A stretch of 38,759 nt of DNA. Origin: an uncultured Loktanella sp. GTDB taxonomy: Bacteria; Pseudomonadota; Alphaproteobacteria; Rhodobacterales; Rhodobacteraceae. The notes under the pieces were generated by a model that was not told where the DNA came from, searched no databases, and saw only the letters and a list, made by a program, of their open reading frames with translations. The number at the start of each line of letters is the position of its first letter. Positions within the stretch are counted from its first letter, which is position 1. This document shows positions 1-38,759 of the stretch, in pieces. Location: NCBI GenBank assembly GCA_964581065.1, contig CAZOMZ010000001.1, forward strand, positions 1 to 38,759, written 5' to 3'. The position numbers and the translations under genes were made by a program.

Positions 1-13
1 GACGGTCAAGGCG

Positions 14-1222
14 GTGCGCGATCCCGAAACCAAGGCGCTGAATTGGGAAGTTTTGGAAGAACAACCAGATATAGCCGACAAGTCACTGCTTCCACCTACG
101 CCAAAACCTGCACCTGATGAAGCGATCCAGCTGCCTGGATACAACAAGAACATCTTGCAAGACAGGATCGCAATTATTGAATCCGCAATGGTTTTTCCAC
201 CGGATCCGGATACCCGCAGCTGCGGTGTCACCTACGACAACGGTCAGTTCTGCGTTTTTTCTCGTGAATTCAAGACGCCACGTAAACCTTCCCCAATGCC
301 TGAGCAATCAAGAGTCGCGGCATCAAAGGAGCGACGTGAAGGAACCTACCTTTACGGGGGTTGGATGCATCCTCACTTTGGCCATTTCCTTCTTGAGTCG
401 ACATCACGGCTCTGGGCACTTGATCAGTACCGTGAAGCAATCGATGGAATAATCTATATTCCTATCGGACCCAGATCAATTTGGCGGACTCGCAAGGCAT
501 ATCGACCCATCTTTGAGCTGTTGGCCGGCAAATTGCCGATCCTACCGCAAACTCACCCAGCCACCGTAGAACGGCTGATTGTCCCCGAACCCGGCTTCGG
601 TCACCAAGCCCGAATGCGCGGAACAGACAATTATATTCAGTTCATGCGTCGCAGCTTTGCTCACCAGATAACCGCGAAAGGTTCCGAGCGCCTCTATGTC
701 TCCCGTTCGCGACTGAATGACACTAGGGGCGGGGTCTTCGGTGAGACACTTATCGAAGAGTTCATGATCCAGAATGGCTACGAAATCTTTCATCCTCAGG
801 AACACAGCGCGATTGAGCAGCTCGAAAGATATAAAGCCGCGCGTTACCTGGTATCACTTGATGGTTCTGCACTACACTTTGCCTCCTTTGCCATGGAGAC
901 AGGGGCCAAAGTCGGAATAATCAAGCGCCGAAAATCCGATATTCCTGACACAATGGCCCGGCATATCGAGCGTTTCTGTGGGGCTGAGGTACACCTATTT
1001 GAAACAATCAAGGATATGTGGGTCAAGGAAGGGACGAAACATATCGATCATCGCTCGTTTGGAGAGTTGGATCTGACGGCGCTTTCAAAAGGTTTGCACG
1101 AAAAGGGATTTCTGACTGTCCCAGGAAATCTGCGGCAGATCACCATCTCCGAGATCGATGCCTACCTTGAAACACGTCACGAAGGTGCAAACAGACTCGC
1201 ACCTCTACGTGGACGTAGGTGA
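14..1222 (+). CDS. Glycosyltransferase family 61 / DUF563-like capsular polysaccharide biosynthesis protein (may be 5'-truncated)
   Basis: 402-aa ORF with GT61-type motifs HPHFGHFLLESTSRLW, RLYVSRS, EIFHPQEH..EQL..Y..A and DGSALH. The frame is open from the window start (acg gtc aag gcg GTG), so the true start may lie upstream. Confidence 0.75.
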   Translation: MRDPETKALNWEVLEEQPDIADKSLLPPTPKPAPDEAIQLPGYNKNILQDRIAIIESAMVFPPDPDTRSCGVTYDNGQFCVFSREFKTPRKPSPMPEQSRVAASKERREGTYLYGGWMHPHFGHFLLESTSRLWALDQYREAIDGIIYIPIGPRSIWRTRKAYRPIFELLAGKLPILPQTHPATVERLIVPEPGFGHQARMRGTDNYIQFMRRSFAHQITAKGSERLYVSRSRLNDTRGGVFGETLIEEFMIQNGYEIFHPQEHSAIEQLERYKAARYLVSLDGSALHFASFAMETGAKVGIIKRRKSDIPDTMARHIERFCGAEVHLFETIKDMWVKEGTKHIDHRSFGELDLTALSKGLHEKGFLTVPGNLRQITISEIDAYLETRHEGANRLAPLRGRR

Positions 1223-2146
1223 GTGTTTTCAGTGCACGAAAGCATTTCTTTATCACTTCCAGACTGCGTCACAGCCACTGCGGCCAGCCCAACACGCAGT
1301 TTCCGCATGATCGGTGACTCTTCCTACCTGTGGTTCGCTGCAGGCAGTTCCACTCTTATCGTGTCATTCGACAATCTCGCCACGCTTGACCACCCCTACC
1401 CGCGCGCACCGTGGATCGCCCGCCACGTGGGTGAAATGGGTCATGCACTTCTGGGTGTGCAAAGCCAGCGCAAGGACTGGTTTCGCGGAACGGATGCGCC
1501 ACAGATGCTGTCCGAGCTGACCAATGCCGGCTTTTTTGAGCACTTTGACAGAATCGTCTTCATTGGTGCGTCGATGGGGGGGTTTGCGGCCATCAACTAC
1601 GCACCGCTTGTTCCCAAGGCGACCGTGCTGGCGCTTTCTCCGCAATCGACGATGAACCCCATCATCGCACCGTTCGAGCGACGCTTTCCATGGGCGGTCA
1701 AGAACAGCGACTGGTCATCACCCCAGTTTCTTGATGCGGCCGATGCAGTCCCAGACATTCCGCAAGTCACCATTGTCTATGACCCGTTTGAATACGAGGA
1801 CAAGGCACATGCACAGCGGTTGGCGGGCCCAAACACGCAGTTGGCGCCCGTGCCGCATTCAACCCACGAGGCTGTCCGCACTGTCATGAAGGCCGGTGCC
1901 TTCCCTACAATGCTACAGGAATATGTTGACACTGGCCGGCTTGGGCCGGCCTTCTGGAAGGCGATGCGCGGCAGGCGCGATGTGCGCAAATGGGCAAGGG
2001 CCTTTGTCGACAACCTTGCTGCGTCCCAGCATAGGCAACTGGCGCTGCGTGCCTACGACCAGCTGGTCACCAAAGACGGCTATCTGTTTGCCATGCAGGC
2101 GCGGCGCGCACTACTTGAGGCTCATCCCGAATTGGGCGAACACTAG
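1223..2146 (+). CDS. Alpha/beta-hydrolase-fold protein (esterase/acyltransferase-like) of a polysaccharide locus
   Basis: Nucleophile elbow FIGASMGGFAA (GxSxG), LIVSFDNL strand, and candidate Asp (YDPFEYED) and His (PHSTH). The GTG start abuts the upstream TGA; the start is uncertain. Confidence 0.65.
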   Translation: MFSVHESISLSLPDCVTATAASPTRSFRMIGDSSYLWFAAGSSTLIVSFDNLATLDHPYPRAPWIARHVGEMGHALLGVQSQRKDWFRGTDAPQMLSELTNAGFFEHFDRIVFIGASMGGFAAINYAPLVPKATVLALSPQSTMNPIIAPFERRFPWAVKNSDWSSPQFLDAADAVPDIPQVTIVYDPFEYEDKAHAQRLAGPNTQLAPVPHSTHEAVRTVMKAGAFPTMLQEYVDTGRLGPAFWKAMRGRRDVRKWARAFVDNLAASQHRQLALRAYDQLVTKDGYLFAMQARRALLEAHPELGEH

Positions 2147-2166
2147 GGCACAAAACGGAGACATCC

Positions 2167-3063
2167 TTGCCATCTGCCAAAGCCCCCATCGCAGCCCTGA
2201 CTATGGTCCACACCGAGGATTTCTTCCTCGAGCGCTGGCTTGCCTATTGGCGACGCTTTCTGCCGGACGAACATATCTATGTCATCAATCACGGCGCCGA
2301 CGCGCAGGTCTCCGCGCTGATCAAAGGCTGCAACGAAATCACCTTGCCCTATGACAAGCTGAAAAAGAGCGTCAATCAGCGGCGCTGGCAGATCCTGTCG
2401 CTTTTCACTTCGGGCCTGACCCACAGCTACGACTGGGTCATCTGCAACGACATCGATGAATTTGTCGTACTGGATCCTGCGGTCTCTGATGATCTGGCAG
2501 GCTATCTGGCTGAGATCGCGGCACGGCCCGAGGTCCCGTCAGCAGTTACGGCCTTCGCTGTCGAGATGGTGCATGTCCCGGAGCTGGAGCCAGATCCGCT
2601 GGAGAAGGGGCAGCCGATCATCGGTCCACGCCGCATCTACAGACTAAATGCCAACTACGCCAAACCCTGCATCGTCCACCGTCCCATCGAATTCAAGGCA
2701 GGGGGCCACGGCGGCAATCACCCCGACATCTACATCGATCCTAACCTGTACAACTTTCATCTGCGCTTTGTGGACTACGACTATTGTATGGGACGCTTCC
2801 GCAAGAGCCTGAAACGGCGGCTTGAGGGAAAGACGCCGGAAGAACAGGCACAGATGAAGAAAGGCCAATGGGGCTGGGCCAGTGTGGACCAGACCTTTGA
2901 GGCGCTGTCAAAGAAGCACCCCGTCGCCGAAACGATCGATCATCCCGATTTTCGGCGCAAAATGCTGGACAACCGCATCCTGCGTCCGCCATTCACCTTG
3001 ATGGGCGGCGGACGACCGCCCGAGAATTACAGGCTGCCGGAGCGTTTCAATGGTATCTTTTGA
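2167..3063 (+). CDS. Glycosyltransferase family 2-like protein (Glyco_tranf_2_4 type)
   Basis: N-terminal ALTMVHTEDFFLERWLAYW, IYVINHG, DWVICNDIDEF (DxD), KPCI, GGHG and NFHLRF motifs. GGAG at 2157-2160 precedes the TTG start. Confidence 0.75.
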   Translation: MPSAKAPIAALTMVHTEDFFLERWLAYWRRFLPDEHIYVINHGADAQVSALIKGCNEITLPYDKLKKSVNQRRWQILSLFTSGLTHSYDWVICNDIDEFVVLDPAVSDDLAGYLAEIAARPEVPSAVTAFAVEMVHVPELEPDPLEKGQPIIGPRRIYRLNANYAKPCIVHRPIEFKAGGHGGNHPDIYIDPNLYNFHLRFVDYDYCMGRFRKSLKRRLEGKTPEEQAQMKKGQWGWASVDQTFEALSKKHPVAETIDHPDFRRKMLDNRILRPPFTLMGGGRPPENYRLPERFNGIF

Positions 3064-3092
3064 CCCGGCTTGCCGCTGAACGGAGAAAACAA

Positions 3093-3665
3093 GTGGACGT
3101 CACGCAAACAGCCATCCCCGAAGTGCTGCTGATTACGCCCAAGCGGCATGGCGACGCGCGTGGGTTCTTTAGCGAAAGCTGGAACAAGGCGGCACTGGCC
3201 GCGCATGGCGTCGCGATCGACTTTGTTCAGGACAATCACTCGCTGTCACGGGAAAAAGGCACTGTGCGCGGGCTGCATTTCCAGACACCACCGCACGCGC
3301 AGGCCAAACTGGTGCGCTGCGGACGCGGCGCATTGCTGGACGTTGCCGTTGATATCCGCCGCGGTTCTCCCAGTTTCGGGCAATGGGTCGCCGAGGAGCT
3401 TTCCTTTGAGAATGGCCGTCAATTGCTGGTGCCGGTCGGTTTTGCCCACGGATTTGTGACGCTCACGCCTGACACCGAGATCATCTACAAATGCAGCGAC
3501 TACTACGCGCCGGACTGTGACCGCGCCCTTCAGTTTGACGACCCCGCGATCGGGATCGACTGGGGCATCGAGCGCAGCACAGCGACGATCTCGGACAAGG
3601 ATGCGGCCGCGCCGCCACTTTCCCGACTGGACCTGCCATTTGCCTATGTTGGTAGTGACGCATGA
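3093..3665 (+). CDS. rfbC: dTDP-4-dehydrorhamnose 3,5-epimerase
   Basis: Motifs [36 protein letters not shown] and GFAHGF. Start moved from 3060 to the GTG at 3093, which has GGAGA upstream. Confidence 0.96.
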
Positions 3666-4702
3666 AGATTCTTGTCACAGGTGGTGCGGGCTTTATCGGA
3701 TCAGCAGTCGTTCGGGCAGCCGTCGCACGCGGCCATCAGGTTGTGAATGTCGATGCGCTGACATATGCCGCCTGTCTTGAAAATGTGGCTTCGGTCGCGG
3801 ACACGGCCGGATATGCCTTTGTCCATGCTGATATCTGCGACAGCGCGGCAATGGCCAAAGTCTTTGCCACCCATACCCCCGACGCCGTGATGCATCTTGC
3901 GGCCGAAAGCCATGTGGACCGGTCCATTGACGGTCCGGGGGCCTTTATCCGGACCAATGTCACCGGCACCTATACCCTGCTCGAAGCCGCGCGGGACTAC
4001 TGGCAGACAATCGGGCGACCTGACACATTCCGGTTTCATCATGTATCTACGGATGAGGTCTATGGCACTCTGGGAGCCGAGGGAAAGTTCACCGAAGACA
4101 CCCCCTATGCCCCCAACAGCCCCTATTCGGCCTCCAAGGCCGCGTCCGACCACCTTGTCCGCGCATGGGGAGAAACCTACGGGCTGCCGGTCGTGATCAC
4201 CAACTGTTCGAATAACTATGGCCCGTTCCATTTTCCCGAAAAGCTGATCCCTGTGGTCATCCTCAACGCACTTTCCGGTGCGCCGATCCCCGTCTATGGC
4301 CGTGGCGAAAACGTGCGCGACTGGCTTTATGTCGAGGATCACGCCGATGCCTTGCTGAAGGTTCTGTCAGAGGGCGCAACAGGCCGGACCTACAACATCG
4401 GCGGTGAGAACGAGGCGCGCAACATCGACATCGTTCGCACGATATGCGCGATCCTTGATCGTCTCAGACCCGCCAAGACACCCTATGCAGAACAGATCAC
4501 CTTTGTCTCCGACCGGCCCGGCCACGACCTGCGCTATGCGATTGATCCGTCGCGGATGCGCGACGAACTGGGCTGGCGGCCTTCGGTCAGTCTGGAACAG
4601 GGGCTGGAGCTGACCGTCCGCTGGTATCTTGAGAACGAAGACTGGTGGCAGGCGCTTCTGGACCGCCAAGGCGTCGGCAAACGTCTGGGATCGGGCGCAT
4701 GA
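3662..4702 (+). CDS. rfbB: dTDP-glucose 4,6-dehydratase
   Basis: Motifs [45 protein letters not shown] and [16 protein letters not shown] overlap with rfbC. Confidence 0.98.
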
Positions 4703-5547
4703 AGGTTCTGGTCTTCGGTGCAACTGGTCAGGTCGCCATGGCGCTGCAGCAGCATGAGGGTGTTACCGCACTGGGCCGCGCTGCCGCCGATCTGACAGAC
4801 CCTGCAGCCTGCGCTGATATCATCGGGTCCTGCGATGCGGATGCGGTTATCAATGCCGCAGCCTATACGGCCGTCGATCAGGCCGAAAGCGATCAGGAGA
4901 CAGCATTTGCCGTCAATGCCGTAGCACCTGCCCGCATGGCCAAAGCGGCGGCGCAGCGCGACATACCGTTTCTGACGATCTCGACGGACTATGTTTTTGA
5001 TGGCGCTGGCACAAAGCCTCACGGGCCGGCTGACAGGATGGCGCCCCTCAACGTCTATGGCAGGTCAAAGGCCGAAGGCGAGGACGGCGTGCGCGCGGCA
5101 GGTGGACGGCATGTCGTGCTGCGGACGTCATGGGTGTTTTCCGAGCATGGGAAGAACTTCGTCAAAACCATGCTTCAGCTAGCCGCGACACGCGATCATC
5201 TGACCATCGTCGACGATCAGATCGGCGGGCCGACCGCCGCGCATGATATCGCGGACACGCTCATGCACATGGCGCGGCAGATGGTCGGTGAAAAAACGAA
5301 CGGCGGCACCTATCATCTGAGCGGCACACCCGATGCAAGCTGGGCAGACTTTGCCCGCGAGATCTTTCGGCAGGCGGGGCACGATGTGCGGGTCTCGCCG
5401 ATTGCGACGGCAGACTACCCGACACCAGCCCAGAGACCGCTTAACTCGAGGCTTGATTGTCAGTCTCTCTTTGACGACTTTGGCATTTCACAGCCCGACT
5501 GGCGGGCCAGCCTGTCACGGGTTCTGACGGCTTTGGGCAAGGGATAG
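4699..5547 (+). CDS. rfbD: dTDP-4-dehydrorhamnose reductase
   Basis: Motifs [47 protein letters not shown] and DQIGGPT. The true start is the ATG at 4699, overlapping the rfbB stop (ATGA). Confidence 0.96.
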
Positions 5548-5551
5548 CAGG

Positions 5552-6418
5552 ATGCAGCGCAAGGGGATCATCTTGGCAGGCGGGTCGGGCACGCGGCTTT
5601 ATCCGATCACGCTTGGCATCTCCAAGCAGCTACTCCCGATCTATGACAAGCCGATGATCTACTATCCGCTGTCCGTCCTGATGCTGACCGGCATTCGCGA
5701 GATTGCGATCATTACCACTCCGCAGGACCAGACCCAGTTCCAGACGCTTCTGGGCGACGGGAGCCAGTGGGGACTGGAGCTTACCTACATCGTACAATCC
5801 AGCCCCGATGGTCTGGCACAGGCCTACTTGCTGGCCGAAGCTTTTCTTGACGGGGCCCCAAGCGCAATGGTGCTGGGTGACAACATCTTTTTTGGTCACG
5901 GCCTGCCCGACGAATTGCAGACCGCAAACAAAAGGGATCAGGGCGGCACGGTCTTTGGTTACCGCGTCAGCGATCCGCATCGCTATGGCATCTTGGGCTT
6001 TGACGCCGAAGGTCGGGTGAATTCCATCGTTGAGAAGCCATCGACACCTGCGTCCCGCTTTGCGGTTACCGGCCTCTATTTCCTTGATGGCAGTGCGCCT
6101 GAACGCGCCAGACAGATCGCGCCTTCGGAACGCGGCGAGCTTGAGATCACAGCCTTGCTGGAAAGCTACCTGCATGAAGGCAATCTACATGTTCAGCAAA
6201 TGGGGCGTGGCTATGCGTGGCTGGATACCGGCACCCATGCGAGCCTGTTGGATGCCGGCAACTTTGTCCGCACGCTGACTGAACGGCAGGGGCAGCAGGT
6301 CGGCAGCCCTGACGAAATCGCCTTTGCGAACGGATGGATCAACGCCGAGCAACTGCGCGCCCGTGCCGCCCGATTTGGCAAGAGCAGCTACGGCGATTAC
6401 CTGCTGGGACTGCTCTAA
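5552..6418 (+). CDS. rfbA: Glucose-1-phosphate thymidylyltransferase
   Basis: Motifs GIILAGGSGTRLYP, SKQLLPIYDKPMIYYPL, LGDNIF, PSERGELEIT and GRGYAWLDTGT. Confidence 0.98.
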   Translation: MQRKGIILAGGSGTRLYPITLGISKQLLPIYDKPMIYYPLSVLMLTGIREIAIITTPQDQTQFQTLLGDGSQWGLELTYIVQSSPDGLAQAYLLAEAFLDGAPSAMVLGDNIFFGHGLPDELQTANKRDQGGTVFGYRVSDPHRYGILGFDAEGRVNSIVEKPSTPASRFAVTGLYFLDGSAPERARQIAPSERGELEITALLESYLHEGNLHVQQMGRGYAWLDTGTHASLLDAGNFVRTLTERQGQQVGSPDEIAFANGWINAEQLRARAARFGKSSYGDYLLGLL

Positions 6419-7431
6419 CTGCCTGCCCCGCTGATCGGTCGCAGGATATCGGCATCGTCGCCGAACTTCGCTTTGTAGGCGGTGGTGAGACCAAGGCATT
6501 CAGTCGATGCGCAATTCGCCTGATGGGGGCACTGGTAGAATCCGTTGCGATCGAATTCGGTCCAGAAGTCAGGGTCGATCACAAGCGTCGGCTGCGCATT
6601 GACAAGCGCATCACCAAGCTCGCCCAACATGCATTCAGGGAAATTCTTGACCTCGACATAGCGGCCCTGCGCGCGGCACTTCAGAATGGCTTCGCGCAGA
6701 TACGGCAGAATATCGCTATGGCGGGCGGCCAGATCTTTGGGATCGTCCTCGGCCATCGGAAAGAAGTTCCAGAACTCCATCTGCGCCAGCCGCTTGAGAT
6801 GGGATAGCGCATCCACCATGCCCGGCAAGAGCATATAGCTTTGCGTTGTAATGACGGAATTGGTGATCAGTTTGACGTGGTCGTATTGGTCCAGATGGGC
6901 CATCCCCGCCATCATCTTGTCCCACGCGCCTTCGACTTGGGTGATCCTGTCGTGGCTTTCGGCATCGCTTCCGGCAACGGAGACAAAGTATTCATCGACC
7001 CCTGCCTCGACCAGCCGGTCCGCGTAGTCCGTGCGGCCAAGATGCATGCCGTGTGTCTGAATGCGAACGTGGCTGAAGCCCGCAGATTTCGCCTTGCGCG
7101 CGATGTCCGGCAGATCACGGCGCAGCGTGATTTCAGAGCCGGTCAGAACAAGGCCCTCCCAACGACCTGTCTGCGATTGATCGCGGCAGATGTCATCAAG
7201 CGTCTTGTCCGAGGTTGGCGCAAGACGGTCCATCGTTCCTTCGATCATGCAATGCACACATTTCAGGTTGCATCTGAACTCCATCGTCAAAGAAACATAC
7301 TTTTCATGATCTCGCAGACTGAGGCCCTTCACACGCTTCAACTGCGACAGCGGCGTCGTCACGCCAACGCGCGTTCCCTCGGTCCCGACCGTTCTCGCGG
7401 GCTGTCGCGGAATGCGTCTAGAGGAGGCCAT
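6415..7431 (-). CDS. Radical SAM enzyme (about 338 aa) with a C-terminal Cys cluster; resembles peptide/protein-modifying maturases
   Basis: CxxxCxxC motif CNLKCVHC at 7249-7272, LTGSEITL (variant GGE motif), IQTHG, VSVAG...HDRIT, NFPECML and C-terminal CPHQANCASTECLG. Start moved from 7659 to the ATG at 7431, which overlaps the upstream gene's stop by 14 nt. Confidence 0.9.
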   Translation of the reverse strand: MASSRRIPRQPARTVGTEGTRVGVTTPLSQLKRVKGLSLRDHEKYVSLTMEFRCNLKCVHCMIEGTMDRLAPTSDKTLDDICRDQSQTGRWEGLVLTGSEITLRRDLPDIARKAKSAGFSHVRIQTHGMHLGRTDYADRLVEAGVDEYFVSVAGSDAESHDRITQVEGAWDKMMAGMAHLDQYDHVKLITNSVITTQSYMLLPGMVDALSHLKRLAQMEFWNFFPMAEDDPKDLAARHSDILPYLREAILKCRAQGRYVEVKNFPECMLGELGDALVNAQPTLVIDPDFWTEFDRNGFYQCPHQANCASTECLGLTTAYKAKFGDDADILRPISGAGS

Positions 7432-8299
7432 AAAAGCTGCCTTTCGTCGGGGTGATTTTGCCATCGATATCGCAATCGAAATCCCAGCCCACATCGTAGA
7501 GGTGGTGGTCAAGCGCATCCATGTTTTCCTGCAGATAATCACGAAGCGGCTCAGGAAAGGAAAGCCGTTCCAGAAAGATCGCCAGTTGCGCGGCGCGTAT
7601 CCGCGAAAAATAGATCGCATCGCGCTGCTGCTTGTTGGCGACAACGACTGTTTCGACACCCGCCATCTCGGGCCAGAGCAGATCGTCCATCCTGACCCTG
7701 TTTGCGGGCAGATAGATGGACTCGGTTAGTTTGTCGTGGATTTCTTTCGCTTCACGCTCGGCATTGAAGAAGAAGTAGAAGTTCCGCATGTGATAGCCCG
7801 CCGCAGACATACCGTAGCAAATGCCCGACGACACGGTGGAACCCGGATTGCCCATGTAGATGTCGATCTGGTCAAGCGGGGTGCCTTGGAGATGCGCCGC
7901 CGAGACCTCGACCGAAAACATGAAGTAGGGCTTTTCGTCATCCGGCGTGAGGTCGCACCGCAGCAATCCCTTTGTGGCATCCAGAAAGTCAGCTACGCCC
8001 AACCTGCGGGCTTCGCGCGCATAGTCGTAAAAGTAGAACTCCCAGCTTGGTCCTGCGTCAGACCACTTCATCCCCCAGACTGTCGCGAACCTGCCCCACC
8101 GATTGCGCAGCGTATCGGTCAGCGCAAGCATCTCTGCGCCCACACCGGCAGCCTCAAAACTCTTGTAAAGCAGGGCAACGCTGCGCAAAGCGTCGTCCGT
8201 GGCGACGCGTGGCGGCGTGTAGGGCCAGATGCAGAAATCCTGCGCGATATCACCGGGGCGGCTGAACTGCGCCGCCGCCTTGGCACCCCAGTCAATCAT
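7418..8299 (-). CDS. Hypothetical protein (293 aa), aromatic-rich, possible ABBA/PT-barrel fold
   Basis: Typical codon usage and ATGA coupling to the upstream gene (8296-8299). Helices alternate with five aromatic beta-hairpins. The ORF is well supported; the fold is inference. Confidence 0.8.
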   Translation of the reverse strand: MIDWGAKAAAQFSRPGDIAQDFCIWPYTPPRVATDDALRSVALLYKSFEAAGVGAEMLALTDTLRNRWGRFATVWGMKWSDAGPSWEFYFYDYAREARRLGVADFLDATKGLLRCDLTPDDEKPYFMFSVEVSAAHLQGTPLDQIDIYMGNPGSTVSSGICYGMSAAGYHMRNFYFFFNAEREAKEIHDKLTESIYLPANRVRMDDLLWPEMAGVETVVVANKQQRDAIYFSRIRAAQLAIFLERLSFPEPLRDYLQENMDALDHHLYDVGWDFDCDIDGKITPTKGSFYGLL

Positions 8300-9027
8300 A
8301 TCGCACGCGCCCCGTAGTAGATCGTCACGAACGTTGCCCCGTCACTGGCTTGGCCAGCGGCAATATGGCCAAAGCGCGCGTTGGCTTGTTCGTCAAGGAA
8401 TGGGCGCAGATCGCAGCCGTGGAACGCCTTAAGCGGCAGAAGAATTTCGGTTGCGTCCCGCAAACTGGCTTTTGCATCGGCAACCGAGATATCGACCGAT
8501 GCGCGGGCAGATCCGTCTTCGGTCACATGAAGAACGACAGCCTGCCCGTCGGGATCGCCGTCACGGGCAAGATCGAGGCTTCGCTGCATGACGTCCGCCA
8601 CCACCGGATCAGGCACAAGCCTCCGCACCAAAGCTGCTTTGTCGGCATGCGGTCGCGCAGACACGGCGACATAGCGGTTCAGTCGCTGCGCATCTCCGCG
8701 CCATTTCAAAGCGAGAAAAACAAGGTCCGGCTCGGGCGCATCTTGGGGCGCGAACTCAAGATAGCATTTACCGATATCACCATCGGCACCAAAGTGGACA
8801 GCACAGGCCTGCGACAAGAACGGTTCGAGTGGCATGGGGTCCGGGCAACCAAGAGCGGCGCAAACATCGCGTAGCGTCGATTTTGGACCGGGATAGAGCG
8901 CGCGCTTGTCCATACTGACCAGACCCCTCTCGGTCGAGATGCGACCACGGGACAGCTTTGCGGATCGCTCGAAGATACGGGGCGCTTCCAGTGTCTCTGT
9001 GGCAGACAAAAGACGCGCAACGCTCAT
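8296..9027 (-). CDS. Hypothetical protein (243 aa), possible ABBA/PT-barrel fold
   Basis: The ATG at 9027 has GGAAGG upstream and lies 1 nt after the MFP stop (9029-9031), so the ORF-track extension to 9207 is rejected. Five-hairpin pattern including HFGADGDIGKCYLEF. Confidence 0.78.
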   Translation of the reverse strand: MSVARLLSATETLEAPRIFERSAKLSRGRISTERGLVSMDKRALYPGPKSTLRDVCAALGCPDPMPLEPFLSQACAVHFGADGDIGKCYLEFAPQDAPEPDLVFLALKWRGDAQRLNRYVAVSARPHADKAALVRRLVPDPVVADVMQRSLDLARDGDPDGQAVVLHVTEDGSARASVDISVADAKASLRDATEILLPLKAFHGCDLRPFLDEQANARFGHIAAGQASDGATFVTIYYGARAI

Positions 9028-9028
9028 G

Positions 9029-9850
9029 TCAGCCTTCCGCTGGAAAGGACAGGATGCAGCGGTGACCCGCGGGCAATGCCCCATCAGGGTTTGGCAGTTC
9101 GAGCTCAACGCCAAACGTGCCGGACGCGGCATCGAAGACCTGATCGAAGGCAATGACGCGTGCTTCGAATGTCTCGGTAATCGGGGCGGCAGGCGCAATT
9201 GTTGCACGCATGCCGTTGATGATTTCGGGGTAAAGCTCGACCGGCAGGAAGGCTTCGATCAACAACGGATCCAGTTTCACGATCGTCACGATGGATCCGT
9301 TTGACGCGACAAACTCGCCGCCGGATAGATTGCGGGTAAGGATGACGCCGTCGATGGGGCTTTTGATGGTACGCTGGGCAAGTTGCTGCCGCGCGCGCGC
9401 CAGTTCCTGCTGGGCGATATCGCGATCAAGGTTGGCCTGGGCCAGCAATGCCTCTGCCGCAACCAATTCCGCCTCGGCTTCCTGTAGCTGCTCGGCCGAG
9501 GCCACGTTGCGATCGACCAGAGTTTTGATCCGCTCGCGCTGAAGCTGGATCAACTCCAGTCGCGCGGTCTGAGCTTCAATGGCCACCGTGTTGTTTGCGC
9601 GCGTCTCAAGCAAGCCAATCGTGGCCATTTCGACGCTGCTTTCCAGTTCGGCAATGACTTGCCCGCGCGAGACAGCCTCGCCCCGCCGGACCTTTACCTC
9701 GGCCAGAATTCCGGCGACCGGAGCGCCAACGTCAATCACGCTGGCGGGATCCATGACGCAGTCAAACGTCTCTCCGCCCAGCCCTTCGGCTATTGCAGGG
9801 ACGGCCGACAGCCCCAGCAGCGACGAGATCACGAGAAAGGCAAAACGCAT
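9029..9850 (-). CDS. Efflux RND/HlyD-family periplasmic adaptor (MFP) with signal peptide
   Basis: Signal peptide MRFAFLVISSLLGLSAVPAIA. Lipoyl half-motifs GAPVAGILAEVKVRRGEAVSRGQVIAEL and IKSPIDGVI flank a coiled coil. The beta-barrel ends with ELPNPDGALPAG. Confidence 0.9.
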   Translation of the reverse strand: MRFAFLVISSLLGLSAVPAIAEGLGGETFDCVMDPASVIDVGAPVAGILAEVKVRRGEAVSRGQVIAELESSVEMATIGLLETRANNTVAIEAQTARLELIQLQRERIKTLVDRNVASAEQLQEAEAELVAAEALLAQANLDRDIAQQELARARQQLAQRTIKSPIDGVILTRNLSGGEFVASNGSIVTIVKLDPLLIEAFLPVELYPEIINGMRATIAPAAPITETFEARVIAFDQVFDAASGTFGVELELPNPDGALPAGHRCILSFPAEG

Positions 9851-9885
9851 GTATGACTCCGGTCAGATGACGTGGTGAAACTAGC

Positions 9886-11907
9886 CTATTCAAGCTGGCC
9901 TGAAAACGCCATCAAATCACCCAGTTCGCGGTCTTGTTTCATCAGATCGCGGCGGGCCTGCGCATGCGTCGCCTCGGTAACACGCTGGCGGTTGCGGATG
10001 ACGCTGCCGATTGCCCGGGTGCCGAGAAATAGCGAGAGCACATAAGCAAGCCGTCTCGCCCCTGCAGCATCAGGTCCTTGCATCAGATCATCCTCAAGAC
10101 TGAGGTAGGCTTCGTTCCAGCCTGGCTCGCCCTGTCGGCCGCAACGCCCCTCCAGCTGCCGGTCGACACGGCGACTGTCATGGCGTTCGGTCAGGATAAC
10201 GGTCAGACCGCCCAACGCAGCGACACCTTCACCCAGTTTGATGTCAGTGCCCCGACCGGCCATGTTCGTCGCCACAGTGATCGCGCCACGCTGTCCGGCC
10301 AATGACACAATCGCTGCTTCATCCGCGTCCTGATCCGCCGACAGGGTCTGATGTGGCAGACCCGCCTCGGTCAGGCGCTTGCTGGCTTCCTGAGACGCAA
10401 GGATCGAGCGTGTGCCGATCAGCACAGGCTGCCCCTTTGCGTGAAGCTGTGCAACACGCTTGGCAATCGCACGCCATTTGGCATCTGCAGTCCGGAAGAC
10501 ACGGTCACGTTTGCTGCGCCGGATGTCGCGCTTGTTTGTCGGGATCTTGGCCACGGCGAGCTTGTAGACAGTCCACAACTCCCATGCGGCATCCTGCGCT
10601 GTGCCGGTCATTCCGCCAATGCGCGCATAACGCCGGAAAAAGCGTTGGTATGTCATCCGCGAGAGTGTTTCGTTCGTCGGCGAAATCTCGAGACCTTCCT
10701 TCAGTTCGACCATTTGGTGCAAACCGTCCGACCATGTGCGGTCGGGCATGGTGCGCCCTGTGTTTTCATCGACGATCTGCACCTTGTCATCCTTGACGAT
10801 ATAATGGTCGCCCAAATGAAACAGATAGAGCGCATTCAGCGCCTGCTGCACAGTGTGATCGCGGATCACTGGGATCGAGAATGTATCGGTCCGGCCCTCG
10901 GTGAGTTCTTCGAGATAGTCATATCCCGCCTCGAGTATCTCGACCCGTTTGATCCCGCGCGGCAGTTTGAAGTGCAGGTTTTCGACCAGTCTTTTGGCGA
11001 CTTCCATCCCGCTTTCAAACACCTCGTTGGGCATTCCGCCTTCCAATGCCGCCGCGCCCGAGATGATCAGTGGCGTCCGCGCCTCGTCGATCAGGACGCT
11101 GTCGGCCTCATCAATGATCGCGAAGGGCAGCCCCTGCATCCGCAAGGGTTCGGTCGGGCCACCATCGGGGATCAGCCGGTCGACCTTGCGGCGCAGATTG
11201 CCCGGCGCACGACGTAGAATCGCACGGTCCCGCAGATAGTCAAAGGCCAGTTCCTTGTTTGTGCCGTAGACGATTTCTTGCAGATAGGCCAACTGGCGGG
11301 TCGGCCCGTCCTGCCCTTCAAGAACAGTCGCCCGTGTCAGACCCAGAAAATCATAGAGCGGGCCGGTTTCCTCGGCGTCGCGCTCGGCTAGATAGTCGTT
11401 AACGGTCATCACATGGACCTGACGGCCTGACAAGGCGACAGTCGCAACAGCAAGTGTTGCGCAAAGTGTCTTGCCCTCGCCGGTCCGCATCTCGGCAATC
11501 TGGCCCTTGAGCATCGACCATGCCCCGAGGATCTGGACGTCGTAGTGACGCTTGCCAAGCACCCGCGTTGCGACTTCGCGGATCAGGGCAAAGGATTCCC
11601 CTGCCGCAGCGGTCGGCAACTTCTGGCCGCGCAGGCTTTGGCGAAGATTAACGCGGACCCCGCGGACACAGGCCTTGAGTTCGGCGTCGCTCATCGCGGC
11701 AAAGCGTTTCTCGTGGCGGCGGACGGCCCAGAGGATTGGCCGCAGCATCAGCGCCCTGCCACGCGCCCCCTGCGCGATATAGGCACCCTGCAACCACGCC
11801 CAAGCGCGATCCAGCTCTGTCTCGTCCCGATCCGCCGCTTCGGCGTAATCGACGATGCGCGGTAGCCTCAGGCGACGGGCCGGTTTGCTGACCCAAAGAT
11901 CAGACAC
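9886..11907 (-). CDS. Secondary SecA-like DEAD ATPase (673 aa, C-terminally truncated paralog)
   Basis: Motifs MRTGEGKT, TVNDYLAERD, GTNKELAFDYLRD, IIDEADSVLIDEARTPLIISG, GMTGTA, ATNMAGRGTDI and RRVDRQLEGRCGRQGEPG. The GTG start overlaps the upstream stop by 8 nt. Confidence 0.92.
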   Translation of the reverse strand: MSDLWVSKPARRLRLPRIVDYAEAADRDETELDRAWAWLQGAYIAQGARGRALMLRPILWAVRRHEKRFAAMSDAELKACVRGVRVNLRQSLRGQKLPTAAAGESFALIREVATRVLGKRHYDVQILGAWSMLKGQIAEMRTGEGKTLCATLAVATVALSGRQVHVMTVNDYLAERDAEETGPLYDFLGLTRATVLEGQDGPTRQLAYLQEIVYGTNKELAFDYLRDRAILRRAPGNLRRKVDRLIPDGGPTEPLRMQGLPFAIIDEADSVLIDEARTPLIISGAAALEGGMPNEVFESGMEVAKRLVENLHFKLPRGIKRVEILEAGYDYLEELTEGRTDTFSIPVIRDHTVQQALNALYLFHLGDHYIVKDDKVQIVDENTGRTMPDRTWSDGLHQMVELKEGLEISPTNETLSRMTYQRFFRRYARIGGMTGTAQDAAWELWTVYKLAVAKIPTNKRDIRRSKRDRVFRTADAKWRAIAKRVAQLHAKGQPVLIGTRSILASQEASKRLTEAGLPHQTLSADQDADEAAIVSLAGQRGAITVATNMAGRGTDIKLGEGVAALGGLTVILTERHDSRRVDRQLEGRCGRQGEPGWNEAYLSLEDDLMQGPDAAGARRLAYVLSLFLGTRAIGSVIRNRQRVTEATHAQARRDLMKQDRELGDLMAFSGQLE

Positions 11908-14047
11908 GGAACTGCCTCAGGAAAAGCTGTCGGAGACCACGATAGAGCCTGTACCCGATTGGTTCGAAGCCGTGATCGAATTTCACAAGCGCACGTGCTC
12001 CGACGCGGGTGACAGGCATGGGATCAATCGTTGCAATCTCGAACTGGAAGACGCTCTGAAGCGTTGAAAGCTCGCTGCGGCCGGTCGGGTCAAGAACGAT
12101 ATCGCCACCGGCTTGCGTTGACAGTGCCAGCGACGGAACCGTGTCCTGCGATTGCGGCACTTCGACGACCAGCCGCCCCGGCACTTCGGTGCCGATGGCA
12201 TCCTGAAACATGATCTGCACATTCTCGGTCCGGTTGCGCACAATCTCGGCCTGCCCTTGCGGAATGGCCACGCGCAGGCGCATGTCGTCATCACCGATCA
12301 GATAGCCCAGCACCTCGCCCTGCCGCACAAGACGGCCCGCCATGCTTTCGGCGTCAGGCACAACGACGAGACCCTCGGCCTTTGCCTGCACAACAAGGTC
12401 CTGCTGTCGCTGGCGCAGACTGGCAAGCTGGTCTTCGATCAGTCCAACGCGATCGCGGAGCAACTGCGCCTGCACCTGATCAACAAGCAGGATCGCTCGA
12501 AGGCGCAGCTGGGCTTCGCGCAACTGGCTTTCGAGAATGGTAATCCTGTTTTCAAGTACCGGATCCTGCATCGTCACGACGGGTGTTCCGGGCTGCGCCG
12601 GAGCTCCTGTCGGCAGGTTGACCTCCGATACAAAACCCTCAGTGCCCGCCCGGACGATGGCGTTCTGATCCAGCCAAACCACACCATGCGCAACTGTTGC
12701 ATAGGGCGCGGGCAAACTGAAAAGCAAAGCCGCCACACCCGAGAATGCGGCAAAGACAGCAGCCATTGCACGCCCGCGTTTCAGCCGCAGCTCGGGGCTG
12801 GTCACCATATACTTGATGCCCTTGAAAAGCGGCTGCACAAAGGTGTTGAACAGTGCCCAGAGCGCCAGAATAACGCCGATGAAAAAGAACTTTGACGCCA
12901 CAAAAAGCGCAATCGCGAAGCTGATGAACATCCGGTAGATGAATGCGGCGATTGCATAGGTGAAAAGCCACTTGCGTTCACCCTTTGCGGTCACCCCGTC
13001 AGGCACGTCCTTGACCCGAAAGACGTAGGTGCGGATCAGATAGAAGATATAGGCATTCGACCGCTGCCCCAGATTGGGGATTTCGATCAGATCGGAAAAG
13101 ACAAAGTAGCCGTCAAAGCGCAACAGCGGGTTGCCGTTGAACAAGAGCGTCGAGATCCCCCCGATCAGCATGACGTTGAAGGCAAAGGCGCGGACCAGCC
13201 CCGGTTCGACGTTGAGCCAGACAATCAGGGCAAGTGCAGCAAGCGCCGTTTCGACCATGATGCCCGCACCACCAACAACGGCGCGCCGCCATTTGCTGTC
13301 AAACGCGGCCGATGACGACGCATCCACATAAGGCACCGGAATGAAAACAAGGAACATGACCCCGATTTCATGGACTTCGCCGCCCCAGACCTTTGCCGCA
13401 TATCCGTGGCCAAGTTCATGGAGTGCTTTCACAAAGGGATAAGCGAGCGCGATCAGAAGCAGGTTCTCTGCGGCCAGCACCTGATCCACAAACCCTTCTG
13501 TCAGAACGTTCCAGTTCAATGCGGCCAGACCGATGCCTGACAGGACGAGTGTCAGCCATGCGACAAAGCCCGCGGGCGTGAAGAGAAACCTGACGAGATG
13601 GACGGTCGCACCCAGAAACGGGTCGGGATCAAAAAGCGGCAGGCGCAGGGCCATCGGGTTCTTGATCCGTGCGATCATCGTCTGCCGTTCTTGCTTGGCA
13701 TGACGGCGACCGATTTCCTCCATGTCGGGGGGCAGGTCACTGGCGATCAGGTCTGACCGGTGCAGCTGGCTCATCAACCGGATGGTTTCCGACTGCGTCG
13801 GCGGATCGTCCTCGAAGCGACGGCAAGCGGCTTCCCATATCTGGTGCATCGTCCGCTGGCCGTTCATCAGCGCGATGATGTAATTCGCCGCAGGCGTAAT
13901 CCGGTGATACTTGCCACTATGCTGGTCTTGCAGCACGAACCACGTGTCGCCCCGATACCGCTGCCGGTGCACTTCCACATGTCCGCGCAGCCGCGGCTTA
14001 AGAGGGGCAACGCGGTACCAGTCAGATGAGAGCAGCGCGCGGTTCAT
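11900..14047 (-). CDS. Fusion protein: PqqD/RRE-like N-terminal domain + M50 (site-2) zinc metallopeptidase + HlyD-like MFP domain
   Basis: HELGH at 13406-13420 and NGNPLLRFDG at about 13109-13138, both within multiple hydrophobic TM segments. The N-terminus has a three-strand/three-helix pattern and the C-terminus a lipoyl/coiled-coil MFP. The ATG at 14047 has a GAGGTG RBS. Confidence 0.85.
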   Translation of the reverse strand: MNRALLSSDWYRVAPLKPRLRGHVEVHRQRYRGDTWFVLQDQHSGKYHRITPAANYIIALMNGQRTMHQIWEAACRRFEDDPPTQSETIRLMSQLHRSDLIASDLPPDMEEIGRRHAKQERQTMIARIKNPMALRLPLFDPDPFLGATVHLVRFLFTPAGFVAWLTLVLSGIGLAALNWNVLTEGFVDQVLAAENLLLIALAYPFVKALHELGHGYAAKVWGGEVHEIGVMFLVFIPVPYVDASSSAAFDSKWRRAVVGGAGIMVETALAALALIVWLNVEPGLVRAFAFNVMLIGGISTLLFNGNPLLRFDGYFVFSDLIEIPNLGQRSNAYIFYLIRTYVFRVKDVPDGVTAKGERKWLFTYAIAAFIYRMFISFAIALFVASKFFFIGVILALWALFNTFVQPLFKGIKYMVTSPELRLKRGRAMAAVFAAFSGVAALLFSLPAPYATVAHGVVWLDQNAIVRAGTEGFVSEVNLPTGAPAQPGTPVVTMQDPVLENRITILESQLREAQLRLRAILLVDQVQAQLLRDRVGLIEDQLASLRQRQQDLVVQAKAEGLVVVPDAESMAGRLVRQGEVLGYLIGDDDMRLRVAIPQGQAEIVRNRTENVQIMFQDAIGTEVPGRLVVEVPQSQDTVPSLALSTQAGGDIVLDPTGRSELSTLQSVFQFEIATIDPMPVTRVGARALVKFDHGFEPIGYRLYRGLRQLFLRQFRV

Positions 14048-14057
14048 TGCGTCACCT

Positions 14058-15974
14058 CTAGCTCGGGATCCAGCGCCAAAGCGCGATCCGCGCCCAGTCG
14101 ACAAGAGGCTTGGTCCAGATCGCAATCAATCGGCGTTCCTCGACCTCGATCCGCGCCGCGCCCTGCATCCCCGGCCGCAAGGCCACAACATCACCCTGAA
14201 AGCGCGCCTCGACCTCAAAGGTTGTGGCACCCTCGGCATAGGTTGCAACGGGGGTGATCTTTTCTATGGCGACAGTGAAGGTCTGGTCAGGCAGCGCGGT
14301 CACCCGCAAGGCACCAGTCTGCCCGGGTTTCAGATCCGCGATCTGTCGTTCGTCAACCTGCAGGATCACACGGTAGGCGTCCGCCGGTGCAATCGTCAGC
14401 AGCGCCTCACCGCGCGAGACGGCCGATCCAATGGATTGACTGAGATCGCCCGACACCACGAGACCGTCAAAAGGTGCAACCAGTCGGGTGCGGCTTAGCT
14501 GTTCATCGAGCAACCCGATCTCGGCATCTGCCTGATCGATGAGCGTCTGGCGGATGTTCATCTCGGCCCTGTCGCGGGCCGCAACCGCACGATCGAATTC
14601 GATCTGCTGGCGCTGGCGCTGGTTGACCAGACGCAGCCTTTCAAGGCTGAGGTCACGGTCGTCGAGTTGCACCAGAAGATCGCCTTCGGCGACAAGATCG
14701 CCTGCACGCACAGGTGCGGCCGCGATAAACGCATCAAAGCCCGGTACGATTGCGCGCTCGACCGTCCCGACAACACGCGCCTCGGCGCCGACCTCATATG
14801 TGCTGCGCGCAAACCAGAAAAAGACGGTGGCGGCAATGAGGGTCGCCATGATCAGCTTGCGCACCAGATGTGACGGCCCGAGAAGCCGTTTGATCTGCCC
14901 CAGCAGGCTGTCACCCATCTTGGTGATCAGCCAGCGATCATTGCGGCGTTTTTCGTCAAGGATTGGCGCAAGGACCGTCGTAACGGCCTCAAGCACGTCC
15001 AACTGGCGTTCGTCGAAAGGAAGTTCCTTTGGCCTTTCAAACGTCAGCGCACCGATAAACGCGCCGTTCGAATAAAGCGGGACAGTATAGACATGCCCTG
15101 CACCATGATCGCGGGCGAGGGCTGCGGCGGCATGGGTCGCAAAGACCACCTCTGCATCATCGTCCGGCCAGAGCACCGCAGCACGCTGGTCAATCGCCTC
15201 ATCCATCGCGGCATTCAGTCGCCCGACAAGTTCCATCCGCTTGGAGAACTGCGCCTGATGCGAGATAGCGCGGACACGGCTGCGCCTGAAACGCCGCATA
15301 CCGAGCGATACGCGATCACATTCAAAGCGGGTGGCGAGGTCCGTGACAGCAGCGCTGGCGGCCGCCATGAATTCCTCGCGTTCCGCCACCACGATGATCG
15401 TATTCAATGCCTCGACAGCGGCCGAGTAGCGGATTTCCTCTTTCTGGTGCTCTTCTTCGCGCAGCACGTCGCGCAGCCATGCCGCACCCCATTGCAGGCG
15501 GCGCATGGCCCAACGCATGTCGGTCTGTTTGACGGGGCGCATCTCGATGACGACAACGCCCACCGGCACATCCCGCACGATCAATGGGGCCGCAGCGGCC
15601 ATCGGGCTATTTGCAGCAGGGCCATCGGGTCCCGGCATCTCGCCTTTTGCGACCGGGCGCCCGTTTTCGACGGCTGCTTGCGCGGCTTCGACCGTCAGCG
15701 CCGACCCTACGCGGTTGCGTGGGCTGCTGCCGATCGGTGTCAGTTGACGCGATGGCTGGTCATAGCGAAATGCAAAAAGTGCGAGCGGCTGGACGCCGGC
15801 ATGTTCGTCCATCTGGGCATGCATCAGCTCGACCCAGCTTTGCCCCTGTTTTCGGATGTCGCCCTGCTCTGCAAGGGCGCGCCAGAGTGCCGCCTGTCCG
15901 GTCGGCACAGAGGCAAGTTTTTCGGCATCGGTTGTCTGCGTCTGAATCAGGGGGTCCTGATTTTCAGCTGTCAT
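14058..15974 (-). CDS. HlyD-family membrane fusion protein with N-terminal GAF-like domain(s)
   Basis: GAF-like segments (AAAPLIVRDVPVGVVVIE; YTVPLYSNGAFIGALTFER), one TM (LIMATLIAATVFFWFA), then the MFP motifs VRAGDLVAEGDLLVQLDDRDL, coiled coil, LVAPFDGLVVSGDL and LRPGMQG. Confidence 0.85.
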   Translation of the reverse strand: MTAENQDPLIQTQTTDAEKLASVPTGQAALWRALAEQGDIRKQGQSWVELMHAQMDEHAGVQPLALFAFRYDQPSRQLTPIGSSPRNRVGSALTVEAAQAAVENGRPVAKGEMPGPDGPAANSPMAAAAPLIVRDVPVGVVVIEMRPVKQTDMRWAMRRLQWGAAWLRDVLREEEHQKEEIRYSAAVEALNTIIVVAEREEFMAAASAAVTDLATRFECDRVSLGMRRFRRSRVRAISHQAQFSKRMELVGRLNAAMDEAIDQRAAVLWPDDDAEVVFATHAAAALARDHGAGHVYTVPLYSNGAFIGALTFERPKELPFDERQLDVLEAVTTVLAPILDEKRRNDRWLITKMGDSLLGQIKRLLGPSHLVRKLIMATLIAATVFFWFARSTYEVGAEARVVGTVERAIVPGFDAFIAAAPVRAGDLVAEGDLLVQLDDRDLSLERLRLVNQRQRQQIEFDRAVAARDRAEMNIRQTLIDQADAEIGLLDEQLSRTRLVAPFDGLVVSGDLSQSIGSAVSRGEALLTIAPADAYRVILQVDERQIADLKPGQTGALRVTALPDQTFTVAIEKITPVATYAEGATTFEVEARFQGDVVALRPGMQGAARIEVEERRLIAIWTKPLVDWARIALWRWIPS

Positions 15975-16297
15975 TTGCCTTCGTCCGTCTTCAGAACGCC
16001 GTGCCGCGCTTCGTATTCGGCAAGGACTTTTGTCAGGATCGTGTTCAGCCGCTTGGCCGCATAAGGTGTCAGGATCATCCGGTTGGTGAGGTCAACCTTC
16101 ACTTCGCTGTCACTGGCAAGGTTCCACGACCGGTGGGTGCCAAAGAACAGTTCGACCTGTTCGCGCGTCCCCTGAATATTGACCACATTGGCAAAGCCTG
16201 TGGTCATATTGCTGTCATTCCATTGGATACCGGCCCGGTGCTGCCCCGGTTCGAGGGCGGGATTCATCCCGCCCTGTTTGCTTGCGTCATCGGCCAT
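15971..16297 (-). CDS. DUF3467-like small protein
   Basis: 108 aa with the pattern FANVVNIQGTREQVELFFG...RMILTPYAAKRL...Y E.RHG, recalled as typical of DUF3467. ATGA overlap with the downstream MFP gene. Confidence 0.75.
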   Translation of the reverse strand: MADDASKQGGMNPALEPGQHRAGIQWNDSNMTTGFANVVNIQGTREQVELFFGTHRSWNLASDSEVKVDLTNRMILTPYAAKRLNTILTKVLAEYEARHGVLKTDEGK

Positions 16298-16311
16298 AGG
16301 ACCCGCCTGTC

Positions 16312-19300
16312 TTACTGGTTTTCATCCCGCGTTGAACGGAATGGCATCGCGACAGCCGCAACCCCGTTCGAGGCAACTGTTGCTTCTAGCAACCAATCAT
16401 CCTCGATTTCATCTGCCTCTTCAACCGGATCGGTGACACGATCGCTTTGGCCGTTGGGGTTGTCCTCGATGTCGTCAATGATCCAGACGCCACCGAATTC
16501 ATCGACATAGGCAAAAAGCTCGCCGTCGCTGTCGAAGAGTTGCAGCACAGTCTTGGCCGTTCCGGTATCTTGCGGTGTTGGCGCATTGACCTGCGAGAAC
16601 TCACCCGTGTCATCGTCGTAGACATAGGTCAGTGCCGGACCGTTCAGTGTCATACCATTGATTTCGGCAAAGCCGTTCTGGCCGACCGTAATCCCGACCG
16701 TGTCGGTCGGGAAGCTGCTGATGATGTCCTTGGTCGGACGGTCAGCACCGGTATCGGCGGTGATGGGCACGTTGATCGTTGTCTCGTCACCTGCATAGAG
16801 ACCTGTCACACCAGCAAGCGTCGGCACATAGCCGTAGTCATCAAGCGGGCTGTTTGCCAGACGGTCCCCGACAGGGATCGGATCAGGCGACAGGATCACG
16901 CCGTCATCGACCGTGCCGCGTCCGCTCAGGATGCCAGGTCCGGCCTGCTTGCGGAACTCGTCAAGGTTGACCGGGTTGTTGATGTCATTGTTGACAAGAC
17001 CCAGCTCACCATAGGGTTCACCAGCGACCGACACCGGAATGCCGTTCAGGACAAGCACCGGATCCACATCCGCGGCCCGTGTGCGGTCGACACCATCGGC
17101 TGCAGCAACCCGCAGGATGAAAGTCTCGAGCGTCAGAGCGTAGGTATCGATAACGGTTGGCGCACCCGCGTTACGGTAAGGCACGAAGTACTCGTTGAAG
17201 TCACCGTTCCAGTCGACCAGGCGGTCGCCCGAGGTGTTGGCGATCATGAAGTCACGGCCAGCGCCACCAAAGATGAAGTCTTCATAGCTGATGTCTTCAT
17301 CCGGCACGTTGTTCAGACCAGCGATCAGTGACTCGTCCACATCCAGCGTGGCAGGGTCATCAATGCCAACCGATGTCAGGTCGTCATCGCCGTTGATCAG
17401 GTCGTTACCGTAACCACCGTAGATCGAGTCGCGGCCTGTACCACCAAACAGGATGTCGTTGCCGATCGAACCGAAGATCCGGTCATCACCATCCGACACA
17501 TATCCGTTCTCGGAGCGCGCATCCAACTGACCCTCGGTATGGTCGAAGTTGAGGAAGAACGGATTGTTGCCCTCCTCGAATGTGACCTCGTTGGCCGCGT
17601 TGAAGGTGATCGCACCGCGCGGCAGGCTTTGATCCAGCAGCGGCAGGAAGACCAGATGCACAGCGGGCGATTCAACGCCGGCAAACTCTGTCTCGTTGAC
17701 CGCGGCAGTGGTGCCCGGGTTGAACGGGGTGTCAAAGCTGATGATATTGCCCAGATGGTCTTGCGGGTTTGCCTCAAGCGGCAGCGCTTCCGCACCCGAG
17801 ATCGCATCCGAACCGACGCCGCCATGCAGGAAGTCAGACCCCCAGCCGCCGAAGATGATGTCGGAGGCATCGGTCGCATTCCAGTACTGGTCGTTGGGAT
17901 TGTCCGGGTTGGTCGAGAACGGAGTCAGGTTCACCGACTTCACCAGCAAGCCGTCACGGTCGACGATCGTCCGCAATGCGTCTTGGTCGTCAGCAATGAG
18001 CAGGACATCCACCGCGTCAAGGGCATCGATACCGAAGAGGGACTCGCCGAATTCGGTCGAATTGCGGCTGGTCATGATCCGGCCATCGTCACCGATGACA
18101 CCATCGACACCCGTACCACCGGAGATCCAGTCGTTACCGGTACCGCCGATGATATCGTCGCTTTGCGCGTCGCCGAACAGTACGTCATCGCCCAACTGGC
18201 CGTAGATCGTGTCGTCGCCGCCTTCACCGTGGACTTCGTCGGCTGCGCCCTGATCGGTTGCCGCAGCAACCGGATCGATATCGACCCCGCCTTCGGTATA
18301 GTCGAGCAGATCGACACCGCGTGGGACAATCTTGACGTCCCCGTAGATGTCATAGGCGAACTGCAGATATGCACCCGAAGACACGCCGTTGATCCCCACC
18401 AAACGGTAGATGTTGGCGTTATCGCCGGCGATCACATCGTTGTCGCGACCGTAGGCTTCGGCACTGTCGTCGCCCAGCTCGTTCCGGCTGACATCGGTAC
18501 CTGCGCCGCCGAACAGCATATCCTTGCCGTCAAAGCGCATCTCGCGGGTTGTCAGACCGTAATGCTCGGAAGAACCACCGATGATGTCGTCACGGCCAAG
18601 GTTGCCGAAGACGGTATCGGCACCGCCGTTACCTTCAATGTAGTCGTCGCCGTCACGGCCGACGCCATTGTAGTCTTCCATCGAGGCATTGATGACCAAG
18701 AGGCCCTCAGCATCGCGATAGGCACCGACTGCAGCACCCTGGAAGGCATCCGCGATTCCATCCTGGTTAAAGTCGATCGTGCCATCACCCTGAATAACGT
18801 CGTCACCCAGTTGACCGAAGATCATGTCGTCTTCGGAACCACCGGCGATGTGGTCATCGCCATAGATGCTGGCCGATGCGCCGACCTCGTGGTCGAACAG
18901 CGTGATCGCACGTTGTGTTGTGCCATCGACGTTGATCTGCGCCTGATCAGTGACCAACAACTGGCCGTCGTTCACGTCACCCTGATCGGCATGGACGTTC
19001 GTGCCGTAGATCTGCGTACCCGACAGGACGCGCATCCGCGTGTCGATCAGGTTATGCGTCCGCAGGATCGCGCCGTTGTCGCCGAGGACTACATCGTCGC
19101 CCGCGCCACCGTCGAGGGCATCGCCCGCGTCGGCACCGCCTGCCACGTTGTGACCACCGATGATGTCATCATCGCCTGCGCCACCAAAGATCGTATCGGC
19201 ACCTTGCTGACCCATGATGAAGTCATCACCGGCACCGCCGAAGATCGTGTCGTCTCCACCGGCATCCGCACCGGTGATCCCGATCGAAGTCGCTGTGATC

Positions 19301-22300
19301 GCCTCATCGGTCAGGTTGTCCAGTGGCAATGTGCTCAGATCGATTGTGCCTGTGACCTCCAGATGGTCACCTGCAATCACGTCCTGTCCGCCCAGTGCAT
19401 AGATCAGATCACCGGCTGTGCCGCCGATAATCAGATCGTTGCCTGCGCCGGACTGGATGGTGTCGCTGCCGCCTTCAAGCAGATCAATCGAGCGGACCAG
19501 CGACGGGAAGTTCGTGCCGCTGACAGGGTTGTGGAACTGCATCTCGCCGTGATCACCGAGCAGGATGTTCGACTTGTCAAAGACCGCCGGACCATCGCCC
19601 GCGTTGGCTTTGATATCGTCGCCACCGGCACCGCCGAGGATGATATCCGCGCCCAGACCGGTGTTGATGATATCCGCGTCACCGATCGCAGCATCGATTG
19701 TTGCAAGCGACGCAAGGCTGATCGGCAGACCGTTGTCGGCCAGCGCCTCGTCCGACGTACCGATCAGGCGGCCATTGTCACCAAAGACGATGTTGTCGCC
19801 GTTGCCGCCGGTCAGCGTATCGCTGCCGAAGCCACCGATGACGATATCCGCGCCATTGCCCGACGTGATTGTATCTGCACCACCGATGCCGGTGTCTGTG
19901 CTTTCGATCCGCAAGGCAATCGGCTGTGGGGTCGTCTCGACCGGGCGGTCGAAGGTTGCACGACCGTGATCCCCGAAGAGGATATCCGCCGCATCAAGAC
20001 CGCCGCCGACTGTGGTGTTGATCTCGTCGTCGCCTGCGCCGCCCAGAATGATGGCTGCGCCGGTTCCGATATTGATCTCGTCCCTCGTACCGATGGTGGC
20101 TGCCATCGACTGCACCAGCGCGAGGCTGATCAGCGCCGAACCGACAGGTGCGTCGGCAAAGCCGGAGAGATAACCATTGTCACCGAAGATAATGTCGTTT
20201 CCGCCGGTACCGCTGATTGTGTCGCTGCCGTCGCCGCCAACAACGATGTCACCCGCGCTGCCGGTCGTGATCACGTCATCACCACCGAAAGAGGTGAACA
20301 GCGAACGCGCGGCCAGAACGACCGGCACGACATCACCGTCAACCGCGACACGGAAGGCGATCTGCGCGTGATCGCCAAAGATCACGTCAGGTCCCGTGCT
20401 GCCATTTACTGCAGCGATGGTATCTCCGCCAACACCACCGACGATGTAGTCGGTGTCGGTACCGGCTGTGATATCATCAGCGTCACCGAGCGATGCATCG
20501 GTGCTGACAATTGTTTTCAGCGTGAGCTCAAGATCACCCATGCCTGCACCCGAGCCATAGCCGGTGATCAGACCGTGGTCACCGATGATGACGTTTGTGC
20601 CGTCGCCAAGATTGATTGTGTCGACCCCGGCGCCGCCAAGCGCCACATCATTGCCGTCTTGGGCGTAGATCTCGTCACCGCTACCGATGCTTGGTGCGAG
20701 GGTCCGGATCAGATCAATCGAGCTGTTGTCGCGGTCGGACATTGTCCAATCAACCAGACCGTTGTCGCCGATCCCGATGTTATCGCCGCTGCCAAGGTTG
20801 ATGTAGTCTGCGCCAGCACCACCGATCACGATATCGCTGCCACCGTTGCCAAAGATGCGGTCCGCATCGCCGGCACCAAAATCGGTGCTTTCCACGCGGG
20901 CATAGTCGCCGGTCGAGGTGATCCGCAGCGTGCCGGGCACCTGCCAGACAAGACCGTGGTCGCCCAGAATGATATCGCGTCCGGCACCGCCGGTGATTTC
21001 ATCGCGCCCACCTGCACGGGTATCCGCGCTGAGATACTGCGGCATGTCGTTGACAAAGCTGACCTCGACGAGACCACGGGTCACCAGATCGATGCTGAAG
21101 CCGTTGTCGCCGTAGATGATGTCATCGCCACCCAATGCGTCGATGGTGTCATCTCCGCCACCGCCTGCGATGTGATCGCGCCCGCCGGAACCGGTGATGT
21201 TGTCGTTGCCGATACCGCCGTAGATCACGACACCCAGATCGTCGGCCCCAAGGCCCGCACCGGATGCGTCGATGGTATCGCCGTGATCCTCGGGTGCGCC
21301 AACCGCATTGAAGTTGAACGCGTTGCCGTTCGATGCGCCGCCTTCGTAGTTGTAGCGGCGGCCATCGGCATCCGTGTCACCGTAAAGTGCAAGGATGGTC
21401 CGTTCGCCGTTCTGACCGATGCTCAACTCATTGACAGTGATCGTATCAGCACCGCCGCCACCGTGGATCAGTGTGATCGGCAGGTTTACGACACCGTCAG
21501 CCGGGTTGTTGTAATCCGAGCTGATGTTGGTGCCGTCGATGGTGAATGTATCGTCTTCGCGGCCCAGCATCACTTCGATGATTTCAACCGTCGAGATCGA
21601 GATGCCCTTGTTGAACTCAAGATCAGGCAAGCCATCACCCTGCGGGATGGTCACGATACCGGTGCCCATACCCAGACCATCAATCTGCGTGCGGCCATCG
21701 GCGGTGTTATACATCCGGCCACTGTCAGCGATCTTCGAGTCATCGTTGAAGATGTTCACGCGGTCGTTCTGAACCAGTTCGTCGGTCGCAACCGTGACTT
21801 CGAACGGTCCGGGATCGCTTTCTGTGGCCAGCATGATAGCTGCCTGCAGTTCGCGGCCGGTTGTCGGACCACCGTCGATGATCAGCGGACCGCGGATCTC
21901 GCCCGTGCGATGTGCACCGTTATCGAAGGTTTTGGTGACGCGGTCGAGCGCGGTCGGCGTAAAGGCCTGATCGGCTTCGAGCGTGACAGTCACTTCTTCG
22001 AACCAGTTGGTTTCGTCGAAGGTGACCTGTGCCACGATGACCGAGATTGTCGCATTCACGTTCTCTTCGGCAACAACAGGCTGACCAGCCGAGAGCGTGA
22101 TGGTCGAACCATCCTCTGAAATCTCGCCAATCGCGTAAGGTGCGTTGTTGTTGGCCGTGCCGGTGATGTCCATCACGGTGCCCGAAATGAAGCCCTGATC
22201 GCGGAAGCTGAGGCCATCGGTACGGACGATTGTGTCCGGACCATCGGGGTTGCTGATGAAGGTCAGCGGGATAGCCACAGCGTTGATCAGAACAACCTCT

Positions 22301-25300
22301 TGCACGCGGTCGCCATCTGGCACCGCACGGGTCTGGCCGTCATCAATGATGTTGATGGTCACTGGCGCTGTCGGCGCGGCGGTCAGTCGGATCGTGTAGC
22401 TGTCAACTTCACCCGGTGCGTCGACGATCAGCGTGGTGCCGTCGGTTTCGCGGACCACCAGACCGGCACTGTCACCATCGGCAACAGTGACACGCAGTTC
22501 GGCCGCTTCGGCATCGGCATAGACTTCGCCTGTGCTGGATGTGACCGAGTGTGTCACAATCACGCGTTCTTCATTCTCGACAGTGCTGTCGGCTACCGCA
22601 ACGACGGTAACTGTGACCGGCTGGTTCCATGTGGTGCTGTCGAAGGTCAGCGAGGTAACCTGCGTGCCATCCACAAAGTAGAGCAGATCGGACGAGTTGC
22701 TGTCATCGCTGAGCGTGACGGTAACCGTTTCCAGTTCAGCAGGCTGACGGGTCAGAACGACGTCGTATGTATCGGTCATCGCCGTATCGACGGTGATCGT
22801 TGCCTCTTCAGGTGGGTTGACGCCCTCGACGTAGTCGGGGTTGTCATATGTGTAAGACCCACCCTCAAGCACGAAGGTATCCGCGCCGCTTTCCGTCAGC
22901 TTGACCGCTGGCAGATCGTTGTCGTCAACATTGACGATGAGGTTGGCCACTTTCGCACCGTCGATTGCGGTGTTGTTGCTGTCGACCGCATGGCTGACCA
23001 GCACGATGCGTGCGCCTTCCTGTGCGGCATCATCAATCGCACGCAGGTCCACGGTCTGGGCATCACCCCAGTTGGAGCTGTCAAACCGCAGGACGATACC
23101 GTCAGTGAATTCACCACTTCCGGTCCGCATTTCGATGGTCGATGCCTCGCGGCCTGTGACCATCGCGCCATCGACAACACCTGTCGGGCTGTAGACGTCG
23201 CTGGCAAAGGTCCGGTCAACGGTCAGAGTCCGCCCGTCTTCGGACACCGAGACGATCTCGTAGTGACCAGAATTGTCGCCAGCCCCCGTCAGGGTGATCC
23301 CCTGCCAGTCGCCGAAGCCGTCTGTGATCCACGAACCACCATCGCGGGTGATCGTGTTCCCAGTAAGGGTCAGCGTGGCGTTCTCGTCCATCGCCGGCAC
23401 ATCAAGACGGCGGTCCTGACGCGACGCGATCCCTGCGGAGATGGTCACAAAGACCACGGTATCCGGCGACGGGATTGTGTCGCTGGCCATTTCGACGGTG
23501 TAGCTGTCAACCAGACCGTTCTCGTCAACCAAGGTGCCTGCGCCAGTCGGCTTGATGACCACAGCGCCCTGTTCGGCATCCGCAACAGTCGGTGTCAGAC
23601 CACCCAGCAGGGTGGTGACATAATCGGTATCGTCAGAGTCCGCACGATGGGTCACACCTGCAGAACGGCCCTGCAGATCAGCCGCATAGACCTGATCATT
23701 CACGTCTCCACTGATGTTGAACGTGTCTGAGCCAAGACCGCCGATGATGTTCGTGACGGTTCCGCTTGCAGTGGACTGCACATAGAAGGTGTCGTCACCT
23801 TCGAGACCATCGACCTCGATCGCCTCTTCGGTGTTGCTGATCCGGATATTCAGACCGGCACCAAAGACACCATCTTCGGTGACAACGAAGACGTCGTCGC
23901 CCTCGGTACCAAGCACCGTGACCGTGTCGAAGCCTGCGCCGCCGTCGATATCGACAGGCGCGTTGATGTTGTACTGGATGCTGTCATCGCCGGCACCCGC
24001 CAGCAGTTTGACATTACCCTGTCCGGGATCGCCCAAGACTTCGGTATCCAGCAGGAAGGCGCGGACGATGAAGTTGTCGTTGCCATCCTCGCCCTCGAGG
24101 CGCAGCTCGCCACGGTTGGCGTAGACGGTGAACTGGTCGTTGCCTTCGCCGCCAACAGCGGTTGTCGCATAGCTGATACCGTTGGACAGGTATCCGCGCG
24201 TTGTGAGAAGCGTGGCAATACTATCGCCCTGGGCGATGCCGTTCGAGACCAGGCCATTGCCGTCGTCATACTGCCCGCCAAAGACCGGCTGCGACCCGAA
24301 GATCTGGCCGAACTGGAAGCGGTCGTCGCCAAGGCCACCGTCCATGGTCATGATCGTGGCGTTGTCGTCCGAGATGAAGACGTCGTTGCCAGCCAGACCG
24401 ATCAGGCTGAGGCGTCCGTTGAGACTGCGGTCATAGTCGATCCGTTCGACGGTCACCGGACGACCTGCTTCAAGACCGATGATCTGATCCTCTGTCCCGT
24501 GCAGCAGGGCCACAAAGTTGGCGCGGCTGAGGAAGACGTCATTCTCGGTGGTACCAAGCACTTCGAGTGTATCGACGCCATTGGCGGGCGAAGTCTCGGT
24601 CGCGCTGGCAATCTCGATCCGGTAATCCGCACCGGCGGTGATCGACCCCCACGTCTGGATCATCAGGTCGTCGGCATTGTCCCCGCCGTCGATGATCAGC
24701 TTGTCGCCATTCGCATGGGAGGCGAGACGCACAACCTCGATCCGGTCGGAACCGGTGTTCCCGAAGAGGGTCAGCTCGCCCGTGACGGCGCGGTTCTCGT
24801 AGATCTGGATAAAGTCGTCGCCTGCACCTGTATCGATCAGCATCACTGGGGCTTGCAGTTCGAGATCGGTCAGGTTGATCGTGTCGGACCCTTCACCCGT
24901 CTTGATGTCAATGCGCTGGCCGGCAGTGATGCTGCCGGTCACAGTGATGACGTCACGCTCGTCAACACCTTCGGGGTGAGCGACGAGACCTGCATCGGTG
25001 TCGATCATGACGTTTCTGCCTGCGGTGACACTACCGGCGATTGTTACATCGCCTCCATCGTCATCGTAGCGGGTCGGATCATTGGTGATGACCGGATCGC
25101 CAACAGCCGAGAGCGTCGCGACATCGGTGTAGACATTGACGTCATTGCTCGCGTTGATGAGCGCCGTATCTTCGATGACCACATGGTCGCCAGCCCAGAT
25201 ATTGACGTTACCCGCTGTTGCGGTGACCGAAACACCAGCGTGAACGGTCACGGTATCGTAGTTGTTGTTGTAGTCGTCGACGTTCTGCGGGAAGGCAGCC

Positions 25301-28300
25301 AATGCGGCAGCTTTGGCAGCATCGGCCGCTTCAATTTCCGCAGGCGTTGTGCGCGGACCGTAGTAGTCGTTCTCGACCTCAAGGACAGCCGCATCATAGG
25401 CCGCCTGATCAGCATAGACGCTCTCATTGGCAACGATATTGATGTTCCCGTTGGTCGAAACGATGTTCTCTTTCACATCGATCGGGCTGGTCGCCGTCAG
25501 GAAGAAGTCCGATGCCACGCTGAACGAGACTGCCGAATTGTCCTCGGTCTCTGCGCGGATGGCACCGTCGTTGAACAGGAAGGCCGAACCCGTCGTCGAG
25601 ATACCCTGCAACGAACCGATGTTGGTATAGATCCGCTTGTTGCGTTCACCGATATCCTTGTTTGCCGTCAGGAACGCGCGACCACCGGTAATGTTGGACG
25701 TGCCGACCGGTGCGCCGTTCAGGATGCGGCCTGCAATGGACGTGATGAAGGCCGTAAAGTCGGCGCCGGTTCCGATCTGGTAGATGATCAGATCATCGTC
25801 AGGGTCTGTTTCGCCATCCACTTCGATAATCCGGATATTGCCCAGCTGTGCCGAAGCATTCAGGACACCACCGTTCGTATCGATGCGCATGTTCTGGCTC
25901 AGCGCGCCGATCAGACCCGCACGGGCGATCAGCTCGATGTTGTAGCCTTCTACAGCCGAGTCGAAGATGTTGCTCGCATTGACGCCCGCATCGAACATGT
26001 TCGCTTCAGAGGTCAGGCGGACAAAGGTCCCCGCGCCACCGGTCGAGGTGACATCGTTGATGACCATGTCGCCGTCTTCAACGACATAGATGTTCGCCCC
26101 CGCGTTCAGGATCAGCTGGCCGTCGTCGCTGTCACGTGCCTCGACTTCGAGGTCGTTATCGCTCGCACCGATGCTGCCGGTCGCTGTCAGGATGATGTTA
26201 TCAGCTTCGATGTTGACAAGATTGTTGTTCAGGCCGTCCAGAATGCTACCGGCAAGGGCCTTCACATCGACGTCGCTGCTGGCCGAATAGATCGTCCCGA
26301 CAAGGAAATCGCCTGTGCGTTCGGCCAGAACGATTTCGCCCTGCGTCCGAGCCGTCAGGATGCTGCCGTCCGACAGTTCCATATAGATCCGGTTCTCGGA
26401 CACGGTATCGCCTGCCAAACGGCCGATCGACCCTTGGCCACCTTCCAGAATGACCGAGTCAGCCGTGATATTGGTCAGGCTTGCGTCGACATTGCTGATA
26501 ATGCCATTGCCCGACTTCAGGCGCAGTTGTCCTTCTTCATCGACGGAAGCAGCCTGGACGTTGATCACGCCCAGTTTGATCTGGTTTTCCGTGCCGACAA
26601 ATGTCTCGCCGACCGACTGGATGTTCAGGTTGGCGCTGGCTTCGATATCGAAGTCCTCGCGCAGCTGCACCTGAACCCCGCTCAGGACGACAAATTCGTC
26701 AAGAGTAATGGTCCGTCCCGTTTCGGCAGTCAGGCTGACAGGAACATCGAGATCATTGACCTTGTCGCGTTCAACCAGCGTGATGCTGTCAGCGGTGACC
26801 GCTGCGATCCGGTAAAGCGTTTCAGCGTCGTTGACGTTTGCCGTCGGACGCTGGTCCAGCGTTTCCTGCGGCGTATAGGCCCGTGTCGTCGACAGAAGGA
26901 TCAGGTCGCCGACCTCGAACCCTTGGATATCACTGCCGCCAAGCAGATTGGTGCCAAGGAAGTTGTATTCGCCGCCGGTGCGGCTGATCGTATTGCCGCT
27001 GATGTTGGCGATGACAGGGACAGAGGCACCTCTCGGATCGTTCACAATCGCCGAGACATTTACCGTCACCGGCACCCATTCGTTCTGAGTAACGTTCAGA
27101 ACCGATTTCGCGAAGGTTGTGCCAGACTGTTCGAAGAACATGGTCCGGCCATCCGCCGAGAAGCTTTCGATCACATAGTACTGTTCGTTCTCGGTGGCGT
27201 TGGCTGTGTTGCCCTGCACCTGAATGGTCTGACCGACACGGAACTGCGGCTGATCTGGCGCTTCGTCATCGATCCAGCTACCTGCGGTCCGCGTCATCGA
27301 GTTGTTCGTGATGCTGAACGTCACGCCCACAGTTTCGATTTCGGAGACGAGGAAGAAGATGTCGCTGCGTTCGGCTGCGGCGATGGTCAACTGTTCGTCG
27401 ATGCTCAGAGGCTGACCCTCACGCAGAAGGATCGTGACGTCGCCTTCGGTCCGGCCAACTTTGCCGCCGACAATCAGGTCGACGCGCGCACCTTCAAGGT
27501 TCGGATCTTCGATATTGATCGTGGTGTCGACCACAGGCTTGAGCAAGCCCGAGCCCAACGCGCTCAGCAGTTCGTCTTCGGTCCAGACCTTGATACGCCC
27601 GATCAGATCGTCCTTTTCCGCCTGTGTTGTCAGGTCGAGGTATCCGGTCGGGTCCGCATGGATCATCAGATCGAGCGCTTCGGCTTCGTTCTCGGCCGTT
27701 TCAGATCCGTAGCGGGCATCCTGCTCGAGGAATTGCGCAGTGCGTGTGGTCTTCAGCGTCGAAACCTGTGTGTAGGCCTCGTAGCCGACATCCGCCAGAG
27801 CATCCGCCTCTGCCTGCGTCAGAGCAGCGTTGGCCACCAGCATTTCTGCCGCGATGGCCGCTTTCAGCAAGGTCGCGTCAATTGGCAGCGCCTGCTCGGC
27901 AAGCGCTTTGGTCACAGCTTCTGATAGGATGCCGGCGTCCGTTTCGACCAGCGAGGAATCTGCCGCCATCAATTGTGTGATGATCGACGTTCTCAGCGCC
28001 TCTTCATCACCCAGCGAAATCAGCGCAGTGCCGGCACGCAGCGCGGCAAGTCCGGCTGCATCCTCGGCATAGAGGTTGCGCCAATCCCAATAGGTCCGGT
28101 AGTCGTCGACCCTTGCGGCGTTGAGACGTGTGATCGCTTCACGCGCCTTATCACCGGCAGGACCGGAGGCGATACCGTATCCGTCCTTGTTGTCGGCATC
28201 ACCCAAGAGCTGCATATCGGCCCAGACGCCATTCAGCAGCGCGTCACGTGACCGCGTATCGGCTTCCTGAATCTGGTTGCCATCCAGAAGGTCATTTTCG

Positions 28301-31300
28301 GCGCCTTCCAGACGCACAAGCACGTCGCCCGAGGTCGACTTGATCTTGAAGACCCTCAGATCACCGGTGTTCTGCATCAGGCTGATGTCATTGGCTGCCA
28401 AAGCGGTAACCACATCGTTGATGCCGGTGCCGGTATCAATCCGGATGCCGCTTGTGTCAGCCGCCATGTTTGCGGCGTTGAGATTGATCGCACCGATAGC
28501 GCCGTCTGCATCAAGACGGATCGAGCCGCCCTTGATCAGACCATTTGTCCCGGCACCATTCAGGATCGAGCCACCGTTGGCGCCGATCACGCCTTCACCG
28601 CGATCACCGGTCAGTATTTCGACCAGACCATCGTTGTTCGAAACGACCTGACCAAGGAAAAGGTCTCCGGTCTTCTGCTGGATCAGGATATCACCGTTGG
28701 AGGTGACATTGACCAGGCCGCCTGCCGCCTGCTTCAGCTGGACAGGGTTGAGTGCACGGCTGTCACCAGGCGTGTATGGCAACGCGGTTTCTGGGCTGAT
28801 GATCCCGTAGTCACGCAAACCGACCCCGGCAAGGCCAGTGATCGTGATATTGCGGCCACCCACGACAGGCGAAAGGCCATCGGCTCCGACGCGCGAGGTC
28901 GTGATCGTGCCTTCGGATGTCAGGGTCGTATTGCCGCCCATGACTGTAACGGGGCCGTCCGCCGTGCTGACCGTATCCTGGTTCGTGATGGCGCCGCCTA
29001 CGATGATGTTGGCTTGCCCGGCGTTCAGGGTAAAGGCGCCCTCACGGTTGCCCGTGAACTCGATGTCGATGATCTGGTTGGCATTGATCGTGTGATAATA
29101 GTTCGTTGTTGTGTTCTGGATCGTCGTGAACTGAACGAAGGTAGACGACTTGCCGTACCACGTTGTCGTGGTGTTATAGGCGGTCCGCTCCGGGGTGCCT
29201 GGGTCAAAGGCCACGACAACGCTGTTGTATGTATAGTCAAGCGTCGCAGTTGCCGGGTTCGCGTCGTAGTAGAAGTAGTTGGAATTCGGCAGCAGTTGCG
29301 TGCTCAGGACGGTTGTGTCCACAACCGGCATTCTTTCGACGTCAGCAATCAGGAAGTCGATACCCCACAAGGAGTTATAGGTCTTTTCCTGAATGATCTC
29401 GGTGCGGGTACCCTGACCCACAACCCAGCCATAGCGGTAGCCCGAGGTGGTTTCGTAGCCAAACTTGGTGACGATTGAATCACCGCTCAGACCAGAGGGG
29501 TTCGAACCGATGGAAGAGGAATGCAATGCGTCGACTGTTACGTCATTCCTGGGAGCGTATTTAGCCTTGTCCGCCGCAGACCACGCAGCGATGTTCAGCG
29601 TTTCAGCGGAATCGCGGGGGTCAACGCCCGAATAGCCGTCAGGATTCCAGAATACATCGTCGATCAGACCGTTCGTGATCGTGGTCTGGCCTTCGGCATC
29701 CGTCACGTACCTGGTCCAGTAGAGCGCAAGGTCGGAACCGTCATTGCGCACGCCCCGCGTCTTGTCCTTGAGGATGATGGTGCCTTCGCCTTTTTGCGAG
29801 ACGTCCATCGACTCCAGCACAATATCGATGCCTTCCAGACCAGCAATGCCGTTGGTCTGCATCAGGTTGTTGATCGTGATATGCGGATAGCCCGCATGGC
29901 TTCGCAGCTTGCCTTGGCTTGTCGCGACAATCCGTCCTTCGATGTCGATCAAACCGCCTTTGGGGCTCATTGCCTTGATTGTCAGCTGGTTCAGACTGCG
30001 GTTGTAGATGCCGAAGAAGTCCGGATTGCCAAGATCGACAACCGCTTCGCCCGAGATGGACAGCAGCTTGTTGCGGATGGTGTTGTCCAACGTGAGATCG
30101 AAGTCAGATTTGCCGGCCTGAATCAGACCGTTCACGTTTACAAAGCCGCCGCGCAGCAGAATGGTGTTTGCAATCAGACCGGTAGAGATTTCCTGACCGG
30201 TGGTGTCATTGACATATGTGCTCGTGCTGCCGCCCTGCGGACCTGAAAGCCCTGCAATGCTCGCATTGGGCAGAAGCGGATCAAGAACATCCGCGTTCGC
30301 TGTGCCGTCACCAATCAATCCGCTGTTGAGGAATTTGCCATAGGGATCGCCATTGGTGTGAATGTCACCCTTGACGTCGATCGCAATCGTTCCGCCAACA
30401 AGAATGGTGAGCTCGGCGACTGTGACATTTGCCTGAATGACAACACTGACTTCGTTCTGACCCTGCGGACCGAAGATTTGCAGGTCAGCAGTCGGTGCAA
30501 AGACCTCTCCGGCAAATGTGACGATCTGGTCACCCGTCGGCAATGCTACGCCGTTCAGCGACGACGCAGCCCGGACGTTCTTGGTTACCTGCAAGATAAT
30601 CGAAGGCGCCGATCCGGCACTTGTCCCGACCGTTTCGCTGGTGAAGTTCAGGTTGTTCGGAGAGTCGGTGGTCACATAGCCAAGGAAGCGCAGCGATGGC
30701 ACGACATCCAGCGGACGGTTGTCTTTTGCGACCGAAACCTGGTTCTCGGCCAGAATAGCCGCGCGGACAGCGGCGATGTCTTCGTTCGATGTCACGGTAA
30801 CGCCGTTGAAATCGACGCCACCATTACGTTCGGGGATGTAGATTTCGCCGAATTCCATCGAAGCGGTTGAGTCGCTGACGATGTTTACGGTGACATCCTT
30901 TGGAGCATCGAACGTCCCGGAGCCAGACAGCTGGTCGGTCAGAATGCGGATCCGGCCCGCTGCAGCAACAATGTCGTCGACGACAATGACGCGCTCTGTC
31001 CGTGCCGAGGTAATAAAGGTTCCCGCAGAGTCGCGATAGCCTTCACCGCTGGCGATCATCTGCTCTTGAATACGTTCAATCCGCTCGACGTAGGAACGCG
31101 TGAAGTCGTTATTCAGGTTCCAGGAACCGTCAGCGTTTTTGACGCCATACTTCAGAAGCTGGTTTGCAGCATCGTTCAGCTGGATCTGGCCGCTTGATGG
31201 AACCTCGCGGCTCAGTGCATCGACCCTGATCAGGAACTGGTTCGGATCAACGTCAAAGAATGTCGGCGTATAGTTGGTTGGCGCCACATAGTCTGGATCC

Positions 31301-34300
31301 ACAGTGCCGGTCAGCGTGAGGATCAGATTTCCGTTCTGGTCTGTCGTTTCACCGATCAGAAGTTCCAGTTCACGCCGCGCGCCGGTCTTGATTAGACCGT
31401 CATTGATAATCTGCGAACGCGCATCCGACAGACCTTCGCCCGGACCGGTCGAATTATCGGTGCCGCCTGTCAGGCTGTTGATGCCGTCGGTGACAGCGGT
31501 GGTCCAGTTTGTGCCCTTTGCCATCCCGATGACCGAGGCCAGACCAAGCTCGTCCGCGTTCAGATCGATGTTGAGGAAGCTTTCAATCAAGGTCGGATCG
31601 GCGGTGGATGTCGGCGCATCGACCTTGATCAGGTTGCGCACGATGTAGATTGCCTGTGTCTCCAGATCGTCGATCGGGATCGCGGAACCGGCAAAGTTGT
31701 CGACACGGGCTTCGAGACTGCTGTCCTCGATGGTCAGGTCACGGTCGGTACCGGCCGAGAGGAACATGTCGCGGTGCGACAGCAGGTCTGCACCAGCCTT
31801 GATGTGGATCGTATTGCGCGGCTGGATGTCGATATGGGCACTACCAAGTGCGACCGTCGCGGCACCGTAGGTTTCCGAATAGGACTGAATATAGACATTG
31901 AATTTGCCCGAGGCCTCGAAGTCGAGTTCGCCCTTGGCTTCGATATCTGCGCGTTCGCCGACGATGATGTTGGCGGTGATCGGAACCGAAACACCATTTT
32001 CACGTTCGTTGAAGGTGACATAGGCACCGGCGCCGGACAGCGCTCCGGCTGTTTCCAGCCGGATCTTGTCTGAATAGGCAATTTCGTTGAATGCCCGCGC
32101 GGCCAGATCGCCTTGCGGGTCTGTTGTGTCGATATCCGTATCAGCGTCGAACGTGATCGTCGTGTTCATCTGGGCGCGTGTATCGCTGGTGGCGCTTGCG
32201 CCAGAGGCAATACCGCCCGTCTCACCCTCGATGTCGTTTGTCGAAGAGTTCGGCCGGATCAGCTTGTTGTTCGCCTTGATGTCCATTTCTCCGGCCTCTG
32301 CTTTTGCAAAGCGTCCGAATTCGACATCAACGGTTGAGTTGATGGTATTGTTGGCCGCGGCACCTGCACCGGCGATTGCGCCGTAAGATTCCGTGACGAC
32401 ACTTGTATCAACCTTGGAGAGCTGGCTTGCGGTCACACGCAACAGGCCCGCGACGTCAAGCTCGCCACGGTTCGTCGTGCTTGTCCCGTCGGCCATGCCC
32501 GCGCGGATCACCGCAGTGGTCGACGTCCTTGGCGCAGCAGCAGCACCCGAGGCGAGGCCATAGGCACCCGTTTCGGTGCGCGCGTCATTATCGCTAAAGC
32601 CCGCGGCAGAAACGGTCATCGTGTCGGCGGTGACATCCGTCCCCACTCCGATCAGAGCGGAAACATTCGTGTTGCTTGTTGCGTTTGCAACAGCGGCACC
32701 CACACCAATGAGCCCGACGCTCGCCGCTTTGGAGAAGCCGACCTGGCGGACATTGGAGAAGGCATTCATCGTAAAGCTGCCCGCAGTGATGGTTGCACCA
32801 TTCCCCACGGTCGCCGCTACCACGTCAGTGTTCGACACTGTGACACTTGTCGAGTTCGAACCAAGCAGCAGACCGCCGCCCGAGGCCTTCGCCGTAGCAT
32901 TGGCCAGATACCCGCCCGCAGGATTGGCGTCAGAACCGGCTTCGGCCACCAATGTCCCGACAGTGATGCTGCCGGTATTGCTGCCAATCTGCATACCGAC
33001 GCGCGCACCGGTGTTGATCGTTGCGTCGCTCACGCCTACTGCGGCGGTCGATGCAACGGTGACCCCCTCGACGTTCGCAACAGTCTTGATCAACGACTGG
33101 GCGTTGACCTCAAGCCGGTTTGCATCCAGATCGACGCCGCCGACATTCGCCGTGACGCTATTCTGGTTTGCATCCGCACGGGTATTGATCCGCGCCACCG
33201 AACCGCTCGCTGCAAGCCCGAACGCGCCGGCCGCAACACTCAGAACCTGCACCTCTGCATCAAGATCAGCACGGTTTGTTGCTTCAACCTTAACTGTCCC
33301 TGCGACGTTGATACGATCCGCATTTCCGGTTCCGGAAATCGCGGCCAGCACGGTGCTTGTGGAGTTGATCTCGGCCAGAGCACCACCGCCCGAAAGCGCA
33401 CCGCCGACCCCGATGGCTGCCGAGACCGCGGCAGCACGTGCCTCGACGTCGACTTCTGTATCGTCAGACGCAGTGATGGTCAGGTTTCCGGCCGTGACAT
33501 CCGACCGGTTGACTGTGGCGGAAATCGTATTGTCGACACTGTTCTGCGCTGTCGAGACTGCCACAGCACCCGCGTAGGCCGTGACACCGGCCGCAACAGC
33601 CACCGCAGCAGAAGCGACGGTTGCATCAATCGTTGCATCGTCGCGTGCCTGAACGCTCACTGAGCCACCAGCGTTGAGGCTGGCGTTATCGACTTCGGTC
33701 ATGACCGAATAGCTCGTGCTGTTGACTGCAAATGCACCCGCACCTGCGCCAGCGACACCGACAAAGCCACCTGCCAGAGCGACCGAGAAGCTGCCGACGA
33801 ATGCATCGATCCGCGACATCATGTTGGCACTGACGATGATGTTATTGCTTGCCGTCAGAGAGGCGCCCGAGACGCGGGCAAAGACACCGTCATTGCTGCT
33901 CGTCTCCGAGCCGATGACGTTCTTTGCATAAGACGTACCGACCGAAACGCCGACACCCGCAACGGCACCTACACCAAGCGACACCGTAGCCGAGATAATG
34001 GACGCGTCGATGTTTGCATTGCTCGTCGCTCTGACATTGATGTCTTGCGGCGTCGGTGTGCCGGCGACCAGTTCGGGCACCTGAATGACGGTCACAGGCT
34101 GCGTCGTCCCCGTCGTGGCGGGATCGATCAGGAAGACCGAAGGCAACCCAGCGTTGTCGGTTGTGGGGTCTTCGAATGTGATGACGGTGTAGACGTCCTC
34201 GACGGTGTTTGCATTCGGGGTCTGGACGACCAGCCCTGTCGACGTATCAAGGTAACGTGTCACCTGTGTGCTGGTGTATTTGTATTCCTTGAGCGCCTGT

Positions 34301-37300
34301 GCGTCCGCAGCCGTGCTGGCCGTGTAGGCCGGATCACCGGCTGTCGTCGGTCCGGTCACCAACATATAAGCCAGTTCCTGACCAACAACCGCACCGCTTT
34401 CCGCATCGATGACCGGCCGCGTGATCGGGTTGCCGGTCACTGGATCACGGGCAATCGTGTAGGCGCCTGCATATGCAGATTTCAGCGCCCCGCTTTCGTC
34501 AAAGATCTGGCTGCCAGGTGCAGTCGTCGCGCTGACCATATTGCCTGAAGGCACCAGAGTCGTCGCAGAATTCGCTACGATCGTTGCGCCTACAACTTCG
34601 GACACAACGCGGTTTGTAATGTTGTTGTAGGCCAGCGCCCCTGCACCGGAAACCGCTCCGTTGCCACCAAATCCACCCGAAAGCGAGATCGATGCCGCTG
34701 CTGAAATGACGCGGATGCTGGCCTCATCCTTGGCATCAACTGACACATTGCCAGCAGTCGCGATCAAGCTGCCTGTGCTGGCGGTGGATACTTCATTCAC
34801 ATTGGCGGTAATTGTCCGGGAAATCGTGTTAGCCGCAACAGATGCGGCCAACGAGACAGAGGCCCCGATCAAGCCGCCGAAGGACAGCGTCAGCGAGACC
34901 GCAGCCGCGATCGCCTCGATCGATGAGGTATCCATTGCCTCTACGGTGACGGTGCCTGCGGTGACATTTGAATTGCCCAGCGTGATCGTGGCAGATGATC
35001 CGCCAAAGATGAAGTTCTCGGCAAAGACACCGGACCCACCGTAGGAGCCTGCCGAACCACCGGCCGAAATCGCCGCGGCCCCTGCAAAGACAAGCGAATT
35101 GATGACGTTGTCGGATGTCGCCTTGACGTCCAGCGCCGTTCCTGTGGTCACATTGCTGTTTGTGATCGTCGCTTTGGTCTGACCATAGTTTGCTGTGTTG
35201 GTGGCGTTGGATGGCGTCGCACCGATGTAGTTCTGTGCAACCGATACACCAAGAGCCAGACCAAAGCCGCCGCCGCCGACACCGACCGCGAGTGCTGTCG
35301 AAAGCACGGCCGAGTTGATGACCGACTGGCTATCGGCAAGCACCTTGATTGCGCCCGTATTAGCCGTAACTGTCGCGCCGTCGATCTTGGCCTCGACGTT
35401 GCTGAGGATCACGTTCTGGCCGAATGCACCCGCACCTGCGACCGAGTACGCGCCCGTGCCGACGCTGGCGGCAATCGACATCGCGCCGGACAGTGCGCTG
35501 ATCGTCACACGTTCCGCGACGAAGGCATTGCTGGTGTTACGTGCGATATTCCACGTCGTCCCTGCTGCATCGACCACAACCCAGCGGCTGCCATCTTCGA
35601 TGACGCTGATACGCAGTGGACCCTCAACATCATAGTGAGCGCTAAGTGCCGTCGCCAGTTTCGACAGTGTGTCATTGTCGTCGTTTACGTCTTGGGTGAC
35701 CGCGACCTCGACTTCTTTGTCGTCGTCATTGGTCTGCGTCGTCATTTCGGTGCCAGCGGCATCATCCAGCGCGATAGAGGTTGCCAGAGATGAACCGATG
35801 CTGGTCAGGTCGAGTGTCTTCTCGGCATTCTGTGTTCCCGCACCTGCGCGCACTAAGATGCTGTCACCCGCGACTGCCGAGGTGGCAACGACAGAAGCAT
35901 TGTTGTCGATCTTGGCGGTTACCGCGTTCTCGACCTGGTTGAAGGCCAGCGAAACACCGATCGAGACGGCACTCCCGACTGATCCAGCCGCGAAAGACAA
36001 TGCGCCTGCAAGGCTTGTCGCATTGATCGAGCTTTCGTCGTCAGCCTGAACAATGACCGTTCCAGCGCTTACGCCAGTTGACAGTTTACCGCTGATGCTC
36101 GCGTTGGGGTTGGTTGCAATACGGTTCGAGACTCCGGAGCCCGAGGCCGAGATGCCGAACGCGACACCGCCAACGGCAAGGGCGGCTGCAACCGACAAGG
36201 ATGCTGCATTGATCTTCTGATCGCTTTGCGCATCGACCTTCAGCAAACCGGATGTCGTGATATCACTGCCACTGACAGCGGCCGTGATGGCTGCTGCGTT
36301 CTTTTGCAGGTCGATCTCTTCCCAGAGCTCCGGGTTGTTGAAGTCAACCGATTTCAGCGGCACACGATCTGCCGTTGTGATATCGCCGTCTTCGTTCGTG
36401 TCGATATTAGGAGTCAGCCCGCTCTCGCCGATGTAGCGGAATGCACGGCCTGCGTTAATACCTTCGAGAACCCGCACAGTATCACCGTTGGTCAGCTCAC
36501 CCGAGTCAACCGTGTCATCGGTTGTACGGGGCATCCACTGATTGCCGTAGGTGTAGCCGATCATGTTCGACACAAAGGATGCACCGACACCGACGCCAAC
36601 ACCGACGCCACCGACGGCCAACGACAGCGCGGACGCCGCGTTGATCGCATCAATCCGACCATCCGAGGTGGCCAGAACGCTGACGTTGCCTTGTGTTGCG
36701 GTCACGAGTGATCCGTCGATGGTGGCAGAGACACCTGCACCAATCCGGTTAAAGGCCAATGCGCCCGCAAGCGCGACGCCGACGCTGACCAGACCTCCGG
36801 CCACCGCAAGGCTGGCTGCCGCGCTAACGGCGCGGATGTTGGACGTATCTGTGGCCTGCACTGTCACGTCGCCGGATCTTGCCTGCACGCCACCCTGGCT
36901 TGAATTCAGGATCTGCGCCTGTGTCAGCCCATCAATTTCATTCCGCGCAACGGTTGCACCCATCGAGACAGCAACGCCAACCTTGCCCAGCGCAGCCGCG
37001 ACCGAGACTGTCGCCGCAACGGCATTGATCTGCGATGTATTCAGCGCTGTGACTTCGACATTATCGCCGCGCACGGCGGCCACTGTTGTATCGTCAACAT
37101 CGCCGATGATCCGTGCCGACGTTGTGCTTGCGATGCTGTTCTCGACGTAGACGCCAGAGCCAGAGACGGCGACGCCGATCTTGCCGGCTGCGATGGCCAC
37201 ACCACCCGCAAAAACAAGCGAGTTGATGGAATTGTCCGAGGTCGCACGCACAATCACATCGTCAGCCGCGTTGATCGCGCTATCGGTGATGGTGGCATAG

Positions 37301-38759
37301 GTGCCGCCTGTGCCTGCAATGGCCGAGCCGTCAATCAGCGATGCCCCAATGGCGTTGCGTGCGACGGCGGCGCCAATCGCCACACCGACACCGACTGCGC
37401 CGACGGCAACCGACAACGATGCCGAGAGGACTGCCGCGTTGATGACAGACTGGCTGTCTGCCAGAACCTTGATATTGCCCGCGTTTGTGGTGACCGTCGC
37501 GCCGGTGATACCGGCATCGACATTTGTCAGGACACCGTTCATGCCGAATGCGCCAGCAGCAGAAATCGCAATCGCCTTTGCGCCAAAGCTGGCGCCGACC
37601 GACACGGCAGTTGAGATCGCGTTGATGGTCACGCGCTGCGACTTGAAGGTCGATCCGTCACGGGTCACGTTCCAGACGTTGCCGCTCTCATCGGCGGCGA
37701 CCCAGCGTTGGCCGTCCTCGATGATGGCGATCCGGAGGTCGCCAGTGACCAGCGCGCTCCCGATGGCGGATTTGAGTGCTGCAAGGACAATGTTGTCCGC
37801 TTGTACGTCTGCCGTGACCGGGATCTGAACCTCGACCTCTTCGTTGTTGATGGTCTGGGTTTCGGTGGTTTGTTCGGTGCCTGCAGCATCGTCGAGCTTT
37901 GCCGCAATCTCGTCAGCGCTGGTGCCCTGCGAAGAAAGATCAATCGTTCCTTCGGGGTTCTGTGTGCCGGATCCGGCACGGACGACAATGTTGTCACCCA
38001 CGGTAGAGGATGTCGCCGTTACATCGGCGCCGGTACCGATCTTTGCAGTCACAGCGTTTTCGACCTGATTGAGCGCTACAGAGACACCCAATGCGACTGC
38101 CACACCGACTTTGCCACCTGAAACAGACAAGGCGCCCGCGAGGCTGGCTGCGTTGATCGTGCTTTCGTCATCGGCCCGCACTTCGACAGTGGCAGCGGAA
38201 ACGCCACTTGCCAGCTTGCCGGTAATCTCGGCCGTCGGGGCCGTTGCGATGCGGTTCAGGACTGCAGCGCCTGATCCGGAGACACCTACAGCTGTGCCAC
38301 CAAGGGCAACGGCGGCAGCGACAGACAGGGCCGCCGCGTTGATCTTTTGATCACTTTGCGCGCCGACAGTCAGCGCACCGCCCGTGGTGATGTCGCTGCC
38401 AGTGACCGCGGCGCGGATCTGCACCGCCTCTTTGGCGAGGTTGACTTCTTTCCACTGTTCCGGGTCGTTGAAGTCGACGCCGATCAGAGGAATCTGATCG
38501 GTGTTGTCCAGTTCACCGTCTTCATTGGTGTCGACGTTTGGTTGCAGGGCAGCATTGCCCAGATACTCGAATGTACGGCCATCATGGATTCCGCCATTTA
38601 CCTTGACAGTCTGGCCCTTTGTCAGGACCCCGGCGTTGATGATTTCGTCTGAGGTATAGTTGGCCGACTCCGTCCCGTAGGTGTAGCCGATCTGGTTGCT
38701 GACGAAGGCCGCACCGACGGCGACGCCGACAGCAGTCTTACCCGCCGCAATAGCAACAG
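16312..38759 (-). CDS. Giant secreted RTX/filamentous adhesin-like protein (more than 7,480 aa, 5' end outside the window)
   Basis: 7370-aa ORF. I translated 38425-38757 in the same frame and found no stop (VAIAAGKTAVGVAVGAAFVSNQIGYTYG...KEAVQI). It contains Ala/Gly/Val-rich coils, FHA-like beta-helix, Calx-beta/cadherin-like domains and dozens of GGxGxD RTX repeats. Confidence 0.93.
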   Translation of the reverse strand, partial: VAIAAGKTAVGVAVGAAFVSNQIGYTYGTESANYTSDEIINAGVLTKGQTVKVNGGIHDGRTFEYLGNAALQPNVDTNEDGELDNTDQIPLIGVDFNDPEQWKEVNLAKEAVQIRAAVTGSDITTGGALTVGAQSDQKINAAALSVAAAVALGGTAVGVSGSGAAVLNRIATAPTAEITGKLASGVSAATVEVRADDESTINAASLAGALSVSGGKVGVAVALGVSVALNQVENAVTAKIGTGADVTATSSTVGDNIVVRAGSGTQNPEGTIDLSSQGTSADEIAAKLDDAAGTEQTTETQTINNEEVEVQIPVTADVQADNIVLAALKSAIGSALVTGDLRIAIIEDGQRWVAADESGNVWNVTRDGSTFKSQRVTINAISTAVSVGASFGAKAIAISAAGAFGMNGVLTNVDAGITGATVTTNAGNIKVLADSQSVINAAVLSASLSVAVGAVGVGVAIGAAVARNAIGASLIDGSAIAGTGGTYATITDSAINAADDVIVRATSDNSINSLVFAGGVAIAAGKIGVAVSGSGVYVENSIASTTSARIIGDVDDTTVAAVRGDNVEVTALNTSQINAVAATVSVAAALGKVGVAVSMGATVARNEIDGLTQAQILNSSQGGVQARSGDVTVQATDTSNIRAVSAAASLAVAGGLVSVGVALAGALAFNRIGAGVSATIDGSLVTATQGNVSVLATSDGRIDAINAASALSLAVGGVGVGVGVGASFVSNMIGYTYGNQWMPRTTDDTVDSGELTNGDTVRVLEGINAGRAFRYIGESGLTPNIDTNEDGDITTADRVPLKSVDFNNPELWEEIDLQKNAAAITAAVSGSDITTSGLLKVDAQSDQKINAASLSVAAALAVGGVAFGISASGSGVSNRIATNPNASISGKLSTGVSAGTVIVQADDESSINATSLAGALSFAAGSVGSAVSIGVSLAFNQVENAVTAKIDNNASVVATSAVAGDSILVRAGAGTQNAEKTLDLTSIGSSLATSIALDDAAGTEMTTQTNDDDKEVEVAVTQDVNDDNDTLSKLATALSAHYDVEGPLRISVIEDGSRWVVVDAAGTTWNIARNTSNAFVAERVTISALSGAMSIAASVGTGAYSVAGAGAFGQNVILSNVEAKIDGATVTANTGAIKVLADSQSVINSAVLSTALAVGVGGGGFGLALGVSVAQNYIGATPSNATNTANYGQTKATITNSNVTTGTALDVKATSDNVINSLVFAGAAAISAGGSAGSYGGSGVFAENFIFGGSSATITLGNSNVTAGTVTVEAMDTSSIEAIAAAVSLTLSFGGLIGASVSLAASVAANTISRTITANVNEVSTASTGSLIATAGNVSVDAKDEASIRVISAAASISLSGGFGGNGAVSGAGALAYNNITNRVVSEVVGATIVANSATTLVPSGNMVSATTAPGSQIFDESGALKSAYAGAYTIARDPVTGNPITRPVIDAESGAVVGQELAYMLVTGPTTAGDPAYTASTAADAQALKEYKYTSTQVTRYLDTSTGLVVQTPNANTVEDVYTVITFEDPTTDNAGLPSVFLIDPATTGTTQPVTVIQVPELVAGTPTPQDINVRATSNANIDASIISATVSLGVGAVAGVGVSVGTSYAKNVIGSETSSNDGVFARVSGASLTASNNIIVSANMMSRIDAFVGSFSVALAGGFVGVAGAGAGAFAVNSTSYSVMTEVDNASLNAGGSVSVQARDDATIDATVASAAVAVAAGVTAYAGAVAVSTAQNSVDNTISATVNRSDVTAGNLTITASDDTEVDVEARAAAVSAAIGVGGALSGGGALAEINSTSTVLAAISGTGNADRINVAGTVKVEATNRADLDAEVQVLSVAAGAFGLAASGSVARINTRADANQNSVTANVGGVDLDANRLEVNAQSLIKTVANVEGVTVASTAAVGVSDATINTGARVGMQIGSNTGSITVGTLVAEAGSDANPAGGYLANATAKASGGGLLLGSNSTSVTVSNTDVVAATVGNGATITAGSFTMNAFSNVRQVGFSKAASVGLIGVGAAVANATSNTNVSALIGVGTDVTADTMTVSAAGFSDNDARTETGAYGLASGAAAAPRTSTTAVIRAGMADGTSTTNRGELDVAGLLRVTASQLSKVDTSVVTESYGAIAGAGAAANNTINSTVDVEFGRFAKAEAGEMDIKANNKLIRPNSSTNDIEGETGGIASGASATSDTRAQMNTTITFDADTDIDTTDPQGDLAARAFNEIAYSDKIRLETAGALSGAGAYVTFNERENGVSVPITANIIVGERADIEAKGELDFEASGKFNVYIQSYSETYGAATVALGSAHIDIQPRNTIHIKAGADLLSHRDMFLSAGTDRDLTIEDSSLEARVDNFAGSAIPIDDLETQAIYIVRNLIKVDAPTSTADPTLIESFLNIDLNADELGLASVIGMAKGTNWTTAVTDGINSLTGGTDNSTGPGEGLSDARSQIINDGLIKTGARRELELLIGETTDQNGNLILTLTGTVDPDYVAPTNYTPTFFDVDPNQFLIRVDALSREVPSSGQIQLNDAANQLLKYGVKNADGSWNLNNDFTRSYVERIERIQEQMIASGEGYRDSAGTFITSARTERVIVVDDIVAAAGRIRILTDQLSGSGTFDAPKDVTVNIVSDSTASMEFGEIYIPERNGGVDFNGVTVTSNEDIAAVRAAILAENQVSVAKDNRPLDVVPSLRFLGYVTTDSPNNLNFTSETVGTSAGSAPSIILQVTKNVRAASSLNGVALPTGDQIVTFAGEVFAPTADLQIFGPQGQNEVSVVIQANVTVAELTILVGGTIAIDVKGDIHTNGDPYGKFLNSGLIGDGTANADVLDPLLPNASIAGLSGPQGGSTSTYVNDTTGQEISTGLIANTILLRGGFVNVNGLIQAGKSDFDLTLDNTIRNKLLSISGEAVVDLGNPDFFGIYNRSLNQLTIKAMSPKGGLIDIEGRIVATSQGKLRSHAGYPHITINNLMQTNGIAGLEGIDIVLESMDVSQKGEGTIILKDKTRGVRNDGSDLALYWTRYVTDAEGQTTITNGLIDDVFWNPDGYSGVDPRDSAETLNIAAWSAADKAKYAPRNDVTVDALHSSSIGSNPSGLSGDSIVTKFGYETTSGYRYGWVVGQGTRTEIIQEKTYNSLWGIDFLIADVERMPVVDTTVLSTQLLPNSNYFYYDANPATATLDYTYNSVVVAFDPGTPERTAYNTTTTWYGKSSTFVQFTTIQNTTTNYYHTINANQIIDIEFTGNREGAFTLNAGQANIIVGGAITNQDTVSTADGPVTVMGGNTTLTSEGTITTSRVGADGLSPVVGGRNITITGLAGVGLRDYGIISPETALPYTPGDSRALNPVQLKQAAGGLVNVTSNGDILIQQKTGDLFLGQVVSNNDGLVEILTGDRGEGVIGANGGSILNGAGTNGLIKGGSIRLDADGAIGAINLNAANMAADTSGIRIDTGTGINDVVTALAANDISLMQNTGDLRVFKIKSTSGDVLVRLEGAENDLLDGNQIQEADTRSRDALLNGVWADMQLLGDADNKDGYGIASGPAGDKAREAITRLNAARVDDYRTYWDWRNLYAEDAAGLAALRAGTALISLGDEEALRTSIITQLMAADSSLVETDAGILSEAVTKALAEQALPIDATLLKAAIAAEMLVANAALTQAEADALADVGYEAYTQVSTLKTTRTAQFLEQDARYGSETAENEAEALDLMIHADPTGYLDLTTQAEKDDLIGRIKVWTEDELLSALGSGLLKPVVDTTINIEDPNLEGARVDLIVGGKVGRTEGDVTILLREGQPLSIDEQLTIAAAERSDIFFLVSEIETVGVTFSITNNSMTRTAGSWIDDEAPDQPQFRVGQTIQVQGNTANATENEQYYVIESFSADGRTMFFEQSGTTFAKSVLNVTQNEWVPVTVNVSAIVNDPRGASVPVIANISGNTISRTGGEYNFLGTNLLGGSDIQGFEVGDLILLSTTRAYTPQETLDQRPTANVNDAETLYRIAAVTADSITLVERDKVNDLDVPVSLTAETGRTITLDEFVVLSGVQVQLREDFDIEASANLNIQSVGETFVGTENQIKLGVINVQAASVDEEGQLRLKSGNGIISNVDASLTNITADSVILEGGQGSIGRLAGDTVSENRIYMELSDGSILTARTQGEIVLAERTGDFLVGTIYSASSDVDVKALAGSILDGLNNNLVNIEADNIILTATGSIGASDNDLEVEARDSDDGQLILNAGANIYVVEDGDMVINDVTSTGGAGTFVRLTSEANMFDAGVNASNIFDSAVEGYNIELIARAGLIGALSQNMRIDTNGGVLNASAQLGNIRIIEVDGETDPDDDLIIYQIGTGADFTAFITSIAGRILNGAPVGTSNITGGRAFLTANKDIGERNKRIYTNIGSLQGISTTGSAFLFNDGAIRAETEDNSAVSFSVASDFFLTATSPIDVKENIVSTNGNINIVANESVYADQAAYDAAVLEVENDYYGPRTTPAEIEAADAAKAAALAAFPQNVDDYNNNYDTVTVHAGVSVTATAGNVNIWAGDHVVIEDTALINASNDVNVYTDVATLSAVGDPVITNDPTRYDDDGGDVTIAGSVTAGRNVMIDTDAGLVAHPEGVDERDVITVTGSITAGQRIDIKTGEGSDTINLTDLELQAPVMLIDTGAGDDFIQIYENRAVTGELTLFGNTGSDRIEVVRLASHANGDKLIIDGGDNADDLMIQTWGSITAGADYRIEIASATETSPANGVDTLEVLGTTENDVFLSRANFVALLHGTEDQIIGLEAGRPVTVERIDYDRSLNGRLSLIGLAGNDVFISDDNATIMTMDGGLGDDRFQFGQIFGSQPVFGGQYDDGNGLVSNGIAQGDSIATLLTTRGYLSNGISYATTAVGGEGNDQFTVYANRGELRLEGEDGNDNFIVRAFLLDTEVLGDPGQGNVKLLAGAGDDSIQYNINAPVDIDGGAGFDTVTVLGTEGDDVFVVTEDGVFGAGLNIRISNTEEAIEVDGLEGDDTFYVQSTASGTVTNIIGGLGSDTFNISGDVNDQVYAADLQGRSAGVTHRADSDDTDYVTTLLGGLTPTVADAEQGAVVIKPTGAGTLVDENGLVDSYTVEMASDTIPSPDTVVFVTISAGIASRQDRRLDVPAMDENATLTLTGNTITRDGGSWITDGFGDWQGITLTGAGDNSGHYEIVSVSEDGRTLTVDRTFASDVYSPTGVVDGAMVTGREASTIEMRTGSGEFTDGIVLRFDSSNWGDAQTVDLRAIDDAAQEGARIVLVSHAVDSNNTAIDGAKVANLIVNVDDNDLPAVKLTESGADTFVLEGGSYTYDNPDYVEGVNPPEEATITVDTAMTDTYDVVLTRQPAELETVTVTLSDDSNSSDLLYFVDGTQVTSLTFDSTTWNQPVTVTVVAVADSTVENEERVIVTHSVTSSTGEVYADAEAAELRVTVADGDSAGLVVRETDGTTLIVDAPGEVDSYTIRLTAAPTAPVTINIIDDGQTRAVPDGDRVQEVVLINAVAIPLTFISNPDGPDTIVRTDGLSFRDQGFISGTVMDITGTANNNAPYAIGEISEDGSTITLSAGQPVVAEENVNATISVIVAQVTFDETNWFEEVTVTLEADQAFTPTALDRVTKTFDNGAHRTGEIRGPLIIDGGPTTGRELQAAIMLATESDPGPFEVTVATDELVQNDRVNIFNDDSKIADSGRMYNTADGRTQIDGLGMGTGIVTIPQGDGLPDLEFNKGISISTVEIIEVMLGREDDTFTIDGTNISSDYNNPADGVVNLPITLIHGGGGADTITVNELSIGQNGERTILALYGDTDADGRRYNYEGGASNGNAFNFNAVGAPEDHGDTIDASGAGLGADDLGVVIYGGIGNDNITGSGGRDHIAGGGGDDTIDALGGDDIIYGDNGFSIDLVTRGLVEVSFVNDMPQYLSADTRAGGRDEITGGAGRDIILGDHGLVWQVPGTLRITSTGDYARVESTDFGAGDADRIFGNGGSDIVIGGAGADYINLGSGDNIGIGDNGLVDWTMSDRDNSSIDLIRTLAPSIGSGDEIYAQDGNDVALGGAGVDTINLGDGTNVIIGDHGLITGYGSGAGMGDLELTLKTIVSTDASLGDADDITAGTDTDYIVGGVGGDTIAAVNGSTGPDVIFGDHAQIAFRVAVDGDVVPVVLAARSLFTSFGGDDVITTGSAGDIVVGGDGSDTISGTGGNDIIFGDNGYLSGFADAPVGSALISLALVQSMAATIGTRDEINIGTGAAIILGGAGDDEINTTVGGGLDAADILFGDHGRATFDRPVETTPQPIALRIESTDTGIGGADTITSGNGADIVIGGFGSDTLTGGNGDNIVFGDNGRLIGTSDEALADNGLPISLASLATIDAAIGDADIINTGLGADIILGGAGGDDIKANAGDGPAVFDKSNILLGDHGEMQFHNPVSGTNFPSLVRSIDLLEGGSDTIQSGAGNDLIIGGTAGDLIYALGGQDVIAGDHLEVTGTIDLSTLPLDNLTDEAITATSIGITGADAGGDDTIFGGAGDDFIMGQQGADTIFGGAGDDDIIGGHNVAGGADAGDALDGGAGDDVVLGDNGAILRTHNLIDTRMRVLSGTQIYGTNVHADQGDVNDGQLLVTDQAQINVDGTTQRAITLFDHEVGASASIYGDDHIAGGSEDDMIFGQLGDDVIQGDGTIDFNQDGIADAFQGAAVGAYRDAEGLLVINASMEDYNGVGRDGDDYIEGNGGADTVFGNLGRDDIIGGSSEHYGLTTREMRFDGKDMLFGGAGTDVSRNELGDDSAEAYGRDNDVIAGDNANIYRLVGINGVSSGAYLQFAYDIYGDVKIVPRGVDLLDYTEGGVDIDPVAAATDQGAADEVHGEGGDDTIYGQLGDDVLFGDAQSDDIIGGTGNDWISGGTGVDGVIGDDGRIMTSRNSTEFGESLFGIDALDAVDVLLIADDQDALRTIVDRDGLLVKSVNLTPFSTNPDNPNDQYWNATDASDIIFGGWGSDFLHGGVGSDAISGAEALPLEANPQDHLGNIISFDTPFNPGTTAAVNETEFAGVESPAVHLVFLPLLDQSLPRGAITFNAANEVTFEEGNNPFFLNFDHTEGQLDARSENGYVSDGDDRIFGSIGNDILFGGTGRDSIYGGYGNDLINGDDDLTSVGIDDPATLDVDESLIAGLNNVPDEDISYEDFIFGGAGRDFMIANTSGDRLVDWNGDFNEYFVPYRNAGAPTVIDTYALTLETFILRVAAADGVDRTRAADVDPVLVLNGIPVSVAGEPYGELGLVNNDINNPVNLDEFRKQAGPGILSGRGTVDDGVILSPDPIPVGDRLANSPLDDYGYVPTLAGVTGLYAGDETTINVPITADTGADRPTKDIISSFPTDTVGITVGQNGFAEINGMTLNGPALTYVYDDDTGEFSQVNAPTPQDTGTAKTVLQLFDSDGELFAYVDEFGGVWIIDDIEDNPNGQSDRVTDPVEEADEIEDDWLLEATVASNGVAAVAMPFRSTRDENQ
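17230..21470 (-). repeat. C-terminal RTX (GGxGxDxUx) calcium-binding repeat region
   Basis: Many repeats, e.g. GGIGNDNITGSGGRDHIAGGGGDDTI, GGAGDDFIMGQQGADTIFGGAGDDDIIGG and GGTGRDSIYGGYGNDLINGD, with recurring GDNG/GDHG turns. Confidence 0.9.
21970..23570 (-). repeat. Three Calx-beta/cadherin-like beta-sandwich repeats
   Basis: Recurring pattern V..E.G..T.V.E....DSY.V.L...P...VTV...LTFD..NW...TV...A.D, seen as RFDSSNWGDAQTV, TFDSTTWNQPVTV and TFDETNWFEEVTV. Confidence 0.7.
23700..24910 (-). repeat. Internal RTX-like repeat block
   Basis: TGEGSDTI, TGAGDDFI, GGLGDDRF, GGEGNDQF, AGAGDDSI, GGAGFDTV and GGLGSDTF. Confidence 0.8.
34560..38759 (-). repeat. Diverged tandem macro-repeat with a period of about 2130 nt (710 aa) in the giant gene
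   Basis: GTGTAGCCGATC occurs at 38681 and 36551, and GATCTTyTGATCrCTTTGCG at 38341 and 36211 (both 2130 nt apart). Paired peptides: AQSDQKINAA, ADDES.INA.SLAGALS, IEDG.RWV and KVLADSQSVIN.AVLS. Confidence 0.88.

Follow-up and report, generated by a model that had tools for sequence, protein, structure and literature searches.

The locus described here raises the question of how a giant repeat protein leaves the cell when the genes beside it encode three MFP adaptors and no ABC ATPase. RTX proteins and giant adhesins are normally secreted by type I systems of the HlyB-HlyD-TolC kind, in which MFP adaptors and TolC serve a repeat-rich cargo, and in peptidase-containing ABC transporters a C39 domain couples removal of an N-terminal leader to export. 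The window, by which we mean the whole stretch of DNA analyzed, runs from base 1 to base 38,759 of a contig (C1) of 58,088 nt, which belongs to a genome that is 53% complete at 2.25 Mb. ORF calls combined with Pfam and NCBIfam profiles place nine genes on its minus strand, from position 6415 to 38759 (Table 1). The first-pass annotation had described nine co-oriented genes with overlapping or near-abutting junctions, and three MFP domains with no ABC ATPase among them; both descriptions hold, the junctions having been measured and the window and the rest of the contig being free of HlyB/PrtD-type ABC genes.

Table 1. Coordinates of the nine minus-strand genes and the matches or models on which their descriptions rest.
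Feature	Position in window	Strand	Evidence
Giant LEPR-XLL protein, C-terminal ~7,480 aa	16312..38759, open at window end	-	RTX PF00353, LktA_tand_53 NF012206
DUF3467 protein, 108 aa, candidate adaptor	15971..16297	-	PF11950 E 2.8e-17
GAF domain (aa 206-336) + one hydrophobic helix (~370-388) + HlyD-type periplasmic adaptor	14058..15974	-	
RRE (PqqD-like) + M50 site-2 protease + HlyD-type adaptor, ATG start	11900..14047	-	PF05402, PF02163, NF041824
Secondary SecA, 673 aa	9886..11907	-	SecA_DEAD, PP_bind, P-loop; SecA_SW unmatched
Stand-alone MFP, N-terminal hydrophobic signal or anchor	9029..9850	-	TIGR01730 141.5 bits, cut-off 94.9
u1, 243 aa, probable ABBA prenyltransferase-barrel protein	8296..9027	-	Atlas lead, strand residues, fusions
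u2, 293 aa, predicted ABBA prenyltransferase-barrel fold	7418..8299	-	AF2 model, Foldseek, VIA
Radical SAM enzyme (CNLKCVHC; C-terminal Cx5Cx4CxG)	6415..7431	-	PF04055

Measured with starts inferred with the help of homologs, a 14-nt gap separates the giant gene from the DUF3467 gene, which overlaps the GAF-HlyD gene by 4 nt; the latter is followed after 10 nt by the M50 fusion gene, which overlaps the secA gene by 8 nt. The SecA/free MFP and MFP/u1 junctions are gaps of 35 nt and 1 nt, and the u1/u2 and u2/radical SAM junctions are overlaps of 4 nt and 14 nt, respectively. The gene order is kept in relatives and hence does not reflect chance. The SecA paralog shares 79-84% identity with proteins of Yoonia and Loktanella, which makes a marine Rhodobacteraceae genome probable. 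In contigs from four public DNA runs, 24-30 of the 30 bins into which the locus was divided are covered, a measure of presence only, and among the public sequencing runs no RNA run is listed as carrying it. The plus strand at window positions 1-6418 carries a set of rhamnose and glycosyltransferase genes (Glycosyltransferase 61, a hydrolase, GT2 and rmlCBDA), which is convergent with the radical SAM gene, overlaps it by 4 nt and is not kept as a neighbor of the module in the mapped loci.

The ORF of the giant stays open for 7,481 codons up to the end of the window, where a run of 100 N begins. Beyond the window, in the upstream direction, come two open stretches of 2,940 aa and 741 aa and then a start of 60 aa; two more N runs separate them, so that three 100-N runs cross the gene. 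Two observations point to a single gene encoding more than 11,200 aa: these stretches align in order with the uninterrupted giants in G075, G137 and G215 (36-52% identity), and the sequences on either side of the first N run share an overlap of 31 nt. Its start, an ATG at C1:50290, carries the LEPR-XLL leader (NF012209, 26.4 bits; cut-off 17) that the first-pass annotation had predicted for the N-terminus once the contig was extended. RTX repeats (PF00353) are matched in 10 stretches and include 24 GGxGxDxL nonamers at window-frame aa 4807-7114, and LktA-type tandem repeats (LktA_tand_53, NF012206, 204 bits; cut-off 50) occupy the first, N-terminal half of the protein.

Across 40 related leaders, the consensus is a basic region followed by [ED]x[LMIF]EPRxLL[SAN]xD, with a mean net charge of +4.6 and no hydrophobic core; the E, R, L and D of the motif are invariant in 41 leaders. 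Among 14 giants whose loci lack the enzyme cassette described below, 5 have no GGxGxDxL repeats yet still carry the leader, which identifies the leader, and not an RTX C-terminus, as the signal that all of them share. As judged from these sequences, its retention favors a dedicated export route.

The distribution of the leader follows that of the RRE-M50-MFP fusion. A search of 400 genomes of the family with this fusion matched 46, of which 7 were set aside because of low identity (24-29%) and a match start at residue 20-130, leaving the module in 39 genomes. LEPR-XLL leaders were found in 32 genomes, all 32 of them within the 39 and none in the other 361; the seven module genomes without a LEPR match are all fragmented assemblies (100-640 contigs). 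The number of LEPR proteins equals the number of modules in each of the nine genomes that have two or three modules, and for 35 of the 42 LEPR matches a module is found on the same contig, no more than about 60 kb away. The pattern is exact, although kin among these genomes are not independent and the family counts therefore overstate it. We regard a dedicated pairing of cargo and machine as very likely.

The module itself was compared in 56 loci, picked by M50 or SecA and at most 22 kb each. M50 and GAF-MFP genes are present in all 56, SecA in 55, the free MFP in 38, DUF3467 in 27 and SapC in 19, which bears out the expectation of the first-pass annotation that the core would be co-conserved. 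Pairwise identities of M50, GAF-MFP and SecA correlate across 50 loci (rho 0.78-0.94), as expected for co-inheritance. In six loci (L131, L132, L134, L135, L136 and L137) the SapC gene lies between the M50 and SecA genes, a placement suggesting that SapC has a function within the machine. In a variant without u1 or u2 (L062:13740-19099, L069:6470-11022 and L071:11770-15965), SecA is followed by an IalB-like protein and by a protein of 950-1,400 aa that has no assigned identity, and these in turn by MFP and radical SAM genes in convergent orientation. A SecA-seeded genome scan gave 80 loci, 53 of which had no module gene and were dropped as canonical SecA.

Within the M50 fusion, the membrane domain has about six hydrophobic helices and both sets of zinc ligands, HExxH (HELGH at aa 210-214) and NxxPxxxxDG (NPLLRFD312). 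Residues H210, E211, H214 and D312 are invariant in all 54 sequences compared, and the Pfam score of the domain (26.5) falls just below the cut-off of 27.2. The PqqD-like N-terminal domain (RRE, PF05402) scores above its Pfam cut-off. The best NCBIfam match of the fusion is NF041824 daptide_HExxH, with an E value of 1.4e-41 and a score of 143 against a cut-off of 300.

The SecA paralog retains Walker A (GEGKT), DEADS, motifs III, V and VI and the preprotein-binding domain. Its alignment to Bacillus subtilis SecA ends at residue 601 (of 780-841), and SecA_SW has no match, in line with the first-pass description of a truncated SecA. The region past this end we take to comprise the wing and the two-helix finger. 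The finger of SecA is thought to push substrate, and the wing/scaffold region engages SecY. The paralog ends in a conserved C-terminal tail of nearly fixed length. Walker A and DEAD are intact in 54 of 56 SecA rows (the query and one duplicate locus counted). The protease and ATPase motifs that the first-pass annotation had named as targets for mutation are intact in the window. In the remaining two rows, L142 (L142:7682-9484) and L147 (L147:10526-12136), all SecA ATPase motifs are lost and the C-terminal tail is kept, beside an intact M50 gene and a 4,700-5,400-aa LEPR protein. ATP hydrolysis may hence not always be needed, which weakens a strict motor role.

DUF3467 is a looser member of the module, missing from 29 of the 56 loci and found without the module in other alphaproteobacteria. 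In 13 ORFs from other taxa it is fused N-terminally to u1, with Pfam confirming five of six tested; no longer DUF3467 fusion was scored in the protein collection, a null that carries little weight because fusions were found in the loci. A single-sequence model is poor (pLDDT 44) and gives no Foldseek match at E 0.001, and a profile comparison with the PDB gives no match either. A resemblance of this protein to SecB would be conjecture.

On these observations of gene content, motifs, fold and co-occurrence, from which we infer every functional step that follows, the locus is probably a leader-guided, dedicated exporter for the LEPR-XLL giant, with a co-inherited cassette that acts on the cargo or on an associated small molecule. 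The cytoplasmic RRE would bind the leader motif, as RiPP RREs bind leaders, and M50 would remove the leader, as described for the daptide RRE-peptidase MpaP; on balance we expect that M50 does make this cut. The wingless SecA, with its motor and clamp domains, would push or ratchet the unfolded chain N-terminus first, docked on the machine by its conserved tail, and the chances that it is the main energizer appear even. The entry at the inner membrane would be built from the membrane parts of GAF-MFP and of the M50 fusion, and the M50 fusion may, tentatively, be the pore. The three MFPs would then bridge to TolC, encoded elsewhere in the genome and in some cases inside the locus, and the RTX and LktA-type repeats would fold outside the cell. 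The cassette enzymes would tailor the giant or make an associated aromatic compound.

The cassette includes u1 and u2, neither of which has a Pfam or NCBIfam match; u2 has no sequence match in the PDB. The AF2 model of u2 (pLDDT 96.4) matches AmbP1 in Foldseek (E 3.6e-7) and FgaPT2 in VIA (Z 12.8, rmsd 4.1, 245 residues aligned), where the top 19 rows are all ABBA prenyltransferases; as modeled, u2 is an ABBA prenyltransferase (PT) barrel. The PT-barrel fold and conserved Lys, Arg and Tyr strand residues are shared with FgaPT2/DMATS, NphB/AmbP1 and PagF/PatF/DciF, whereas identity to known ABBA prenyltransferases is 7-14% and the u1/u2 pair and the fusions to DUF3467 or radical SAM are particular to the present family. 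The conserved residues of u2 (K78, Y89, Y148, Y175, K223, Y230, R233, K286 and Y290) are compatible with prenyl-diphosphate-dependent transfer. The u2 family comprises 412 unannotated clusters at E 1e-10. We consider u1 probably a PT-barrel protein as well, given its conserved R/K/Y strand residues, its fusions to DUF3467 and to u2, and, as a lead only, its Atlas similarity (features 0.96) to a cluster in which 11% of the members carry PF11468; a comparison of the u1 and u2 profiles shows no similarity. The u1 of the window (8296-9027) is missing at least one Arg that more than 80% of 62 family members conserve, and it may be drifting. The radical SAM protein has HxsC4 as its best NCBIfam match, far below the cut-off.

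Three further associated genes lie upstream of the giant, encoding a methyltransferase, a P-loop kinase-like protein and SapC (C1:55645-56487). Together with u1, u2 and the radical SAM gene they make up a cassette that is found again next to LEPR giants of distant taxa. The O-methyltransferase-like and kinase-like genes (G000:C1:50458-51980; L001:11959-13481, minus strand) sit immediately 5' of the giant, so that the cassette brackets its gene; the methyltransferase is directly upstream of the giant in all five other full-cassette genomes checked and the kinase-like gene in four of them. The region around SapC (G000:C1:52180-57327) also holds an FG-GAP/RTX protein, a lipoprotein-like gene and an outer-membrane beta-barrel gene, and FG-GAP and beta-barrel genes resembling these flank the cassette in L010, L012 and L124.

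Among the 400 family genomes, u2 occurs in seven, all of which have the module, and 10 of the 56 module loci contain it. On the M50 tree the cassette appears in two separate parts. A search with the u2 profile gave 80 metagenome loci, many of them short, in which the neighbors are radical SAM (55), u1 (52), methyltransferase (43), kinase-like (18), SapC (14), LEPR giant (13), SecA (9), GAF-MFP (8), Trp halogenase (8) and M50 (7). Of the 26 loci that reach at least 9 kb, 16 carry SecA, M50, GAF-MFP or LEPR, a number that rises to 18 with NCBIfam LEPR matches, and 5 have no module marker. Fusions join u1 to u2 in six and radical SAM to u2 in four of 15 long matches among the best 150. Methyltransf_2, Trp halogenase and kinase-like proteins are among the partners, B12 radical SAM, WelO5-like and TPR proteins are occasional ones, and one protein of 1,031 aa (P0309) combines an N-terminal B12 radical SAM-like region, a second radical SAM domain and u2. 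A LEPR giant ending in part of u2 (P0260) was treated as a likely assembly chimera. The link that the first-pass annotation had drawn between its enzyme trio and the export system is thus upheld by the confinement of u2 to module genomes among the 400, by the fusions and by the conserved neighbors. Its further claim, that the trio makes this a modify-cleave-export pathway, fares less well: the trio belongs to a larger, optional cassette whose substrate could be the giant or a small molecule.

Modification of the giant before export falls, in our judgment, slightly short of an even chance. An aromatic insert, Y-x-Y-x-G...DL...D[YF]...W, is present in four copies in the giant of the window and in 2-7 copies in all six cassette-bearing giants of the family; of 14 giants without the cassette, one has it, in a single copy. 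This comparison is confounded by kinship and was made with a pattern derived from the window's own giant. LktA-type repeats likewise go with the cassette by enrichment and not exclusively, being above cut-off in 8 of 12 metagenome cassette giants and also in four cassette-less giants (3-8 copies). The idea that the cassette modifies a conserved leader residue was discarded: the cassette-bearing leaders share no modifiable residue, and leaders starting with M[AS]xPF are found both in loci that have the cassette and in loci that lack it.

The strongest alternative keeps the export model and concerns the cassette alone, which could make a small prenylated, methylated and sometimes halogenated aromatic compound in place of a protein modification. 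Such a compound might be co-regulated with the giant, carried by it or sensed for it through the GAF domain, so that this alternative overlaps our preferred explanation. The fold of u2 is nearest to small-molecule indole prenyltransferases (Z 11.7-12.8), ahead of the peptide enzymes PagF (10.8), PatF (10.4) and DciF (10.0), and the O-methyltransferase, Trp halogenase and WelO5-like partners are typical small-molecule enzymes; B12 radical SAM and kinase-like proteins are further partners. The long u2 loci without a module marker and the leaders without a shared target residue point the same way. However, a module gene, DUF3467, is fused to u1, the cassette genes lie on both sides of the giant gene, the aromatic insert tracks the cassette within the family (with the same caveat of kinship), and the neighbors included neither a conserved small precursor nor an exporter for small molecules. 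We consider synthesis of such a compound a real possibility, at roughly one part in three of our belief by verbal estimate.

A second alternative denies the module the role of exporter. In this case a type I ABC transporter encoded elsewhere, of the PrtD or HlyB kind, would export the giant by its RTX C-terminus, and the module would chaperone, process or retain it. Full-length HlyB/PrtD-type ABC genes are absent from the 56 module loci and the 80 metagenome loci as well as from the contig, on which TolC has no match either. The genome nevertheless has ordinary type I systems, with a PrtD-type ABC on C18 (C18:3416-16552) and a HlyB-like ABC with TolC and HlyD on C34 (C34:5384-10226). An ordinary type I ABC is found in 38 of the 39 module genomes, and in one of 10 further regions checked it lies about 8 kb upstream of a giant, that of G075. 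Genomes alone hence cannot prove independence from an ABC transporter. The RTX nonamers of the giant resemble those of type I cargo, and the export model of a Chlorobium preprint runs through TolC, SapC and HlyD (bioRxiv 10.64898/2026.03.19.712371).

Against a type I route stand the giants that have no GGxGxDxL repeats, the RTX neighbors of its own that the C18 ABC has, and G270, a 99% complete genome with the module and no PrtD-type match at E 1e-90 among the 27 of 158 candidates scored. Nor does this alternative account for the three dedicated MFP domains or for the pairing of each giant with one module, and we judge it improbable. As for the claim of the first-pass annotation that SecA replaces the ABC ATPase and that M50 and the MFPs form the conduit, the intact motifs and the 56 loci without a type I ABC speak for it, whereas the ABCs elsewhere in the genomes, the two ATPase-dead SecA paralogs and the missing finger and wing leave it only partly sustained. 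The extension to the rest of the contig that it had proposed for tolC and ABC genes turned up neither, the ABCs lying elsewhere in the genome. TolC-type (OEP) proteins are encoded on C13 and C34, TolC is present in all 39 module genomes, and TolC-type genes adjoin giants in G095, G207, G269 and seven metagenome loci; in L160 a TolC-type gene lies inside the module. An Omp85-domain gene lies close downstream of the module on the opposite strand in L157, L158, L159 and L160.

Least probable, by a little, is a two-step route in which the SecA paralog targets the giant to SecYEG, M50 acts as leader peptidase and the MFPs work with TolC or Omp85 at the outer membrane: the retained preprotein-binding domain, the Omp85-domain genes beside 4 of 56 loci and the ATPase-dead paralogs, which fit a targeting role, are outweighed by a basic leader (mean +4.6, 40 leaders) without a hydrophobic core, by the loss of the wing/scaffold region that presumably engages SecY, and by the fusion of two MFPs to proteins of the inner membrane, an arrangement in keeping with a continuous conduit.

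The dedicated exporter that we prefer has a precedent in print. A secondary SecA_DEAD/T1SS-related locus was described computationally by Kamneva, Poudel and Ward in 2015 (PMC4452313); the first-pass annotation, too, mentions such SecA proteins as noted by comparative genomics beside T1SS-related MFPs and M50 peptidases. As here, their locus combines a SecA without SecA_SW, M50-HlyD, GAF-HlyD and HlyD with no ABC; OEP is sometimes present, and SapC, which is also near here, is their cluster 4. Their unnamed cluster 5 may be DUF3467. The same paper already proposes SecA as supplier of ATP and M50 as pore, whereas in the parts covered it names no cargo, LEPR-XLL leader, RRE, DUF3467 or enzyme cassette. 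By its gene content, the present locus is a member of this computationally described, uncharacterized export locus with an undescribed cassette, and what goes beyond the 2015 account is the LEPR-XLL leader on the giant, the pairing of leader and module, the RRE and the PT-fold cassette. The leader-module link and the cassette were not found described in the literature covered, which lies largely outside subscription journals and includes supplements in part, and no mechanistic test of a SecA/M50/MFP export locus was found in it. The only experimental datum that we found on such a system, in the parts of the sources available, comes from R. pomeroyi, where the fitness of a 'secA2' mutant (SPO2713) changed by -0.42 (log2) in one co-culture (PMC10041152, Table 3); SPO2713 adjoins module genes listed by Kamneva (PMC4452313). 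The available parts of PMC8277102 and PMC3482391 hold nothing relevant to the locus.

With canonical type I and peptidase-containing ABC systems the locus shares MFP adaptors, repeat-rich cargo and a TolC available in the genome, and it differs in its three different MFPs, its SecA-type ATPase with no ABC in the locus, its N-terminal signal and its RRE-bearing site-2 metalloprotease instead of C39. The accessory Sec pathway (SecA2/SecY2) is set apart by the missing SecA wing/scaffold and by the absence of secY from the window; all SecA2 models score below cut-off, and the C-terminal domains of SecA are absent from the paralog. In the daptide protein MpaP an RRE is fused N-terminally to a site-2 protease and the leader motif is ELExMEAP (bioRxiv 10.1101/2023.03.08.531785). 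That fusion and a short LExxxxP-like motif are common to both systems, whereas here an MFP is fused in addition and the substrate would exceed 11,000 aa where that of MpaP is a short peptide. The closest cargo in print is in Chlorobium chlorochromatii, where Cag_663 and Cag_665 have the LEPRxLL leader, LktA-like repeats and adjacent tolC and sapC, are transcribed along their full length and are accompanied by a note of a recently acquired secA (bioRxiv 10.64898/2026.03.19.712371). Its authors model export through TolC, SapC and HlyD together with autotransport, and M50 is absent from the main text. Wingless SecA domains have also been reported inside other giant proteins (West-Roberts 2023).

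The locus bears on how bacteria export proteins of 8,000-36,000 residues; some of the largest proteins known, Cag_663 among them, are LEPR-XLL giants. Through the one-to-one link of leader and module, a signal, a peptidase and a motor are identified as separate targets for mutation, in 39 of 400 genomes, about a tenth of those of this marine family. A SecA-type ATPase powering a tripartite exporter would, if true, be a new class of energizer, and action of the cassette on the giant would mean that RiPP logic reaches megadalton surface proteins. The fullest version of the scheme, which we hold to be unlikely as a whole, is a RiPP-like assembly line in which LEPR-XLL recruits the RRE and the giant is decorated by DUF3467-linked PT-fold, radical SAM, methyltransferase and halogenase enzymes. 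An ABC-less machine of M50, SecA and three adaptors would then cut the giant and export it through TolC. If true, it would be both a new type of secretion system and new protein chemistry.

What the first reader, a model, noticed from the sequence alone, without database searches (positions are those of the whole stretch)
6415..9027. Three-gene tailoring cassette (two barrel-like unknowns + radical SAM) translationally coupled to the secretion operon
Seen in sequence: the MFP stop is followed after 1 nt by ORF 9027, then an ATGA overlap with ORF 8299, then a 14-nt overlap with the radical SAM gene. None of the three has an evident signal peptide. Enzymes of this kind are not part of any secretion system I know. 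With an RRE-like domain and a peptidase in the same operon, the set resembles RiPP biosynthetic logic. No short precursor ORF fits in the window, so the substrate may be the giant protein (its leader), the DUF3467 protein, or a small molecule or lipid.
Basis: partly seen in the sequence, partly recalled or inferred. Interest (0 to 1): 0.8.

Follow-up and report, generated by a model that had tools for sequence, protein, structure and literature searches.

The report
Prenylation kit for giant bacterial protein
Two genes predicted to fold like prenyl-transferring enzymes and a radical SAM enzyme gene occur, in several bacterial phyla, together with one particular subtype of a giant (about 11,000-residue), likely secreted protein, which they likely decorate with isoprene groups before export.

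Summary
The three genes and their overlaps are as described. Both unknowns have confident models matching only ABBA/PT-barrel prenyltransferases (Z 12.9 and 14.5, 7-16% identity, no Pfam family). The third gene is an HxsC-like radical SAM enzyme. The trio is the core of a larger kit: O-methyltransferase, kinase, optional halogenase, oxygenases, B12 radical SAMs, and in 2 of 80 loci a fused DMAPP-forming isomerase. The kit follows the cargo more closely than the export genes. Only 6 of 34 M50-bearing genomes of the family have gene B, and two cyanobacteria keep the kit without M50. A 2,300-residue module of the giant protein is in 12 of 12 kit-linked giants and 0 of 17 kit-less ones. It was also found in 4 of 4 readable genomes where kit genes lie away from the export locus. 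No conserved precursor peptide was found. Best reading (45%): the enzymes prenylate and rework the giant's module before export. Main rival (35%): a prenylated small molecule made for that module. Kit-linked M50s may be one lineage, so the co-occurrence is not many independent events. No paper found.

The parts
8296..9027 (-). Gene A: ABBA/PT-barrel protein, 243 aa, with a prenyltransferase-like set of invariant residues (E20, S22, R34, K87, Y89, E91, K108, Y119, R175, S177, D179, Y237); fused to DUF3467 or to B in some genomes
   Evidence: model pLDDT 94.8; Z 14.5 to PatF, top 19 rows all ABBA enzymes; invariants in 36 sequences; fusions
7418..8299 (-). Gene B: divergent ABBA/PT-barrel protein, 293 aa (conserved K78, E87, Y89, Y91, S129, Y148, N173, Y175, K223, Y230, D269, D273, K286); nearly always beside C, sometimes fused to it
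   Evidence: model pLDDT 96.8; Z 12.9 to CdpNPT, top 19 rows all ABBA enzymes; conservation in 108 sequences; fusions
6415..7431 (-). Gene C: radical SAM enzyme, 338 aa, HxsC-like, with C-terminal cysteines predicted to hold a second Fe-S cluster
   Evidence: PF04055; best NCBIfam HxsC4 76.7 bits against cut-off 500; CxxxCxxC in 36 of 36, C-terminal Cys pattern in 34 of 36
9029..9850 (-). Membrane fusion (periplasmic adaptor) protein of the export locus
   Evidence: TIGR01730 above cut-off
9886..11907 (-). Secondary SecA_DEAD ATPase
   Evidence: PMC4452313 section 17
11900..14047 (-). PqqD/RRE + M50 peptidase + HlyD fusion
   Evidence: HExxH in 15 of 15 seed sequences
14058..15974 (-). GAF + HlyD fusion
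15971..16297 (-). DUF3467 protein: a general part of these export loci, fused to A in 6 of 80 loci
16312..38424 (-). 3' 7,370 codons of the giant protein (about 11,300 aa on the contig, with N gaps; LEPR-XLL-like leader outside the window)
25525..32427 (-). Kit-linked module of the giant protein (residues about 2000-4300 of the window ORF), no Pfam match, with conserved W2307, W3019, W3089, W3401, W3446, W3614 and several Tyr; candidate substrate or partner

Best explanation
Genes A and B encode predicted prenyltransferase-fold proteins that, with radical SAM enzyme C, likely modify a specific 2,300-residue module of the giant protein in the cytoplasm, likely by adding dimethylallyl groups to conserved Trp or Tyr residues, before the protein would leave through the SecA-M50-MFP machinery. 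Shown: gene anatomy, the predicted folds, the conserved barrel residues, the fusions, an isomerase gene for the DMAPP donor in 2 loci, and the co-occurrence of kit and module. Inferred: A is a conventional DMAPP-dependent transferase, delivered to the cargo or export machine through DUF3467. B and C act as an obligate pair, B holding or transferring and C doing radical chemistry (cross-link, cyclisation or rearrangement) on the prenylated residue. The optional methyltransferases, halogenase, hydroxylases and kinase vary the decoration. The result would give a filamentous surface protein hydrophobic, chemically varied tips, in the way HlyC acylation equips RTX proteins (HlyC analogy recalled).
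For: Fold: top 19 VIA rows are all ABBA enzymes for each model, with a drop to Z 6.2 (B) and 9.0 (A) for the next fold; Foldseek agrees (28, 29). Donor: an isopentenyl-diphosphate isomerase above its NCBIfam cut-off is fused to the kit's O-methyltransferase in 2 of 80 loci. Link to cargo: module in 12 of 12 kit-linked giants (11 with B-C, 1 with A only) and 0 of 17 kit-less giants, 13 of them homologous in flanking domains. Predicted then found: 5 of 5 genomes of other groups and 4 of 4 readable genomes with detached kit genes. Of 13 plasmids with the M50 gene, the one with B and C is the one with the module. Cyanobacteria keep kit, SapC and module-bearing giant without M50. DUF3467-A fusions in 6 of 80 loci. 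No short ORF shared beyond one clade, and no NRPS, PKS or other scaffold synthase among the gene families recurring in the 80 loci. The nearest named family of C, HxsC, helps mature an exported protein (PMC13128918, passages).
Against: No biochemical or expression data. Class II O-methyltransferases, WelO5-like oxygenases and uridine-kinase-like proteins mostly act on small molecules (recalled). Kit-linked M50s form one side of a branch (support 81, quick tree), so kit and module may share a single origin and the counts are not independent. G174 has the module and a degenerate A but no B found. The module query found nothing in three fragmented genomes, two of them B-positive (0 of 3), nor on the fetched G028 contig. 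Kit-linked giants are not richer in Trp or Tyr. B appears to lack the usual diphosphate-binding basic residues at the canonical strands (pattern recalled, not checked on coordinates). 16 of 80 loci hold no export or giant marker, several with long flanks.
Confidence: 0.45

Rival explanations
1. The kit makes a prenylated, methylated, optionally halogenated small aromatic (most likely Trp- or indole-derived) from a primary metabolite; the giant's module binds, carries or displays it, or it signals through the GAF domain.
For: Companion families are typical of indole-alkaloid tailoring: Trp halogenase 24 of 80, O-methyltransferase 51 of 80, WelO5-like 7 of 80, B12 radical SAM 5 of 80. Top structural matches for B are small-molecule DMATS enzymes. 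The richest kits (L036, L071, L076) stand apart from export genes. A small-molecule role was proposed for SapC-halogenase neighbourhoods (PMC2938197, passages).
Against: No scaffold synthase and no dedicated small-molecule exporter recurs in the loci. DUF3467-A fusions tie A to the export locus. A stays at the export locus when B-C move or vanish (G003, G174). Even detached kits sit in genomes with a module-bearing giant (4 of 4 readable).
Confidence: 0.35
2. Kit and module are co-inherited passengers of one ancestral island and do not act on each other.
For: One origin of kit-linked M50s is not ruled out. G174 keeps the module without B. The kit is rare and patchy: 1 of 150 cyanobacteria, 0 of 200, 0 of 150 and 0 of 140 sampled genomes in three other phyla.
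Against: The pairing survives gene-order shuffling (A-B-C, C-A-B, A-C-B), physical separation, loss of M50 in cyanobacteria and divergence to 31-38% identity in the module.
Confidence: 0.1
3. RiPP-type pathway: the LEPR-XLL leader (or DUF3467) is the precursor, bound by the RRE and cut by the M50 peptidase after prenylation and cross-linking.
For: PqqD and M50 domains in the operon; best NCBIfam match of that protein is a daptide peptidase, below cut-off; A's top structural match is the cyanobactin enzyme PatF.
Against: RRE-M50 and LEPR leaders occur without the kit in most cases (28 of 34 genomes). Cyanobacterial kits lack both. Leaders share only E, R and L. No conserved short ORF.
Confidence: 0.07

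Closest known systems
ABBA/PT-barrel prenyltransferases: cyanobactin F family (PatF, PagF, DciF), DMATS family (FgaPT2, CdpNPT, CymD), NphB/CloQ family
   Same: Ten-stranded barrel over the whole length; conserved inward Glu, Lys, Arg and Tyr residues.
   Different: 7-16% identity; no Pfam or NCBIfam match above cut-off for the window's A and B and no ABBA family at E<=1 for 36 A sequences; no PDB sequence match; A and B are not alignable to each other; paired with a radical SAM enzyme and a giant protein instead of a short precursor or scaffold synthase.
Secondary SecA_DEAD / M50 / HlyD / GAF locus (Kamneva et al. 2015, PMC4452313)
   Same: Same four export genes in the same operon.
   Different: The main text has no occurrence of 'radical SAM', 'prenyl' or 'DUF3467'; figures and supplements were not seen. 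The kit marks a minority subtype (6 of 34 genomes) and can persist without M50.
HXS system (HxsA-D; PMC13128918)
   Same: HxsC-type radical SAM with a second Cys cluster, acting in the cytoplasm on an exported protein.
   Different: C scores far below HxsC and HxsC4 cut-offs; no HxsB or HxsD among recurring neighbours; no HxS enrichment in the giants; partner is a PT-barrel protein.
RTX operons with an HlyC acyltransferase (recalled)
   Same: Modifier, large repeat-rich cargo and adaptor/TolC export genes in one locus.
   Different: Unrelated enzymes, predicted isoprenoid instead of acyl chemistry, SecA-M50 instead of an ABC transporter, cargo about ten times larger.

Membership tests
ABBA prenyltransferase superfamily | Ten-stranded antiparallel PT barrel wrapped in helices | tested here: met
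   models pLDDT 96.8 and 94.8; Z 12.9 (rmsd 4.4, 251 aligned) and Z 14.5 (rmsd 3.5, 212 aligned)
ABBA prenyltransferase superfamily | Diphosphate-binding Arg/Lys and tyrosine ring inside the barrel | tested here: inconclusive
   A keeps E20, R34, K87-x-Y89, Y119, R175, Y237, which fits the recalled pattern; B keeps four Tyr but has other basic residues. No superposition of coordinates was possible.
ABBA prenyltransferase superfamily | Prenyl transfer from DMAPP or GPP | not testable with these tools
   indirect only: Idi fused into the kit in 2 of 80 loci
Cyanobactin F family or DMATS family (sequence families) | Profile match above cut-off | tested here: not met
   no match for A, B or 36 A homologues; Atlas neighbours carry PF11468 or PF19156 in only 11-41% of members
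Radical SAM superfamily | CxxxCxxC and PF04055 | tested here: met
   56.2 bits against cut-off 29.5; 36 of 36
HXS system (HxsC) | HxsC equivalog score | tested here: not met
   45.5 bits against 267.9; HxsC4 76.7 against 500
HXS system (HxsC) | His-Xaa-Ser repeat substrate with HxsB and HxsD | tested here: not met
   1-8 HxS per kit-linked giant ORF, same range as kit-less ones; no such recurring neighbours
RiPP cluster | Conserved short precursor peptide | tested here: not met
   2,974 short ORFs within 6 kb of B in 80 loci; the ten largest clusters span 7-8 loci of one clade only
RiPP cluster | RRE and peptidase dedicated to the modifying enzymes | tested here: not met
   RRE-M50 without B in 28 of 34 genomes; kit without M50 in two cyanobacteria
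Secondary SecA_DEAD export locus | GAF-HlyD, M50-HlyD, SecA_DEAD and HlyD genes in one operon | tested here: met
WelO5-type halogenase (companion gene) | Loss of the acidic residue of the HxD iron motif (recalled) | tested here: not met
   consensus and own copy keep H-F-D, so hydroxylase-type

The most novel reading that the evidence does not exclude
A widespread, undescribed system in which two new PT-barrel families and a radical SAM enzyme prenylate and cross-link a 10,000-19,000-residue exported filament at a dedicated module: RiPP-grade chemistry on one of the largest bacterial proteins, with B and C forming a barrel-radical SAM pair of a new kind.
Probability: 0.4. Interest if true: 0.9.

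Novelty: new variant of a known kind. Interest (0 to 1): 0.76.

Why it matters
The function of LEPR-XLL giant proteins and of their SecA-M50 export locus is open. This finding splits them into a subtype with a diagnostic module and a dedicated enzyme kit, and names candidate residues that can be tested with fragments, without handling an 11,000-residue protein. It adds two PT-barrel families outside Pfam and a constant barrel-radical SAM pairing for which my searches found no paper. Under either main reading there is new chemistry: prenylation of a giant secreted protein, or an unknown prenylated metabolite tied to one.

Tried and rejected
(1) DUF3467 as a kit-specific gene: suggested by 8 kit-less loci lacking it, rejected when 22 of 34 M50-bearing genomes had it. 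(2) Trp, Tyr or HxS enrichment in kit-linked giants: none. (3) The C-terminal RTX-region domain as marker: present in 18 of 34 M50 genomes, with or without B. (4) Sequence bridges from A or B to solved structures or to each other: none; weak E 0.0016 between A and the N-half of the myxobacterial protein P0234. (5) Contexts of distant B relatives: the metagenome scan gave 8 loci, 2 distant and short (both with a radical SAM gene fragment next to B), 6 of the usual type (part of that output was cut); so distant clades remain unexplained. (7) Expression: no RNA holder listed. (8) Promoter and terminator scan: 0 promoter-like sites, 12 terminator-like against 9.5 by chance; GC is level across the cassette. 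(9) Literature: no paper; one irrelevant hit each for (listing only); a review on DMATS residues was not held, so the residue pattern is recalled. (10) P0168, a giant joined to the second half of B, treated as a probable assembly chimera and not used.
Full report
Observation. The three genes are at the stated places on the minus strand: A 8296-9027, B 7418-8299, C 6415-7431. The junctions are a 1-nt gap after the MFP stop, an ATGA overlap and a 14-nt overlap. Upstream lie an MFP, a secondary SecA_DEAD, a PqqD-M50-HlyD fusion, a GAF-HlyD fusion, DUF3467 and a giant ORF. Named homologues closest to B are from Yoonia, at 72-74% identity. The export genes match the locus described in PMC4452313 (section 17 read; term search of the main text; figures and supplements not seen).

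What A and B are. Neither has a family match or a PDB sequence match. AlphaFold models are confident (pLDDT 96.8 for B, 94.8 for A), each with ten main strands. In the wide structural search the top 19 rows for each are ABBA prenyltransferases: B Z 12.9 to CdpNPT, A Z 14.5 to PatF, next folds at 6.2 and 9.0. Foldseek agrees. A keeps invariant E20, R34, K87-x-Y89, K108, Y119, R175 and Y237 in 36 sequences, which fits the acceptor glutamate and diphosphate cage that I recall for DMATS enzymes. B keeps a tyrosine ring but has different basic and acidic residues, so its chemistry may differ. The A and B profiles do not align. Independent support for prenyl chemistry: in 2 of 80 loci (L024, L045) an isopentenyl-diphosphate isomerase, above its NCBIfam cut-off and E 1e-25 to the solved enzyme, is fused to the kit's O-methyltransferase.

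What C is. A radical SAM enzyme with CxxxCxxC in 36 of 36 aligned homologues and a C-terminal cysteine pattern in 34 of 36. Its best named family is HxsC4, far below cut-off. HxsB and HxsC mature an exported protein (PMC13128918, abstract and passages).

The kit. The genome scan confirmed 214 loci of B before hitting its limit and kept the best 80, from Alpha-, Beta- and Gammaproteobacteria, Desulfobacterota, cyanobacteria, Acidobacteriota, Planctomycetota and others. Within up to 10 kb of B: C 75, A 51, O-methyltransferase 51, giant 42, SapC 38, M50 27, SecA 27, DUF3467 27, Trp halogenase 24, TolC 21, P-loop kinase 18, 2OG oxygenase 16, WelO5-like 7, second methyltransferase 6, B12 radical SAM 5, each of 80 (families named). 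Many loci are cut by contig ends. Gene order varies. A is fused to DUF3467 in 6 loci and to B in 2; further A-B and C-B fusions occur among database proteins. In the window's own contig the O-methyltransferase and kinase lie upstream of the giant gene, which starts with an LEPR-XLL-like leader; a WelO5-like and methyltransferase pair lies on contig C138. The WelO5-like proteins keep HxD and so look like hydroxylases (criterion recalled). No short ORF is conserved beyond one clade.

Link to export genes. M50 was in the locus for 27 and elsewhere in the genome for 37 of 50 further genomes: 64 of 77; L007, L029 and L033 were not searched genome-wide. Of the 13 without M50, 9 have a giant gene in the locus. 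In 400 genomes of the window's family, B is in 6, all among the 34 with M50. So the kit needs this locus type, but the export machine does not need the kit. Two cyanobacteria hold SapC-OMT-C-A-B beside a giant gene with no M50 found, and the two cyanobacterial giants whose start was read begin with DUF4347, not the leader.

Link to the cargo. Comparing giants showed a stretch, residues about 2000-4300 of the window ORF, shared by the six kit-linked giants of the family and, over much of its length, by two cyanobacterial giants, and missing from eight kit-less giants. The prediction held in 5 of 5 genomes of other groups. With more loci the count is 12 of 12 against 0 of 17; 13 of the 17 are homologous in flanking domains and 4 are partial, unrelated giants. 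Profiles of six sub-regions score 85-410 bits in kit-linked giants, which were their training set, and at most 26 in the others. Four further genomes in which kit genes lie away from the export locus (G044, G003, G002, G013) all have the module; four others (G017, G083, G269, G028) gave no readable giant with it. Among 72,556 plasmids, 13 have the M50 gene and only NZ_CP049813.1 has B, C and the module. The module has no Pfam match and keeps six Trp and several Tyr in at least 12 of 13 sequences.

Against. G174 has the module and a degenerate A, with no B found in a 95% complete genome. The module query found nothing in G269, G083 and G047; G269 and G083 have over 300 contigs, and G047 is also a metagenome-assembled genome. 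In a quick tree of 45 M50 proteins the 35 kit-linked ones form one side of a branch with support 81, so kit and module may trace to one origin. What argues for function is their persistence through deep divergence, reshuffling, separation and loss of M50. No compositional bias marks kit-linked giants. There is no expression, binding or activity evidence.

Mechanism. I commit to modification of the giant's module before export (0.45): A as DMAPP-dependent transferase, B-C as a barrel-radical SAM pair reworking the product, optional enzymes varying it. A prenylated small molecule made for the module is close behind (0.35), since the companion families are typical of indole tailoring and a small-molecule role was proposed for SapC-halogenase neighbourhoods (PMC2938197, passages). 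Passive co-inheritance gets 0.10 and a leader-derived RiPP 0.07.

Novelty. Ten literature searches found the export locus and mentions of LEPRxLL giants with SapC and TolC (bioRxiv 10.64898/2026.03.19.712371, passages; bioRxiv 10.1101/2023.11.21.568195, passages, concerns other giants), but nothing on this kit or module. The library lacks most subscription papers, and supplements of these papers were not read; they could list these genes. An earlier unchecked note of this scan on another genome reached a similar reading; it is not independent evidence. Verdict: real, undescribed as far as searched, mechanism open between two testable readings; interest 0.76.

Noticed in passing
L081:12059-13569 (contig C1 about 50458-51968, outside the window): O-methyltransferase and P-loop kinase genes directly upstream of the giant gene; same arrangement in G117, G141, G109, G003, G002.
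   Followed up: yes
L082:3316-4946 (contig C138): WelO5-like oxygenase with intact HxD plus a SAM methyltransferase, detached from the main locus in this genome but adjacent to the kit in others.
   Followed up: partly
L024:10867-11460 and L045:3546-4145: Isopentenyl-diphosphate isomerase fused to the kit's O-methyltransferase in two Desulfobacteraceae loci.
   Followed up: yes
L083:2845-20572; L012; L013: B and C sit behind a 3,900-residue or longer autotransporter-like gene; in L083 and G002 a DUF3467 gene and a degenerate M50-like gene precede it, and in G003 gene A stays at the main export locus.
   Followed up: partly
L115:2129-2900 (G174): Degenerate A with changed invariant residues, followed by an unrelated repeat-protein gene where B and C would be: an apparent loss in progress.
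   Followed up: partly
P0234, P0190, P0220, P0202, P0228: Distant B relatives fused to an A-like barrel (Archangiaceae) or to HxsC-like and B12 radical SAM domains; their genomic context is unknown.
   Followed up: partly
P0168: A 3,798-aa giant joined to the second half of B; probably an assembly chimera.
   Followed up: no
window 1-6418: dTDP-rhamnose-type genes (3060-6418) and three glycosyltransferase-like or unknown ORFs on the plus strand, converging on gene C with a 4-nt overlap of the stops; names read by eye from the translations.
   Followed up: no
L089:271 onward, L091 (cyanobacteria G470, G027): A peptidyl-prolyl-isomerase-like gene (named by eye) lies between the kit and the DUF4347 giant gene.
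   Followed up: no
G014:C2, G038:C10, G012:C86, G049:C29: Module-bearing giant open frames of 14,979-19,211 codons.
   Followed up: no
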